From: a virus
IMG/VR virus record: IMGVR_UViG_3300035698_012504
Coordinates: 1 to 58,693 of that record
Direction: 5' to 3' (one strand)
DNA length: 58,693 nt
Shown: one piece after another, positions 1 to 58,693 of the stretch
How positions within the stretch are numbered: position 1 is the stretch's first letter
How the letters are laid out: the number at the start of each line of letters is the position of its first letter
Notes under the pieces: model-generated
The model's input: the letters and a program-made list of their open reading frames with translations, nothing else
The model's database searches: none
What the model was told of the DNA's origin: nothing
Position numbers and translations under genes: made by a program

Positions 1-18
1 AGAGGAATCTGTATATAG
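1..18 (+). CDS. 3' end of an upstream small-ORF array member (partial; ends ...RGICI*)
   Basis: The frame ends in RGICI followed by TAG. The same GGAGGA-spacer-ATG junction recurs throughout the array, so the array continues upstream of the window. Confidence 0.4.
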   Translation, partial: RGICI

Positions 19-26
19 GAGGATGT

Positions 27-389
27 ATGTTAGGATTAGACCCATATGTTATGGATCGATTAATTCCTATATTAAAAGATAATTTGTTCTTCAAGTATAT
101 AGTAGATAATATGGATTATAAGGAAATGGGGTGGGTTCATAATTCTATAACGTTTAGTTTCTCTACACTAGATGGCACCCTTGACATACTTATGGGAGTT
201 CATGATGAGGCAATAAGAATTGTAATCTATATGACATATTTGGATACTTTTTTAATAAAAGAAAACAATATACATTATGAAATTAGTATAAAATTCGCTG
301 ATGAGCATATGCCTGAAACAGGATTTACAATTGCTACTAATGGGTATATACATATATTAGACATTATAAGAAAAGGGATATCAATATGA
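27..389 (+). CDS. hypothetical small protein, tandem-array member (C-term RKGISI)
   Basis: 120-aa ORF with a GGAGGA Shine-Dalgarno sequence 6 nt upstream. Its stop overlaps the next start as ATGA. Confidence 0.5.
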   Translation: MLGLDPYVMDRLIPILKDNLFFKYIVDNMDYKEMGWVHNSITFSFSTLDGTLDILMGVHDEAIRIVIYMTYLDTFLIKENNIHYEISIKFADEHMPETGFTIATNGYIHILDIIRKGISI

Positions 390-808
390 TAATGGATATG
401 ATTGATACTGAAGTTAATAATGGATACCTTATTAGGCGTACATTAAATCAAACCTTAACGAAGAGTCAGATATTTAAATGGATAGCAACATATATAGAGG
501 TTGAATCGACTAGAAGTGTAAAAGTATATACTTCATTTAATAATATAGATATTATATTAACCGGCATGAAAGGACTTCATCACATAACAGTGAGTATTAC
601 TGGGAAAACTTATATAGTCGATAGATATAATCACCCTAGATTTGCACCAGATAAGATTAATCCTATTAATATTATTATGGAGTTTTATTATACAAGCCCC
701 CCTCATAAATTATTTGTTGTTAGAGATAGATGGTTTAAATACGATGTGACCCCTTCTCAACATTCAATAAATTTAACTGATATGTTAATGGGAGGAATCT
801 GTATATGA
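386..808 (+). CDS. hypothetical small protein, array member (C-term GGICI)
   Basis: ATGA-coupled at both ends. The junction is GGAGGAATCTGTATATGA. Confidence 0.5.
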   Translation: MIMDMIDTEVNNGYLIRRTLNQTLTKSQIFKWIATYIEVESTRSVKVYTSFNNIDIILTGMKGLHHITVSITGKTYIVDRYNHPRFAPDKINPINIIMEFYYTSPPHKLFVVRDRWFKYDVTPSQHSINLTDMLMGGICI

Positions 809-1116
809 TAGTTGATATGTTGACAATCGATTCATCGATGTTTGTATCCACTATGACAGAACACAGCTATAGTCTATACTTAGATAACTTAATTATATCG
901 TTTAGACCAGATAATCCTAGATATCCCCACCACCTCGTATTATCCCTCTGTTCATATGATTATGACGGAATAGATATAGAATTAATCAAATATGCAAACT
1001 TTCACTATGTTTATGAGGTAGATGTATTTGATAATATTACATTTGAACATGTAAATAATATATGTAAATCTATAATATGTACGTTGGATATTATCAGGAG
1101 AGGGATATCAGTATGA
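805..1116 (+). CDS. hypothetical small protein, array member (C-term RRGISV)
   Basis: ATGA-coupled, with the conserved junction. Confidence 0.5.
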   Translation: MIVDMLTIDSSMFVSTMTEHSYSLYLDNLIISFRPDNPRYPHHLVLSLCSYDYDGIDIELIKYANFHYVYEVDVFDNITFEHVNNICKSIICTLDIIRRGISV

Positions 1117-1535
1117 TGGGTTATGTCGGACCTATGTCAAAACAAGATAGGAAATATTTAAGCTCTTTCCCACATGATCTAAGAACTAATTTTATAGCAA
1201 GTACGCTAATACGATTTGGATTTAAAAGGAAAACAATTGAAGATATGGATAGGACTGTTTTAAATCTATCTAGTAGTTTTTATGTACCTGGATCAACATA
1301 TAGTAGAATTGTATCGATTCGTATTAATGGTAGAATGTGGAACGGATACACATATAGCCCTATACCTGAAGGGTATCATGCTAGAATAAAAATAACACTT
1401 AATGATGATGTCATGTATATAACGAGGCGAGATAGCCCGTATGTATACATATTTAGTGCTCCTCCGTGGCCTAAGAAAGGAAAAGATAAACAAATTCATT
1501 TGTTAAATATACTAAAGTTAGGAATCTGCATATGA
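1113..1535 (+). CDS. hypothetical small protein, array member (C-term LGICI)
   Basis: The start was moved to the ATG at 1113, which overlaps the previous TGA. The track's start at 1077 lies inside the preceding gene. Confidence 0.5.
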   Translation: MMGYVGPMSKQDRKYLSSFPHDLRTNFIASTLIRFGFKRKTIEDMDRTVLNLSSSFYVPGSTYSRIVSIRINGRMWNGYTYSPIPEGYHARIKITLNDDVMYITRRDSPYVYIFSAPPWPKKGKDKQIHLLNILKLGICI

Positions 1536-1759
1536 ATTACCCATCTATGAGGGAACTAAGTAGATATATAATGGATAATATAGCGATTGATGGATATAGA
1601 ATATCTAGCAATAGTAAAAATGGAATAATAGTTAATATGAATGAAACTAAGATCTCTATTTTAGATAGTGAACATTATTGGATTAGACTAGAGGATTATA
1701 ATAATAAACCTAAAAGAGTCTATCTCTTGGATATATTATCCCAAGGAGTAGTGATATGA
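1532..1759 (+). CDS. hypothetical small protein, array member (C-term QGVVI)
   Basis: ATGA-coupled. Confidence 0.5.
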   Translation: MNYPSMRELSRYIMDNIAIDGYRISSNSKNGIIVNMNETKISILDSEHYWIRLEDYNNKPKRVYLLDILSQGVVI

Positions 1760-1965
1760 AGCTTGCTCTGTTACGTGCTCTATATAATATTAATTTCACT
1801 GAGCACCTAATGGAGAATGGTGGTAATGATGTAATCTTTAAATATACAAAACCAGAAATTGATGATGATAGTAAACCATGTAGAGTATATGTTAGTGTCA
1901 CTGAGCCAAGCTATACTGGATTAGGTGGGATAAAGTGGCATTGGGACCACCAATTGATAGAGTAG
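1756..1965 (+). CDS. hypothetical small protein, array member lacking the usual tail (possible 5' half of a frameshifted gene)
   Basis: ATGA-coupled at its start. It ends ...HQLIE* without the G-x-x-I tail, and it overlaps the next ORF by 31 nt. Confidence 0.35.
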   Translation: MKLALLRALYNINFTEHLMENGGNDVIFKYTKPEIDDDSKPCRVYVSVTEPSYTGLGGIKWHWDHQLIE

Positions 1966-2126
1966 TTGTAGAACTATATCGAGATTGGGATCTATTAAGA
2001 TGTTCGTATATGTCTCTTGTAGGTATGAGTAAATTTGGATATATTTATCAGGTTACAGATGTTGATTTTAAAATCACTAAAGATATATTCATTATGGACG
2101 TCCTAAAGAGAGGAATAGTAATATGA
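1935..2126 (+). CDS. hypothetical small protein, array member (GTG start; C-term KRGIVI)
   Basis: GTG start inside the previous ORF. It may be the 3' half of one gene, 1756..2126, split by a frameshift. Confidence 0.35.
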   Translation: MALGPPIDRVVVELYRDWDLLRCSYMSLVGMSKFGYIYQVTDVDFKITKDIFIMDVLKRGIVI

Positions 2127-2329
2127 TCTTTGATAACGATAATAAGATACCATTTGAACATCAATCAAGAGTATATGAAGTTTATTTAGATGTCTATGAT
2201 ATGTTTCATGGTGGGCACGCAGTTCATCCCCTAATTATAGCAGGACTCCCATTTCATATTAACCCTTCCCACTTCAACTTTGGAAGAATAGCGAATTGGA
2301 TATATCATACAGGAGGAGTTGTAATATGA
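2123..2329 (+). CDS. hypothetical small protein, MIFDN(D/G)N subfamily (C-term TGGVVI)
   Basis: The N-terminus MIFDNDNKIPFE..VYEVY is shared with the ORFs at 3962, 6807, 7429 and 8556. Confidence 0.55.
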   Translation: MIFDNDNKIPFEHQSRVYEVYLDVYDMFHGGHAVHPLIIAGLPFHINPSHFNFGRIANWIYHTGGVVI

Positions 2330-2688
2330 GCGTCCAGCAAAGAGAAGAAGAACTATTCGATTTATTACAACGTTCAGGATTTAAGAAAAGAAGTCATCGC
2401 ACATCTATGATGGATTTTAGAGAAGAATCGTTTGATTTTGGTAACTATGTAGTAATTACTCTAAATGAAAATGGGTATATTGATGTGGAGATAGTAGATA
2501 AATTAGATATAGATAAATCGAGATACTACTATGTTAAAAGAATGGATAAAAGTAGTTTTAAAATGAGAATATATGCGAGTACTTATCCCGTGGCACCAGA
2601 ACGTATATTCGAATTTAAAATAGGAATAGATAAATTAGGAAAATTAATAAATACGTTTGATGTATTTAAACAAGGAGCAATATTATGA
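2326..2688 (+). CDS. hypothetical small protein, array member (C-term KQGAIL)
   Basis: The start was moved to the ATG at 2326, which overlaps the previous TGA. Confidence 0.5.
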   Translation: MSVQQREEELFDLLQRSGFKKRSHRTSMMDFREESFDFGNYVVITLNENGYIDVEIVDKLDIDKSRYYYVKRMDKSSFKMRIYASTYPVAPERIFEFKIGIDKLGKLINTFDVFKQGAIL

Positions 2689-2876
2689 TATACATAGATA
2701 CTATGGATCGTTATATAATTAAGAATTATGATGAGTATGTTAGTAAAATACATACAGACATACTTACCACAATCCAACATAAACTTAATAAAGGTTATGA
2801 TGAGTGGACACACTATGAATACTTTCTTAGTCGTCATCTTATAAGATCTATTAATAGCTCGAACATATGTAGTTGA
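2685..2876 (+). CDS. hypothetical small protein, array member
   Basis: ATGA-coupled at its start. There is no conserved tail, and a 26-nt spacer follows. Confidence 0.4.
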   Translation: MIYIDTMDRYIIKNYDEYVSKIHTDILTTIQHKLNKGYDEWTHYEYFLSRHLIRSINSSNICS

Positions 2877-2902
2877 ATATTTGCAAAACAAGGAGTTGTG
2901 GT

Positions 2903-3361
2903 ATGACTGAAAGAGGTATAATTAATGTATTAGATTCTTTACAATTCAACAACTCTAAAATATCTGGATCTTTTGCTGCCCCTATTAATGGAAGGGGATT
3001 TGCTCATATGAATCCAGGTCCTCCAACAGCACGATTTACATTCAGAGATAAAAATAGAATATCACTATCAACTACAATTTCAAAACCACAGATGATTGAT
3101 GTAGTATCAAGAAGAACCCATTTACTCGGAGGAATATCAAGACGTGGCCTAGTTGTAGAATGTTGGTTATACATACACTCTGATATAAATGATTATTATC
3201 TTTACTTTGTCGTACCATTTAATGAATCGACATTCACTGTTTATTTCACTCATAAATATAATGAGAAGGATAAAGATCATATTGATAGGGTTGGAACATT
3301 GTTTAGTAGATCAAAACCTATATTCATTCTAGATGTATTGAAGCGAGGAGTCGTGATATGA
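2903..3361 (+). CDS. hypothetical small protein, array member (C-term KRGVVI)
   Basis: The start was moved to the ATG at 2903, which has an AAGGAG Shine-Dalgarno sequence 7 nt upstream. Confidence 0.5.
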   Translation: MTERGIINVLDSLQFNNSKISGSFAAPINGRGFAHMNPGPPTARFTFRDKNRISLSTTISKPQMIDVVSRRTHLLGGISRRGLVVECWLYIHSDINDYYLYFVVPFNESTFTVYFTHKYNEKDKDHIDRVGTLFSRSKPIFILDVLKRGVVI

Positions 3362-3687
3362 TGTATACAGATGGATCAGATATGCTATATACATTTACAT
3401 TATCTGACGTAATAACTGGTGTAAAGGGTAGATCGTTTGATTTCATTATAAAAATAGATGAATACCCAGACTTTGTTAACAAAGGGCATACAAGATTAAA
3501 AAAAGTATCTCTTTATTTCTCAGTGTTTGGTAAAACATGTACTATTGATTGTATGTTAAACTCTAAATTCCCAAATATATTCTTATTTAATAATCTCCAT
3601 TATATTGTGTTAGTATATAACAATGGAGTTACTATGCCAACTTCAGTTAACACATTTAATATAATATCTCATGGTATCGTAATATGA
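3358..3687 (+). CDS. hypothetical small protein, array member (C-term SHGIVI)
   Basis: ATGA-coupled. Confidence 0.5.
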   Translation: MMYTDGSDMLYTFTLSDVITGVKGRSFDFIIKIDEYPDFVNKGHTRLKKVSLYFSVFGKTCTIDCMLNSKFPNIFLFNNLHYIVLVYNNGVTMPTSVNTFNIISHGIVI

Positions 3688-3965
3688 TTGTAGATACTAC
3701 TGATATGAAAGAGCTAGGTATTGGTGTATGTATCTCAGAAGGGTTATGGGTAGATACATTTCACACCAAAGATATAATGCTAACTTTATACCGTTATATA
3801 GATGGAGGATCAATTACATCCATAACTAGAGATCAGGCTGAATTGGTCAGACATCATGGTAGAGTATATACATTTGATTTATTTGATACGCATATTATAT
3901 CATCTGCTCATCATAATGGATTAATTACTCCACTCAACATGATAAAGAGAGGGATTGTAATATGA
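3684..3965 (+). CDS. hypothetical small protein, array member (C-term KRGIVI)
   Basis: ATGA-coupled. Confidence 0.5.
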   Translation: MIVDTTDMKELGIGVCISEGLWVDTFHTKDIMLTLYRYIDGGSITSITRDQAELVRHHGRVYTFDLFDTHIISSAHHNGLITPLNMIKRGIVI

Positions 3966-4189
3966 TATTTGACAACGGCAACGAGTTATTATTTGAAGAT
4001 TGTCTACCAGTGTATGATGTGTATTTTAAAATATCTGATGTTTTTGGTATACCCCTCCGTATTAAATTTCCCCTTCCAAAAAATAAATATGGAAATCCCA
4101 AAGTTTTATATTACCTTCCGACGCTCCCTAGAATACATATCTCAATAATATTTAAGTTGATATATTATAGTAAAGGAATTAATATATGA
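3962..4189 (+). CDS. hypothetical small protein, MIFDNGN subfamily (C-term SKGINI)
   Basis: MIFDNGNELLFEDCLPVYDVY. ATGA-coupled. Confidence 0.55.
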   Translation: MIFDNGNELLFEDCLPVYDVYFKISDVFGIPLRIKFPLPKNKYGNPKVLYYLPTLPRIHISIIFKLIYYSKGINI

Positions 4190-4488
4190 TATATGAAGAT
4201 ACTACAGATGCCCTAATGGGGGTGGAATATAATCCCGCAGAAGAATGTATTAAACTTAGCTATGGTAAGGAATCATTTTCACATGTAGATGTTGCTCTTT
4301 ATAGTGATGGTGGATTCGGATTTAGAATATCTAGATACCATTATATGAATATGTTGTCGTGTGTTACAGTAAAACGATCATACCGACAAAGGTTCGAATA
4401 TATATTTAAGACTGGATGCCATGAGCAATTTAGAAAGAAGCGATATGTTAATCTGATGGATATCTTCAACAGAGGAGTTCCTATATAG
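4186..4488 (+). CDS. hypothetical small protein, array member (C-term NRGVPI)
   Basis: ATGA-coupled. Confidence 0.5.
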   Translation: MIYEDTTDALMGVEYNPAEECIKLSYGKESFSHVDVALYSDGGFGFRISRYHYMNMLSCVTVKRSYRQRFEYIFKTGCHEQFRKKRYVNLMDIFNRGVPI

Positions 4489-4712
4489 TGTATGTAGATG
4501 TAAAAGTTAATATGATGCTTAGTGCCGTAATGTACAAAGATGCTGGAGATTTTCGCGACTTGTGTGTTCATAATTATACTAGACCACTAGCCATTAAACC
4601 AATTAGATATAGTGGATATGGTAGGGATATGGGTTATACAGCATACATTAGAGGTTTTAGATTTAAGGACGTATTTAACCAAGTAATGAAGAGAGGAATA
4701 GTATGGAAATAG
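4488..4712 (+). CDS. hypothetical small protein, array member (GTG start; C-term KRGIVWK)
   Basis: GTG at 4488 lies 10 nt after an AGAGGAG motif. Its stop overlaps the thyX start. Confidence 0.4.
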   Translation: MYVDVKVNMMLSAVMYKDAGDFRDLCVHNYTRPLAIKPIRYSGYGRDMGYTAYIRGFRFKDVFNQVMKRGIVWK

Positions 4713-5485
4713 TAGAACCGAAAGTATTTTTAATAGCAGAAACTAAATTAGATAATGAGGGCCTTCTTGAATATCTCAAGGATCTTAACGTATTAGATTA
4801 TAGCTGGAGTGCCCCGTCTGATTCAGAGGCGCTATGTGAGATGATGGGAAGATTGTGTTATAGATCATTCAAGCCTGGTCTTAATCCCAATGTTACAAAA
4901 GTAAGGACCGGTAATGATGTATACTTAAAGAACATTATAAACACTGGGCATGGGTCAGTTTTAGAACATGCTAGTGTAAGTTTTATATTCAAAGACGTAT
5001 CTCGAGTATTCACGCATGAGCTTGTTCGACATAGATCAGGGGTAGCTATATCTCAAGAGTCTCTTAGATTCGTTAGGTTAGATAAGCTTAGTGCGTATGT
5101 CCCGATACAGATAGAAGAGAATGAAGAAGCAATGTCTTTGTTCATGGATACGTTTGATAAACTTGAAGAGGTGCAAAAACAACTCGCTGACATTTACGAT
5201 ATAGAGAACACTGATGACTTTGCTAGGAAGAAAGAATTAACCTCTGCATTCAGGAGAGTTGCCCCTATTGGATTAGCAACTACCATAGGGTGGACATGTA
5301 ATATGCGAGCACTAAGACACATAATCGAATTAAGAACTAGCCCACATGCAGAGATAGAACTTAGAGTAGTATTCGCAAAAGTATTTGATATAGTGAAAGA
5401 TAAATACCCTAATATATTTGGAGATTATAAAGTAGAGATGGTAGATGGTATACCGTGGGTGCATACTACGGAGGAGAAGATCTAA
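4703..5485 (+). CDS. thyX: flavin-dependent thymidylate synthase ThyX
   Basis: Carries the ThyX signature RHRSGVAISQESLRFV (RHRxxxxxQxSxR) and is 260 aa. Confidence 0.9.
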   Translation: MEIVEPKVFLIAETKLDNEGLLEYLKDLNVLDYSWSAPSDSEALCEMMGRLCYRSFKPGLNPNVTKVRTGNDVYLKNIINTGHGSVLEHASVSFIFKDVSRVFTHELVRHRSGVAISQESLRFVRLDKLSAYVPIQIEENEEAMSLFMDTFDKLEEVQKQLADIYDIENTDDFARKKELTSAFRRVAPIGLATTIGWTCNMRALRHIIELRTSPHAEIELRVVFAKVFDIVKDKYPNIFGDYKVEMVDGIPWVHTTEEKI

Positions 5486-5501
5486 CATAAGGTAGTGAAT
5501 T

Positions 5502-5702
5502 ATGATATATGTTACTGGATGTATAAACTCAACGTTTTCTGAAAAGTTGATACATGAATCATTTAATAACATCTTAATATTATTAGACTTCATAGATGAT
5601 GATGATTATATGAATTATATCCTTGAGTATGGTATTAAGATTTATCCAATTTGTCCCATTCGATTTGAACTCTATTTAATTATAGACACTCCCCTCAGAT
5701 AG
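5502..5702 (+). CDS. hypothetical small protein
   Basis: 66-aa ORF directly downstream of thyX. Confidence 0.35.
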   Translation: MIYVTGCINSTFSEKLIHESFNNILILLDFIDDDDYMNYILEYGIKIYPICPIRFELYLIIDTPLR

Positions 5703-5828
5703 ATATTCATTTCACACAAAGTCCAAAAATATCTGTAGTGTATACTAGTAAAGGTATACGTGTACCAGTCATTAGCTTTCATTTAATTGATATATTTAAG
5801 AGAGGGATAGCCATATAAAGGAGATAGT

Positions 5829-6077
5829 ATGCACATAGATGAAGACGGATTATACAATGAAGTTGCTCGTTATATTAGAACAAGGAATGATTTATCATTA
5901 GGACTTACTGTTATGAATATAACAAATGGTAAATTATTAATAGTAGTAGTTAATGACCCATCTAATAGAGGAACGCGGTTTAATCATGTAGATAATCTTA
6001 AAGAAATACTACCCAAAGTAATTCATTATTTCATATTAGTGTATATGGATGTTATGAAGGAAGGAATAAATATCTAA
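5829..6077 (+). CDS. hypothetical small protein, array member (C-term KEGINI)
   Basis: Preceded by AGAGGGATAGCCATATAAAGGAG. This restarts the array after a 126-nt spacer. Confidence 0.5.
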   Translation: MHIDEDGLYNEVARYIRTRNDLSLGLTVMNITNGKLLIVVVNDPSNRGTRFNHVDNLKEILPKVIHYFILVYMDVMKEGINI

Positions 6078-6451
6078 TGGATATGTATATGAGAACTCCT
6101 TTAATAAGACCATGTAGAGAAGAATATGATCATAGTTTTAGTACGAGAATATGTCACGCATGGATAAGAACTAAAACTAATTCATTTATTCACTTCCAAG
6201 TATCTGTTTCTCCAACTAACTCTACAGACAAATTCAAGCTGATGATGTTTTTGACAACAGATGATAAAATCAATGAAATAGGGACACGGGCATGGGTAGA
6301 AGAAAAACAAATATTAAGTATAGGAGCATCTAGGATGTTTGAATTATACTATGGGACCAGACTACAAAATCCTCTTATCATTCAGGGAATTTTTAAAAAA
6401 GGGGTATGTATCAATTCGAATGATTTTTTAAACGGAGGAATCGATATATGA
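6077..6451 (+). CDS. hypothetical small protein, array member (C-term NGGIDI)
   Basis: TAATG-coupled. Confidence 0.5.
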   Translation: MDMYMRTPLIRPCREEYDHSFSTRICHAWIRTKTNSFIHFQVSVSPTNSTDKFKLMMFLTTDDKINEIGTRAWVEEKQILSIGASRMFELYYGTRLQNPLIIQGIFKKGVCINSNDFLNGGIDI

Positions 6452-6810
6452 TATTTATATCTCCACCAGAAGATGGATTATATTCAGACTCAATTGTTAG
6501 GATAGAGCTTGTACCACACTCATCTAATCGCAGATATAAATTTATTGCTAATATTCCATCTAAACTAGATGATGTTTTATGTTCAATTTACGTCAGAAAA
6601 AAATCCCCATGGTGCCGAGACGATATAATAATAATATCATTCAAGCATCATAGATGTTATTTTCAAATATCTACTTTTAGTGGGTATGAACCAACTAAAG
6701 TATTTACTAAACCTAAAGTACAAACACTAATAACTAAACAGGGATGCAAATCAGAAGAAACTTATAGGGATATGGGTAGAATGTTTAGATGTGGAGGAAT
6801 CTCAATATGA
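6448..6810 (+). CDS. hypothetical small protein, array member (C-term CGGISI)
   Basis: ATGA-coupled. Confidence 0.5.
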   Translation: MIFISPPEDGLYSDSIVRIELVPHSSNRRYKFIANIPSKLDDVLCSIYVRKKSPWCRDDIIIISFKHHRCYFQISTFSGYEPTKVFTKPKVQTLITKQGCKSEETYRDMGRMFRCGGISI

Positions 6811-7037
6811 TATTCGACAACGGTAATAAATTGTTATTTAAAGATTGCTCGTTAGTATATGACTATCTTAAATTATATAATTACATTCACCTTCACCCTC
6901 ACCTTCACCCTCACCTTCACCTTCACCCTCACCCTCACCCTCACCTTCGCCCTCACTCCCGCCTTCCCCTTCACCCTCACCTTCAACCCGAAAAATTATT
7001 TAACTGGGTGTATAATAAAGGAGGAGTTGTGATATGA
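6807..7037 (+). CDS. hypothetical His/Pro/Leu-repeat protein, MIFDNGN subfamily (C-term KGGVVI)
   Basis: MIFDNGNKLLFKDCSLVYDYLKLY followed by HLHPHLHPHLHLHPHPHPHLRPH. It is a near-identical paralog of the ORF at 8556. Confidence 0.55.
   Translation: MIFDNGNKLLFKDCSLVYDYLKLYNYIHLHPHLHPHLHLHPHPHPHLRPHSRLPLHPHLQPEKLFNWVYNKGGVVI
6886..6988. repeat. hexanucleotide microsatellite (CACCTT/CACCCT)n, about 16 units, inside the CDS at 6807
   Basis: Direct reading shows cac ctt cac cct cac ctt ... repeated about 16 times. Confidence 0.9.
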
Positions 7038-7432
7038 TATTTGATACGACGTGTGAATATAACATGTATCAGTATGCATATGGAATGACTACACGTAAGA
7101 ATACAGTGACTAGAGAACATACTAGAATTACTATCCGTTCTCTTAGAGGTTATTGTTTCACATTCGAAAATCTAAGACATCCTCCGAAAGAATATGAAGG
7201 GCATTTTATATCGAGGGACGTTGAAGAGTTTTTAATAATTTATAAAGTAGATAGGATTACAGATGTTTATTACGATTTTATAAGAATAGGGAAAGTAGTG
7301 AGAGGGAAGAATCATTTAGTACGAAATGGAAAGAGAGAAATAATAATAACAACTGGTGTAAATCATACTACATCTGTTCCCAATGTATGTACAATTATAT
7401 TGGCGCTTTGTAGGAAAGGAACAGTCATATGA
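7034..7432 (+). CDS. hypothetical small protein, array member (C-term RKGTVI)
   Basis: ATGA-coupled. Confidence 0.5.
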   Translation: MIFDTTCEYNMYQYAYGMTTRKNTVTREHTRITIRSLRGYCFTFENLRHPPKEYEGHFISRDVEEFLIIYKVDRITDVYYDFIRIGKVVRGKNHLVRNGKREIIITTGVNHTTSVPNVCTIILALCRKGTVI

Positions 7433-7647
7433 TATTTGATAATGATAATAAAATGTTGATCGGAGATCCTACTAAAGCTTATAATACATATTGTTATATT
7501 AATACTCACACATGGGCAATTCAATATCTTAGTATGCATCTTCATACTAAATATCTTAATCTTACTCTTTTCCCACATTCTCGATTCCATCCTAGATTAG
7601 GAACCACATACAAATGGATAATTGAAAATAAAGGGGTCGTGATATGA
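7429..7647 (+). CDS. hypothetical small protein, MIFDNDN subfamily (C-term NKGVVI)
   Basis: MIFDNDNKMLIGD. ATGA-coupled. Confidence 0.5.
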   Translation: MIFDNDNKMLIGDPTKAYNTYCYINTHTWAIQYLSMHLHTKYLNLTLFPHSRFHPRLGTTYKWIIENKGVVI

Positions 7648-8006
7648 TATTTGAATCGGTTAACATTGATTTGTTTTGGAGAGATGGATTACATTTGAGA
7701 ACATTAAAACATGGTTATACCCACTTCTTTAGAGAAACTTACGTTGATAAAATATTTATGCATGATACATTTATAGGAGATTTATTACTCGAATGTATCC
7801 TTGTCAACCATATAGATTATATAAGAATACGAATTCCAACATTTCCATATAGATCCATGACATATAAATTTGATATGGGTACCGAGATACTCATTCGATT
7901 TGGATCTGGTAATATATTCTGTACGCAGACAAGTAAAAAAGAAGAAAAAATTAAGTGGTTTCAATTTGGAACTTTAGATATCATGACTAGAGGGGTAGTT
8001 ATATGA
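7644..8006 (+). CDS. hypothetical small protein, array member (C-term TRGVVI)
   Basis: Its MIFESV N-terminus is shared with the ORF at 9960. Confidence 0.5.
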   Translation: MIFESVNIDLFWRDGLHLRTLKHGYTHFFRETYVDKIFMHDTFIGDLLLECILVNHIDYIRIRIPTFPYRSMTYKFDMGTEILIRFGSGNIFCTQTSKKEEKIKWFQFGTLDIMTRGVVI

Positions 8007-8251
8007 TTTATGTATATGATGCATCAGATTCATTACAAGGTATAAGATTAGATGATATTGAATTTTATATATCATCGGATGCAGTATGTGATATGTGTAA
8101 GAGAACAGATATTATGTGTGATAATCAATGTGCTATTTACTTTAATTCATGGCCATTTACAGAGGTGACCAAAGAGTTTTATGTTCCACCACGACCAACC
8201 ATCCCTCTTATGTATAATTGGGTGAGGAGACAGATAGGAGCTGTTGTATGA
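8003..8251 (+). CDS. hypothetical small protein, array member (C-term QIGAVV)
   Basis: ATGA-coupled. Confidence 0.5.
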   Translation: MIYVYDASDSLQGIRLDDIEFYISSDAVCDMCKRTDIMCDNQCAIYFNSWPFTEVTKEFYVPPRPTIPLMYNWVRRQIGAVV

Positions 8252-8559
8252 TATATTTTACAAATGACACCCAGGGCGGGATGCAACAACATAATATAGA
8301 TGTCTACGTTAAAGATGTGTTACAGTTTTATAGACAAATCTATGATTTTGAACCTTACTATAATATACTAGATCCTATATTAAAGTATGCCCCAATATGT
8401 AGATATACTAGAGATGCTATATTATTTACACAAGAGGTATCCCCTGGTCTTTTTGGGGTTGTGATTAAAGAAGAACATCAAGAATTTCATGGAGTTAAAG
8501 TTACATTGTCTTTTATATGTGGATGGGTAATGCATCAACAACAAGGAGTAATTATATGA
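8248..8559 (+). CDS. hypothetical small protein, array member (C-term QQGVII)
   Basis: The start was moved to the ATG at 8248, which overlaps the previous TGA. Confidence 0.5.
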   Translation: MIYFTNDTQGGMQQHNIDVYVKDVLQFYRQIYDFEPYYNILDPILKYAPICRYTRDAILFTQEVSPGLFGVVIKEEHQEFHGVKVTLSFICGWVMHQQQGVII

Positions 8560-8786
8560 TGTTTGATAACGGTAATAAATTGTTATTTAAAGATTGCTCG
8601 TTAGTATATGACTATCTTAAATTATATGATTACATTCACCTTCACCTTCACCTTCACCCTCACCTTCACCCTCACCTTCACCTTCTCCCTCACCTTCTCC
8701 CTCACCCCCGCCTTTCCCTTCACCCTCACCTTCAACCCGAAAAATTATTTAACTGGGTGTATAATAGAGGAGGAGTAATAATATAA
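8556..8786 (+). CDS. hypothetical His/Leu/Pro-repeat protein, MIFDNGN subfamily (paralog of 6807)
   Basis: MMFDNGNKLLFKDCSLVYDYLKLYDYIHLHLHLHPHLHPH... The ends are near-identical to 6807..7037 and the repeat count differs. Confidence 0.55.
   Translation: MMFDNGNKLLFKDCSLVYDYLKLYDYIHLHLHLHPHLHPHLHLLPHLLPHPRLSLHPHLQPEKLFNWVYNRGGVII
8634..8738. repeat. hexanucleotide microsatellite (CACCTT/CACCCT/CTCCCT)n, second copy
   Basis: Direct reading. The unit order and count differ from the 6886..6988 copy. Confidence 0.9.
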
Positions 8787-8881
8787 TGTATGTAGATTGT
8801 ATGGATAAGGATATTTATCCAGAAGCCATTTAATTAGGATGTTCAAATACATATGATAAGAGTGGAGATACATGCGATCTA

Positions 8882-9139
8882 ATGTTTTGCAACTTCAGTG
8901 AAAAACATCCATATGAATTTCTTATGAAATTAGGAATATCTGATATAAGAATAAAAATATCATATCCAGTTGGAGAGCGAAGAGTAGTTAATTTAATGAT
9001 ACTTGGACTAAAGAGCGGTGATGGAATATATGTAAAGTTCAGCGCACTGAAGACAATAACAATTATGTCTGAAGATGGGGAACGCAAATGGAATGATTAC
9101 ATGGGTTGGTTTTTACAGCAAGGTATATATATTAAATAG
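8882..9139 (+). CDS. hypothetical small protein (C-term QQGIYIK)
   Basis: 85-aa ORF that follows a 95-nt spacer containing the small hairpin GGATAAGGATATTTATCC. Confidence 0.4.
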   Translation: MFCNFSEKHPYEFLMKLGISDIRIKISYPVGERRVVNLMILGLKSGDGIYVKFSALKTITIMSEDGERKWNDYMGWFLQQGIYIK

Positions 9140-9692
9140 TGACAGAAGGAATCTATTTCACACAACCAAAAAGGAGAGAAGTGTGAAGAATATTCATTGG
9201 CCCAAGGCGTGCATCTATATTTTTCTTTTACTGTTTTTATTACTTGCTAATGGGGAAATTGTAGGCGAGTTGAAAAGACCTATAATAGAATCCCAATTGA
9301 GTGCTGCGATAACAATTCCAGTTGTTATATTAGGTTTAAGTCAGAGCATATTCTTGGGATGGCTCATCGGGGCCATCGTCTGCTCATCTATAGGATTTAT
9401 GAATAATCCAATTGAACGTGTAATTGAAGAATTTGATAAAAAAGGAATACGAGCATATTATACAAATATGATATCTTTTTACGGGCTCATTATATTAACA
9501 CCATATAATTTATTTCTGTACTTTTGGCCAGTAGACGCAACTACTACGTTTATATTTGGAAACATTATGTTTTGGGCTGTATCTAGTATTATAATTTATA
9601 AGAATCTATGGGAGAACGTGAAGATTGACAACTTGGTTAAGGAGTGGTTCTTATGCAAGCCCTATCAGATATGTTTAAAATCTCAAAGCTAG
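9075..9692 (+). CDS. small integral membrane protein (4 to 5 predicted TM segments)
   Basis: Hydrophobic stretches IYIFLLLFLLLA, ITIPVVILGLSQSIFLGWLIGAIV and FYGLIILTPYNLFLYFWP. The start is uncertain; a GTG at 9183 follows AAGGAGAG. Confidence 0.5.
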   Translation: MGNANGMITWVGFYSKVYILNSDRRNLFHTTKKERSVKNIHWPKACIYIFLLLFLLLANGEIVGELKRPIIESQLSAAITIPVVILGLSQSIFLGWLIGAIVCSSIGFMNNPIERVIEEFDKKGIRAYYTNMISFYGLIILTPYNLFLYFWPVDATTTFIFGNIMFWAVSSIIIYKNLWENVKIDNLVKEWFLCKPYQICLKSQS

Positions 9693-9949
9693 CAGTCGCT
9701 GTATTCATTCTAATAAATGTACTACATGTATTGATGTTTGTTGTAGCTATACCTATAGTAGTTATGTTGTACACTAAACTTAAGCTTATGGGAACTATCC
9801 CAGAGGATGGGATTATACCACTTATAGTATTATTTGGGGGTGGTGCTACTGTTGGCTTAGCATTTTCGTCTATGAAAAAGAAAATTTTAGAGTGTGTGGT
9901 ACCTGAATCTATGCATAATGAAAATAACCCGATAGTGGATGAACTATAA
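9653..9949 (+). CDS. small membrane protein (2 to 3 TM segments)
   Basis: AAGGAG Shine-Dalgarno sequence, then ATG at 9653. Hydrophobic stretches LAVAVFILINVLHVLMFVVAIPIVVML and IIPLIVLFGGGATVGLAF. Confidence 0.5.
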   Translation: MQALSDMFKISKLAVAVFILINVLHVLMFVVAIPIVVMLYTKLKLMGTIPEDGIIPLIVLFGGGATVGLAFSSMKKKILECVVPESMHNENNPIVDEL

Positions 9950-9959
9950 GGATAAATCC

Positions 9960-10289
9960 ATGATATTTGAATCTGTTAAATCTATTAGCCCATTTAATAG
10001 TAGTAATATAACTAAATACCCATTTGGAGAATCTTTAGTAACATGTCAAGTAGATTATAATCTTAGAAAGAAGTTTAGGATAGGGATAACTGTAATAAAT
10101 CATAACACATATTATAAAGAAAAGGTAATTGTGATTTCCTATTTCCAAACAGATGGTAAGATTAGAAGTGCTGAAATAGGGCCTATACAAAAATCATCAT
10201 TTAGATCCTATTTTACCACTAAAATTATTACACATGGTGAAATCATTAATGCTTTTCTTAAACTGACGGGTAATGGAATAAGTATATGA
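9960..10289 (+). CDS. hypothetical small protein, array member (MIFESV...; C-term GNGISI)
   Basis: Start at the ATG at 9960 after AAGGA. Ends in the conserved junction. Confidence 0.5.
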   Translation: MIFESVKSISPFNSSNITKYPFGESLVTCQVDYNLRKKFRIGITVINHNTYYKEKVIVISYFQTDGKIRSAEIGPIQKSSFRSYFTTKIITHGEIINAFLKLTGNGISI

Positions 10290-10414
10290 TAGTAGATGGG
10301 TTAATCATGGGATCCAACTCATCAGAAGTTAGACTTCAAAAAATGATAATATCTGGTAGCCTCAAACCAGGACAAGAATATATATCTATTATTGATCTTA
10401 CAAAAAAAGAGTAG
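10286..10414 (+). CDS. hypothetical 42-aa peptide, array member (MIVDG...)
   Basis: ATGA-coupled to the ORF at 9960. Too short to appear in the ORF track. Confidence 0.3.
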   Translation: MIVDGLIMGSNSSEVRLQKMIISGSLKPGQEYISIIDLTKKE

Positions 10415-10482
10415 TATTTTTCATTAGATTTTATGGTGCGCTGGTCTCAGGGCCATTTGATCCACATCAATCCTATATCTCG

Positions 10483-10611
10483 GTGAGCAGATACATAGAG
10501 ATCGTAGATGTAGACGGTGGATTTAAATTAAAATATATACGAGAAAAATTTAAAACACTATTGATTGGAAATCTATACATTATGATATCGAAACGAGGGA
10601 TTCTAATATAA
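10483..10611 (+). pseudogene. decayed array member (GTG start, no Shine-Dalgarno sequence; ends SKRGILI*)
   Basis: 42-codon frame that ends with the array's tail motif immediately before AAAGGAGAGAAAATG of the next gene. Confidence 0.25.
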
Positions 10612-10621
10612 AGGAGAGAAA

Positions 10622-11548
10622 ATGACAGGCCGTAATGTAGATATCGCGGAACTATTATCTAGAGTAAAATCAACACTCTCTACTAATGTAGATGAGACTA
10701 TTGACATTCCTACCATTGCTGAACCAGAACCACCGAGGGCAAAGAAGTCTACAATTTCTAGAATTAAAGATAGTGGGTTATCCATAATATTAAATCCAAA
10801 GAATATATTGGGTCGATATAGAGTTAGACCAAATCATAGATTGTCTGCTTTGGGAGTAGATGCCGAGGATATACCATCTGTTAATAAATTTGAAAGAATA
10901 GATAGTATTTTTAGAAATGATAATGAGCACGATAGAATTGATATTGAGCTACTTCAATTAAAGATGGATCTCGCAGCAGGTACAGTAAAAGCAGTTGAAC
11001 CCAAATCATCAGAGAAGGTGATATATTTATCCCCTACTGTCCCTAGTGAACTTGATAGCTCATTATACTCATATGATGATCAAGAAGATCAATTAATGGA
11101 ATTTTCAAAATACTATTGCGAATGCGCCATTGAGAATGGATGGAAGATATTATTAAATACATCAAGTGCTGATCCAATAATATGGAGAAAACTTAGAGAT
11201 ATGTTTGGAGATAATATAATCCTAGCAGATGGTAATAGTCTGCGTCAAAGTGTAGTAGATAATGGATGTAAAATATTATTCATTGCAGGAGGAAGTACAG
11301 GAGCAGTTAACGATATTGAACGGATATATGATGAATGGAATACATATCAGTGTGGAAGCACAATTATATATCATGCCGTTTCATTTGGCGGAGTATATGA
11401 TGTGAATGGCGAAATAATTTATTCTCTTGGAGGAGAAGGAGTAGAATATATAAGGGACATTACAGATTCTCGTCATAGATCTCCAATGAGTAGAGCTATT
11501 ATGAGTAAGTTTTTTGAATTTGTCACAGAAAGATACTCTAGGTTTTAG
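10622..11548 (+). CDS. hypothetical protein with a C-terminal Rossmann-like segment (GCKILFIAGGSTGAVNDIER)
   Basis: 308-aa ORF with an AAGGAGAG Shine-Dalgarno sequence. Its GC content is visibly higher than the flanking sequence. Confidence 0.5.
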   Translation: MTGRNVDIAELLSRVKSTLSTNVDETIDIPTIAEPEPPRAKKSTISRIKDSGLSIILNPKNILGRYRVRPNHRLSALGVDAEDIPSVNKFERIDSIFRNDNEHDRIDIELLQLKMDLAAGTVKAVEPKSSEKVIYLSPTVPSELDSSLYSYDDQEDQLMEFSKYYCECAIENGWKILLNTSSADPIIWRKLRDMFGDNIILADGNSLRQSVVDNGCKILFIAGGSTGAVNDIERIYDEWNTYQCGSTIIYHAVSFGGVYDVNGEIIYSLGGEGVEYIRDITDSRHRSPMSRAIMSKFFEFVTERYSRF

Positions 11549-11560
11549 GAGAGAAACGCA

Positions 11561-12328
11561 ATGAGAAGGAAAGAAGTGTTTGTCATAGGGCTTGGAAATC
11601 CTGGGAACGCGGCCTCAATAGATTCTAGGCATAACGTTGGACAACTTGCCGTCGGTAGAGCACTTGCAATATATGGTGACTTACGTCCTCCAGGATCTGA
11701 GTCTCATAGGGACCGAATACAAAATGAAGATATTAAATTAAAATTGAGAAGAGCACCTATGTCAGTAAAAGATACAAGTATATTAAAATTTGGAGAGAAT
11801 CGAAGATCATATAAATATTACAGATCAACCGTGCTGCTCTATGGAATGACCATCAATTTTATAGAACCGGTTAATGTATATATGAACAGTTCTGGAAGAT
11901 TTATACGTGCGCTTAGATTAGATACAGATGAGTTTCTAGAAAATTTACTTATTATTCATGATGATATAGATTTACCAATTGGACGAGTGAGATTCCGTAC
12001 TGGGGGAGGGGACGGGGGACACAATGGAATAAAGAATATACGAGTAAATTTAGGAGATGATTTCTCTAGATTAAAAGTAGGAGTTGGAAGACCAACAGAT
12101 GATACAGTAGAACAATATCTAACTAGAGAAATGTCACTTAAACATAGGAAGCATATTAATAAGGTAATAGATACTATATTGAAAAAGTGTATGCTCGATT
12201 GGGCATTATATGGAACAGCGCATTGTTCTGTTAAGTACAACAAACTATTTGTTAATGGAAGTGGTAATGTTACTACATGGAAGAAACATCAAAAGGAGCT
12301 TGAAGAACTTGTGCGAAAAGAAGTCTGA
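11561..12328 (+). CDS. pth: peptidyl-tRNA hydrolase (Pth family) with an internal ~40-aa insertion
   Basis: GLGNPG...SRHNVG (Pth motif 1), VYMNSSG, IIHDDIDLPIGRVRFRTGGGDGGHNGIKNI (compare E. coli [28 protein letters not shown]) and LKVGVGRP. Confidence 0.85.
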   Translation: MRRKEVFVIGLGNPGNAASIDSRHNVGQLAVGRALAIYGDLRPPGSESHRDRIQNEDIKLKLRRAPMSVKDTSILKFGENRRSYKYYRSTVLLYGMTINFIEPVNVYMNSSGRFIRALRLDTDEFLENLLIIHDDIDLPIGRVRFRTGGGDGGHNGIKNIRVNLGDDFSRLKVGVGRPTDDTVEQYLTREMSLKHRKHINKVIDTILKKCMLDWALYGTAHCSVKYNKLFVNGSGNVTTWKKHQKELEELVRKEV

Positions 12329-12839
12329 AGACACACCAACTAATGCATTAAAAGAAATGATTGAAAAACGCGGGGAGATATCTGGAATGGCCCAAAAGAG
12401 CTCCAATGTAATAAGAATAATGATGTCTCTATTGGCATCAAGAGCATTGGATGTTTCAAATTCTATGGCAGCCCTTCATGCAGTGAATGATTTGTATGAC
12501 GGCGACACAGAAGAAGCTATGAAAAGTAGACGGAATGAGTATGTGAAACAATATCTATTAGCAGTTAAGTCATTTAAATCATTAGAAAGAAAAATACATG
12601 ACGATGTTGCTCCAACATTTTTTGATAATGTTGCAGTGCTTTTTCCAGATGAAATATTCACGTTGTTCCGAGATGAGATGTTAGTATATAAGGAAAGAGA
12701 ATTAGGGTTACCTGTTGACCCATCAGAAGTCCCATCACTTGATGAAATGAGAGCATTCTTTAATGTATTTCCAGAAGAGTCATTACGAAGTAGTATAAAT
12801 GATAGTTTTAGTCCACTTACTGGATCAGATGAAGATTAA
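12210..12839 (+). CDS. hypothetical protein (true start probably near 12358)
   Basis: The ORF overlaps the 3' end of pth. The internal start MIEKRG at 12358 lies after the pth stop. Confidence 0.4.
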   Translation: MEQRIVLLSTTNYLLMEVVMLLHGRNIKRSLKNLCEKKSEDTPTNALKEMIEKRGEISGMAQKSSNVIRIMMSLLASRALDVSNSMAALHAVNDLYDGDTEEAMKSRRNEYVKQYLLAVKSFKSLERKIHDDVAPTFFDNVAVLFPDEIFTLFRDEMLVYKERELGLPVDPSEVPSLDEMRAFFNVFPEESLRSSINDSFSPLTGSDED

Positions 12840-12854
12840 GAAGTAATTATTCGT

Positions 12855-12886
12855 GTCTGGGGCTCTCTAGTTAGAGGGTCCCAGAC
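12855..12886 (+). terminator. candidate stem-loop terminator (GTCTGGGGCTCTC-TAGTTA-GAGGGTCCCAGAC)
   Basis: Imperfect inverted repeat of about 12 bp directly after a stop codon. The T-tract is weak. Confidence 0.35.
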
Positions 12887-12995
12887 ATAATTAGCAGTAT
12901 CAACAATAAATATATTATTTTTTATTGTTGAAAATATAATGAGGACAAACTATTAGATGTATGATAGTTCGAAGTTACAATGTGAGGAGAGTAAA

Positions 12996-13595
12996 ATGAA
13001 AAGAATCTTAGCAAGTTTTCTTATTGTAATCGCCAGTATATTTATACTATCTGGTTGCAAAACGCCATCAGCGGTCCAAGATGCGAATCAGGTATCGATA
13101 ATGTATCTACATTTAATTCAAGAGGATGTAAATATTACAATTGATGCATTGTCTGAAGCAGCTAAAGAAGAATCTACAAGATATTATGATTTATGGTTAG
13201 AGGGTACTGAGAAATTAATTATCAGCAATTCAATGACTCCACAAGAAGCCATAGATGATTATAAAACAGCATTAGAGAGCGCAGCCACTCAGGTAGATGC
13301 CGCCAGTGACACGTATGACGATCTATCAAGAGAAATAAAGAGCGAAATTCAGAATAAAATAGTTAGAGCACAGAAATTAGCAGAGAAAATAGCAGAATAT
13401 CATCAAAGTGGTAGCATTTCGGCTGAAGATTTTGATGAAATTCTAAATGAAAGTGCAGAATTTGCAATTGAGATGGCAGAAGTAAGAAAAAATAGAGAAA
13501 AAGCCGTTGAATCTGCAAATGATGGCAAAGGTAGTGATTTATTGAATATTATTAAAAATAATGTGCTAAAAGGAATGGTTCCTAAAGAAAAATAG
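12996..13595 (+). CDS. lipoprotein (signal peptide with lipobox LSGC), predicted coiled-coil
   Basis: MKRILASFLIVIASIFILSGCKTP, with GAGGAGAG as Shine-Dalgarno sequence. Confidence 0.65.
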   Translation: MKRILASFLIVIASIFILSGCKTPSAVQDANQVSIMYLHLIQEDVNITIDALSEAAKEESTRYYDLWLEGTEKLIISNSMTPQEAIDDYKTALESAATQVDAASDTYDDLSREIKSEIQNKIVRAQKLAEKIAEYHQSGSISAEDFDEILNESAEFAIEMAEVRKNREKAVESANDGKGSDLLNIIKNNVLKGMVPKEK

Positions 13596-13611
13596 GAAAA
13601 AGGAGTAGAAA

Positions 13612-13911
13612 ATGGATGAAAGTTTAGTTGATTTAATTGCTGAATCTCTTATTGCAGTGGCCAAGGGCGTCGCCGTAGAAGAAAAGAAGGTAGTAGCTGA
13701 TAAGAGCTATCTAAATGCTCCTGAGTGGACTCCACCGGCCTCTGTGGTGAACGTAAAGCTAACAGAAGACCCTTTGTCAAAAGAGGAATACCAGGGATTA
13801 CTAGATAGGGTGGACGTTGCTATCGAACAAGAGACAGCACTGAAGGAAGGTCTATCAATCGCTGCTGAAGTACTAAATAAATTAAAAACAGTACTCCCAT
13901 TATTTATATAA
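13612..13911 (+). CDS. hypothetical acidic protein
   Basis: 99-aa ORF with an AAAGGAG Shine-Dalgarno sequence. Confidence 0.45.
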   Translation: MDESLVDLIAESLIAVAKGVAVEEKKVVADKSYLNAPEWTPPASVVNVKLTEDPLSKEEYQGLLDRVDVAIEQETALKEGLSIAAEVLNKLKTVLPLFI

Positions 13912-13925
13912 CTGAGGTAAGTAAT

Positions 13926-14189
13926 ATGTATGTATCCGAACAATTCATAAATAATTTACAAGAGAAGGGGCGCTTTGTTAGGGTTGCTAAGAAGCTATTC
14001 AAAAAGAAAAAACCTGAAGCACCACCTCCACCAAAAGGCATTAAAGAAAAACTTCAGCGTAAGTTTGCATCAATGAAAAATAATGCTGCTGAAAAAGCGA
14101 AAAAGAAAAAGAGAAAAAATACTATGCATGCGACAGCTGGAGTCGGAGTAGTTGGGATGGCTGCATTAGGAGCCCAAGACAGGCACTAA
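13926..14189 (+). CDS. small Lys-rich basic protein with a Gly/Ala hydrophobic C-terminus and an MYVSEQFI N-terminus
   Basis: KKLFKKKKPEAPPPPKG...KKKKRKN, then ATAGVGVVGMAALGA. Confidence 0.5.
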   Translation: MYVSEQFINNLQEKGRFVRVAKKLFKKKKPEAPPPPKGIKEKLQRKFASMKNNAAEKAKKKKRKNTMHATAGVGVVGMAALGAQDRH

Positions 14190-14211
14190 AATATTAAGGT
14201 AGGATTTTAAA

Positions 14212-15132
14212 ATGAGTAATGATTATAGAATATTTATTCACGTTGATGGAAATAGTCCTGGAGAATATACATATGGAGATTTATATTTTGAATATAAACC
14301 ATATTATATAGAGCGGACTAATAATGGTAAAACATTATTTGCACAAACCGCATCAGTAGAAGGAAAGTCTGCTTACTTAGATCCAGGCCATCCTGATAGA
14401 TCGTCTATTACAAATTATACAATTGAAGATAGAAGCTCTGTTAAAACCCTACGAGTTAGAGCATCTAGATCAGATGATGGATTGAGGTTGGAAAAACATA
14501 TCACAATACATCCCCCAAAATCCAGCAGTCTCGATAAAGGACAATATCATCGAGGTGCTCATGTAAAAGTATCTATAAATTATGACAATACAAAATATTC
14601 ATTAGTTGGTTGGAAAAAAGATGGAATTTTATGGTTAGAAACAACTGGGGATTCATCTAGTGTATACACTAACGACAATATCAAAATAGAGATGAATAGT
14701 AATATAACATTAGAGGCCTTATTTGTAGAGCAACCGGAAGCGGTGTTAAATAATAATGGGTCAATTACACAGACAGACACCCACTCTACAAGCGGTGTCT
14801 TAAATAAATTAGGTACGTTTGATTCTGGAGGAGTAGTTGTAGATCAACTGATGGCATCAGTGTCATCAAATGTGTTTGATCATCCTGGAACAGTAATTAG
14901 AAGTCCGTTAGTTCTAAACTATCAAGGTCCATATACTGCACTCGAATCATTAAGTATAAAAGAAGAAATAGTTCAAACGATAGGTAGAAAAAATAGTACA
15001 GCTGGTGGACCACTAATTAATAGGGGCGATCTAACTGTACTTGAAACAAGAGAACAATCTTGTAGACTGCTATATCCCGCTAGTGAAAGTGAATTTAGAT
15101 CCTGTATGGGTGACTTATACAATCAACTTTAG
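14212..15132 (+). CDS. hypothetical protein
   Basis: 306-aa ORF. Confidence 0.45.
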   Translation: MSNDYRIFIHVDGNSPGEYTYGDLYFEYKPYYIERTNNGKTLFAQTASVEGKSAYLDPGHPDRSSITNYTIEDRSSVKTLRVRASRSDDGLRLEKHITIHPPKSSSLDKGQYHRGAHVKVSINYDNTKYSLVGWKKDGILWLETTGDSSSVYTNDNIKIEMNSNITLEALFVEQPEAVLNNNGSITQTDTHSTSGVLNKLGTFDSGGVVVDQLMASVSSNVFDHPGTVIRSPLVLNYQGPYTALESLSIKEEIVQTIGRKNSTAGGPLINRGDLTVLETREQSCRLLYPASESEFRSCMGDLYNQL

Positions 15133-15142
15133 GAGGAATTTA

Positions 15143-16684
15143 ATGAGTTGGGTTTCACATAGACTAATTATGCATAATGACCCTAATACGTCCTTATCGC
15201 TCAATGTCTATCTCGAATCAGGAGTATTTGTTGAGAACGTTGGATACGAAAAGAAAAACTATGTTCCTGTTCGGTTAATGTTTCAAATAGTAGAATTTAA
15301 GAAAGAAACTAATTACTCTAAAATAGAACTTAATTATCCTGAACTAGTAGAATTGAATAGTAAAATTAGTAGGGCGTTGAGAAAACTTGACATCCTCTAC
15401 GATAATAAAGAAAAAATAACTATTGCGAAGTATACAGCGAAAGCTAAAAAACTTTTAACATTCACATTTAAAAGAAATCAAAATAAAGAGGGTGGAATAT
15501 CTATTAAGATAGATGACCAGAATGGTTCATTTGAAATAATGTTATCATTCACTACATTCCTGACTATAACTGAAGCGTTATCATCCATGGTAAGCAACTT
15601 CCCAGTTGTCTCTACAAATATGATGATAATTTCAAATCAAGAAAGAATACTAGAGTCGTTAGATAGGTTAGGATCCATACAACCAATCGCTACACCTCGA
15701 CCCGAACGACAACAAGAAAAAGTAATAGCAACCTCTAGTGCTGATGACTTCGATATAGTTAAAGAAGAGCCTAAAGTTGCAGCATCCTCTGGATTTGATG
15801 TGGAGGGGTTAGACCTCGACGCACTTAAAACTCAAATCACTGACGGGATAACCGATGGGATAGAGGACGAAGTATCTGATGACCGGTTTTTTCGGGTAGT
15901 ACTTAAAAATGATTTAACTAATCTAAAAAGTTGGACGACTTCTGTGCTCTGTACAGGAAAAGACACAGAAGCTATCATGTTTAGTCCATTATATGCATTA
16001 TTACGCAGTTCAATGAGTTTTAAAGATTTTAGTGAGCTTGAATTTAGAAAATCCTTCTTTAGTTATCAAGCAACACTACTAAAAGAAATTAAAGATCGTT
16101 CATTAAAGTATGTTTCGGGGGAATCTAAAGGATTTGGTATAATTCCCAACTATTCATTGAATTTTACAACTTCAGAATCGAAAAAAGTTTTTAGAACTGC
16201 ATTAGAATTATTCACTACCTTAGTAATTTATAGTAAAATAGCAATAGAAATATCTAGAATTAACAACTATGAAGTTAAAAATGATGCAGATGGTTATATC
16301 ATCGCACAATTTATACTAAATTCGACATTATCCCCACTAATAAAATCAATTTCAGAGAATTATAGAGATAAATTCTTAATGGATGCACTAAATCAGTTCA
16401 TTAGCATAAATGAATCAAGTATCATGACTAAAATTAGTACCGAATTTAATCAAATAACTGGTAAAAATTTATCAATTTCTGTCAAAGAATTCGAAATTAT
16501 GGCTGAAAAGCTAATCAATTCAGCTGAAAATAACAAAGATATAGAAGTTTTTCAAGAAAATATAACAAATATCGAAGATGTAAGGGATTTCTTTAATTCT
16601 ATTGAAGAAATAGAAGAAGATGATGTCCCTGAAGAAGAATTTCAAGTAGATACAATGGAAATTTTAAAAATAATGGATGAATAA
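15143..16684 (+). CDS. hypothetical large acidic protein
   Basis: The start was moved to the ATG at 15143 after TAGGAGGAATTTA. The C-terminus is an acidic tail. Confidence 0.45.
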   Translation: MSWVSHRLIMHNDPNTSLSLNVYLESGVFVENVGYEKKNYVPVRLMFQIVEFKKETNYSKIELNYPELVELNSKISRALRKLDILYDNKEKITIAKYTAKAKKLLTFTFKRNQNKEGGISIKIDDQNGSFEIMLSFTTFLTITEALSSMVSNFPVVSTNMMIISNQERILESLDRLGSIQPIATPRPERQQEKVIATSSADDFDIVKEEPKVAASSGFDVEGLDLDALKTQITDGITDGIEDEVSDDRFFRVVLKNDLTNLKSWTTSVLCTGKDTEAIMFSPLYALLRSSMSFKDFSELEFRKSFFSYQATLLKEIKDRSLKYVSGESKGFGIIPNYSLNFTTSESKKVFRTALELFTTLVIYSKIAIEISRINNYEVKNDADGYIIAQFILNSTLSPLIKSISENYRDKFLMDALNQFISINESSIMTKISTEFNQITGKNLSISVKEFEIMAEKLINSAENNKDIEVFQENITNIEDVRDFFNSIEEIEEDDVPEEEFQVDTMEILKIMDE

Positions 16685-16690
16685 TTACAA

Positions 16691-17314
16691 ATGTCTTTCA
16701 AATCGAAAATATTAAACATAAAGTTATCCCCAATGTGTAACAGGTCTCTTGTTTATACTACGTACCCTGCTGGTGTTCCAGTACATTTCTCTGTTAAGTT
16801 TCACAAAACTAACCCAGGGATTCAATTTGACGTTGGGAATAAAAACAAGGTTATAGAATCAGGAGAGGCAGTTGTTCGGATGTTTAGAAATCTGAACAAC
16901 TGTCTGTTCTGTAACATATTCTTAGATCTTGAGACTATACAGACAGGTAAACATGACTATAAAAATAGGTTTTCTTCGGTAAGGAAGCACTATAAAGATA
17001 AAGTCTTTAGATTCATAAATGAAAGATTAGATTTACATAGTAGTAATAATGGAAAAAATAGTTATCATAATAGTATAGGTGTATCGGGATGGAAAATCCA
17101 TGGGCTGGAGGATGACCTACTTTTTTATTTCGTTCAAAGAAACTTTTTCAATAAGATAACTGCAACAAATATAATAAGAACTGCAGGATTACAGTTCTCC
17201 ACGGCTAGAGGATTGAAATCTTTAGAAAATTATAAAGATGACTCTGAAAACTTCTTTAGAAAAGTTAATGAAAGTGATAATATGCAATTTCTTAATGAGG
17301 CTTTCAAAGAATAG
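16691..17314 (+). CDS. hypothetical protein
   Basis: 207-aa ORF. Confidence 0.45.
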   Translation: MSFKSKILNIKLSPMCNRSLVYTTYPAGVPVHFSVKFHKTNPGIQFDVGNKNKVIESGEAVVRMFRNLNNCLFCNIFLDLETIQTGKHDYKNRFSSVRKHYKDKVFRFINERLDLHSSNNGKNSYHNSIGVSGWKIHGLEDDLLFYFVQRNFFNKITATNIIRTAGLQFSTARGLKSLENYKDDSENFFRKVNESDNMQFLNEAFKE

Positions 17315-17323
17315 GAGAATATA

Positions 17324-18589
17324 ATGGCAGAAGAACCACTAAATCACCACATATCACCAAACATGGCGCATCACTATTATATTAATAATGTATTTAGTGC
17401 TTTTATACGTGGGATCGCAGATTATTTTAAAACAGAATGGTTTGATGGTAGAAATAAAGATATTGTAATATCTACATATGAAAAAGCAGTAGAACATTTT
17501 AGAAACCGTCAGAACTTTGGAGGAGAGAAATTTTCTCCCAAATATCCATTTATAACATTCAATCCAGAGATTGACTTCGAGCCAGATGACCCTATGGGGA
17601 AATTCTTTCACAATTATCCAATATACAAAGGTTATTCTTCACAAATAGCTGCTAATTTATATAGTCCTTATATTTTTGAAGATGATAATGTGACTATTTC
17701 TGCAGTTATGAATAGATATAAAGGAAACTTTGAAATGATATTGTGGGCTAGTTCTGTATATGAGCTAATAGATTTTAAGGCGTATACATATCAGTTTTTT
17801 GGTGGTATGAATCGCCCAATATATCCTGCTATAATCGAATCATACCTTACTCTACCAGATGAATTTATATATTATACATATGATAACCCATATACAGCAG
17901 AAAAATACAATCTAGATTGGGAAAAATCAACTGGAGAAATAAATCTATTTAAAAACATCAACCAGAACAAGATGGTGTTTCCCTTTGTTCTGAGACCTTG
18001 GATTAAACTAACTGGTGCCAGCGATGGTTCAGAAAAGTATGGTGGTTCTGGAGATGAAATCGGAGATCATAGATTAGTTATTAATATGGAATGGGAAGTA
18101 ACATTACCGACCCATATGATAATGAGAGCAAGGAAGTTTCCAGATAGGTGTCATAAATTTCAGATGGATATACAAGTATCATCAAGATATATTCCACTAG
18201 CAAATGATTCAAGTACCCAGTATCCTGTAGCAGATGAAGTGACCGTTGTTTATGATGACATGATTGATTCGACTGCATCAGCTGAAGAAGCAATGGTATC
18301 AGTTGACCTAATTTATCACGATGCATATCAGTATGTTTGGACACAAGAGGATTACGATCTAGCAAATTCAACTACAGTGGCCGACAAGGATAAAAAGATC
18401 TCTTTAGATATTCCGAGAGAACCAACGGACTGTGTGTATCTAAAAGTGTATGGTAAGTATGGGGAGCTAGTTCGAGACTTCTATTGGAATGTGGTATCAC
18501 AAAACCAATTAGAATTGGTAGCATTTAATTTAAATTCATTAGAAGTAGATGATATATTAATGATTGTATATTATACAGAAAATGATTAG
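17324..18589 (+). CDS. hypothetical protein
   Basis: 421-aa ORF with an AGGAGAATATA Shine-Dalgarno sequence. Confidence 0.45.
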   Translation: MAEEPLNHHISPNMAHHYYINNVFSAFIRGIADYFKTEWFDGRNKDIVISTYEKAVEHFRNRQNFGGEKFSPKYPFITFNPEIDFEPDDPMGKFFHNYPIYKGYSSQIAANLYSPYIFEDDNVTISAVMNRYKGNFEMILWASSVYELIDFKAYTYQFFGGMNRPIYPAIIESYLTLPDEFIYYTYDNPYTAEKYNLDWEKSTGEINLFKNINQNKMVFPFVLRPWIKLTGASDGSEKYGGSGDEIGDHRLVINMEWEVTLPTHMIMRARKFPDRCHKFQMDIQVSSRYIPLANDSSTQYPVADEVTVVYDDMIDSTASAEEAMVSVDLIYHDAYQYVWTQEDYDLANSTTVADKDKKISLDIPREPTDCVYLKVYGKYGELVRDFYWNVVSQNQLELVAFNLNSLEVDDILMIVYYTEND

Positions 18590-18610
18590 GAGAGATTTGG
18601 AGAATAAATA

Positions 18611-19177
18611 ATGTCTAAAAAACTTTCATATGAATATGTAAAGCAATATTTTGAAGAAAATAGTTGCGAATTATTAGAAAGGGAATATGATAATTGTATG
18701 ATTAAAATGAAATATAAATGTTCTTGTGGAAGAATAAGTAAAATAAGTTTTAATAATTTTAAAAGTAAACATAGATGTAGTGATTGTGGTGGGAATGAAA
18801 AACATTCTTATGAATATATAAAACAATATTTTAAAGATAATAATTGTGAATTATTAGAAAAAGAATATATTAATAATAAAACTAACATGAAATATAAATG
18901 TGAATGTGAAATATTACTAGGATATTCTAGAAAAGATATTTTAGAGTATCTTAAGAAGGATCCAAATTTTGATAACTGGGTAAAGAATTCATCCAGCTGG
19001 CACATAGATCATATTATTCCAATAAAAGCATTTGTAGAAAATGAAATAACTAATCCGAAAATAATAAACGCTTTAGATAATTTAAGAATTATACACTGGA
19101 AAGAAAATTTACAAAAAGGTGCTACATTTAATAAGAATGAACTTCAAAGTTATGTGCAATCGAAAGGTATATTATGA
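18611..19177 (+). CDS. HNH homing endonuclease with a duplicated N-terminal Cys4 zinc module
   Basis: Two copies of YEYVKQYF..NCELLE.EY...MKYKC.CG...HRC..CG, then SSWHIDHIIPIKAF...LDNLRIIHWKEN (HNH). Confidence 0.8.
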   Translation: MSKKLSYEYVKQYFEENSCELLEREYDNCMIKMKYKCSCGRISKISFNNFKSKHRCSDCGGNEKHSYEYIKQYFKDNNCELLEKEYINNKTNMKYKCECEILLGYSRKDILEYLKKDPNFDNWVKNSSSWHIDHIIPIKAFVENEITNPKIINALDNLRIIHWKENLQKGATFNKNELQSYVQSKGIL

Positions 19178-19704
19178 TAAAATATGTCAAAGGTGATTTG
19201 TTCCTAACAGACTGCAATTCTATTTGCCATGGCGTGTCGTGCGCTGGTGTGATGGGAGTCGGGGTTGCTAAGAGAATGAAAGAAAGATACCCTGCTAATT
19301 TCAAATACTATCATAACCAATATAAATTTAAAAAATTGAAACCAGGTGAAGTATATATCTTTGCAGGATATCCTAGAAAAATTATAAATCTTACAACTCA
19401 AAGTCAATATGGTAGAAAGAGAATTAAGTATGCGACATTGGAAAATATTAAATCTTGTTTTTTGAAACTTAAATTATTACTACCAGAATATAATAAGGTG
19501 ATAGTTAAAAAGGGAAGCGGACCCATACAAAGTATTGCTCTTCCTAGAATAGGATCTGGATATGGCGGACTTAATTGGAAAGATGTTAAAAATCTTATAG
19601 ATACTCATCTCTCTGATACAGTACCCATAGTAGTATTTGAAGATTTTAAATATGGAATGAAGGCAGAAGAAGAAAATGAATTTCTGTCAAAGGAGCTGAA
19701 TTAA
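19174..19704 (+). CDS. macro-domain protein, TARG1/OARD1/DarG-like (ADP-ribose glycohydrolase)
   Basis: [37 protein letters not shown] matches TARG1 YVKGDLF...[48 protein letters not shown] matches TARG1 LSMPRIGCGLDRLQWENV. Confidence 0.65.
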   Translation: [176 protein letters not shown]

Positions 19705-19708
19705 AAAA

Positions 19709-20176
19709 ATGGGTGCAAGTAAAAGAATAGTTCAGATTTTAGAGGAAGCATTTAAGGCAGCAGTAGTTGATGCTATTGTATGCGATGAGACTGAAACCAA
19801 AGGTAGTTCTTGGATAAGGATCACCCTAAAAGATAGTGGGCCTTTCTTTATATTATGTAGAGCACTAGGCATTAATGATAACATGCGATCTAAAAAGGGT
19901 GGAATTCTTCATATTTATGTATCTCATAATCCGTGTCAAGAACAAAATAGAGCATATGCAAAAGCTTTTACCAAGATTTTAAATGATCATGATATTACTG
20001 CAACTGTAGAAGATCCAGAATCTGGATCAATTCCAGAAGAAGTAAAGAAGCAGTTAAAGAAAAAAATACAAGAGGCTCAGGAAATACATAAGAGACTCGG
20101 AAAAATAAAAGACGAGGACCTGGAAGATTTTCAAGAGGACGAGTGTTATGAAGATACAGAAGAGGACGATGAATAG
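19709..20176 (+). CDS. regA: RegA-like translational repressor homolog with an extra N-terminal segment and an acidic C-terminal tail (tentative)
   Basis: IRITLKDSGPFF..LGI aligns with T4 RegA IEITLKKPEDFL..MGI. SKKGGILHIYVSH aligns with QKKGLYYIVHFKE. T4 RegA sequence is quoted from memory. Confidence 0.4.
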   Translation: MGASKRIVQILEEAFKAAVVDAIVCDETETKGSSWIRITLKDSGPFFILCRALGINDNMRSKKGGILHIYVSHNPCQEQNRAYAKAFTKILNDHDITATVEDPESGSIPEEVKKQLKKKIQEAQEIHKRLGKIKDEDLEDFQEDECYEDTEEDDE

Positions 20177-20185
20177 AAAGGACGA

Positions 20186-20374
20186 ATGATGGTTACTCAA
20201 AGTGTACAAGAAATTCTTGATGCGATGGAGAAAGTCAAAGACGTAGATTTTAGACCATTAGGTCCGCCACTTGACGCAGAGGAACGTAGGAAGCGTGTAC
20301 TGGATCTATGTGAGAGATGGAAAGATGCGCCATATATTGGTGAAGATGAATTTTTAAAGTTGGAAGGAAGATAA
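20186..20374 (+). CDS. hypothetical small acidic protein
   Basis: 62-aa ORF, coupled by TAATG to the next gene. Confidence 0.4.
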   Translation: MMVTQSVQEILDAMEKVKDVDFRPLGPPLDAEERRKRVLDLCERWKDAPYIGEDEFLKLEGR

Positions 20375-20727
20375 TGAACAGGGAAGAACTCAATAAAATA
20401 TTTGAGGAGACAGTACAAGAATGCCGGGAAATTTTATTTTCTAAGAATATGGAATATAGTAGAGATTCGAATGCTCTTGAAAACTTTGATGTTACATCGG
20501 CTGCGGCTGGTATAACAGAACTTCAGGCTCTGTACGTTTTCCTCAGAAAGCATATAAATAGTATAGAAACATATATAAGAGAAGGTGAAACATATTCAGA
20601 TGAAACTATACAAGGTAGAGTGTACGATTGTATCAATTACCTAATTTTATTCAATGCACTTCTTAAAAGAGAAGAATTAAGAAATAAAACTGAGAAAGTA
20701 GAGAAGGATAAGATATTATTAGAATAA
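20374..20727 (+). CDS. all-alpha NTP pyrophosphohydrolase, MazG-like (tentative)
   Basis: Contains an EExxxExxE acidic cluster (FEETVQECRE) and a C-terminal D..IN.LILFNAL segment, in the usual MazG pattern. Confidence 0.35.
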   Translation: MNREELNKIFEETVQECREILFSKNMEYSRDSNALENFDVTSAAAGITELQALYVFLRKHINSIETYIREGETYSDETIQGRVYDCINYLILFNALLKREELRNKTEKVEKDKILLE

Positions 20728-20746
20728 ATAATATTAATTAAAAATT

Positions 20747-21434
20747 ATGGGTAAAAAATTAACTTATGAATATGTTAAACAATACTTTAAAGATAATAAT
20801 TGTGAATTGTTAGAAGATGAATATATTAATTCTAGGACTAAAATGAAATATAAGTGTTCATGTGGGAATACATCTGAGATTAGATTTAGTGATTTTAAAA
20901 ACGGTCATAGATGTAATAAATGTGGGACTAAAAGGACCCGTGATAAATTAAGTCATAGTTATAAATATATAAAGCAATTATTTAAAGATCAGGGGTGTGA
21001 ATTATTAGAAAAAGATTATGTTGATAATCATACTAATATGAAATATATATGTTCTTGCGGTAACTCTGCAGAAATAACTTTTAACAGATTTCAATATGGA
21101 CATAGATGTATGAGATGTGGAAATGATAAGATATCAGGTCATAATCATCATAATTGGAACCCTGATAGAAATGTTGTTAGGAAGACAAAAGAGATACACA
21201 ACTTAAGTGCGTCATATAAAAATAACTACAGAAAGAAACATAACATCTAAAGACGTGCATATAGATCATATAATTCCGGTAAAAGCATTTGTGGAAAATG
21301 GGATATTTGATTTAGATATAATCAATGATGATAAAAATTTACAGTTGCTTTCCAGTAGGGAAAATTTAAGTAAAAGTGGTAAATATAATCAGGAAGATCT
21401 TGTAATATTTTTAAAGGAAAGGGTATCGGTATAA
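20747..21434 (+). pseudogene. disrupted paralog of the zinc-finger HNH endonuclease family
   Basis: The 20747..21250 fragment carries the duplicated Zn modules and HNWNPDR. The 21207..21434 fragment is in another frame and carries VHIDHIIPVKAF...LSSRENL (HNH). The LGYSR linker found in the intact paralogs is missing. Confidence 0.6.
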
Positions 21435-22388
21435 ATGAGAGTTGAGAATACATTATTTGTTGAGAAGTATAGACCTAAATCATTAGATGAAATGATTCTT
21501 AGTGATGATTATAGAAAAATATTTGAAGAGTTTATAAATAAGAAAGAAATTCCAAATCTACTTTTATTTGGTCCGCCGGGCGGCGGAAAAACTACGATTG
21601 CTAGAATTTTAATTCATGAGATAATGCCAGATAATATTGACGTTCTATTTTTAAACGGGAGTGTCACCACTGGAGTGGACGTGCAGAGAGACCTTGTGGA
21701 AGAATTTCTTTCCGTTGCGAGTATAAGCGGATGCAATTATAAAATAGTATTTATAGATGAGGCTGAGATGCTCAGTATAAATGCACAAAAAGCATTGAAG
21801 AGTATCACGGAAGAATTTACGGCGTATGGACGTTTTATATTCACTACAAATGACCCATCAAAAATAATAGACCCGCTACATTCACGATTCCAAGCATTTC
21901 AATTCAATAGTTTGAATAAAGAGTTTGTAAAATATCATGTGTTTACTGTATTATCTGCAGAAGAAATTACATATGATGTAGAGGTAGTAGAAAAAACAAT
22001 AAACACATTTTATCCTGATGTTAGAAAAATTCTAGGGACAATACAATCTAGAATAGTTAATAAAGAATTAATTATAAATAAAGAAGATTTAAATTCCACA
22101 GAATTATTAATTGTAGAAAAAGTTAAAGTCATGGTAGATCGAATCTTGAATGGGAATAGTGCAAGTGAGTCAGCTATACAAAAAATAATTTCTGAAGAAG
22201 ATGTTGATTTCTTTAATTTGTATAGAGAGTTGTTTAAATCACCCGATATTCCTCCGTATATAAAAATTGTTGTAAATAAATATGCAATTTCTCATATGAA
22301 TGCTATGATATCAGAGATGAATTTTATGTCTTTTGTTTATGAAACTATGAAAATCGCGTCTCACGTAAAATCACTGAAAGGGAAGTAG
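21435..22388 (+). CDS. 44: sliding-clamp loader ATPase subunit (T4 gp44 / RFC small-subunit-like)
   Basis: LLLFGPPGGGKTT (Walker A), IVFIDEAEML (Walker B) and SRFQAFQF (sensor 1). Confidence 0.85.
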   Translation: MRVENTLFVEKYRPKSLDEMILSDDYRKIFEEFINKKEIPNLLLFGPPGGGKTTIARILIHEIMPDNIDVLFLNGSVTTGVDVQRDLVEEFLSVASISGCNYKIVFIDEAEMLSINAQKALKSITEEFTAYGRFIFTTNDPSKIIDPLHSRFQAFQFNSLNKEFVKYHVFTVLSAEEITYDVEVVEKTINTFYPDVRKILGTIQSRIVNKELIINKEDLNSTELLIVEKVKVMVDRILNGNSASESAIQKIISEEDVDFFNLYRELFKSPDIPPYIKIVVNKYAISHMNAMISEMNFMSFVYETMKIASHVKSLKGK

Positions 22389-23380
22389 TGGTATATAAGA
22401 ATCTGGAAAAGTTAAGGTCTTTTTTAGACAAGAAGACCGGCTTAGCATATTTTAATGGATCGCATAGTGAATTAATTTGTAGATGTCCTTCTTGCGAACC
22501 AGATTCTAAAAGAAGACATGGACATTTATATATTAGTACACACGAACCACTTTTTAACTGTTTTAAATGTAATTATAAGGGGCTTGTAACCAAATTATTA
22601 AGACTTTTGGACGAAAATCCAGAAGATTACCTATATTTAGACAAAATTAAGATAAAAAATAGTGAATTTTCATTAAATCGCCCCATTTTTGAAGTAAAAA
22701 CTTATGATATTCCAGAAGACACTAAGCTATCTAAAATAAAACGGGCGTATTTAAAGACGAGATTAGGGGTTGATTTAGATGAGGCGAAGGTGCCGAATCT
22801 AATAATTGATCTTGAGCGGTTCATAAACATTAACAATCTTAGTATACCTGATTCGGTATTGGGACTATATCCATACTTATGTGAGAACTTTATTGGATTC
22901 TTATGCAATAGAGGTACACTAATAATATTAAGAAATGTAGACTGTAATGCTAAAATATCCCATTTTCGGTTAAAAATAGGAGAAATTGGTATTTTTAGTG
23001 ACTTTTATGGGTTAAAAATAGGACCAAGGCGACCAAATCTTAATAAAATCGTACTTTGTGAAGGAATCTTTGATGTTTTATCGTCGAAGTCAAGGACTGA
23101 ACTTGATAATATACTTGGTGGTACTCATTTCCTTTCTGCGGTATTAGGAAGACATTATTATAATACCTTCACATCTATTTTAGATTATTGCAAATTAACG
23201 ATGGCGGACGTAGTTATTCTTGGGGATAATGATGTCCCAATAAAAGAATACGATTTTATAAGAAATCATCCATCTGTAGTAGGATTTAATCTATATATAA
23301 ATAAAATTGGTCATGATTTTGCAACTAAAAATATAGAACCATTGAAAGTAGTTACTGGAAAACCAAATAGGAGAGTGTAA
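22388..23380 (+). CDS. DNA primase-like protein (N-terminal zinc ribbon plus TOPRIM; T4 gp61-like)
   Basis: CRCPSCEP...CFKCNYKG, VLCEGIFDVLS (TOPRIM Glu) and ILGDNDVP (DxD). GTG start overlapping the upstream TAG. Confidence 0.5.
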   Translation: MVYKNLEKLRSFLDKKTGLAYFNGSHSELICRCPSCEPDSKRRHGHLYISTHEPLFNCFKCNYKGLVTKLLRLLDENPEDYLYLDKIKIKNSEFSLNRPIFEVKTYDIPEDTKLSKIKRAYLKTRLGVDLDEAKVPNLIIDLERFININNLSIPDSVLGLYPYLCENFIGFLCNRGTLIILRNVDCNAKISHFRLKIGEIGIFSDFYGLKIGPRRPNLNKIVLCEGIFDVLSSKSRTELDNILGGTHFLSAVLGRHYYNTFTSILDYCKLTMADVVILGDNDVPIKEYDFIRNHPSVVGFNLYINKIGHDFATKNIEPLKVVTGKPNRRV

Positions 23381-23781
23381 TGAGTAGTGGACCAAATCTA
23401 CATAAGATTATAAATGTCTTTACCCAAACGAAAGTTGATGGTAAAGAAGTGGAGTTTGAGAAAACTCCTATCGAACTTGTTAAGTTTGCAAAGGAGAACG
23501 ATGAATTATATAGATTTAAAAAAGATATATGGTTTTGTTGTTACCTCACCAAATATAACAAAGAACCGTCTGTAGTACTTCTATTTACTATGAAACTACC
23601 AGGATCCCTATCTGGATCTAGCAGTTCAAGTGAAATTGTTATGAACCTAGTACATATACTAGAAAACTTTCTAACCCCGATAGATGAATTTCATTTTGAA
23701 AGGAGCATAGATGAGAACAAAAAAGAAAATATTGCTATTTTAAGAATTACTAAGATAATAAGAGAAGATAATATAATTTAA
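23380..23781 (+). CDS. hypothetical protein
   Basis: 133-aa ORF, TAATG-coupled. Confidence 0.45.
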   Translation: MSSGPNLHKIINVFTQTKVDGKEVEFEKTPIELVKFAKENDELYRFKKDIWFCCYLTKYNKEPSVVLLFTMKLPGSLSGSSSSSEIVMNLVHILENFLTPIDEFHFERSIDENKKENIAILRITKIIREDNII

Positions 23782-23792
23782 TAGGTAATATA

Positions 23793-24305
23793 ATGGAAAC
23801 AAAAAATATTAATGGCAATCAAACTCCGAACGGTTGGACAGAATGGGGCAAGTATGTTCTCAAAACACTTGAGAGTATTACTAATAGATTAGATGATCTG
23901 CAAAAGGAATTGCAGGAGAATAGACTTGAACTAAATGATTATGGACATAAAGTAAAAGAAGAGATTAAAAAAGAAGTAGAAGGTTTTTATAAGAATTGTG
24001 ATTTAAAATGTGGCGGACTCTCAAAAGATATATTATCAATCACATCAACTGTTACTGAGAAAATAGCAGGAGATATTGAAAAATCAAATATGGTTTTTGA
24101 AGAAAAGATTAATATTACATCTAAAAAAATAGATAAATTTATTGCAGAAACTAATACTTTAGACGACAAGGTCGCTGCCGTCGATAAAGAAGTCACAATA
24201 TTAAAAGTTAAAGCTGGATTTATAGGAGGAATTGCTGCGCTTATAACCTCTGCTTTGGTATCTATTGTGCTCATGCTTTTAAAAGGATACTTCTTTGGAG
24301 GTTAA
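23793..24305 (+). CDS. coiled-coil protein with a C-terminal transmembrane anchor
   Basis: Heptad-like Lys/Glu-rich body, then GFIGGIAALITSALVSIVLMLL. Confidence 0.5.
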   Translation: METKNINGNQTPNGWTEWGKYVLKTLESITNRLDDLQKELQENRLELNDYGHKVKEEIKKEVEGFYKNCDLKCGGLSKDILSITSTVTEKIAGDIEKSNMVFEEKINITSKKIDKFIAETNTLDDKVAAVDKEVTILKVKAGFIGGIAALITSALVSIVLMLLKGYFFGG

Positions 24306-24308
24306 TAT

Positions 24309-24476
24309 ATGCTTACCAAAGCCGACACCACCCGAAGTATGATTAAAGATAGGATTGAATTCTTAGTCTCAGGAGAAACTAAGATTGTTAGTATTAGAGA
24401 TACTGTCGCAGGAATAATAGATACTGTAAAAATATTTAACGATTCAGATTTTTTAAAAAATTTATCAGACGAATAA
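24309..24476 (+). CDS. hypothetical 55-aa protein (absent from the ORF track)
   Basis: GGAGG Shine-Dalgarno sequence 8 nt upstream of the ATG at 24309. Confidence 0.35.
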   Translation: MLTKADTTRSMIKDRIEFLVSGETKIVSIRDTVAGIIDTVKIFNDSDFLKNLSDE

Positions 24477-24499
24477 TAAATATTTGGGAGGGTGACACC

Positions 24500-24640
24500 G
24501 TGAAAGATTTTGAGTGTTCGTCTTGTGGTTGGTGGGATATAGCTATGAAATATTCTCCCACTGTTATTAAATGTACCAAATGTGGATGTGTACTCCTAAA
24601 AAAGAAATTACAATATGTAGTTAAAATAAAGTGGCATTAA
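24500..24640 (+). CDS. small zinc-ribbon protein (46 aa; GTG start)
   Basis: GGGAGGG lies 7 nt upstream of the GTG. Contains CSSCGW...CTKCGC. Confidence 0.35.
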   Translation: MKDFECSSCGWWDIAMKYSPTVIKCTKCGCVLLKKKLQYVVKIKWH

Positions 24641-24653
24641 AAAGGAAGATAGT

Positions 24654-26315
24654 ATGACGTATAAACCATCATTTAGAAAATACAAAGCCCTTAAAGTTAA
24701 AAAACCAAAAAGAAATATTAGGGCCACTGATAAGCGAGGGCAAGTAACTATAAAAGGAAAATCTATATCAATTACTGAAGTTGAGAAGCTACATCAAAAT
24801 AAAAAGGTAAGGAAACCTAAAACTATATATAGAAATAGAACAAGATCTGATGAACACAGACATTATCCATTAAATATAGTGGTTGTTGCATATAATGAAT
24901 TAGAATATACTATGAAATGTGTAGAATCTATCAGAAAGAATACAAAAGGATCATATGCCCTCTATTTAGTAGACAATGGGTCAGATGATAAAACATATAA
25001 ATACTTTAGGACTGTTAAAAATGCAAATATTATAAGGATTGATAAGAATCGGGGATATGCATATGGATGCAATGAAGCATTGCGTAAGATATTTCGTGGT
25101 GATGTGATTATATTAAATAGCAATATAATTGTTCCAAAAAATTGGACCACCCACCTTTTAAATGTTTTAAATTCTAATGAAAATATAGGTATGGTTGGTC
25201 CAGTGTCCAATGATATTAAAGGGGCACAGAATATAAATGTAGATATTAATTGTTCGCCTCAGGAGATTAATAAATTATCTGATAAGATTCAGATGAGTGC
25301 AGGAACTGCCAAAATTAAAGTAGATAATATTTGTGGACATTGTGTTGTTATACGTGGAGATGTATTTAAACAAATTGGATTATTTGATCCCGTATTTGTA
25401 TGTGATACCTTCGGAAATAATGATTACTGTAAGAGAGTAAAACTAATGGGGAAAGAGATAGTAATTTCAAAGGGATCGTTTGTTTACCATTGCACCAACG
25501 AATCACCTATTAGTATTGATGAAAAAGAATATACAAAACGGTTCGAATTTAACACAGGATTAACTCAAAAGAAATGGAATAATAAAGGAGTTGATCTTGA
25601 TAGTACGTTAATATTAGATATGGATGAATACGAGGACCTTGTATCTATTATAACACCATGCTTCAATAGTCATAACTTTATAGAAGCATGTGTAAATTCT
25701 GTCCTTACCCAAACTCATAAAAATATTGAAATGATAATAGTTGATGATGGATCTAATGCAGAGACAAAAAGAAAACTAAAGATGTGTGTTGATAAAAGCG
25801 AGCGTATTAAGTTAATAACTAATCCTATAAATAAGGGGAGATCGTTCTCTAGGAATAGAGCTATAGAAAATGCTAAAGGAAAATATATCCTCCCTCTTGA
25901 TTCTGATGATCTTATACATAGACAGTGTGTTGCAATATTAGTGAAGCATATGAAAGAAAATGATGATGCGAAAATTTGTTATCCTTTAACAAAGGAATTT
26001 GGAAATTGTAATAAAATATGGTTTTATCCTTATAGAAAAGATTTACTAGTTCAACAAAATTTATTACCATGCACCTCTATGTTCTTAAAGGATGCTTGGA
26101 TAAACTGTGGTGGGTATGATATAAGGGTGGATGGATACGAAGACTGGGACTTTTGGTTGAGAATGTATGATAGTAATACAAGGGCAATTGGTGTACCAGA
26201 ACCAATATTTTTTTATAGAAAACACAATACTAATTCTGCCAATGGTATAGATAGAAAACATGGGCACGATATAGTAACCAAAATTAAATCATTCCACCCT
26301 AAATTATTTGGATAG
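24654..26315 (+). CDS. bifunctional family-2 glycosyltransferase (two GT-A domains)
   Basis: VVVAYNELEYTMKCVESI...LVDNGSDDKT plus a DxD motif, and IITPCFNSHNFIEACVNSVLTQTHKNIEMIIVDDGSNAET...LPLDSDD. Confidence 0.8.
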   Translation: MTYKPSFRKYKALKVKKPKRNIRATDKRGQVTIKGKSISITEVEKLHQNKKVRKPKTIYRNRTRSDEHRHYPLNIVVVAYNELEYTMKCVESIRKNTKGSYALYLVDNGSDDKTYKYFRTVKNANIIRIDKNRGYAYGCNEALRKIFRGDVIILNSNIIVPKNWTTHLLNVLNSNENIGMVGPVSNDIKGAQNINVDINCSPQEINKLSDKIQMSAGTAKIKVDNICGHCVVIRGDVFKQIGLFDPVFVCDTFGNNDYCKRVKLMGKEIVISKGSFVYHCTNESPISIDEKEYTKRFEFNTGLTQKKWNNKGVDLDSTLILDMDEYEDLVSIITPCFNSHNFIEACVNSVLTQTHKNIEMIIVDDGSNAETKRKLKMCVDKSERIKLITNPINKGRSFSRNRAIENAKGKYILPLDSDDLIHRQCVAILVKHMKENDDAKICYPLTKEFGNCNKIWFYPYRKDLLVQQNLLPCTSMFLKDAWINCGGYDIRVDGYEDWDFWLRMYDSNTRAIGVPEPIFFYRKHNTNSANGIDRKHGHDIVTKIKSFHPKLFG

Positions 26316-26319
26316 TAAA

Positions 26320-27300
26320 ATGAAAATTTTATTCTGTACATATGAAATGTCTGATTATGGATTAGATCTATTATATGATGGATTGTGTAAATTATTAGGA
26401 CCTGATAAAATATTCGAGTATCCAGTAAAACCATATTATCATGGCACAAGAGACGGAAGGTTTGCAAGATACCCTCAGTTTTTCAAATACCCATTAAAAC
26501 ATTCAAATGCTGATATAGATCGTAAACTAAGAAGAGATTTTTTCGATGTTATATTAGTAGGGTGTAGATCAAAAAATGATTTCACATATCCCGATGCGGT
26601 TAATGTAAATCATGAATATGTAATGATCAAAGAATTAATAAAACTGAAGTCAAAAAAGATACCTACTTTCTTAGTAGATCAAGATGACTTCCCACCAATT
26701 AATAACACTCTCTTTAAAAAAGAGATACCTAATTCTCTTGCTTATTTTAAGCGAGAGTATAGAAAGGATGTACACCATCCTAATAACATACACCCCCTCC
26801 CATTTTCTTTTTCTACAGATTTTATGCCAAACAGTAGATCTAAAATAAAAAATAGGATTTTGTTCTGGGCAGGGGATATAAATACAGATCATAGACGACA
26901 ATATATTGAGAGAATGAAACAAGAACTCAAGTTAGATTACAATAAGAAGTTTCCCCCTAATGAGTTCCATTCAATTTTAAGTAAATCTAGAATGGCTTTA
27001 AATCTTTTTGGATTTGGAAACGATACTGTTAGATATTATGAGATACCAGTATATGGTGCTATGTTATTCTCTATGAAATCAAACAACTTAATTCAACATG
27101 ATTTTATTAACAATAAATCTGCTATTCTTTTTTCGTCCCCTCAAGAAATGGTGGATAAATTTAAATTTTATAGGAAGAAGCATCTTCTTATAGAGAAGAT
27201 ATCAACTGAAGGGTTTAAACATGTTAGAAGATATCATAATAGTAAAACAAGGGCTGAACAGTTTATGAAAATAGTTAGGAATTATAATGGAAAGAAATAA
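26320..27300 (+). CDS. glycosyltransferase, GT1/CgeB-like C-terminal domain (tentative)
   Basis: LFWAGDINTDHRRQYIERM...RYYEIPVYGAMLFS matches the GT-B E-x7-E-like C-terminus. The start was moved to the ATG at 26320. Confidence 0.4.
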   Translation: MKILFCTYEMSDYGLDLLYDGLCKLLGPDKIFEYPVKPYYHGTRDGRFARYPQFFKYPLKHSNADIDRKLRRDFFDVILVGCRSKNDFTYPDAVNVNHEYVMIKELIKLKSKKIPTFLVDQDDFPPINNTLFKKEIPNSLAYFKREYRKDVHHPNNIHPLPFSFSTDFMPNSRSKIKNRILFWAGDINTDHRRQYIERMKQELKLDYNKKFPPNEFHSILSKSRMALNLFGFGNDTVRYYEIPVYGAMLFSMKSNNLIQHDFINNKSAILFSSPQEMVDKFKFYRKKHLLIEKISTEGFKHVRRYHNSKTRAEQFMKIVRNYNGKK

Positions 27301-28108
27301 AATATCAGTAGTTATACCTTGTTATAATTATGGGAGATTTATTGTTAGGTGTGTTAACTCAGTATTAATGCAGACATATAAAAATTATGAAATTATTATC
27401 GTGGATGATTACTCAGATGAGAAAACACGAACACTAATAAAACAACAAAGAGCTAAGAACAAAAAAATAATAAAAACTATTTTTAATTCTAAAAATTTAG
27501 GAACAGCTACATCTAGAAATAAAGGAATTGAACGAGCATCTGGTGATTATATTTTGCTATTAGATGCAGATGATTACCTTCTTACAAGATGCTTAGAAAA
27601 ATTAATAGTTGCTCATAAAAAGTATGAAGAAGACATAATATACTCTAAAAATATTAGATTATCTGCTACAGGTACTAGAACTGGTGTGGAGGGACAAAGC
27701 TATTCAATTGAGAGATTAAAAAATTATGAATGTGTTATGTTCGTAACATCATTATTTAAGAAAGAGCATTGGAACGAGGTCGGTAGATTTGATACATCTA
27801 TGGTAGCATGTGAAGATTGGGAATTCTGGATTAATATGGCGAAACATAGTCATTATGGTAAGTTGATAGACGATATACTATGGTGTAGAACAGATCATAA
27901 AACTTCTAAATTTGAAACAACTGATTCACATCGTATGGATGAGGTAGTAAGACAACTCAGAGAAAAACATCATCCTGGTTTTTTAAATGAGCAACGAAAT
28001 TGGAAAAAGAAAAATAGAAGAACTATAAGTACACCTATCAATAAACAACGAAGTTTATTGATCAAAAAATATGAAATAACTTCTAGAAATAAAGAAAGGG
28101 TAAAATAG
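27287..28108 (+). CDS. family-2 glycosyltransferase
   Basis: ISVVIPCYNYGRFIVRCVNSVLMQTYKNYEIIIVDDYSDEKT...LLLDADD. Confidence 0.8.
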   Translation: MERNKISVVIPCYNYGRFIVRCVNSVLMQTYKNYEIIIVDDYSDEKTRTLIKQQRAKNKKIIKTIFNSKNLGTATSRNKGIERASGDYILLLDADDYLLTRCLEKLIVAHKKYEEDIIYSKNIRLSATGTRTGVEGQSYSIERLKNYECVMFVTSLFKKEHWNEVGRFDTSMVACEDWEFWINMAKHSHYGKLIDDILWCRTDHKTSKFETTDSHRMDEVVRQLREKHHPGFLNEQRNWKKKNRRTISTPINKQRSLLIKKYEITSRNKERVK

Positions 28109-28962
28109 TGTTTGATAAAAAATATTCATCTTTGAAAAAAAGACATCTACAATTAAGAGAACATCTTGGAATAAGAACAGGAGTAGTTAAAAAAATAGAG
28201 AAAAACTCAACTAATACAGTAGGTATTATTATTCCTGCATTTAATCAATTAGCTTATTGTAAGAAATGTATTAACTCTGTGATTCACAATACTAAACAAT
28301 CATATAAATTAATTTTGGTAAATAATGGGTCTACCGATGGGATAGCACATTATTTTGATACAATAGAAGATGCAGAGGTAATACATTCATCTAAGAATCT
28401 AGGGTTTCCTGCAGGAGTTAACCTAGGTATAAAAAGACATCTTGCTCTAGGCTTAGGGCACTGTGTATTATTAAATACTGATACAGTTGTAACTCCTGGA
28501 TGGCTGAAGCGGTTAACTAGCTACTTCCCTTCTGATCCAAAGTTAGGAATGATTGGCCCTAGAACAAATTGTGCTGGATCAAAGCAACAATTACATGGTA
28601 TTGGGGAGTTAAACAAACCTAAAGAAATTAATGATTTTGGAAAACAATTAAGATTAAATCATGCTGGGCAATTAGAAGATATAAATGTTCTTATAGGATT
28701 TTGTGTAGTAATAAGAAAAAATGTATTGAGAGAAGTTGGACTACTTGATGAAAGATTTGGGTTAGGTAACTGTGATGATGACGATTATTGTAAAAGAGTA
28801 AAGATGGCAGGATATGACCTCAAAATGGCTAAGGATGTATATGTTCATCATTATGGAAGTAAAACATTTCAAGCAATGAAAGTAGATCGTGGGACTTTGA
28901 TTAAAGAAAATAGAAAGAAATTTCAAGAGAAGTGGAAAAAAGGAATGAAGAATGAAAAATAG
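28108..28962 (+). CDS. family-2 glycosyltransferase
   Basis: VGIIIPAFNQLAYCKKCINSV...LILVNNGSTDG and DDDDYCKRV. GTG start. Confidence 0.75.
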   Translation: MFDKKYSSLKKRHLQLREHLGIRTGVVKKIEKNSTNTVGIIIPAFNQLAYCKKCINSVIHNTKQSYKLILVNNGSTDGIAHYFDTIEDAEVIHSSKNLGFPAGVNLGIKRHLALGLGHCVLLNTDTVVTPGWLKRLTSYFPSDPKLGMIGPRTNCAGSKQQLHGIGELNKPKEINDFGKQLRLNHAGQLEDINVLIGFCVVIRKNVLREVGLLDERFGLGNCDDDDYCKRVKMAGYDLKMAKDVYVHHYGSKTFQAMKVDRGTLIKENRKKFQEKWKKGMKNEK

Positions 28963-29773
28963 AGCAATAGTAACTGTTACAGGAGGCGAGCCGTCATATA
29001 ATGAGTTAGCAACAATAACCCATTTTTTCATGAAACTTTATGCTAAAAAAGTTAATGCTGATTTTATTGTTTGGAATAATGTAGAGCAGCATAAATTTCC
29101 TCATTATAAAAAATTATTTATAGGGGATTTATTAGAACATTATAATCGGGTATTATATTTAGATACAGATATACTAGTTAAACTAGATTCGCCAGATATA
29201 TTTAATATAGTTCCCCCAGAAAAATTGGGGATGTATAATGAAGGTAGAGAATATAACGATCTTATCTCACAAAAAAGAATAGGGTCCTTTACGCAAGAAT
29301 ACAATAAAGTATTACTGGCGCATGGATTCCCTCCTGCAGACATTAGTAATTGGAGTGGAAAAAGTGAATTTAATACTGGGGTAATCGTTGCATCAAAAAA
29401 ACACATAACTTTATTTAGAGCACCCCTTAAAGAAATGATGGTTAAGGGTCTAAGAGATCAATCATATATTAACATGCGAGTAATATCTAGGAAGGTTCCT
29501 ATGATGGATATAGGGATCGATTTTAATTGTAAGTTCAATCATAAGAAGCCTGCTGAAAAGGCACACTTTATACATTTTATACATGTTATTGGGTATAAAG
29601 CAAGACAAGAAGAATTAGAGAAATTTGTTAAGGTCCAATATGGGGAAAAAAGGGTCCGCGAAATATACTGTGGAAAAATCGGTCAACCCCTAAAGGAAAT
29701 CGCTCCACCAAAAGAAGAAGAAGAGAAAAATATAGAAGAAGGAAATTCATCGGAAGAAAAAGATAATGAATAA
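28952..29773 (+). CDS. nucleotide-diphospho-sugar transferase, GT8-like (tentative)
   Basis: YLDTDILV matches the GT8 DxD motif (LgtC-like). Confidence 0.4.
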   Translation: MKNRAIVTVTGGEPSYNELATITHFFMKLYAKKVNADFIVWNNVEQHKFPHYKKLFIGDLLEHYNRVLYLDTDILVKLDSPDIFNIVPPEKLGMYNEGREYNDLISQKRIGSFTQEYNKVLLAHGFPPADISNWSGKSEFNTGVIVASKKHITLFRAPLKEMMVKGLRDQSYINMRVISRKVPMMDIGIDFNCKFNHKKPAEKAHFIHFIHVIGYKARQEELEKFVKVQYGEKRVREIYCGKIGQPLKEIAPPKEEEEKNIEEGNSSEEKDNE

Positions 29774-30293
29774 ACTTTTTTGTATTGGGCTCTCTAGAAC
29801 AGGAACAACCAGTATTCATAAAGCTTTAAATATATTAGGAATAAATAGCTTTCATTTTCCTACTAACAATAGGCAAATAAAATCTCATAAAGCATTATCA
29901 GATATTACAATTTCATATAGATTTGAACAGTTAGATAAAAAATATCCAAATTCTAAGTTTATATTTACGACAAGGGATATAGAAGGTTGGTTAAAATCAT
30001 GTAAATATCACTTCGAAGTAAGATCAAGTATGTCTAATATAAAATCTGGAAAATGGAAAAAAATATTATCAAAAGCAAGGAAGGATATGTATGGGATAGA
30101 TTTTTATAATGAAAAAGTTTGGAGAGATGTATGTATCAGGCATACTGATTATGTTAAAGAATATTTTAAAAATAGAGGCGATGATTTATTAATTATAGAT
30201 ATATGCTCTGGTGAAGGATGGAAAAAAATCTGCCCATTTTTGAATTGTAGCATACCAAATAAGGAGTTTCCGCATGCCTTCAGAACAAAATAA
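29766..30293 (+). CDS. sulfotransferase-family protein (Stf0-like)
   Basis: GLSRTGTTSI matches the 5'-PSB loop and FIFTTRDIEGWLKS matches the 3'-PB motif. Paralog of the ORF at 33584. Confidence 0.55.
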   Translation: MNKLFCIGLSRTGTTSIHKALNILGINSFHFPTNNRQIKSHKALSDITISYRFEQLDKKYPNSKFIFTTRDIEGWLKSCKYHFEVRSSMSNIKSGKWKKILSKARKDMYGIDFYNEKVWRDVCIRHTDYVKEYFKNRGDDLLIIDICSGEGWKKICPFLNCSIPNKEFPHAFRTK

Positions 30294-31056
30294 GAATTTT
30301 GCTATAATCTTTCCCGGAAGGACAGGATGCACGTTTACTATGCACTCTATAAATAAAAATAAAAATGTATCTATTCTATTAGAACCATTGCCAAATAATG
30401 CTAGAGAAATAATAGAGCAATATAATAAGGAATCAAATACTGATTACAAGTTGATAAACATTAAGCGTGCTGTGGAGAGCAACACCGTACCATATGGTAT
30501 GTCTCTTCTTATGAAACTAATAGCCAAGAGTCAAGAAAATATACTGAGAGATTTCTACTCTAGAAAAAGACCCACGACCGAAGTATGTGGAACAAACATT
30601 CAACTAGCAGATGTAATGGACCATGATAAATTTATAAAAATGATGCAAGAATATAATGTACAAATTATAGTATATACTCGTCAAAATATTATTAAACATT
30701 ATGTATCGTGGAGAAATCTTAGAATAAGAATAAAACACGGAAACAAACAAGTTGAACCATATACTGTGGATATAGATCACTTAAAATTATACTTAGCTAA
30801 AGAAAACGTTAATGATAAACATGTTAACTTTGTTAAAAAAATAGGTAACCCGTATATGGTTACTAGTTACGAAGAATTTTTAGAGAACAAGAAAAGAAAT
30901 ATACGAAATATATGTAATTTTGTAGGATTTAAACACTGTGGCGAACTATCTAAAATGACAAAGAAAACTAATGATGATTTAAAAAAATCAATTAAAAATT
31001 ACGAAGAAGTTGCACAAGTATTAAAAAATACTAAATTTGAATGGATGCTAAAATAG
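30274..31056 (+). CDS. sulfotransferase-family protein (Stf0-like)
   Basis: FPGRTGCT (P-loop-like) and IVYTRQNIIKHYVSW (R..N....YVS, 3'-PB-like). Confidence 0.5.
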   Translation: MPSEQNKNFAIIFPGRTGCTFTMHSINKNKNVSILLEPLPNNAREIIEQYNKESNTDYKLINIKRAVESNTVPYGMSLLMKLIAKSQENILRDFYSRKRPTTEVCGTNIQLADVMDHDKFIKMMQEYNVQIIVYTRQNIIKHYVSWRNLRIRIKHGNKQVEPYTVDIDHLKLYLAKENVNDKHVNFVKKIGNPYMVTSYEEFLENKKRNIRNICNFVGFKHCGELSKMTKKTNDDLKKSIKNYEEVAQVLKNTKFEWMLK

Positions 31057-31082
31057 AAAGGCTAGGGATAGAGAAATATTAA

Positions 31083-31970
31083 ATGAATATAGAAAAACAT
31101 TTGAGTGAACATACAAAAATAATGTTTGGACCATTCTTTGGAGAGTTTGGATGGGAAGTACTAAAATGGGCACCATTTATAAAATGGTATCGTAATAAGT
31201 ACCAATCTAAAAAAATAGCAGTTTCCACTAGAGGAGACCGATTTGACTTATATTATAATTCAGCTGATTTTATCCACACATTCAAGATAAAAGGAGACTA
31301 TAAACGATTCAAACCCACTGGAGTCGAATGTAATTTACCAGGTGAGATAAGAAAAAATATTATGAATGATATAAGAAATAAATATCCAAATTGGTATATA
31401 TTTAATCCATCATGGAGTATTTCCCCAGGTAAGTCTATCAATAAACATAATTCATTATATCATTTCGAACCTAGGCCATCGAACTCTAAAAAAATATTGG
31501 ATAGACTAGATGGTAAAATTCCAATAGTTATTAGCTCAAGACATAGACTAGATAATAATCTTCGCAATTGGGGAAGGAAGCGTTGGATAAATCTTTTTAG
31601 ATTAATCGAAAAAGAAGACAAGTATGTAGTTTTTGTGGCCGGTAAATCTCCATCATACATCAAATCTTCAAATAATAATTTTTACAACCTAGAAAGTCTT
31701 GTGGATGAACAAACATCAGAGGTAGGATTATCTATAGCAGCAATCAACGCATCTCGACTTGTAGTGTCCTCCCAATCAGGAATAGTATTATTGACAAATA
31801 TATTAAAGACCCCTATTATATTTTGGGGGGATCAAATAAGGAGACATAGTTGTAAGGATAATCCTCTAAATAATAATGTAATTGGAATAGAAGATCTAAA
31901 CTATAATATTCGTCCGAAGGTAATATTAGAAGAGATCTCTAAGTTTTTTAAGGAGTTAACACATGAATAA
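31083..31970 (+). CDS. glycosyltransferase family 9-like (heptosyltransferase fold)
   Basis: IVISSRH...KRW...VVFVAGKS and EVGLSIAAINASRLVVSSQSGIVLLTNILKTPIIFWG match the GT9 C-terminal signature. Confidence 0.5.
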   Translation: MNIEKHLSEHTKIMFGPFFGEFGWEVLKWAPFIKWYRNKYQSKKIAVSTRGDRFDLYYNSADFIHTFKIKGDYKRFKPTGVECNLPGEIRKNIMNDIRNKYPNWYIFNPSWSISPGKSINKHNSLYHFEPRPSNSKKILDRLDGKIPIVISSRHRLDNNLRNWGRKRWINLFRLIEKEDKYVVFVAGKSPSYIKSSNNNFYNLESLVDEQTSEVGLSIAAINASRLVVSSQSGIVLLTNILKTPIIFWGDQIRRHSCKDNPLNNNVIGIEDLNYNIRPKVILEEISKFFKELTHE

Positions 31971-32628
31971 TTTTTCAGTAGTTTCTGTGCCAAGAAGTGG
32001 TTCCCATTTCTTGGCAAAAATGTTAAATAAAAGTCCAAGTTGGACAGTTATCCCAGAGCACGACGATGACTTCGGAAGAGAGATCGGAAAGGGATTTTCT
32101 AAAAAAGAGAAATGGCTTAGAAGGATAAATAAAAGGCTTCAACAAGACTTTTATGGGGAAGTGTCTCCACAACATATATTTCATCTTGATGAAATTAATG
32201 CAAATAAAAAAGTATGTTTGTACCGACACCCATATGATTTTATGCTGTCTACTTTCAATAGAAAAAACCAATATATTACTCAGTTCCCAATGGCATATGG
32301 CCTCTGGTATATCCCATTCTATTTTACAATAGATAGATATATTAGAGAAGGTATATACTCTATGAAATTTGAGAAGATGATTAATAATAAAAAAGTTATA
32401 TTAAATTTGTGTGATTATTTAGGAATAAATGATATCGATTCAGATAAAATTAATATGAATAAAAAAATAAACAGTTCGGAGTCTCATAATCAAAAAAAAC
32501 AGTGGAAATCCTTATCAATGTTAACCCCGATTCAATTTGAAAAATTAAAAGCTATGGATTGGTTTTGTAAGAAGTATTACGGAGACACAATGCAAAAACA
32601 CCATAATAAAAGATTAGAAGTTGAGTAA
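31963..32628 (+). CDS. sulfotransferase-family protein
   Basis: VSVPRSGSHFLAKML (5'-PSB) and LYRHPYDFMLS (3'-PB RxPxDxxxS). Confidence 0.6.
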   Translation: MNNFSVVSVPRSGSHFLAKMLNKSPSWTVIPEHDDDFGREIGKGFSKKEKWLRRINKRLQQDFYGEVSPQHIFHLDEINANKKVCLYRHPYDFMLSTFNRKNQYITQFPMAYGLWYIPFYFTIDRYIREGIYSMKFEKMINNKKVILNLCDYLGINDIDSDKINMNKKINSSESHNQKKQWKSLSMLTPIQFEKLKAMDWFCKKYYGDTMQKHHNKRLEVE

Positions 32629-33085
32629 TATGTTAGATGTAAATATGAAAGATCTTGTAGAAAAAGTAAAGGATGCGTTGTATCGTACCCATTTTGTTTT
32701 TGGACCTTCTGATAAAAGATTACATATTGGTAAAAATGTAAAGGTTTGGAATACTCTTTTCAATGTAGTATCTGGGCATGTTTATATAGGAAATAATTCA
32801 TTTTTTGGACATAATTGTATGGTTCTTACTGGTAGACATAAATGGGTTGATGGTAAACGTGCAAGATTATCTGGTAAAGATGAAATTCCTAAAAAAGGAT
32901 TTGATATAAATATAGGTAAAGGGTGTTGGATTGCATCAGGCGCTATAATTTTAGGAGGGGTTAGTATTGGAGACCACTCAATTGTAGCAGCAGGTTCAGT
33001 AGTTACTAAGGATGTCCCATCCGGAATGGTTGTGGCTGGAAACCCCGCTAGAATTATAAAATCAGTAAATGAGTTGAGTGTATAA
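32621..33085 (+). CDS. hexapeptide-repeat (left-handed beta-helix) O-acetyltransferase
   Basis: IGKGCWIASGAIILGGVSIGDHSIVAAGSVVTKDVPSGMVVAGNPARII. Confidence 0.8.
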   Translation: MSNMLDVNMKDLVEKVKDALYRTHFVFGPSDKRLHIGKNVKVWNTLFNVVSGHVYIGNNSFFGHNCMVLTGRHKWVDGKRARLSGKDEIPKKGFDINIGKGCWIASGAIILGGVSIGDHSIVAAGSVVTKDVPSGMVVAGNPARIIKSVNELSV

Positions 33086-33087
33086 AT

Positions 33088-33573
33088 ATGATAAAATTAA
33101 ATGTTGGTTGCGGCACAGATATAAAGGAAGGGTATGTTAATATTGATGTTCGTAAAACTCATCCAAGTGTTAAAATAGCAGATGTATGTAAATTACCATA
33201 TAAAAATGGTACTGTAGATGAGATAGTTGCAAAAGATGTGTTTGAACATATATCGTTTCATGACACTCAGAAGCTTTTGAAACATTGGGTTTCTAAATTG
33301 AAGAAAGGGGGAAAATTATTCATTAAATGTCCTTCGATTAATATGATTGCAAAAACGATTATAAAGAACAATAATAACCTAGAAGAAATGGAGGATATGA
33401 TAAGAAGAATTTTTGGTGGTCAAAATTACCCAGAAAACACTCATTTGACAATAGGCCATCCAAAGTTAATGAGAAAATATTTGAAGGGTTTGGGCATTAA
33501 ACATAAAAACATTAAAATACAAAATGGTGGATTCGGAAACGGTACTAATATGAAAGTTTGGGTTGTAAAATAA
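33088..33573 (+). CDS. class I SAM-dependent methyltransferase
   Basis: LNVGCGTD (motif I) and GGKLFIKCP. Confidence 0.7.
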   Translation: MIKLNVGCGTDIKEGYVNIDVRKTHPSVKIADVCKLPYKNGTVDEIVAKDVFEHISFHDTQKLLKHWVSKLKKGGKLFIKCPSINMIAKTIIKNNNNLEEMEDMIRRIFGGQNYPENTHLTIGHPKLMRKYLKGLGIKHKNIKIQNGGFGNGTNMKVWVVK

Positions 33574-33583
33574 GGATATAGTT

Positions 33584-34114
33584 ATGAAAATATTTGGATT
33601 AGGGTTAGCAAAAACAGGGTCAAATAGTTTAAACAATGCTTTAAAAGTATTGGGATATTCTTCTATACATGGTCCAAAAAATTGGAAACAAATAGATGAT
33701 CATGAAGGAGTGACAGATGTCGTAATATTATTTCCATTTGAAGATATTTATAAACGATATCCACATGACAAATATATCTTAATGGTTAGGGATAATGATA
33801 AATGGATAGATTCATTAGAGTACCAATATTTTAAGAATTTGGGAGGACGTCCACAAATTCAGATAGATAGAATGATTGAATTTTATGGAACATATAACTT
33901 TAATCGAACCACATGGATAAATAGAAAGATTAAACATGAACACGATGTGAAAGAATCTTTTAAAGGTAATCCTAATTTTATAACTATGGATATATGTGGG
34001 GGAGTTGATGGATGGGACATTCTTTGTAATTTTTTAGATAAGGATGTTCCGGATATAATATTTCCTCATTCAAATAAAAGAAAAGTAAATAGGAAGAAAA
34101 AACTGACAGCATAG
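33584..34114 (+). CDS. sulfotransferase-family protein (paralog of 29766)
   Basis: GLAKTGSNSL. MDICGGVDGWDILCNFL matches IDICSGEGWKKICPFL in the 29766 protein. Confidence 0.55.
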   Translation: MKIFGLGLAKTGSNSLNNALKVLGYSSIHGPKNWKQIDDHEGVTDVVILFPFEDIYKRYPHDKYILMVRDNDKWIDSLEYQYFKNLGGRPQIQIDRMIEFYGTYNFNRTTWINRKIKHEHDVKESFKGNPNFITMDICGGVDGWDILCNFLDKDVPDIIFPHSNKRKVNRKKKLTA

Positions 34115-34128
34115 GAGTATTAGAGGAT

Positions 34129-34914
34129 ATGAAAATAAACTACTACATAATGTCAGCATTTAATGTATGGTTTGATTATTTCAATTTAGCAATTCCTACA
34201 AATGAATGGACTAAAAGAAGATTAGATATTTTTGAGAAAACTACTTTAAGGTCTATTGGAAATCAGACTAATAAGAACTTTAAATATATTGTTTTCTTTT
34301 ACAAACCTGCATGTGACGAAGATGATATAGTAAGAATAGACGGCTATAGTGATATAACTCCTATCTTTTTAGATGAACCATTTAACTCTAAGATTCATTT
34401 GAAGCCCATACTTGAGAAAGATACAAAAGATGGTGATGTTGTAGTAGTGACAAAAATTGATTCTGATGATATATTATATCCTACGTTTGTTGATGTAGTA
34501 TATGGGTTGGTTGATACTGACTTTCTGGATAGAAATAAAGCATTTTATTGTTTTCCAAAAGGGTATCGTTATAGATTGTATGATTATTCTCTTTGGAAAG
34601 AAAAATGGACAACATGTTCTATTTTTACGATTGTTGAAAGAATAATTGATGGTGAATTACAATCTGCTTTTAGAGGATATGACTATAAGCATACTGAAGT
34701 GTCTAGAATGTTTAAATCTCAAAAACTTCAAAGACCAGTTAAGGGTATTGGAGCTATGTGGTTAAAATATGATAGTGAAGTATCTATGAATGTAAGAAAT
34801 AAAGATAAAATGTTAGCCAATAAGATTAAGCATAAATTTATAAAACTAGTTGATGATGATTTAGCTAGGCGCGTGTGTGATGATTTTAATATTCCTATAG
34901 ATAGTTTAAAATAG
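34129..34914 (+). CDS. DxDD-motif protein, possible GT-A glycosyltransferase (paralog of 48960)
   Basis: NQTNKNFKYIVFF and VVVTKIDSDDILYPTFVD match NQTNQNFEWFTFF and FIFTKLDNDDALNKTFID in the 48960 protein. Confidence 0.35.
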   Translation: MKINYYIMSAFNVWFDYFNLAIPTNEWTKRRLDIFEKTTLRSIGNQTNKNFKYIVFFYKPACDEDDIVRIDGYSDITPIFLDEPFNSKIHLKPILEKDTKDGDVVVVTKIDSDDILYPTFVDVVYGLVDTDFLDRNKAFYCFPKGYRYRLYDYSLWKEKWTTCSIFTIVERIIDGELQSAFRGYDYKHTEVSRMFKSQKLQRPVKGIGAMWLKYDSEVSMNVRNKDKMLANKIKHKFIKLVDDDLARRVCDDFNIPIDSLK

Positions 34915-34924
34915 AGGATTCAAT

Positions 34925-35473
34925 ATGAAACAGAAAATGTCTGGTCGAGGTCGTAAAGATAGTAGAATTGCTTTACGAAAATATATAGAAGTGCTTCCTG
35001 GTGGAGTAATGGTGGAGGTTGGTAGTTGTAAAGGAGAGTCAACTGTACTGTTTGCAAAGAAGTTTAAGTTAGTGTTTGCAATTGACCCATGGGAAGGATT
35101 TTATCAATATGGAGATAAGAAAGATCAATTTCTAGATGCAGGAATGTTAAAAGAGGAAAGAGATTTTGATAAAGCTGTACATGGGGTTAGCAATATAGCT
35201 AAGATATGTTCTAAGAGTAATTTAGTTGTAGATAAGTTTGATGATAAATCTTTGGACTTTGTTTATATAGATGGATGCCACACCTATGAATCAGTTCGTG
35301 AAGATATATCCATTTGGCTTCCAAAAATTAAACCAACTGGTATGATTGGTGGACATGATTATAATCTTAAGGGTTGGCCTTTGGTTGTGAAAGCTATACA
35401 TGAATCTTTTGGAAAACCACCAGATATACGAATGAATGGGGCAAACTGGGCATATAGGAAGGTGGAATTATGA
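34925..35473 (+). CDS. class I SAM-dependent O-methyltransferase (TylF/CmcI-like)
   Basis: VMVEVGSCKGES and FVYIDGCHTYESV. Confidence 0.5.
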   Translation: MKQKMSGRGRKDSRIALRKYIEVLPGGVMVEVGSCKGESTVLFAKKFKLVFAIDPWEGFYQYGDKKDQFLDAGMLKEERDFDKAVHGVSNIAKICSKSNLVVDKFDDKSLDFVYIDGCHTYESVREDISIWLPKIKPTGMIGGHDYNLKGWPLVVKAIHESFGKPPDIRMNGANWAYRKVEL

Positions 35474-36213
35474 ATGAAGTAGATTTTTTAGAAGAGGTAT
35501 CCCATACATATGTATCCCCAGATGATCCACAATATGAAAAAATGGATGAATTATCTGTTGCAACATTTAAACCATTCCTAAAAAAAGATTATAATGGATT
35601 AATGCTAGGATATTTTAATGGTAGAGATACTGATAAATTGTATCCTCTTTTGAAAAGACTTGATGTGGTAGAAGGGTGTAAAGAGTTTATTGGAAGAGGA
35701 CTTGCTAAAGGATATCCTAATGTGTACTTCTTCAATTCCTTATTCGAAGACTTTGAGCTACCTGAAGACACTAAACCATATGATTGTGTATTTGCTTTAT
35801 ATGTAATGGAACATGTATTAGATGTTGATAAGTTTTTGGATATGATTAGTAGAGTAATATCTAAAGATGGATTACTTTTTATTGTTGTTCCAAATTCTAG
35901 ATCGTTATCTAGACAATTGGCAAAGCATATGGAATTAATTGATGACTTAAAAACATTGACTGAGAATGATCTCAATCATGGCCACCGACGAGTATATGAT
36001 AGAGTTGAATTGAATAGAGATTTAGAGAGAAATGGATTTGAAGTTATTTCACAAGGTGGAATAATGCTGAAGATACTTGCAGATTTTCAAATGAGTAAGA
36101 TGATTGAATTAGGCATTTTAGGTGATGCTCAGTTGGAAGGGTTGTATAAATTGGGACTTGAATATCCAGATCTATGCGGATCTTTGTTTTCCATATGTAA
36201 ACAAAAGGATTAG
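35470..36213 (+). CDS. methyltransferase-like protein (type 11/12; tentative)
   Basis: YDCVFALYVMEHVLDVDKFLDMISRVISKDGLLFIVVPN, matching post-motif II/III of class I methyltransferases. Confidence 0.4.
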   Translation: MNEVDFLEEVSHTYVSPDDPQYEKMDELSVATFKPFLKKDYNGLMLGYFNGRDTDKLYPLLKRLDVVEGCKEFIGRGLAKGYPNVYFFNSLFEDFELPEDTKPYDCVFALYVMEHVLDVDKFLDMISRVISKDGLLFIVVPNSRSLSRQLAKHMELIDDLKTLTENDLNHGHRRVYDRVELNRDLERNGFEVISQGGIMLKILADFQMSKMIELGILGDAQLEGLYKLGLEYPDLCGSLFSICKQKD

Positions 36214-36215
36214 TT

Positions 36216-37487
36216 ATGACAAACGTTTTAGTATTTCCGTGTGGTAGTGAAATTGGATTAGAGATACATCGCGCACTTCAATATGAAAAAGATATAAGTC
36301 TATATGGGTTATCTAGTGTTGATGATCATGGAAAATATGTTTACGCTAATTATATCGATGGGATACCTTATGTATCAGATGAAGAATTTATACCAAAAAT
36401 AGTAGAAGTTATTAAAAAATATAAAATAGATGTTATTTTTCCTGCACATGATAGTGTCCTTTTAGAATTATCTAATCACGATCTACCATGTGAACTTATA
36501 GGGTCGTCATATAACACAAATTATATATGTAGAAGAAAAAGTGTATCTTATAATACATTCGAATATATGATGAATGTCCCAAAAATGTATAGTAGGGATT
36601 ATGTAAATTATAATGATTTCCCTATATTTTTAAAACCAGATATAGGGCAAGGATCAGTAGGCACGGTTCTAGTTAATAATAGGAAAGAATTGAATGCTGA
36701 ATTATATAAAGACTCATCTCTATTAATATTAGAGTATTTACCTGGAAAAGAATATACTGTAGATTGTTTCTCAGATAAAGATGGGGTATTGAAATTTTGT
36801 GGCTCCAGGGAAAGAAAGAGAATAAAGAATGGTATATCTGTTAACTCTTCTCCAGTACATAACGAAGAGTTTCAAAATATAGCAAAAATTATTCAAGAGA
36901 AATTAAAATTCATAGGGCCTTGGTTCTTTCAATTGAAAGAGAATAAGGATGGGTATTTATCTTTACTTGAGATTGCTTCGAGAATAAGCGGAACAATGGG
37001 ACTGAATAGAAATCTGGGTGTTAATTTTCCATTGTTAAGCATCCACGTTGCCCTTGGGCGGGATATAGATATTATTCCAAACACATATGATATTGAAGTA
37101 GATAGGGCATTGATTAGTAGATACGATATAGATATTGATTATGAAAATGTTTATGTGGATCTTGACGATACGTTAATAATCGATAAGAAAATAAATGAAT
37201 TCCTATTAGCTTTTTTATATCAATGTCAAAACAAAAATAAAAATATTTATTTAATATCAAAACATATTAAAGATCCATATATAACTCTTATGAATAAACA
37301 TATAGATTATAAATTCTTTAAAACAATCATTCATATAGAAACGACTGACAACAAATACAAATATATTAAACCCAATTCTATTTTTATAGATGATTCATTT
37401 GCAGAAAGAAGAGATGTGTATGAAAACTGCAATATTCCCACATTCTCTACAGATGGGGTAGAAGGGTTATTTGATTGGAGAAGATAA
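36216..37487 (+). CDS. ATP-grasp enzyme with a C-terminal HAD-like segment
   Basis: FLKPDIGQGSVGTVLV...LILEYLPGKEYTVDCF (ATP-grasp), and C-terminal YVDLDDTLII (HAD motif I, DxDxT). Confidence 0.5.
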   Translation: MTNVLVFPCGSEIGLEIHRALQYEKDISLYGLSSVDDHGKYVYANYIDGIPYVSDEEFIPKIVEVIKKYKIDVIFPAHDSVLLELSNHDLPCELIGSSYNTNYICRRKSVSYNTFEYMMNVPKMYSRDYVNYNDFPIFLKPDIGQGSVGTVLVNNRKELNAELYKDSSLLILEYLPGKEYTVDCFSDKDGVLKFCGSRERKRIKNGISVNSSPVHNEEFQNIAKIIQEKLKFIGPWFFQLKENKDGYLSLLEIASRISGTMGLNRNLGVNFPLLSIHVALGRDIDIIPNTYDIEVDRALISRYDIDIDYENVYVDLDDTLIIDKKINEFLLAFLYQCQNKNKNIYLISKHIKDPYITLMNKHIDYKFFKTIIHIETTDNKYKYIKPNSIFIDDSFAERRDVYENCNIPTFSTDGVEGLFDWRR

Positions 37488-37659
37488 TATGAATTATTTA
37501 TATTTGGTCTAAAAGCTTGAGGACAAAGTTTTAAACTATAACAATACTCAGCTTAAAAATTTAACAAAAACTGACATTAAAACAATTAACTCAGTTTTTA
37601 ATAATTATAAAAATGAGATGGATTTTTTTGGATATGTTAAAATATAATAGGAGAAGTAA

Positions 37660-38478
37660 ATGAAATCGATTAGCGACAAGTTATTAGAAAATTATTTTAA
37701 TAGTGGTGGTCTAGCTATACCCCAAAAACATTGGTTGAGAAATAAACCAATTGCACATAAAGGTTTATGGACACCAGATAATCCAAGTAATATTCCAGAG
37801 AATAGTCTTCCTGCAGTAGAAAATGCGATTAGACATAAATATGCAGTTGAAGTAGATATACAGTTATCATTAGATGGAGAATTAGTAGTATTTCATGACT
37901 TATTTTTAAATAAACTATGTGGAATAGGTGGGACAATTTCTCAATATACTCTGAAGCAATTAAAAGAATTCAAACTTTCAGAAACAGAATATACAATTCC
38001 AACATTAGAAGAAGTATTAGAACTTACATCTAAAAAAACACCCGTTCTTGTAGACATTAAAGGAGATGTTATGGGGAAGCAAGGAACTGCAAAATTATTG
38101 GCGCACGAGTTAAAAAATTATAAAGGGCATGCTGCCATGCATTCTTTTAACTTTAGTGACTTAAATTACTTCAAACGAGTTGCCCCCAATATTCTTAGGG
38201 GACAAATAATATCTGACTTCAATAAACAAGATGTATCGTTCATTCTTAAATTATTATTAAGAGGAGCAGCCAATTTATTTGAGGCCAAAGGAGATCCTCA
38301 TTTTATTTCATTGGATGTAAGGTCTAAAGTGCAAAGAATCATTAAGTCAGTATGGGCTAATAAAAGAGGCGGAGTAATATTGGCCTGGTTGGTTGATACT
38401 AAAACAATGGAAGCAGTATCAAGGGGATTTGCAGATAACATTATATTTGAAAGAATTAATCCCAAACAACCGTGGTAA
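37660..38478 (+). CDS. glycerophosphodiester phosphodiesterase (GDPD family)
   Basis: IAHKG...ENSLPAVENAIRHKYAVEVDIQLSLDGELVVFHD. Confidence 0.75.
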   Translation: MKSISDKLLENYFNSGGLAIPQKHWLRNKPIAHKGLWTPDNPSNIPENSLPAVENAIRHKYAVEVDIQLSLDGELVVFHDLFLNKLCGIGGTISQYTLKQLKEFKLSETEYTIPTLEEVLELTSKKTPVLVDIKGDVMGKQGTAKLLAHELKNYKGHAAMHSFNFSDLNYFKRVAPNILRGQIISDFNKQDVSFILKLLLRGAANLFEAKGDPHFISLDVRSKVQRIIKSVWANKRGGVILAWLVDTKTMEAVSRGFADNIIFERINPKQPW

Positions 38479-38495
38479 TAAAAACGAAAGGAACG

Positions 38496-39032
38496 ATGAT
38501 GTCAGTAGATTATAAAATGTTTGTAGCGATGGATGAAAATAATTTAATAGGAAAGAATGGACGCGCTCCATGGAATCTTGGGAAACATACGAAAAGATTC
38601 AAAGGCCTTACTGAAGGTAAAGCAATATTGATGGGAAGAAAAACTTTTGAATGTTTGGGAAATAAGCCCTTGGCAAAACGTGTTAACATAGTCATGTCTC
38701 GTGATCCAAATTACAAAGCACCTCAATATGTATATGTCGTTCACTCCCTAGAGGAAGTGGATGAGTTAGCTGAAAAAAACAATATAGGCGAAATTTTTGT
38801 TATTGGCGGTGCGGAGCTATATAGGTTATATTTTATGAAAGTGTCTAGATTATATATAACTAAAGTAAAAGATAAAATTGAACCAGGAAAAGATAGTGCC
38901 TACTTCGATTGGAATGCTGGAGCAGATGTATATAAGCATAGAATGTGGATAGAACTTAATAAGGATGAGTACGAAAAAGATGAAGAAAATACTCACGATT
39001 TTGAGCTTTTGGAAATGGAACCTTACGAGTAG
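38496..39032 (+). CDS. frd: dihydrofolate reductase
   Basis: MFVAMDENNLIGKNGRAPWNL...FKGLTEGKAILMGRKTFE and VIGGAELY. The start was moved to the ATGATG at 38496. Confidence 0.85.
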   Translation: MMSVDYKMFVAMDENNLIGKNGRAPWNLGKHTKRFKGLTEGKAILMGRKTFECLGNKPLAKRVNIVMSRDPNYKAPQYVYVVHSLEEVDELAEKNNIGEIFVIGGAELYRLYFMKVSRLYITKVKDKIEPGKDSAYFDWNAGADVYKHRMWIELNKDEYEKDEENTHDFELLEMEPYE

Positions 39033-39558
39033 AATTCTAAATAAAATTTTATATAGTGTGCTCGATATTATCAAATATGTGTTTATTAACAAACACAAAA
39101 AAATTGATTACTCTCAGCAACGATGGGATAGACACTATCTGAAGATGGCTAATTTTGTTGCAAGTAAGTCTAAAGATAATAGTACTCAAGTTGGTTGTGT
39201 TATTGTCGGCCCCTCGCATGAAGTAAGATCGACTGGGTATAATGGTATGCCTAGAGGCGTAGAAGATTCTATTAGTAAAGTTCCAAAAAGATTTGAGAGA
39301 CCAGAAAAGTATAAATGGTTTGAACATGCTGAACGAAATGCTGTTTATAATGCAGCTCGTTGTGGTACACCCCTCGAAGGATGTATAGCATACATAGAAT
39401 ATTTTCCTTGTACAGACTGTGCCAGATCATTAATTCAATCAGGTATAATTAGAATAGTGGTTACTCATCATCCAGACTTTGAAGAAAGATATGCTGAGGA
39501 AATGAAAACGTCTAAGGTAATGTTATATGAAGCAGGAGTAATTATAGATGTCTATTAG
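38965..39558 (+). CDS. cd: dCMP deaminase (start uncertain; overlaps the frd 3' end in another frame)
   Basis: W..HYLKMANFVASKSKDNSTQVGCVIVG and HAERNAVYNAARCG...YFPCTDCARSLIQSGI match the zinc-dependent CDA fold motifs HAE and PCxxC. Confidence 0.8.
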   Translation: MSTKKMKKILTILSFWKWNLTSRILNKILYSVLDIIKYVFINKHKKIDYSQQRWDRHYLKMANFVASKSKDNSTQVGCVIVGPSHEVRSTGYNGMPRGVEDSISKVPKRFERPEKYKWFEHAERNAVYNAARCGTPLEGCIAYIEYFPCTDCARSLIQSGIIRIVVTHHPDFEERYAEEMKTSKVMLYEAGVIIDVY

Positions 39559-40033
39559 TAATCAGTTTTTAAATGAGTTAAGCACCTCTGATTTCAGAGT
39601 TCTACCTGCCACAGAAGAACTAGTCAAAAAAGTATTTGATAATAAAATACATGCTGAAGATTATGTGAATATGTTGAAAGAGGGAGATACTGGAAAGTTT
39701 GTATTCAGTAATAAGAATGATGATTATATAGGACATATAATGGTTAAGGTTAATGAACACAAACACAGAGAATTATCAGTACTATTTATACAAAAGAAAT
39801 ATAGAAGAAGTGGATACGCCCAGTTCCTTATAAATCTATACCCAAAACTTCAAGTGTTATATACAGAGGTAGATAATAAAGAATCTCAACGATTGTATAC
39901 CAAACTCGGGTGGGTGAATAGTGGAATAAAAGGACATTTTGATTCTAAAAATTATGATCATATATGGATCTTATTTTATAAAAAGAAATATATAAAGATA
40001 AAAGAATTAGATGTGTATGAAAAAGGAGTTTAA
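39548..40033 (+). CDS. GNAT-family N-acetyltransferase (tentative)
   Basis: LFIQKKYRRSGYAQFLI matches motif A and QRLYTKLGW matches motif B. Confidence 0.45.
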   Translation: MSISNQFLNELSTSDFRVLPATEELVKKVFDNKIHAEDYVNMLKEGDTGKFVFSNKNDDYIGHIMVKVNEHKHRELSVLFIQKKYRRSGYAQFLINLYPKLQVLYTEVDNKESQRLYTKLGWVNSGIKGHFDSKNYDHIWILFYKKKYIKIKELDVYEKGV

Positions 40034-40554
40034 TGATGAAGCGGGATGTAATTGTTTTGAATAGCAACTATATGCCAATAAATTGTGTCGGTTGGAAAGA
40101 CGCAGTGAATTTGATTTTTAGAGGTATAGTTGAGCCAGTAGGAAACGCGGTATATAATATAAGAACCGTAGCTGAAGACTATCTACTTCCTAAGGTTGTG
40201 AGGTTGGTGAAGTTTGTGAATGTCATTTATAAACATAATTTACCATACTCTAAAAAACACGTATTAGTGAGAGATGGATTTAAGTGTCAGTATTGTGGAA
40301 GAAAGCATAAGAATTTGACTATCGATCATGTTCTGCCAAAGAGTAGAGGAGGCAAAGATGAATTCTTAAATACAGTTGCCGCATGTAGCCAATGTAATAG
40401 CTATAAAGGTGACAAGTTACCAGAAGAGATTAATTTACCTTTGATTAAGAAACCAACAGAACCAACGATAGCAGATTTTATTTTTTTGCGTTTAAAAAAC
40501 GCTGGAACATTAGAAGTACTTAGAGATGTTTTTGAACAAGTCTCAAACTCTTAA
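40033..40554 (+). CDS. HNH endonuclease
   Basis: CQYCGRKHKNLTIDHVLPKSRGGKDEFLNTVAACSQCNSYKGDK. Confidence 0.8.
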   Translation: MMKRDVIVLNSNYMPINCVGWKDAVNLIFRGIVEPVGNAVYNIRTVAEDYLLPKVVRLVKFVNVIYKHNLPYSKKHVLVRDGFKCQYCGRKHKNLTIDHVLPKSRGGKDEFLNTVAACSQCNSYKGDKLPEEINLPLIKKPTEPTIADFIFLRLKNAGTLEVLRDVFEQVSNS

Positions 40555-40572
40555 AGATAACCAGGAGAAAAT

Positions 40573-43500
40573 ATGACAAAAGTTGACATGAGTGATTGGG
40601 TTTTTCCAATCAGGGAAAAGTTTAATTTGACAGAGAATTTTTTAGATCAATATACAAACGAGCAACCTAATTGGGGACCAGTTGGAGCTATTACATATAA
40701 AAGAACGTATAGTCGATATATTGAAAAAGAAGATAGATATGAAGAATTTTGGGAGACTCTCAAACGAGTAGTGGAAGGATGTTATACAATTCAACTAAAT
40801 CATTGTAAAAATTTAAGATTGTATTGGAATGCACATAAAGCACAGAAATCTGCTCAAAAAATGTTTGAGTTGATGTGGAATTTTAAATTTCTTCCTCCAG
40901 GGAGAATGTTGTGGACCCTTGGAGAAGATGTTGTTTGGAAAAAAGGAGTAGCTGTTTTATTAAATTGTGGATTTTGTTCCACTGAAGATCTACATTATGA
41001 TTTTAGTGGACCTTTTTGTTGGTTAATGGACGTTGCTTTATTGGGGGTAGGGTGCGGATTCGATCTAAAAGGGGCAGGAAAAGTTAAAATTCAAGAACCT
41101 AAGGTTGGAGATTATGTTTTTACTATAGATGATAGTAGAGAAGGTTGGAGAGATGCTGTGGAAGTAGTATTAAACTCTTATGTTCATAAATCAAAAATGC
41201 CCAGAGAATTTGATTTTAGTAAAATAAGACCTAACGGAAGTTTTATAAAAACATTTGGAGGCATTGCTCCCGGACCAGGTCCATTAAAATTATGTATAGA
41301 AGAGATAAAACTGGTTCTTAATAAATGTGTAGATAAATATATTACATCTGTAAATATAGTTGATATTTTCAATATAGTTGGGAAATGTGTAGTAAGCGGT
41401 GGACAAAGAAGGTCTAGTGAAATAGCAATAGGAGAATATGATGATATTGATTTTTTGAATATGAAAAATCCTGAGAAATATGAAAAGGAATTAAAGGATT
41501 GGAGATGGAATTCAAACAATTCAGTATTTGCTGAAGTTGGTGCAGATTATACACAATTAACCAAGCACATTATTAATAACGGTGAACCAGGAATAGTGTA
41601 TTTAGATAATATGAGAAAGTATGGGAGGATAAAAGATGGAGAGAAATGGGAAGATGAGGGAGTTTGTGGATTAAATCCCTGTGCTGAAATGTCACTATCA
41701 AAATATGAAATGTGTTTATTGTGTGAAACATTTCCAGCTAATCATGAAAACGAAGAAGAATTTTTAGAAACTCTTAAATATGCTTATCTTTTAGCTAAAA
41801 GTGTTACATTAGTACCATCTCATGATGAACGCACAAATCAAGTTATGCTTAGAAATAGAAGAATTGGGTTATCTATGTCAGGAATAACAGATGCTATTTA
41901 TAAATTTGGTAGACGTAGGTTTCTTAATGAGTTTTGTGATTCTGGATATAATAATATTAGAAAACTGGATAAATTATATTCTAGGTGGTTATGTGTACCG
42001 AAAAGTATAAAAGTAACTACGACAAAACCGAGTGGTTGTAGACCGGGTAGATCGTTAACTTCGACAGATAGAGGGATTTTATCTCTAGATGAATTATTAG
42101 AAGAACATCCTGAAGATTTGGAGTGGAACAACGATCACAGTGATAGTTATGTATACCAGAAAAATAGTAAAAATAAAATATTAAGAACATATAGAAATAG
42201 TACTTCTAAAATAATTAAAATTAAAATGAACTACAATTTAGATTTTGAATGCACCCCGAATCATATGGTGTTTGTTAGTGAACATATGAATGCTAGTAGT
42301 GAAAAAGGAGGATATAAGAGAATAGACGTCAACAAATGGATATGTGCCAATGATGTTCGAGCTGGCGATATTATTCATATTAGTATGAATTCTTATAGAA
42401 AAAATATTTGTTCAAAACTATCCCATTCAGCAATACCAGATACTTTTATTGGTGCTCGTGGAAATATTATAACTCAACCTGAATATATGAATAATGATCT
42501 TGCTTGGATTATAGGATATTTATATGGAGACGGTTGTTTGAGTAGACATAAATTTAGAACTAGATTTATAGATGAGAATAAATATAATCTGGAAAAAGCA
42601 AAAAAAATAATATATGATTTATTTGGATTAGACTCTAATATAAAACCTGCAAGTCAAGATAGAAACGCGTTTGTGCTTGAAATTGGGTCTCGGCATCTTT
42701 GGGACTTTTGGAATATTAATGGAATAACTAAATATGATGAACAGGGCAATATATCGGTAATTCCAAGAATTGTAAGAGAATCATCTAAAGAAAATATTTT
42801 AGCATTTATTTCGGGATTAATTGATTCGGATGGTTGTGTATTTGTTCGTGACGGCGATGTGGGAATATGTATTTCAACCGCCTATGATAATTTTGCAAAA
42901 AATATACAAGAAGTTGGATTTTCTGTTGGATTATGTTTTGGAAGATCTTTGAATACAGAAGGGGAGAACAAACAAGAAATTAAACATATATGGAATTTAA
43001 CATTAAATTCCCACACAGATATTAATTCTCTCCATGTATTATTAAAAACATCCAATAAATTAATAAAAATAAATGACATGCGAAATCCACCACATGATAT
43101 ATCATTTAAGTGTCTGACTGAATCTCAAAATGTTTTAATTTTAGGTAAAGTAGTAAGTGTACATGAATTAGAAGGGTATGAAGAAACGTATGATTTAGAA
43201 GTCGATAAAGATCATTGGTATTATTCCGGAGGTATAAAAAGTCATAATACTGTATCATTATTACCAGGAAGTAATCCGGGTATTCATTTTCCACACTCAG
43301 AATATTATATTCGAAGAATAGAATTTCAAAAAAACTCTCCTTTTATTAAACCACTAGAAATTGCCGGATATAAAAAAGAGCAGTCTTATTATAAAAAAAA
43401 TTCGTGGATTTTTGAATTTCCAATAAGAACTAAAAATTTCTTTAAATCCAAGAGAGATATTACTATATGGGAACAAATGGCTCTTCACGCAGATATACAA

Positions 43501-43803
43501 CACTATTGGTCTGATAATGGTGTATCACAGACTGTAACATTTAACGAAAATGAATCTAATTCGATTAAAGATGTGTTAGAAGTATATGAAGACAAAATAA
43601 AAGCTGTATCATTTTTACCTCTTGATGTGAAATCATATAAACAAATGCCATATGAAGAAATTACAAAAGAAAAATATGAATTATATATATCAACCCTAAA
43701 ACCTTTAAAATTATCGAAGATAAAAATGACTAAAGAAGAAGAGATAGAATCAAAAGAAACGCTAAAATTCTGCGATAATGGTAGTTGTGAAATTAAAAAA
43801 TAG
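40573..43803 (+). CDS. ribonucleotide reductase (large monomeric, class II-like), interrupted in frame by an intein
   Basis: 1076-aa ORF. The extein has an RNR-like active-site region (GLNPCAE). A ~400-aa in-frame insertion carries the LAGLIDADG motifs. Confidence 0.75.
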   Translation: MTKVDMSDWVFPIREKFNLTENFLDQYTNEQPNWGPVGAITYKRTYSRYIEKEDRYEEFWETLKRVVEGCYTIQLNHCKNLRLYWNAHKAQKSAQKMFELMWNFKFLPPGRMLWTLGEDVVWKKGVAVLLNCGFCSTEDLHYDFSGPFCWLMDVALLGVGCGFDLKGAGKVKIQEPKVGDYVFTIDDSREGWRDAVEVVLNSYVHKSKMPREFDFSKIRPNGSFIKTFGGIAPGPGPLKLCIEEIKLVLNKCVDKYITSVNIVDIFNIVGKCVVSGGQRRSSEIAIGEYDDIDFLNMKNPEKYEKELKDWRWNSNNSVFAEVGADYTQLTKHIINNGEPGIVYLDNMRKYGRIKDGEKWEDEGVCGLNPCAEMSLSKYEMCLLCETFPANHENEEEFLETLKYAYLLAKSVTLVPSHDERTNQVMLRNRRIGLSMSGITDAIYKFGRRRFLNEFCDSGYNNIRKLDKLYSRWLCVPKSIKVTTTKPSGCRPGRSLTSTDRGILSLDELLEEHPEDLEWNNDHSDSYVYQKNSKNKILRTYRNSTSKIIKIKMNYNLDFECTPNHMVFVSEHMNASSEKGGYKRIDVNKWICANDVRAGDIIHISMNSYRKNICSKLSHSAIPDTFIGARGNIITQPEYMNNDLAWIIGYLYGDGCLSRHKFRTRFIDENKYNLEKAKKIIYDLFGLDSNIKPASQDRNAFVLEIGSRHLWDFWNINGITKYDEQGNISVIPRIVRESSKENILAFISGLIDSDGCVFVRDGDVGICISTAYDNFAKNIQEVGFSVGLCFGRSLNTEGENKQEIKHIWNLTLNSHTDINSLHVLLKTSNKLIKINDMRNPPHDISFKCLTESQNVLILGKVVSVHELEGYEETYDLEVDKDHWYYSGGIKSHNTVSLLPGSNPGIHFPHSEYYIRRIEFQKNSPFIKPLEIAGYKKEQSYYKKNSWIFEFPIRTKNFFKSKRDITIWEQMALHADIQHYWSDNGVSQTVTFNENESNSIKDVLEVYEDKIKAVSFLPLDVKSYKQMPYEEITKEKYELYISTLKPLKLSKIKMTKEEEIESKETLKFCDNGSCEIKK
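42052..43248 (+). mobile_element. intein with a LAGLIDADG homing-endonuclease domain inside the RNR gene
   Basis: Block A-like S-LTSTDRGI, block B TPNH, LAWIIGYLYGDGCL and ISGLIDSDGCVFV (two LAGLIDADG motifs), and C-terminal VHN|T. Boundaries are approximate. Confidence 0.6.
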
Positions 43804-43874
43804 TTTTTTTTAGTGAGGACAAATTAGTATAAGATAGTACCTCGTGTACAAATTAATTAAAAAGGAGAGAAACC

Positions 43875-43961
43875 ATGAGTGTTTTAGAAATTATCACAGC
43901 GATTATTAACTTTTTGTCAATGATACTGTCAATTCTAGCTGGGTTGGACATATCTATTTAA
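43875..43961 (+). CDS. possible 28-aa hydrophobic peptide
   Basis: AAAGGAGAG, then ATG. The peptide is MSVLEIITAIINFLSMILSILAGLDISI. Confidence 0.2.
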   Translation: MSVLEIITAIINFLSMILSILAGLDISI

Positions 43962-43962
43962 T

Positions 43963-44340
43963 ATGAACAGTTCTAAATCCTTTATAGAAGCGAATCTACG
44001 CAAGGTCGCAGCTGCTGAAGATAAGATGGGTGGGTTTAATAAAACTACTCAGTCTGATCAAATTACTATGAATATTAAGACGGCTATCAATCGACAATCT
44101 GATAGATTAAAAGTATGTAGTGGTAGAAGTAATCCTATTGCTAAACTAGAATGTGAGGTCAAGATATATAGACGGCTTGTCGGATTCATAGGAGGCCTAT
44201 CTGGGAAGTGTAATAGAGACGCTAATCCAGATAGATGTAAAGAAAAAGTTTTAAAGTTTAGAGATAATTATCAAGAAACTTTGAAACAACGTGAGTTGAA
44301 ATTAAATACTTTAAAAGAAAAGGCAAGGAAAGGTAACTAA
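43963..44340 (+). CDS. hypothetical basic protein
   Basis: 125-aa ORF. Confidence 0.45.
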   Translation: MNSSKSFIEANLRKVAAAEDKMGGFNKTTQSDQITMNIKTAINRQSDRLKVCSGRSNPIAKLECEVKIYRRLVGFIGGLSGKCNRDANPDRCKEKVLKFRDNYQETLKQRELKLNTLKEKARKGN

Positions 44341-44344
44341 CTTA

Positions 44345-45505
44345 ATGCCAGACCCTAAAAATATTCTCTCATTCAAACCACCTGGTGAGCTTGAAAAGAG
44401 AATAGATGAACAATGTCCAGACGAATTAAATGTTTATATCGATTTTAAAAATATTGCAACAGCTCTATACGTAGAGGACGTTGCAAAAGATATAGTCTTC
44501 AATTCTACAGGAACTAAATTTTTAGATAGCACTATATTTCAAGCAGTATTATATACTATTTCATGGTGGAAGAAGTATTCTAAGGAAAGAGGTCTAAAAT
44601 GTAATCTATATTTTTTCTCCGATTTTGGTAAATCGGCGTATCATAGAGAGATACATACAGGATATAAAGAAAATAGAGCTATCGCTAACCTCAAAGATCC
44701 AGAACTATATGAAGATTTATTTAAGATCAGAATGAAAAATTCTGAATTATCTGAGAAGGTAATTAATAAAATACCAGGATGTCATTTCTTTTATTTAAGC
44801 TATCTAGAATCTGATTTCGTACCATACTATCTGATAACTAGAAAGATAACTAATAAAAATGCTATAAATGTAATTTGTTCTAATGATAAGGATATGTTTC
44901 AAATTTTAGAAGAAGATAATATTGTTCAGATATATACCATGAGAGGCAATAGGCATTTAGTAGATAAAGATAATTGCCTAATTTCATATACGAAGCTCAG
45001 CAAATCGTCTGAGAAGATTCAACAAGATCTAATATATCAAATATCTAAATTGGAAATAGCTGATATACCTATGGTTATGGCACTCGTTGGAGATAAGAGT
45101 GATGACATTCCTGGCGTAAAAGGCATAGGTCCTAAGAATGCTGTTAGAATGATATCTGAATCAGATACAGTTGAAAAAACGATAGGATCTGGGCTTATAG
45201 ATAGAGTAGCAAGCGGAGGAAATGTATTTATAGATACAGACCCAGAGCATGCTACTTCTAAAAAATGGGAAGCAGCTTTAGAATCTAACGAAACTGTTAC
45301 TAAAGCTTATAAAATGATATCATATGAATGCTTATCTCGATGGTTGGAACTTAAAAATTCAATTGAGAAAATAAATTGGATTAAGTACATGGATGATATA
45401 CTGAATAAAAAAGATGACATTAATAAGAATTCATTTATAGACGCATTATCTAAGTTAGATGATATATATCTTGAGTTAGAAGATGTTGAAAATATTTTTA
45501 TATAG
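44345..45505 (+). CDS. rnh: 5'-3' exonuclease / flap endonuclease (T4 RNase H-like)
   Basis: ALVGDKSDDIPGVKGIGPKNAVRM matches the FEN H3TH motif, and the N-terminus has an acidic metal-site region. Confidence 0.7.
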   Translation: MPDPKNILSFKPPGELEKRIDEQCPDELNVYIDFKNIATALYVEDVAKDIVFNSTGTKFLDSTIFQAVLYTISWWKKYSKERGLKCNLYFFSDFGKSAYHREIHTGYKENRAIANLKDPELYEDLFKIRMKNSELSEKVINKIPGCHFFYLSYLESDFVPYYLITRKITNKNAINVICSNDKDMFQILEEDNIVQIYTMRGNRHLVDKDNCLISYTKLSKSSEKIQQDLIYQISKLEIADIPMVMALVGDKSDDIPGVKGIGPKNAVRMISESDTVEKTIGSGLIDRVASGGNVFIDTDPEHATSKKWEAALESNETVTKAYKMISYECLSRWLELKNSIEKINWIKYMDDILNKKDDINKNSFIDALSKLDDIYLELEDVENIFI

Positions 45506-45515
45506 GAGGATTATT

Positions 45516-45842
45516 ATGACTGGAAGAGATCTGTTGAATCAGTTACAAACTCATCCAGAGCTTCTTGACCAAGAAATAGATGGAATCTGGATCAAGCCTA
45601 AGTGTTACGAACGAGAAGGGTATAGAAGTAATACTTGTGTCTGCACAGGATATAAACTTTCTTATAATATTGGGGATCACCCTCTTGCTAGTATTTTCAA
45701 CTTCCGTCCGAGAATAATCGAGTTATTTAATACTCCTATTTTCGCTACACCTAAAACAGAAAACTCTATTGTAATAGGAGTAGATATCATTAGCCCATTG
45801 GACGAACCATCAGACTGGTTTGACGAACAAATAGGAACGTAA
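45516..45842 (+). CDS. hypothetical protein
   Basis: AGGAGG Shine-Dalgarno sequence, then ATG at 45516. The track's start at 45483 lies inside rnh. Confidence 0.4.
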   Translation: MTGRDLLNQLQTHPELLDQEIDGIWIKPKCYEREGYRSNTCVCTGYKLSYNIGDHPLASIFNFRPRIIELFNTPIFATPKTENSIVIGVDIISPLDEPSDWFDEQIGT

Positions 45843-45844
45843 AA

Positions 45845-46570
45845 ATGCTAACCTGGAATCAAGTTTTAACATATGTAAAAGGTAGATTGGCTCTTCCATC
45901 ATCCTTCATAGAGAAGACAGATGAAGAGATCAAAGATTGGTGTAAGCTCACATCTCTTAAAGAGTTTAGTCAATACTATCCAGATTCAGAACGTACAAGT
46001 GTACTTCCTCATATAGCAGAGTATCAACACGATACTAGAAATAGTTGGTATTATTTCTTCGATGAAGAAAACAGTGAGATTCTGGGGATTAAAGAATGCT
46101 ATTGGCCATGCACTGATAATTTTATCTCAGGCCACCCACCTACAGGAGCAACTAGTTTTGAAGGTATGAAATGGTGGTCTTTGTCTGTATTTAAAGCAAG
46201 ATTTTTTTCACCTTTCTCTGCATGGAGTAAGACATATAGATTTAGAGCTCCTAATATTGTAGAGGTATTAGGAGACGATAGTATAAGTACATTAGCTACT
46301 AATTTTGTTGTTGAATATGAAAGAGTTCATCCCGATGATCTTAGAAAGATCCCAGTATCTCTTCATAGAGTGTTTATGGATCTTTGCCTAGCTGATACAA
46401 TGATTATGATAGGAAGTATTCGCAGAGGATATACTGAGATTAATACCCCATTTGGTCAAATTCCATTAAATGCTGACGCTCTCCTAAGTGAGGGACAAGA
46501 AATGCGAAGAGATTTGATAGAAAAAATGGAAAGAGGTAGTTTGCCAGCCGTTATAATCGATATTGGATAA
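45845..46570 (+). CDS. hypothetical protein
   Basis: 241-aa ORF. Confidence 0.45.
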   Translation: MLTWNQVLTYVKGRLALPSSFIEKTDEEIKDWCKLTSLKEFSQYYPDSERTSVLPHIAEYQHDTRNSWYYFFDEENSEILGIKECYWPCTDNFISGHPPTGATSFEGMKWWSLSVFKARFFSPFSAWSKTYRFRAPNIVEVLGDDSISTLATNFVVEYERVHPDDLRKIPVSLHRVFMDLCLADTMIMIGSIRRGYTEINTPFGQIPLNADALLSEGQEMRRDLIEKMERGSLPAVIIDIG

Positions 46571-46573
46571 GTT

Positions 46574-48415
46574 ATGATAAACTGTAAAATATGTGATAAA
46601 GAATTTAAGAATTTAGTTCAACTATCAGGACATATCCGTAGTTTTCATAAAATAAATATTATGATATACTATTTAAAATATATTAATTCTAATAATAAAT
46701 GTCCTATATGTGGCCAGTTATGTAACTTTAAAGGACTTGGCAAAGGATTTACTAAAACTTGTTCGGCGTCGTGCGGCGGAAAACACGGGGTAGAAAAACG
46801 AAAACGAAGCAGTCTTGAACGATATGGTGTTGAATGCACATTGCAAGCTGAAGAGACTAAAATTAAAACTAAAAAAACATTTCAAAAAAGGTATGGTGTA
46901 GATCATGTATCGAGATCTAAAAAAATCAGAGATCGTGCTAAACATACTATGATAGAAAAATATGGTGTAGAATATTCCGGCCAGTCATCAGAGATAAGAA
47001 CTAAAATGAAACAAACTAACCTGAAACGATATGGTGTTGAAAATCCACTACAATCTAAGGAAATAAGAGATAAGATTAAGAAAACTAATTTAGAACTATA
47101 TGGTGTTGAAAATGTTGGTCAGAATAAAGATATTAAATCTAAGATTAAAAAAACTAATTTGAACCGACATGGTGTTGAATGTGTTTTCCAATCTGAAAAA
47201 GTGAAAGAAAAAATTAAAAATACAAATCTAAAAAAATATGGTGTAGAACACGCTTCTAACTCTAAAGAAATTAGAGACAAAATTGAGAAAACTAATTTAA
47301 AGAAATATGGTGTAAAAACAATTCTGCAATTAGATGAAATAATATATAATACTACACAAAAAAGAAGAAGCAAATTTTTCACTAATCTTATTAATTCTGA
47401 TCGACTTAAAAATAAATGCGCTCCAAATTTCACAGAGAATGATTTTCAAGGGGTTGATTTTGAATATTCTTGGAACTGCATTAAATGTGGAAATGATTTT
47501 AACGATAGTGTAGACAATGGCAAAATCCCAAGATGCTCAAATTGTTATCCTAAATTGAATAGTTGTTCCAAAGGTGAGAAAGAGATTTTTGATTTTTGTA
47601 GATCAATCTTAACCGACGATATTGAAATAATAGAGAATGACCGCTCTGTATTAATCGGTAAGGAACTCGACGTCTACATACTATCCAATAACCTTGCTAT
47701 CGAATATAATGGTTTATACTGGCATTCGGATCTTAATGGTAAAAATAAAGATTATCACTTGGATAAAACTTATAAATGTAAAGAAAAAGGAATAAATCTT
47801 TTACATGTCTTCGAAGATGAATGGATTGATAAGCTAGAAATTGTTAAGTCTATAATCAAAAATAAACTAGGGTTAACTAAATATCGGGTATTTGCTCGTA
47901 AATGTACTATTAAAGAAGTTGCAAATGATAATGCCCAATTATTTTTATTTGATAACCACATTCAGGGTTCTATCAAAGGAACACAATATGGACTATATTT
48001 CGAAGACGAATTAGTTTCTATTTTAACCATTGGTAAATCCAGATATAATAAAAAATACGAATATGAAATATTAAGATTTTGTAATAAGATTAATACTAGT
48101 GTTGTTGGTGGGTTCTCTAAATTATTAAAGTATTTTAAAACTAAATATAATCCTAAATCAATTATCACATATTGTGATTTAAGATATGGAACTGGTGAAG
48201 TTTATTTAAAGAATGGATTTAGTTTTACTTCTAAATCTAAGCCTTCTTATTATTATGTTAAGAATGGAGATAGATCCTCTAGAATTAAATTTCAGAAGCA
48301 TAAATTAAAAAATTTATTAGAATCATTTGATTCAAATTTAACTGAGTGGCAGAATATGCAACTCAATGGGTATGATCGTATTTGGGACTGTGGTTGTAAT
48401 GTGTACACATTATAA
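46574..48415 (+). CDS. putative homing endonuclease: N-terminal zinc fingers, eight 23-aa KYGVE repeats and a C-terminal Vsr/PD-(D/E)xK-like nuclease domain
   Basis: CKICDKEF...HIRSFH (C2H2-like), repeats of the form YGVEN..Q..EI..KIKKTNL.., and ILSNNLAIEYNGLYWHS...HVFEDEW (Vsr-like). Confidence 0.55.
   Translation: MINCKICDKEFKNLVQLSGHIRSFHKINIMIYYLKYINSNNKCPICGQLCNFKGLGKGFTKTCSASCGGKHGVEKRKRSSLERYGVECTLQAEETKIKTKKTFQKRYGVDHVSRSKKIRDRAKHTMIEKYGVEYSGQSSEIRTKMKQTNLKRYGVENPLQSKEIRDKIKKTNLELYGVENVGQNKDIKSKIKKTNLNRHGVECVFQSEKVKEKIKNTNLKKYGVEHASNSKEIRDKIEKTNLKKYGVKTILQLDEIIYNTTQKRRSKFFTNLINSDRLKNKCAPNFTENDFQGVDFEYSWNCIKCGNDFNDSVDNGKIPRCSNCYPKLNSCSKGEKEIFDFCRSILTDDIEIIENDRSVLIGKELDVYILSNNLAIEYNGLYWHSDLNGKNKDYHLDKTYKCKEKGINLLHVFEDEWIDKLEIVKSIIKNKLGLTKYRVFARKCTIKEVANDNAQLFLFDNHIQGSIKGTQYGLYFEDELVSILTIGKSRYNKKYEYEILRFCNKINTSVVGGFSKLLKYFKTKYNPKSIITYCDLRYGTGEVYLKNGFSFTSKSKPSYYYVKNGDRSSRIKFQKHKLKNLLESFDSNLTEWQNMQLNGYDRIWDCGCNVYTL
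46811..47365 (+). repeat. eight tandem ~69-nt (23-aa) coding repeats (x-Y-G-V-E-x-x-x-Q-x-x-E-I-R-x-K-I-K-K-T-N-L-x)
   Basis: Read directly from the translation. Repeats 3 to 7 are exactly 23 aa each. Confidence 0.8.
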
Positions 48416-48420
48416 ATATA

Positions 48421-48947
48421 TGAGAAGTAGCAATGGAGAAGTAGCAATGGAAAAGAAAACATATGTAAGTGAACGGAAAATTGAAGAACTTCTAAGTCCA
48501 GAAGTTTTAAAAGAAGGTAGTTATTATGGAGGGGGTACTATCATTCAGGCAGAAGATAGATCAAAAAAAGTAGGTTGGCAGCTGTTGGCTGGTGCTGCTA
48601 CATCGTATATGCTTTTTGATTCAGGATTACCTAAAAAGAAGGGAGAAATGTTAGGGGCAAACATAGCACTTTTTCCAAAGGGTGGGCTCTCAAGTAAGGT
48701 GGTCGCCGATGCAAAAGGAGTTAAAAATATAGATTGTAATGTTAGATGGAATTCTGGTTCCAATCCATATCATAAGTTTACCGTAGAAGTTAAAGGGGCA
48801 ACATATGAAATAGTTGCTGATGCAGATGCAGGGAATGCTATGAAATTTTGGGGGCCAATATTTACTGGGATGTTTCTCACCTTGTTTTGGAGCATTCCAT
48901 TAGCAGCATTTCTATCGTACACTGGAACTATAACAAGAATAAAATAG
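48421..48947 (+). CDS. hypothetical protein with a C-terminal transmembrane helix
   Basis: GPIFTGMFLTLFWSIPLAAFL. The start is set after the upstream stop, and a 14-nt tandem duplication sits at the start. Confidence 0.4.
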
Positions 48948-48959
48948 AAAGATACATAA

Positions 48960-49862
48960 ATGAATCCAGTCTGGTTTGAGAACAATAAAAAATATCAGGA
49001 CGAACTAAAGTCCCTTAGAAAGTTTAGAATAAATCCAAACGATATATGTCATATTGTCATAACCCATTTCAATATTAATCTAAGTAAAAACGTAGGGCAT
49101 ACTGGAAGAGAATATAAACGAAATTGGCAAAAGCCAATTCTTAAACAAGGAATTGGTAAAAAATGGATGCAACAAAGAACAGAATTATTTGATCAAATTT
49201 GTTATCCATCTATGTTAAATCAAACGAATCAGAATTTCGAATGGTTTACTTTTTTTGATAAGGATACAACTGATATAAAATCATACAGAAAATATAATCG
49301 AATGCATCCAATGCTTATACCATATAAGGATCCATTTAGATATCAGACACACATAATACAAAATCTCCTTATTGATCGAGGCATTAAAAAGAAGTGGTTT
49401 ATATTCACAAAGTTAGATAATGATGATGCTCTTAACAAAACATTTATAGATAGACTACAAAACATTTGGCTTCCGTATTGTATAAAACATAATAGAGAAT
49501 TTTCTATGGTTTGTTTTACAAGTGGCGTAATGGCCCTAAAGAGACCCGATGGAAAAAGTAAACTCATGACCAAAGAAGATAGATATGGACCATTCGTAAA
49601 TACAATAGAGAAATTTAATAAAGATTACAAGAAGTTTAAAACATGTTGGCATAGCTATCATACTACTATGCATGACAAAGCTTTTCCAGAGAGTGTAGTT
49701 AGATACACAGATAAGAGTGATCCTATGTGGTTTATATACGATCACGAATTTAATTTGTGTGATAGAGATCCAAGATTAAAGGAAAAGACCGATTATACTG
49801 GGACAGAGAAAGACCTAATAGAAAGGTTTAATATTAATCCTAAATACGTGAGGTTAAAATAA
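48960..49862 (+). CDS. DxDD-motif protein, possible GT-A glycosyltransferase (paralog of 34129)
   Basis: See the 34129 feature for the matching segments. Confidence 0.35.
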   Translation: MNPVWFENNKKYQDELKSLRKFRINPNDICHIVITHFNINLSKNVGHTGREYKRNWQKPILKQGIGKKWMQQRTELFDQICYPSMLNQTNQNFEWFTFFDKDTTDIKSYRKYNRMHPMLIPYKDPFRYQTHIIQNLLIDRGIKKKWFIFTKLDNDDALNKTFIDRLQNIWLPYCIKHNREFSMVCFTSGVMALKRPDGKSKLMTKEDRYGPFVNTIEKFNKDYKKFKTCWHSYHTTMHDKAFPESVVRYTDKSDPMWFIYDHEFNLCDRDPRLKEKTDYTGTEKDLIERFNINPKYVRLK

Positions 49863-50158
49863 TGTATATATCTGAGAAGTTTATAGAGAACACAGTAAAT
49901 TCTTATTTTTCTTGGAGGTATGTCGGAACCTCTGTAAGAAAGGCGAAGTCTGTTTGTAATAAATATAAAAGTAATCCCTCAAAGTATAACTCATGTATGG
50001 TAAGAGGATTGAGCCATTATAGACGTACAGTTAAATCCAATGTGAGTAAACATTGTGGTAAAGGAAAAACTCCCCAACATAAAAGAAGCTGTATAAACGT
50101 GGCTAATAAAATCATCTCTAGTTTTACCAATAAAATTGAAAAATATAAAGGTAGATAA
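49862..50158 (+). CDS. small basic Cys-containing protein with an MYISEKFIE N-terminus
   Basis: 98-aa Lys/Arg-rich ORF, TAATG-coupled. Confidence 0.5.
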   Translation: MYISEKFIENTVNSYFSWRYVGTSVRKAKSVCNKYKSNPSKYNSCMVRGLSHYRRTVKSNVSKHCGKGKTPQHKRSCINVANKIISSFTNKIEKYKGR

Positions 50159-50159
50159 A

Positions 50160-50720
50160 ATGAACTCTAAGGAAAAAGGTGGACGGTTTGAACGAAAAGT
50201 TGCTAGAGACCTTTCTAAGCTTTGGAGTGATGGGAAGCGGGATGATCTTTTTTGGCGTTCTCAATCTAGCGGTGGAAGACATACTATCAGAGCTAAGAAA
50301 GGGTTAGTTACTGAAGGGCAAGCTGTAGATATAGCATCCACATCTAAAGAGACAGCTATTTTTTCTGAAAAAGTAATTGTAGAGTGTAAACATTACAAAG
50401 AAATTAATTTATGGGACCTCATTACTGGTAGTGAGGAGACAGGGCTTCGGGGATGGTGGAATGGGACTAAAGAGATAGGATTGTCAGAACGTAAACATCC
50501 TATACTTATTGCAAAACAAAATTATAGACCAGAATTGTTTATATGTGAAAGTACTCTCACTTGTAATCTAAAAGAATATATTACTCTTGATATAAAAGCG
50601 ATGTTTTTAGATAAATGGAAAGACACAGTAGATATATATTTATTTGAAGATATCCTTAAGTGTAGTTCAGAAAGTTTTAAAGATATGATTAATATCATAG
50701 GAGAAAATAACAATGCATGA
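50160..50720 (+). CDS. Holliday-junction resolvase-like PD-(D/E)xK nuclease (Hjc-like; tentative)
   Basis: KGGRFERKVARDLSKLW...SGG...DIAS...VECKHYK matches the Hjc pattern KG..ER.....L...G...R...SG...D.......E.K. Confidence 0.45.
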   Translation: MNSKEKGGRFERKVARDLSKLWSDGKRDDLFWRSQSSGGRHTIRAKKGLVTEGQAVDIASTSKETAIFSEKVIVECKHYKEINLWDLITGSEETGLRGWWNGTKEIGLSERKHPILIAKQNYRPELFICESTLTCNLKEYITLDIKAMFLDKWKDTVDIYLFEDILKCSSESFKDMINIIGENNNA

Positions 50721-50859
50721 ATCTAATATGTTTATAGATTATTTAGAAGAGAAATCGGCGGTAATAGTAGGAGTGGGAGGGGCGGCAGTGGCGGCAGGTG
50801 GTGCTGGATATCTAGCATATAGAAGTATGAAAAAGAAACAAGCAGCGAAAAAGAAATAA
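50713..50859 (+). CDS. 48-aa membrane peptide (Gly/Ala-rich TM segment, KKK tail)
   Basis: ATGCATGA overlap with the upstream stop. A locally GC-rich GxxxG-like tract encodes VGGAAVAAGGAGYLA. Confidence 0.3.
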   Translation: MHESNMFIDYLEEKSAVIVGVGGAAVAAGGAGYLAYRSMKKKQAAKKK

Positions 50860-50870
50860 GGAGTATATTT

Positions 50871-51131
50871 ATGTTTGGGTTTCCAACTACTAGAGTCGGT
50901 AATGGACTTCAAGTTAAGAATGGAATTATTGTTAAAACCGGTAGGTATAATATACTTAATCTTAGAGAAGAAGGGGTTAATGTTGAGTTAGGAGATGTTA
51001 AAATTGAAGACGGGTTTCTTATAATCAATAATATTCCGATTGTTCCCCCGATTCCATTAGCGATATTACCACCAGGTACTATATATGCTCTTCCGTCTGG
51101 TGTAGTGATGGTTAAACTTCCGTCATCATAA
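50871..51131 (+). CDS. hypothetical protein (Pro/Ile-rich C-terminus)
   Basis: AAGGAG Shine-Dalgarno sequence 8 nt upstream. Confidence 0.45.
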   Translation: MFGFPTTRVGNGLQVKNGIIVKTGRYNILNLREEGVNVELGDVKIEDGFLIINNIPIVPPIPLAILPPGTIYALPSGVVMVKLPSS

Positions 51132-51155
51132 TTATTAAAATAGAGGAATATAAAA

Positions 51156-51482
51156 ATGAAAAGATCTATTTCGGATATATTTTTAAATGAAGGATTACAG
51201 ACTTCAAAAGTATCAATAGAGTTAGCAGAATTTGATAACATCTCAAAGGCTGTTAGTAAATTAAAAAAAGTTGCAGATAAATATACAAAGCAAGAAGAGC
51301 AGTTAAATTCTGGTGGGGCTGATGATTTACCAGAATTTGAATTACAAATCAGTAAGCCTATGTTTAAAACTAAATATAAAGGTAATAATGAACTATTAAT
51401 AACTTTAGTTCGGTTAGTAGATATTACCAATCATAAATTAGTTTATGAGGAAAGAGTTATTACGAAAATAAAGGTAATATAG
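51156..51482 (+). CDS. hypothetical protein
   Basis: GAGGAA Shine-Dalgarno sequence upstream. Confidence 0.45.
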   Translation: MKRSISDIFLNEGLQTSKVSIELAEFDNISKAVSKLKKVADKYTKQEEQLNSGGADDLPEFELQISKPMFKTKYKGNNELLITLVRLVDITNHKLVYEERVITKIKVI

Positions 51483-51493
51483 AAGGGGTAATA

Positions 51494-51940
51494 ATGGCTA
51501 GATTTTTACCATATATTTTACACGATCATTATAGTATGGGACGAGCAAAGCATCACTATGATCTTAGAATTAAATATCCTAATAGATTAAGTGTAGCTTC
51601 TTGGGCACTTCCTAAACATAGAATTCCTGACGTTCATGAAAAAACTTTAGCTATGCAAGGACACGACCATGATATGTGGTGGCTTAAAGCTGACCACTAT
51701 GTAATTCCTAAAGGGGAGTTTGGAGAGGGAATAGTTAAGGTACTACAGAAGGGAATGATTGAGCTTAGGGGATGGGGAAAGTTTCATATTACATTTGTAG
51801 TAGAAGGTCCTATTATGGATGGAAAATTTACTTTAATACGGCCTCCGGCTTTTGTTAGTCAAGATAGAAAAAGAATAAAGAAGAATCCGAGGTCGGGGAA
51901 GTCCTGGTTATTTATAAAAGCAAGACCAGAGAAAGATTAG
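51494..51940 (+). CDS. LigD-type 3'-phosphoesterase (PE) domain protein
   Basis: HHYDLRIKY...SWALPK...AMQGHDHD...IPKGEFGEGIVKVL..G matches the LigD-PE pattern HYDFRLE...SWAVPKG...EDHPLDY...IPEGQYGGGTVMIWD. Confidence 0.55.
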   Translation: MARFLPYILHDHYSMGRAKHHYDLRIKYPNRLSVASWALPKHRIPDVHEKTLAMQGHDHDMWWLKADHYVIPKGEFGEGIVKVLQKGMIELRGWGKFHITFVVEGPIMDGKFTLIRPPAFVSQDRKRIKKNPRSGKSWLFIKARPEKD

Positions 51941-51941
51941 T

Positions 51942-52190
51942 ATGCATAAACGTATAAGAGAAATTAAAAGAGTTATTCATGGCGCAACTGGAGTTACTAA
52001 ATCCGTTACGGGAATAAGTCTTGCATCTGAAGAAGAAATTAAAAGAAGAAGAAAAATTTGTTCAAACTGTGAATTTGCTTTAAAATATAAACAAAGTACA
52101 ACTAGAGTACATAAATGTAGTGCATGCGGGTGTATTTTGCGCCACAAGACGAGACTGAAGAATGAATCGTGCCCAAAAAATAAGTGGTAG
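51942..52190 (+). CDS. small zinc-ribbon protein
   Basis: CSNCEF...CSACGC. Confidence 0.4.
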   Translation: MHKRIREIKRVIHGATGVTKSVTGISLASEEEIKRRRKICSNCEFALKYKQSTTRVHKCSACGCILRHKTRLKNESCPKNKW

Positions 52191-52199
52191 AGAGAATAT

Positions 52200-53009
52200 A
52201 TGAATAGAAAATATAATCAAAAATATGTTGAAGAATATTTTAAAAAATATGAATGTAAACTAATTGATACCTATAGAAGTACTAAATATCCGATAAAATT
52301 TAGGTGTTCCTGTGGAAATATATCATTTATAAAATTTCTTCATTTTAAAAAGAAACATAAATGTAAAAAATGTAATTATGCAGAAACTAATAAATATAAA
52401 AAACATACTCAGGATTATGTTGAAGGGTATTTTAAAGAAAATGGGTGCGAATTATTAGATAACTACAGGAATGATAAATCTACATTAATTTACATCTGTT
52501 CTTGTGGAAACACTTCAAATATAAGATTTTCAGATTTTAAGAAAGGTCAGAGATGTATGAAATGTGCTATAAAAAAGAGATCGGGAAAGAATCATTATAA
52601 TTGGAATCCAGATAGGCAAAAAATAGAAGTAAGGAGAAAAGTAGACGTAGCATGCAGGTCTCTAATATATTGTACATTAAAAGCAACAGGTCATAAAAAA
52701 ACATGCAAAACAGAAAACATGCTTGGATATTCTAGAGGTGACTTTTTAAATAAACTCAAAAGAGATCCATTATTTGAGAATTGGAAGAATAACTCTTATA
52801 ATTATCATATAGATCATATATTTCCAATAAAATCATTTATAGATGAAAAAATATATGATCCTAAAATAATAAATGCCCTTGATAATTTACGCATATTACC
52901 AAGTCATAGTAATTGGAAAAAGAGTTCAAAATGCGATAAACTTTTGTTTAATAAATATTTAAAAAATACCACCACAGATTATATCGAGGAGGAAATCATA
53001 TGTACATAA
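52200..53009 (+). CDS. HNH homing endonuclease, zinc-finger family paralog
   Basis: Duplicated Zn modules, then HYNWNPDR...LGYSRGDFL...YHIDHIFPIKSF. Confidence 0.8.
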   Translation: MNRKYNQKYVEEYFKKYECKLIDTYRSTKYPIKFRCSCGNISFIKFLHFKKKHKCKKCNYAETNKYKKHTQDYVEGYFKENGCELLDNYRNDKSTLIYICSCGNTSNIRFSDFKKGQRCMKCAIKKRSGKNHYNWNPDRQKIEVRRKVDVACRSLIYCTLKATGHKKTCKTENMLGYSRGDFLNKLKRDPLFENWKNNSYNYHIDHIFPIKSFIDEKIYDPKIINALDNLRILPSHSNWKKSSKCDKLLFNKYLKNTTTDYIEEEIICT

Positions 53010-53728
53010 GTGAAAGTTTTTTGATGAGCGTAGAATTTAAACGCGCTCTAGGAGATCTTATGGAAGCTCTAGTCGGAGAAGAACTAGATGAGCCAGGATC
53101 CATTCAAGAAATTTATGAGATTAGCATAAATAAAATTGTAACAGATGATACAGTTAGTACAGAAGAAATGATAGATAGATTAAACATCTGTGAAAATTTA
53201 TTTGATACCTTTACCGAACACATTCAAGAACTATTATTAACAGAGACATCTAGAGAGGGGTTAATGAGTAGAATTGATGATAGGCAATCTCAGATAGATG
53301 TTCTAAGTGGTCCTTCTAAAGGTAAGATAAGAGATATTCCTAGGATGGGTACAAAATTTGTTGATACAATGGATCTAGTCATGGCAAAAGTTAATGATAT
53401 AAGTAAAAGAGCAAAAGAAATTCACGGGGATTGGAAACATATTAAAGGTACTGCTGCACTAGTATCTTCTATAGCAGTAATTGGTATTATAGCATTAGTA
53501 ACTAGAAAATTATATAGGAAGCATGTACATGGTGAGTGCCAGAAATATAGTGGTAAGGATTTATATATTTGTAAAATACAAAGATCAAAAGAAATAGAAG
53601 AAGCATTATTATCTCAGATGTCAAAATGCGATAAAACAGATAAGCCTAAATTATGTAAACGTAAAATAGAAGACACAATGAAGAAAATCAGAAAAGATAG
53701 AGATAAATGGGAAAAGAAGTTATTATAA
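53000..53728 (+). CDS. hypothetical protein with an internal TM helix and an MYISESFL N-terminus
   Basis: TAALVSSIAVIGIIALV. The C-terminus is basic. Confidence 0.45.
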   Translation: MYISESFLMSVEFKRALGDLMEALVGEELDEPGSIQEIYEISINKIVTDDTVSTEEMIDRLNICENLFDTFTEHIQELLLTETSREGLMSRIDDRQSQIDVLSGPSKGKIRDIPRMGTKFVDTMDLVMAKVNDISKRAKEIHGDWKHIKGTAALVSSIAVIGIIALVTRKLYRKHVHGECQKYSGKDLYICKIQRSKEIEEALLSQMSKCDKTDKPKLCKRKIEDTMKKIRKDRDKWEKKLL

Positions 53729-53729
53729 A

Positions 53730-54476
53730 ATGATTAGACATTTAGTTTCTGTTATAATTCCCTGCTTTAATCATGGTAAATTTTTAGGGGAATGTATAAA
53801 ATCAGTATTAGCACAAAAATATCAAAATTTTGAAATCATTATTATAAATGATGGGTCCACTGATAATACAAGTGATGTAATTTCTAAATGGAAAAAAATA
53901 GATAAAAGAATACGATCAATAAATAATAAAGATACTAAGGGTCCCGCCATATCTAGAAATAAAGCAATTAGACAATCGCGGGGGAAATATATTTTACCAC
54001 TAGATGCGGATGATAAAATAGATGCAAGATTTATTTCAAAATGTTATCCGTTTATAACTCCAATGGGAAGACATGATATAGTATATACCGATGTACAATT
54101 TTTTGGAGCATTTAATGAGATAAAAATAATGGGTAAATATAATTATAAAAATTATGCTGCTAAAAATCAATTTGTAAATACAGCACTATATCATAAAAAA
54201 GATTTTAGGGAAGTAAAAGGATATAATACAACACTGGAAGGGTATGAAGACTGGGAGTTCGGTATAAAACTAGGGGAAGCAGGACACTATGGAATAAGGG
54301 TCCCAGGCCCGTTGTTTTACTATAGGAGGACAAGAGGATCTAGGAACGATCAGGCTCACAAGAAAGAGTTTGAGATATGGAATAAAATATCAGAGTTACA
54401 TCCTCAATTCCAACGGTTTGATAAAAATAAAAAAAGAATTGACAAGTATATAAAAGAGAATGATAGAAGAAAATGA
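53730..54476 (+). CDS. family-2 glycosyltransferase
   Basis: VSVIIPCFNHGKFLGECIKSVLAQKYQNFEIIIINDGSTDNT...ILPLDADD. Confidence 0.8.
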   Translation: MIRHLVSVIIPCFNHGKFLGECIKSVLAQKYQNFEIIIINDGSTDNTSDVISKWKKIDKRIRSINNKDTKGPAISRNKAIRQSRGKYILPLDADDKIDARFISKCYPFITPMGRHDIVYTDVQFFGAFNEIKIMGKYNYKNYAAKNQFVNTALYHKKDFREVKGYNTTLEGYEDWEFGIKLGEAGHYGIRVPGPLFYYRRTRGSRNDQAHKKEFEIWNKISELHPQFQRFDKNKKRIDKYIKENDRRK

Positions 54477-55291
54477 ATAAAAAATATACAATAGAATATA
54501 TACGAAAATATTTAGAGGATAAGGGATGCAAATTATTAGAAGAAATTTATGTTAATCCGCATACTAAAATAAAATGCATTTGTTCTTGCGGAAAAGAAAA
54601 AAATAGTTCTTGGAATACATTACGACGGTCTCCTTATTGTAGAAGTTGTTCTGCTAAAAATAGAAAAGATTTACATAAGTTTAATTATGAGGATATTAAA
54701 AAGATTTTTTTCGATAAGGGTTGTGAACTCCTTGAAAAAGAATATATTAATAATAAAACAAAAATGAAATATAGATGTAGATGTGGGAATATATCATCTA
54801 TAACTCTATCTCATTTTATCAGCAAAAGAAGAAATAATGGAAAAGGTAGTTTGTGTAAACAATGTAGAAAAGAAAGAACAAGCGGTAAAAATAGTAAATC
54901 GTGGAATCCAAATAGGGAAGAAGTCGAAGATAAACTACGGATTCATATATTATGTAAATCTCTTTTATTTTGTACCACGAAGGCAACAGGAAAAAGAAAG
55001 TCTCGAAGTACAGAAAAAACTTTGGGTTATTCTCGACAAGATTTACTAAAACATTTAAAGAAGTGTAAAAATTATAATCTTTGGAAAGAAGATACAACCA
55101 ATTATCATATTGATCATATTATTCCAATAAAATCTTTTGTTGAAAATGGAATAGATGATCCTAAAGTTATAAATTCTTTAGATAACTTACAAATATTATC
55201 AGCTGAGGAAAATCTAAAGAAAAGTGGAGTATATGAAAAACAAGCATTAGAGAATTTTTTAGAAAAGAAAGGTATTATTTTATGCGTATAG
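54473..55291 (+). CDS. HNH homing endonuclease, zinc-finger family paralog
   Basis: Duplicated Zn modules, then SWNPNRE...LGYSRQDLL...YHIDHIIPIKSF. Confidence 0.8.
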   Translation: MNKKYTIEYIRKYLEDKGCKLLEEIYVNPHTKIKCICSCGKEKNSSWNTLRRSPYCRSCSAKNRKDLHKFNYEDIKKIFFDKGCELLEKEYINNKTKMKYRCRCGNISSITLSHFISKRRNNGKGSLCKQCRKERTSGKNSKSWNPNREEVEDKLRIHILCKSLLFCTTKATGKRKSRSTEKTLGYSRQDLLKHLKKCKNYNLWKEDTTNYHIDHIIPIKSFVENGIDDPKVINSLDNLQILSAEENLKKSGVYEKQALENFLEKKGIILCV

Positions 55292-55788
55292 CATTTTCGG
55301 GTTCACATTCGGTTGGGAAAACCACATCTGTATTAGAAAAAGCACATGAGATGAAAATGATACACCCTACTAAATCTGTAGGTATTTTTATGGAGAACGC
55401 TAGACACTCCCCATTTAAAATTAATAAAGATGGAAACTCAAAAAGTCAAATGTGGATATTTTGTTCACAACTACAACATGAATTATTTTTAGAAGCAAAT
55501 TATGATATTGTTATATGTGATAGAACTATCATTGATTCAATAGCATATACTAGAATAAATGGTGGTGGAGATGATGAATTAGCGTTGGCTATGATAGAGA
55601 TGGCCAAACATCATATTGAGTCATATGACAAAATTTATTTTAAAACAATAATAAATAATGATTATTTGGTAGAAGATGGGGTTAGAGATGGAGTAGATAG
55701 GTCATATAGGATGACTGTAGAGCACCATATGGTAAATATTTACGATGAACTATTAAAGTGTAGAGAAGTCAACATAGAGTATATTTAA
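55282..55788 (+). CDS. P-loop NTPase (kinase-like)
   Basis: IAFSGSHSVGKTT (Walker A) and a downstream hhhhD Walker B-like segment, DIVICD. Confidence 0.5.
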   Translation: MRIAFSGSHSVGKTTSVLEKAHEMKMIHPTKSVGIFMENARHSPFKINKDGNSKSQMWIFCSQLQHELFLEANYDIVICDRTIIDSIAYTRINGGGDDELALAMIEMAKHHIESYDKIYFKTIINNDYLVEDGVRDGVDRSYRMTVEHHMVNIYDELLKCREVNIEYI

Positions 55789-55789
55789 A

Positions 55790-56155
55790 ATGACACTAAG
55801 ACATCAAGAAGACGTAAGACACATAAAGAGTAGGTTGCGAATCTTAGAAAAAGATAAACACCCACCTATATCTGTTAGTACATTTGACGCTGGCGATATA
55901 ATGGATCAGTTAACATTAATAAATAATAGATTAATGGAAATAGTAGGAATAATGAAAGATCCATCAGTAACATACACATCTACTGGAAAAGGAAATGAAA
56001 AAAATGAGGACAAATTAAAGAAGGGCTCTAGTCCTACGTATATACCTGAGCCAGATATATCAGATATTACTTCACGTACAAACAAAGTTAGTAAACGAAC
56101 AAAGACTGTTGATATTGCATCACAATTAGATAAACTAGGAGAATTAGAAAGGTAA
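55790..56155 (+). CDS. hypothetical protein
   Basis: 121-aa ORF. Confidence 0.4.
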   Translation: MTLRHQEDVRHIKSRLRILEKDKHPPISVSTFDAGDIMDQLTLINNRLMEIVGIMKDPSVTYTSTGKGNEKNEDKLKKGSSPTYIPEPDISDITSRTNKVSKRTKTVDIASQLDKLGELER

Positions 56156-56157
56156 GC

Positions 56158-57222
56158 ATGGATATAAAACATTATTATGGGTATGATTTAGGTACAATGA
56201 ATCAAGTTTCCGCCTGTCAGGCAACTGAAGGTAAAATTACTATAAATACAGTAAGAAATATGTTCTCAGAGATTGATACTGATGTTATAGCAATAGAAGA
56301 ATTAGAAAATACAGATTTAGATTACATAGTTAGTAATGAGGACGATGTGGAAAGAGTCTTTATTATTGGTGAAGATTGTTTTAGATTTTCCCAGATATTT
56401 GGTATTACTCCAAGACGTCCTATGGAAGGAGGCGTCATCTCCAGCAAGGACATAGATGCTATAGATATACTCACTGTGATGGCTAAGAAGCTAGTCAAAA
56501 CGCCTCCTAAGGGACAAAGAGGCTATTGTGTATACTCAGTGCCAGCAGACACAGTAGACGCTGACAATCCTCCTGTGCTGTATCATGAACAGGTGTTCTC
56601 AAAGGTTTTAGATTCTATCGGATATGATGCTAAACCTTTAAATGAAGGAATGGGGATAATTTTTTCAGAGTGTGCAGATACGAACTTTAGCGGAATAGGG
56701 ATCAGTTGTGGATGTGGTTTAATTAATGTAGCGTTTTCTTACAGAGGAATTATGAGTCTAGCATTTGCTATCAAGAGAGGAGGAGACTGGATTGATAAAC
56801 AAGTGTCTGATTCTATTAATGTTCCTGTAAGTAGAGTTACAAGATTAAAAGAGAGTAAATTAGATTTAGATAATCCTATTATATCAAAGAAAAAAGCAGA
56901 GAAACGAGCATTAGAGTGTCTGGTTTTCTTCTATAAAGATATGATAGAATATATATTAAAAACATTTTGTAAAGAATTTGAAAAATCTTCTGATGCTCTC
57001 GAAATAGGAGAAGATATTCCGATCATTGTATCGGGTGGAACATCTTTACCCAATGGGTTTATAGAATGTTTTACAAAAGTTTTCGATGAAAACTATAGAG
57101 ATATATTCCCATATAATGTCTCTGATATAAGAAGAGCAAAAGACCCATTAGCGGCTGTAGCAACAGGAAATTTAATTTATGCCCTCCACTCCAAAAAACA
57201 AAAAGAAAAAAAATCAAAATAA
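56158..57222 (+). CDS. actin-like ATPase (ASKHA superfamily; MreB/ParM-like)
   Basis: All five actin-fold motifs are present: YGYDLGTMN (phosphate 1), GIGISCGCGLINVAF (phosphate 2), IIVSGGTSLPNGF (adenosine) and DPLAAVATG (connect 2; compare MreB DPLTCVARG). Confidence 0.65.
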   Translation: MDIKHYYGYDLGTMNQVSACQATEGKITINTVRNMFSEIDTDVIAIEELENTDLDYIVSNEDDVERVFIIGEDCFRFSQIFGITPRRPMEGGVISSKDIDAIDILTVMAKKLVKTPPKGQRGYCVYSVPADTVDADNPPVLYHEQVFSKVLDSIGYDAKPLNEGMGIIFSECADTNFSGIGISCGCGLINVAFSYRGIMSLAFAIKRGGDWIDKQVSDSINVPVSRVTRLKESKLDLDNPIISKKKAEKRALECLVFFYKDMIEYILKTFCKEFEKSSDALEIGEDIPIIVSGGTSLPNGFIECFTKVFDENYRDIFPYNVSDIRRAKDPLAAVATGNLIYALHSKKQKEKKSK

Positions 57223-58075
57223 TTATTATGTATATATTTATCTAGATCCCCGAAAACCTGGAAAATATGTTTATCCTAATTTGGGATTTGGATTATTATA
57301 TGAACCATTTTATGTTGGCGCAGGTCATGGTCGGAGATATAAATCCCATCTATCTGAAGCAAGTCGATGTTTTTCTAAAAGAAACCAATTAAAACTTAAC
57401 AAAATTAGAAAGATTTTTAGGTATGATCTTGAACCTATTATAATTAAATTAAAAATTGAGATGAATAAATTAAATGCATTTAATGAAGAAAAACATATAA
57501 TAAAAAATATAGGCAGATATGATTTAGGAAATGGTCCTCTCACAAATTTAACAGATGGTGGAGAGACACCAATAAATCAAAAATGGTCAAAAGAGAGAAG
57601 AAAAAACCATAGTAAAATTTTTACTGAGTTAAATAAAAACAAAGAATATAAAGAAAAAGTTTCTAGAGGTTTAAAGAATTTTTGGTCTATTGAAGAAAAT
57701 AGAAGTAAAAGAATAAAAGAAATTACTGATTCTCTAAATAGACCTGAAGTAAAGAAAAAGATATCCAAAATACAGACAGAAATTTGGAAAAATAGAAGTG
57801 ATGAAAAGAGATTAGAACACAAAAACAAGATAAAATCTGCATGGAATAATGATGAGTTAAGGAACAAAATATCTGATATTAATAAAGGAAATACATATGG
57901 AACAAAAAATAAATATAAAATAATTGATCCAACTGGAAAAATATATATTGTAGATAACTTATCTAAATTTTGTGAAGAAAATAATTTAAACGTAGTTGGA
58001 ATGAATCATGTGGCATTCGGTCGACAGAAAAGCCATAAAAATGGTTGGAAATGTTCTAAAATAGGAAAGAAATAA
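57179..58075 (+). CDS. GIY-YIG homing endonuclease with NUMOD3-type repeats
   Basis: YYVYIYLDPR...PFYVGAGHGRRY matches GIY...YIG plus Arg. Later motifs of the form xSxExRxKxS recur four times (KERRKNHSKIF, KEYKEKVSRGL, ENRSKRIKEI, DEKRLEHKNKIKSAW). There is no in-frame ATG after the upstream stop, so the gene overlaps the actin-like gene by 44 nt. Confidence 0.7.
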   Translation: MPSTPKNKKKKNQNNYYVYIYLDPRKPGKYVYPNLGFGLLYEPFYVGAGHGRRYKSHLSEASRCFSKRNQLKLNKIRKIFRYDLEPIIIKLKIEMNKLNAFNEEKHIIKNIGRYDLGNGPLTNLTDGGETPINQKWSKERRKNHSKIFTELNKNKEYKEKVSRGLKNFWSIEENRSKRIKEITDSLNRPEVKKKISKIQTEIWKNRSDEKRLEHKNKIKSAWNNDELRNKISDINKGNTYGTKNKYKIIDPTGKIYIVDNLSKFCEENNLNVVGMNHVAFGRQKSHKNGWKCSKIGKK

Positions 58076-58089
58076 AAGGAGGATGTGTC

Positions 58090-58230
58090 ATGGCACTATT
58101 CGTAGACGGAAATGGAAATGAAGTAGGAATTAACTTTATTGATGGTATGTTTTATGTAAACGGTGGAACTACATACAATAACCTTAGTGAAGTTCAAGAA
58201 TATCTCACAGCAAGAGCAGAACCTGCGTAA
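58090..58230 (+). CDS. hypothetical 46-aa protein (paralog of 58285; absent from the ORF track)
   Basis: AAAGGAGGA Shine-Dalgarno sequence 7 nt upstream. GTTYNNLSEVQEYLTA matches GNTFNNITEVETYAAT in the next ORF. Confidence 0.45.
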   Translation: MALFVDGNGNEVGINFIDGMFYVNGGTTYNNLSEVQEYLTARAEPA

Positions 58231-58284
58231 AGAATATAATTATATAATTATACAAAGTACTTAACATTTAGGAGGAAATACATC

Positions 58285-58497
58285 ATGATGATTATAGCTG
58301 CTAGTACAGGATTAGCATTAAATATAACATGGGCCGATGGCTTATGGCAAGATTGTTATGGAAATACATTTAACAATATTACTGAAGTAGAGACTTATGC
58401 TGCTACATATACCCACGATGGATATATGACACCAGACATTCATGTCTCAAGTTTAGAACTAACTGATATTGTTGGTGATTTTATAGCACATAGTTAA
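58285..58497 (+). CDS. hypothetical small protein (paralog of 58090)
   Basis: TAGGAGGAAATACATC, then ATG. Confidence 0.45.
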   Translation: MMIIAASTGLALNITWADGLWQDCYGNTFNNITEVETYAATYTHDGYMTPDIHVSSLELTDIVGDFIAHS

Positions 58498-58520
58498 TCT
58501 AGTTAAAATAAACGACTATT

Positions 58521-58547
58521 AGCTAGCGCGGCTTGTCTGCGTTAGCT
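58521..58547 (+). terminator. candidate stem-loop terminator (AGCTAGCGC-GGCTTGTCT-GCGTTAGCT), followed by TTAGTTGTTT
   Basis: Inverted repeat with 8 of 9 positions paired, followed by a T-rich run, directly after a stop codon. Confidence 0.4.
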
Positions 58548-58609
58548 ATTAGTTGTTTACAGAGAAATAAAGGAAGTGGAAGTAGTGTTGGTTATAATAG
58601 GAGAGAAAA

Positions 58610-58693
58610 ATGGAAGAAGATAAAAAAGGTAAAGTAAATAGACCGTTTGGTGGATGTGATCATGCAGTAGATCCATATATAACTGGATTCTTT
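58610..58693 (+). CDS. 5' end of a CDS running off the window (MEEDKKGKVNRPFGGCDHAVDPYITGFF...)
   Basis: GGAGAGAAAAATGG Shine-Dalgarno sequence and start. The frame is open to the window end. Confidence 0.4.
   Translation, partial: MEEDKKGKVNRPFGGCDHAVDPYITGFF

Follow-up and report, generated by a model that had tools for sequence, protein, structure and literature searches.

Gene Content of the Island

A set of 17 consecutive ORFs, all on the plus strand, spans positions 24654-38478 of the window, i.e., the whole stretch of 58,693 nucleotides that was analyzed (Table 1). An earlier note on this DNA had counted 18 genes, although the ORF listing gives 17 and the note itself names 17. Its description of a co-oriented, mostly overlapping block holds: neighboring ORFs overlap at 9 or 10 of the 16 junctions, according to the start codon chosen (a public gene call uses alternative starts for g2, ATG 26320; g10, 32630; and g13, 34150), and the non-overlapping junctions have gaps of at most 26 nt, with the sole exception of 172 nt ahead of g17. 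Pfam matches were counted when above the gathering score, which none reached for g7, g8, and g9; with Pfam or profile searches, 16 of the 17 ORFs were classified. These HMM and profile searches upheld nearly all domain calls made earlier, among them the GT9-like call and the four sulfotransferases.

Table 1. Genes of the island and its two satellites, with the domain matches behind each annotation.
Feature	Coordinates	Strand	Annotation and match
g1	24654..26315	+	two-domain GT2 glycosyltransferase, 553 aa; Pfam Glycos_transf_2, 169 bits, residues 73-285 and 331-527
g2	26308..27300	+	CgeB-like glycosyltransferase; Glyco_trans_1_2 PF13524, E 5e-14, 52.8 bits, cut-off 25
g3	27287..28108	+	GT2 glycosyltransferase, basic C-terminal tail; PF00535, 120 bits; LDADD motif
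g4	28108..28962	+	GT2 glycosyltransferase; PF00535 73 bits, PF13641 68 bits
g5	28952..29773	+	GT8-like (retaining) glycosyltransferase; PF01501, 29.3 bits, cut-off 24.3
g6	29766..30293	+	Sulfotransfer_4-type sulfotransferase, 175 aa; PF17784, E 2e-33, 116 bits
g7	30274..31056	+	NodH/Stf0-like carbohydrate sulfotransferase, 260 aa; family profile, no direct Pfam match
g8	31083..31970	+	remote GT9-like (GT-B) glycosyltransferase; 16-member family profile
g9	31963..32628	+	probable sulfotransferase, new divergent family; Sulfotransfer_3 25.2 bits, below cut-off 27
g10	32621..33085	+	left-handed beta-helix (LbH, hexapeptide) acyltransferase; Hexapep PF00132, E 3e-15, 56 bits
g11	33088..33573	+	small class I SAM methyltransferase; PF08241, 34 bits, cut-off 21
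g12	33584..34114	+	second Sulfotransfer_4-type sulfotransferase; PF17784, E 6e-26, 92 bits
g13	34129..34914	+	PF11316 Rhamno_transf 'putative rhamnosyl transferase'; 36 bits, cut-off 23
g14	34925..35473	+	Methyltransf_24 (TylF-like) methyltransferase; PF13578, E 8e-18
g15	35470..36213	+	Methyltransf_23 SAM methyltransferase; PF13489, E 3e-16
g16	36216..37487	+	ATP-grasp ligase, C-terminal extension with HAD-like motifs; PF15632 ATPgrasp_Ter, 76 bits
g17	37660..38478	+	glycerophosphodiester phosphodiesterase (GDPD); PF03009, E 3e-18, 67 bits
Satellite	48960..49862	+	PF11316 glycosyltransferase; PF11316, 68 bits
Satellite	53730..54476	+	GT2 glycosyltransferase; PF00535, 118 bits

No transmembrane helix was detected in any of the 19 proteins (17 of the island and 2 satellites; maximum Kyte-Doolittle 19-residue mean below 1.5), and all island enzymes are predicted to be soluble. 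The island proteins are strongly basic (median pI 9.5 versus 8.5 for the remaining window, p = 0.003). The N-terminal 70 aa of g1 are very basic, with a net charge of +13 over residues 1-40, and the last 40 residues of g3 carry +11.

Sulfotransferases

The four sulfotransferases fall into three families, namely Sulfotransfer_4 (g6, g12), NodH/Stf0-like (g7), and the divergent family of g9. The earlier note had called them Stf0-like, which by profile applies to g7 only and not to g6 and g12. The PAPS-binding motifs, in turn, are intact as claimed: all four proteins keep the 5'-phosphosulfate loop and the Arg...Ser 3'-phosphate motif, found as GLSRTGTTS (residue 8) and RDIEGWLKS (residue 70) in g6, GLAKTGSNS (residue 7) and RDNDKWIDS (residue 69) in g12, and VPRSGSHF (residue 9; GRSGT in relatives) and RHPYDFMLS (residue 88) in g9, while R136 and S145 of g7 are invariant in its family. 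PDB relatives of g6 are SgdX2 and Schistosoma sulfotransferases, and g12 is its paralogue (34% identity, E 2e-34).

For g7, 364 relatives were found among 1.84 billion representatives, and 36 of the 40 aligned relatives match Sulfotransfer_3. The family profile matches the NodH sulfotransferase structure 9vki (E 3e-14) and Stf0 (1e-7), the closest solved relative carrying the annotation 'LPS sulfotransferase NodH'. In cells, relatives of g7 occur within Wzm/Wzt polysaccharide loci: the nearest are a GT2-sulfotransferase fusion that adjoins Wzm/Wzt, GT4s, a Glyco_trans_1_2 gene, and a TylF/Methyltransf_24 gene, and a tandem sulfotransferase that adjoins an ABC2 membrane protein. The two PAPS motifs coincide when the seven-member family of g9 is aligned with that of g7 (hhalign probability 94.8%, E 5e-8), and g9 is probably a sulfotransferase of a new divergent family; its AF2 model (pLDDT 43) was too low for use. 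By profile classification, g6, g7, and g12 are assigned to the PAPS-dependent superfamily and g9 is a probable member.

Glycosyltransferases and Tailoring Enzymes

The block contains eight glycosyltransferase domains: GT2, CgeB-like, and GT8 domains in five genes, one remote GT9-like, and one PF11316. The satellites at 48960 and 53730 add one PF11316 and one GT2, which gives about ten (five GT2, one CgeB-like, one GT8-like, one GT9-like, and two PF11316, the last counted as transferases on the Pfam name only). The proteins previously described by a DxDD motif, g13 and its paralog at 48960, both turned out to be PF11316 members and are paralogous to each other. In the N-terminal GT2 domain of g1, to which g4 is 32% identical, NSN stands in place of the DxD or NTD of the paralogues; the missing DxD aspartates count against the function proposed below. 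The g8 family, mostly from viral contigs, matches GT9 structures only (WaaF 3e-5, WaaC 2e-4, TibC 8e-3), and 6 of its 16 members match Pfam Glyco_transf_9.

Tailoring functions comprise three SAM methyltransferases (g11, g14, g15), one LbH acyltransferase, an ATP-grasp ligase, and a GDPD. Based on its family, which adjoins NodH-like sulfotransferases in two metagenomic loci (L120, L123), g14 is probably a sugar O-methyltransferase. Of the ATP-grasp/HAD fusion proposed for g16, the ATP-grasp part has, besides its Pfam match, further matches to NCBIfam PRK12767-like (111 bits, below its cut-off) and PDB 2pn1 (E 8e-8); the HAD half consists of DLDDT and FIDDS motifs in a C-terminal stretch of 123 aa that has no Pfam or PDB match. 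The GDPD domain of g17 was likewise recovered, and the protein shows a partial match to a PHROG 'tail fiber protein' profile. The place of g17 in the island is uncertain, as it follows from adjacency alone, across the 172-nt gap and with no counterpart in the related phage described below. Overall, we consider it very likely that the enzymology of glycan assembly and tailoring is as assigned here.

Genomic Context and Relatives

Phage genes in the window include a gp44-type clamp loader, about 33% identical to that of T4-like phages, a primase PHROG, a phage PDDEXK family, and homing endonucleases, tightly packed on one strand, in agreement with the earlier reading of the region as phage DNA. 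Clamp-loader and primase-like genes form one flank of the island, and genes for DHFR, dCMP deaminase, and RNR form the other; the thymidylate synthase of the window is ThyX. Judged by this gene content, the island belongs to a large phage, uncultured, whose replication module is of the T4 type. No structural genes adjoin the island, and its position between replication and nucleotide-metabolism genes suggests early or middle, not late, expression. A signal for late promoters was not detected, as TATAAATA is unenriched (26 found versus 21 expected).

A syntenic island with two sulfotransferases is present in a related divergent phage, L007, whose sample, the only one traced in the literature, is landfill leachate. 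The shared core consists of GT2s, three GT8s, a Sulfotransfer_4 gene, homologues of g8 and g9, LbH, PF11316, and three methyltransferases at 30-63% identity, which argues for maintained function. Identities reach 59% for g10 (L007:9557-9991), 57% for g11 (L007:18411-18896), 63% for g14 (L007:11513-12058), and 46% for g15 (L007:16536-17291); g5 is 31-35% identical to the three tandem GT8 genes, and neither g16 nor g17 has a homologue in L007. The two satellites, already counted with the set in the earlier note, are tied to it by their L007 matches: the best match of the 48960 gene lies within the cluster (L007:18907-19686, 32% identity), and the 53730 gene is 50% identical to the last gene of the cluster (L007:19691-20383).

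Each enzyme family of the island is typical for bacterial surface-glycan loci, as would be expected if the region came from a polysaccharide locus of bacteria or from a chimeric assembly. This origin is nevertheless extremely improbable. The same sequence recurs at 100% identity in independent assemblies from different sources over stretches of 20.5, 14.2, and 10.3 kb, so that an assembly artefact can be dismissed. The phage flanks lie on the same strand, and GC (0.29-0.31 in the cluster, 0.29-0.36 elsewhere in the window) shows no break between the two, which excludes a recent graft. Moreover, the L007 island adjoins UvsX/RecA and Volactin genes on a phage-like contig.

The toolkit had been described as unusually complete, and the surveys agree: none of the deposited phages has a similar cluster, none of the four sulfotransferases has a family in PHROGs, and none of 78 viral loci with a Sulfotransfer_4-type sulfotransferase has more than two. 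The viral Sulfotransfer_4 genes in these loci are mostly solitary, with no glycosyltransferase detected nearby. A GT9-like gene and a g9-type sulfotransferase are adjacent in the window, in one IMG/VR contig (L028), and in two metagenome contigs whose origin is unconfirmed (L127, L131), and lie close together in L007 and a further IMG/VR contig (L017), across GC 31-62%. The earlier claim that nucleotide-sugar and PAPS synthesis genes are lacking is in line with the scanned window ORFs, among which none was found (all unscanned ORFs are shorter than 135 aa), nor was an exporter or initiating transferase; the island itself lacks an initiating phosphoglycosyltransferase, a flippase, a polymerase, and an ABC exporter.

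Proposed Function and Acceptor of the Glycan

From the gene complement, the most likely function is the assembly and sulfation of a complex glycan in the cytoplasm. During infection, the enzymes would draw on host UDP/GDP/dTDP-sugars, PAPS, SAM, acetyl-CoA, and ATP to build a branched hetero-oligosaccharide on a cytoplasm-accessible acceptor, to which several sulfate esters, O-methyl caps, one acetyl group, and possibly an amide-linked substituent would then be added. The adjacent g8-g9 pair would probably add one sugar and then sulfate it. If phage structural proteins are the acceptor, progeny virions would bear a polyanionic, capped glycan coat. We tentatively favor virion proteins over host envelope glycans as the acceptor, and put the complete explanation, from island to virion, at a little under even chances. 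With about ten transferase domains and confined to the cytoplasm, the toolkit suggests a complete glycan made de novo and covers just what glycosylation of virion proteins requires. The GT9 family takes in TibC, a cytoplasmic protein heptosyltransferase, which g8 matches weakly, and CgeB-type enzymes act on spore-surface proteins. A virus-supplied acceptor also accords better than a host-specific lipid core with the portable GT9-like/sulfotransferase module.

Several of the same observations point to the cell surface. Substrates of the soluble transferases could be lipid A-core or the undecaprenyl-linked intermediates of host O-antigen, capsule, or S-layer glycan, reached from the cytoplasmic side of the inner membrane. 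The enzymes would extend the glycan and cap it with sulfate and methyl groups; once host Wzm/Wzt, Wzx, or MsbA had exported the altered product, the changed cell surface would block superinfection or keep progeny from adsorbing to debris and already infected cells. The GT8 and GT9 families are classically those of the LPS core and are active on this side, and T4-like cyanophages carry LPS-type genes, a premise of the earlier note. Together with the Wzm/Wzt and ABC2 neighborhoods of the g7 relatives and the 'LPS sulfotransferase NodH' annotation, the family membership favors lipid-linked acceptors and counts against a virion acceptor. So do the basic proteins, several with basic termini, which fit membrane-surface association as well as any reading and are what peripheral membrane enzymes should look like, and the island's place among replication, not structural, genes. 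The lack of a late-promoter signal likewise counts against a virion acceptor. Remodeling of the envelope nonetheless seems unlikely to us, since host proteins would have to accept a foreign glycan at every membrane step in the absence of a phage initiating transferase, flippase, ligase, or exporter. Phage serotype conversion adds one sugar or acetyl group by means of membrane proteins, far below the use of some ten transferase domains; the newly exported glycan of a lytic phage would only dilute the existing surface; and the recurrence of the GT9-like/sulfotransferase module over such a GC range, in several IMG/VR contigs among others, is hard to square with a host-specific acceptor.

The Sulfotransfer_4 relatives with solved structures have small-molecule substrates or act in pathways to natural products, which we count against a virion glycan, and ATPgrasp_Ter members are tied to metabolite biosynthesis in the Pfam family description. 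Along with the solitary viral Sulfotransfer_4 genes, this would fit a sulfated glycolipid, a free sulfated oligosaccharide, or a small metabolite that manipulates the host or its neighbors. The tailoring classes are the same as those of Nod-factor decoration (NodH-like sulfotransferase, NodL-like LbH acetyltransferase, SAM methyltransferases), and one L007 methyltransferase weakly matches Pfam NodS. However, no NodA/NodB/NodC-type enzyme, processive membrane GT2, acyl/lipid-handling gene, or exporter was found, and the presence of eight transferase domains in a single block implies that the glycan is large, not a small metabolite; such a product is improbable.

Placement within a module of clamp loader, DHFR, dCMP deaminase, RNR, and ThyX genes, and the very basic proteins, with the +13 tail of g1, could also suggest a sulfated, methylated glycan on a hydroxymethylated phage base that defeats host nucleases. 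This would go beyond what is known from T-even glucosylation and from a recent description of diverse DNA glycans, where 5hmC receives varied glycans from phage GT-A and GT-B enzymes (bioRxiv 10.1101/2023.12.21.572611). Yet that preprint makes no mention of DNA-glycan sulfation (neither 'sulfat' nor 'sulfotransferase' occurs). Known DNA glycans take one to a few transferases, not ten, the thymidylate synthase is of the ThyX type, and the window yielded neither a ThyA-type hydroxymethylase nor a 5-methylpyrimidine dioxygenase or C5 methyltransferase; we regard DNA as a highly improbable acceptor.

Together, our results favor, with the reservations given, virion structural proteins as the acceptor of the putative glycan. 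Should chemistry confirm it, a bacterial virus would for the first time be known to make a sulfated glycan. The proposed coat can be likened to the glycosylated capsids of mycobacteriophages, whose capsid and tail-tube subunits bear glycans (Freeman et al. 2023, as cited in PMC12619734), and to the fibrils of giant viruses, where Megavirinae fibril-glycosylation clusters encode a predicted sulfotransferase plus SAT/APS kinase (PMC10117803).

Organization and Integrity of the Island

The ORF listing gave 17 consecutive plus-strand ORFs (g1–g17) in the glycan island; the earlier note had spoken of 18 genes, although its own list names 17. Of the 16 junctions, nine or ten are overlaps, and the remaining gaps do not exceed 26 nt, except for 172 nt before g17, one of the handful of places where the window has a true intergenic gap. 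The base composition of the window is AT-rich, with GC about 0.29–0.36, and nearly all ORFs lie on the plus strand. A promoter scan for expression timing showed no enrichment of the T4 late-promoter motif TATAAATA, and sigma-70-like sites were fewer than in shuffled sequence; neither result was informative. In independent public assemblies (ENA, Logan and JGI), stretches of 20.5, 14.2 and 10.3 kb match the window DNA at 100% identity, so the island is not an assembly artefact. The visible sequence represents 58.7 kb of a probably much larger genome; extension past the window end added only 3.4 kb with small ORFs.

Pfam gathering scores for the families named in the earlier note were exceeded by 14 of the 17 island proteins, and the other three (g7, g8 and g9) needed family-level profiles, so that the original domain calls are largely borne out (see the table). 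NCBIfam and PHROGs scans revealed nothing further for g2, g5–g9, g12 and g13. The g8 protein had no direct match. A profile built from 16 homologues, mostly from viral contigs, matched GT9 structures only (WaaF, WaaC, a GT9 of unknown function, and TibC), and Pfam Glyco_transf_9 was detected in 6 of the 16 family members, which supports the initial "GT9-like" label as remote homology. In some viral contigs the g8-type domain is fused to 300–650 extra residues, either as a GT-A-like N-terminal part with an LDNDM motif (L022) or as long C-terminal extensions (L023, L024). A candidate sulfotransferase-like domain, N-terminal to the GT9-like domain in the comparison locus L027, was rejected (hhalign probability 0.1%, no PDB match).

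The proposed ATP-grasp/HAD fusion of g16 held for its ATP-grasp part, which exceeds the Pfam score, while the HAD half shows motifs alone: DLDDT (motif I) and FIDDS (motif IV), of the DxDxT and DD types, are readable in the C-terminal sequence, with no Pfam match at E up to 1 and no HAD match in the PDB. The stand-alone GDPD protein g17 matches the GDPD-containing part of a PHROG annotated as "tail fiber protein" (E 5e-13). Rather than being part of the glycan island, it may go with the nucleotide-metabolism genes that lie downstream; adjacency is the only feature that places g16, and especially g17, in the set.

Proteins of the island have a higher median pI (9.5) than those encoded elsewhere in the window (8.5; Mann–Whitney p = 0.003). 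The termini of g1 and g3 are strongly basic, and g1 has a net charge of +13 over its first 40 residues. This basicity fits work on an anionic surface or substrate and does not discriminate between acceptor models. With its NSN motif, the first of the two GT2 domains in g1 may be atypical or impaired in catalysis. The coiled-coil-like ORF immediately upstream of the island is the sole membrane-anchor candidate in its vicinity.

Coordinates and assignments of the island genes, the satellites and other features of the window and comparison loci
Feature	Position	Assignment	Basis or remark
Island, g1–g17	24654–38478 (+)		
g1 (two domains), g3, g4		GT2	Pfam above gathering score
g1, first GT2 domain (N-terminal half)	24654–25600	GT2	NSN vs. 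DSD, DAD or NTD in paralogues
g2		Glyco_trans_1_2/CgeB-like	Pfam above gathering score
g5		GT8	Pfam, modest 29 bits
g6, g12		Sulfotransfer_4	Pfam above gathering score
g8–g9	31083–32628	GT9-like gene and g9-type sulfotransferase (predicted)	Adjacent pair
g10		Hexapeptide acyltransferase	Pfam above gathering score
g11, g14, g15		Class I methyltransferases	Pfam above gathering score
g13		PF11316 "putative rhamnosyl transferase"	Pfam above gathering score; the DxDD protein of the earlier note
g16		ATPgrasp_Ter	Pfam above gathering score
g17	37660–38478	GDPD	Pfam above gathering score
Satellite	48960	PF11316	
Satellite	53730	GT2	
ORF immediately upstream of the island	23793–24305	Coiled-coil-like	Hydrophobic C-terminal segment AGFIGGIAALITSALVSIVLMLL
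Four ORFs	14212–18589		306, 547, 207 and 421 aa
HNH endonuclease	40033–40554		Directly upstream of the ribonucleotide reductase ORF
Class II ribonucleotide reductase ORF	40573–43803		1076 aa
Homing-endonuclease-like genes	18611–19177, 40033–40554, 46574–48415, 57179–58075	Two HNH, one GIY-YIG, four-repeat DUF7487	
Volactin-type actin homologue	56158–57222	PF25216	E 1e-61
Accessory genes	4703–5485, 11561–12328, 19174–19704, 20747–21250, 38472–39032, 51494–51940	ThyX and DHFR, peptidyl-tRNA hydrolase, Macro domain, CapR-homology-domain and LigD-type 3'-phosphoesterase proteins	
Fusions of the GT9-like domain in viral contigs	L023:3596–6478, L024:10004–12184, L022:9143–10927	g8-type domain with extra residues	

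Four Predicted Sulfotransferases

PF17784 (Sulfotransfer_4), with its cut-off of 22.8 bits, was matched by g6 at 116 bits and by g12 at 92 bits; their matches to PDB sulfotransferases had E 1e-8 to 1e-6. For g7, no Pfam, NCBIfam, PHROG or single-sequence PDB match was obtained, and a word-indexed search of 5.8 billion proteins returned zero relatives; an exhaustive phmmer search of 1.84 billion representatives retrieved 364. Among 40 aligned relatives, Sulfotransfer_3 was detected in 36, Sulfotransfer_1 in 20 and Stf0 in 8, and the family profile matched the NodH sulfotransferase structure 9vki (E 3e-14) and the Stf0 structure 1tex (E 1e-7). On this profile evidence, g7 is a predicted NodH/Stf0-like carbohydrate sulfotransferase.

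The g9 protein scored 25.2 bits with Sulfotransfer_3, under the cut-off of 27, and its relatives comprise one homologue at 57% and five viral homologues at 24–31%. Its profile found the CurM and OLS sulfotransferases in the PDB, weakly (E 0.1–0.6), and its AF2 model was too poor to use. Comparison of the g9 and g7 families by hhalign gave a probability of 94.8% (E 5e-8, 159 columns), with the P-loop and the Arg...Ser motif in register. We regard g9 as a probable sulfotransferase of a new divergent family.

All four proteins carry a 5'-phosphosulfate loop near the N-terminus and an Arg...Ser 3'-phosphate motif (g6, GLSRTGTTS and RDIEGWLKS; g7, FPGRTGCT and RQNIIKHYVS; g9, VPRSGSHF and RHPYDFMLS; g12, GLAKTGSNS and RDNDKWIDS), and the motif residues are invariant or nearly so in the family alignments. 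Both motifs are thus kept in each enzyme, as the earlier note had read them, and are predicted to bind PAPS; g6, g7 and g12 are assigned by homology to the PAPS-dependent sulfotransferase superfamily. The description of the enzymes as Stf0-like is apt only for the g7 family, though NodH scores better there, but g6 and g12 are Sulfotransfer_4 proteins and PF09037 was directly matched by none of the four.

A Related Phage and the Distribution of Viral Relatives

The 57% homologue of g9 is encoded on L007 (Ga0172380_10002275), a 30 kb phage contig from landfill leachate. Its island is syntenic with that of the window and adjoins UvsX/RecA and Volactin genes. The two share GT2s, GT8s, a Sulfotransfer_4 gene, the GT9-like gene, the LbH gene, the g9-type gene, PF11316 and three methyltransferases at 30–63% identity; the L007 island includes a three-GT2-domain protein, three GT8 genes, Methyltransf_24 and further methyltransferases. 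It has two sulfotransferases vs. four in the window, lacks g7, g12, g16 (ATP-grasp) and g17 (GDPD), and possesses in addition a GNAT, a WbqC, a B12-radical SAM enzyme and a DegT aminotransferase (amino-sugar tailoring). The L007 island is contiguous, whereas in the window two genes are displaced 10–15 kb downstream. As the best L007 matches of these satellites, the PF11316 and GT2 genes, fall inside the L007 island, they belong to the glycan set, in line with the earlier proposal.

In the window, in the IMG/VR locus L028 and in the metagenome contigs L127 and L131, the GT9-like gene directly neighbours the g9-type sulfotransferase; in L007 and in the IMG/VR locus L017 the two lie close together. 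Because these loci, at least six in number, span GC contents of 31–62%, the pair looks like a conserved, mobile two-gene module. We hypothesize that such a module would add one sugar and then sulfate it.

Short Sulfotransfer_4 genes, 30–45% identical to g6, were found in at least 101 IMG/VR contigs, some longer than 400 kb, so predicted viral sulfotransferases are not rare in metagenomes. On these contigs the gene is almost always single copy, with few or no neighbouring transferases. Across 78 such loci (L135–L212), one sulfotransferase was present in 75, two in 3 and more in none, and three or more detectable glycosyltransferases occurred in 0 of the 78, a count made with window-derived profiles only, in which transferases are undercounted. 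Among 50,697 deposited phage records, a megablast search with the island gave zero matches. A tblastn search of deposited phages with the concatenated g6–g9 likewise gave none, and g1–g5 retrieved generic GT2 similarity of 25–30% only, with no syntenic cluster. PHROGs holds no family for any of the four sulfotransferases. An island with four predicted sulfotransferases and ten transferase domains is therefore exceptional, and the survey counts agree with the earlier view of it as an unusually complete toolkit.

Phage Identity and Flanking Genes

Since the flanking genes are phage-type, we assign the region to a phage. The upstream flank encodes a gp44-type AAA+ clamp loader and a protein that matches a phage primase PHROG. 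The clamp loader shares 33–36% identity with its counterparts in cyanomyophages, a Pelagibacter myophage and a Ralstonia jumbo phage; a search of IMG/VR with it yielded no close relative. The downstream flank encodes DHFR, dCMP deaminase, GNAT, an HNH endonuclease, a class II ribonucleotide reductase, a FEN/RNase H-type exonuclease and a multi-repeat DUF7487 protein, followed farther on by a phage PDDEXK endonuclease, a LigD-type phosphoesterase, a Volactin-type actin homologue and a GIY-YIG endonuclease. From this predicted gene content, the source is described as a deep-branching large phage with a T4-type replication module. The phage peptidyl-tRNA hydrolase, at only about 30% identity to proteins of assorted Clostridia, Bdellovibrionales and others, was uninformative on the host.

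Several genes outside the island deserve mention. The Volactin-type protein is possibly a phage cytoskeletal protein, by homology; L007 also encodes one near its island, at the upstream end of the contig. Phage homologues of the class II ribonucleotide reductase ORF align in two pieces and cover only about 61% of it, which suggests an intein or other large insertion. The load of homing-endonuclease-like genes is heavy, and the DUF7487 protein shares 36–42% identity with genes that occur in multiple copies in RaK2-like jumbo phages and in uncultured huge phages, annotated there as homing endonucleases.

No structural module is present in the window. The four sizeable ORFs at 14212–18589 matched no Pfam or PHROG family, and their search against deposited phages returned a single marginal 97-residue match (E 7e-4, Bacillus phage Mater). 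With no usable Pfam, PHROG or deposited-phage relatives, they do not serve to place structural genes near the island.

Probable Cytoplasmic Assembly and Candidate Acceptors

The whole interpretation is sequence-based, and the source is an uncultured phage. Among the 19 proteins encoded by the island and the two satellites, none has a segment hydrophobic enough for a membrane helix. The set also lacks an initiating phosphoglycosyltransferase, a flippase, a polymerase, a ligase and an ABC exporter, and the island proteins gave no match to ABC2_membrane, ABC_tran or PGT. As the earlier note had stated, genes for PAPS or nucleotide-sugar synthesis are lacking among the scanned window ORFs, the unscanned ones all being shorter than 135 aa. 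PAPS, SAM, acetyl-CoA and nucleotide sugars are cytoplasmic; therefore, all the chemistry would take place on an acceptor exposed to the cytoplasm. The genes very probably encode a pathway of the phage's own for the cytoplasmic assembly of a complex glycan and for its tailoring, multiple sulfation included.

Our favoured acceptor, held tentatively, is the phage's structural proteins. The gene set exactly matches the needs of cytoplasmic protein glycosylation and no more; ten transferase domains suggest that a glycan is made de novo, not that a host polymer receives a minor change; and the GT9-like/sulfotransferase module crosses contigs of very different GC, presumably from different hosts. 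Two precedents also argue for it: that in mycobacteriophages is experimental (Freeman et al. 2023, as cited in PMC12619734), and that in giant viruses is a prediction (PMC10117803). It is a real possibility, which we put forward with reserve, that progeny virions bear a sulfated glycan, which would be the first from any bacterial virus and would be built around this phage-to-phage module.

The nearest cellular relatives of g7 bear on the main rival. One forms the C-terminal domain in a GT2 fusion of 1047 aa, which is encoded directly after Wzm/Wzt, with GT4s, Glyco_trans_1_2 and TylF/Methyltransf_24 as neighbours; a second, a tandem sulfotransferase, precedes a third sulfotransferase and an ABC2 membrane protein; a further relative adjoins a Methyltransf_24 gene. 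These relatives point to polysaccharide chemistry, and from their contexts the bacterial analogue of the island would be an ABC-transporter-dependent surface-glycan locus minus its membrane components. The Wzm/Wzt context, the LPS-core character of the GT8 and GT9 families, the basicity of the island proteins and the placement of the island among replication genes would all suit a pathway in which host undecaprenyl- or lipid A-linked glycans are modified and then exported by the host. We consider this less likely than a virion-protein acceptor.

Other products of the pathway rank lower. A small molecule or glycolipid is improbable. The sulfated, methylated oligosaccharide might instead be built on the phage's own DNA bases, as a polyanionic "sulfo-glycan" hypermodification made by basic, DNA-proximal enzymes whose genes lie within the replication module; we deem this highly improbable, for the window has no hydroxymethylase or TET enzyme, and sulfation is absent from the DNA-glycan literature examined. 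Neither a ThyA-type hydroxymethylase nor a 5mYOX/TET enzyme with a C5 methyltransferase was found among the scanned window ORFs, which include ThyX, DHFR and dCMP deaminase instead.

Implications

Phage sulfotransferases have hitherto been listed as isolated "auxiliary metabolic genes" of unknown function (PMC10580990), and sulfated viral glycans have been predicted only, in giant viruses (PMC10117803). The operon-like island gives the phage enzymes a testable biochemical context, the sulfation of a virus-built glycan, together with a short enzyme list for expression. Should virions bear a coat of this kind, a capped glycan of strong charge would join the known phage surface alterations, with consequences for adsorption, aggregation, particle binding and recognition. 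If the host envelope is the target, the island would represent unusually elaborate surface remodelling by a lytic phage. To judge from the conserved GT9-like/sulfotransferase pair and from the short Sulfotransfer_4 genes on more than 100 viral contigs, sulfation may be widespread among environmental phages, as a trait yet to be studied.

Comparison with Known Systems

Bacterial ABC-transporter-dependent polysaccharide loci (O-antigen, CPS, S-layer glycan) share the GT2, CgeB-like, TylF/Methyltransf_24 and NodH/Stf0-like sulfotransferase families with the island. In these pathways, all steps are cytoplasmic. Wzm/Wzt, the initiating transferase and membrane proteins are absent from the phage island, whereas Wzm/Wzt stand beside a cellular homologue of g7.

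Mycobacteriophage glycosyltransferase genes sit beside structural genes, unlike the window island, which has no adjacent structural gene. A linkage between glycosyltransferase and structural genes, one mark of phage virion-glycosylation systems, is absent in the window, where the flanks are devoted to replication and nucleotide metabolism. We know of no report of sulfation in mycobacteriophage virion glycosylation. That glycosylation has been shown experimentally, and in the favoured model of the island, as in the mycobacteriophages, cytoplasmic glycosyltransferases of the phage would decorate its own structural proteins without export machinery (Freeman et al. 2023, in the account given by PMC12619734). 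These mycobacteriophages use few glycosyltransferase genes, two in the cluster F1 phage Maravista (PMC11256854), whereas the island holds about ten transferase domains and four predicted sulfotransferases.

The fibril-glycosylation gene clusters of Megavirinae (Moumouvirus australiensis, Cotonvirus; Notaro et al. 2022, PMC10117803) resemble the island in that several glycosyltransferases occur together with acetyl- or methyltransferases and with a predicted sulfotransferase, sulfation being predicted from sequence only in both. These are giant viruses of amoebae whose clusters carry one sulfotransferase, while the window derives from a phage with four; compared by gene content alone, their clusters encode PAPS synthesis (SAT/APS kinase) and nucleotide-sugar pathways, which the window lacks (PMC10117803). 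The LPS-type gene islands of T4-like cyanophages have in common with the window a large lytic phage, a T4-type replication module and host-like surface-glycan genes.

Virus-encoded glycan clusters are thus already known, as are giant-virus clusters with one predicted sulfotransferase (PMC10117803) and solitary phage sulfotransferases: single Sulfotransfer_3 genes in OM43-type phage genomes and Synechococcus phage S-SRM01, "function unclear" (PMC10580990), and a sulfotransferase listed among glacier-ice viral genes (PMC8290583). What is new in a phage is that four predicted sulfotransferases, representing three families, occur together with about ten glycosyl-transfer domains and with methyl, acetyl and ATP-grasp tailoring. 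Also new are a second phage with the shared core and the conserved GT9-like/sulfotransferase pair.
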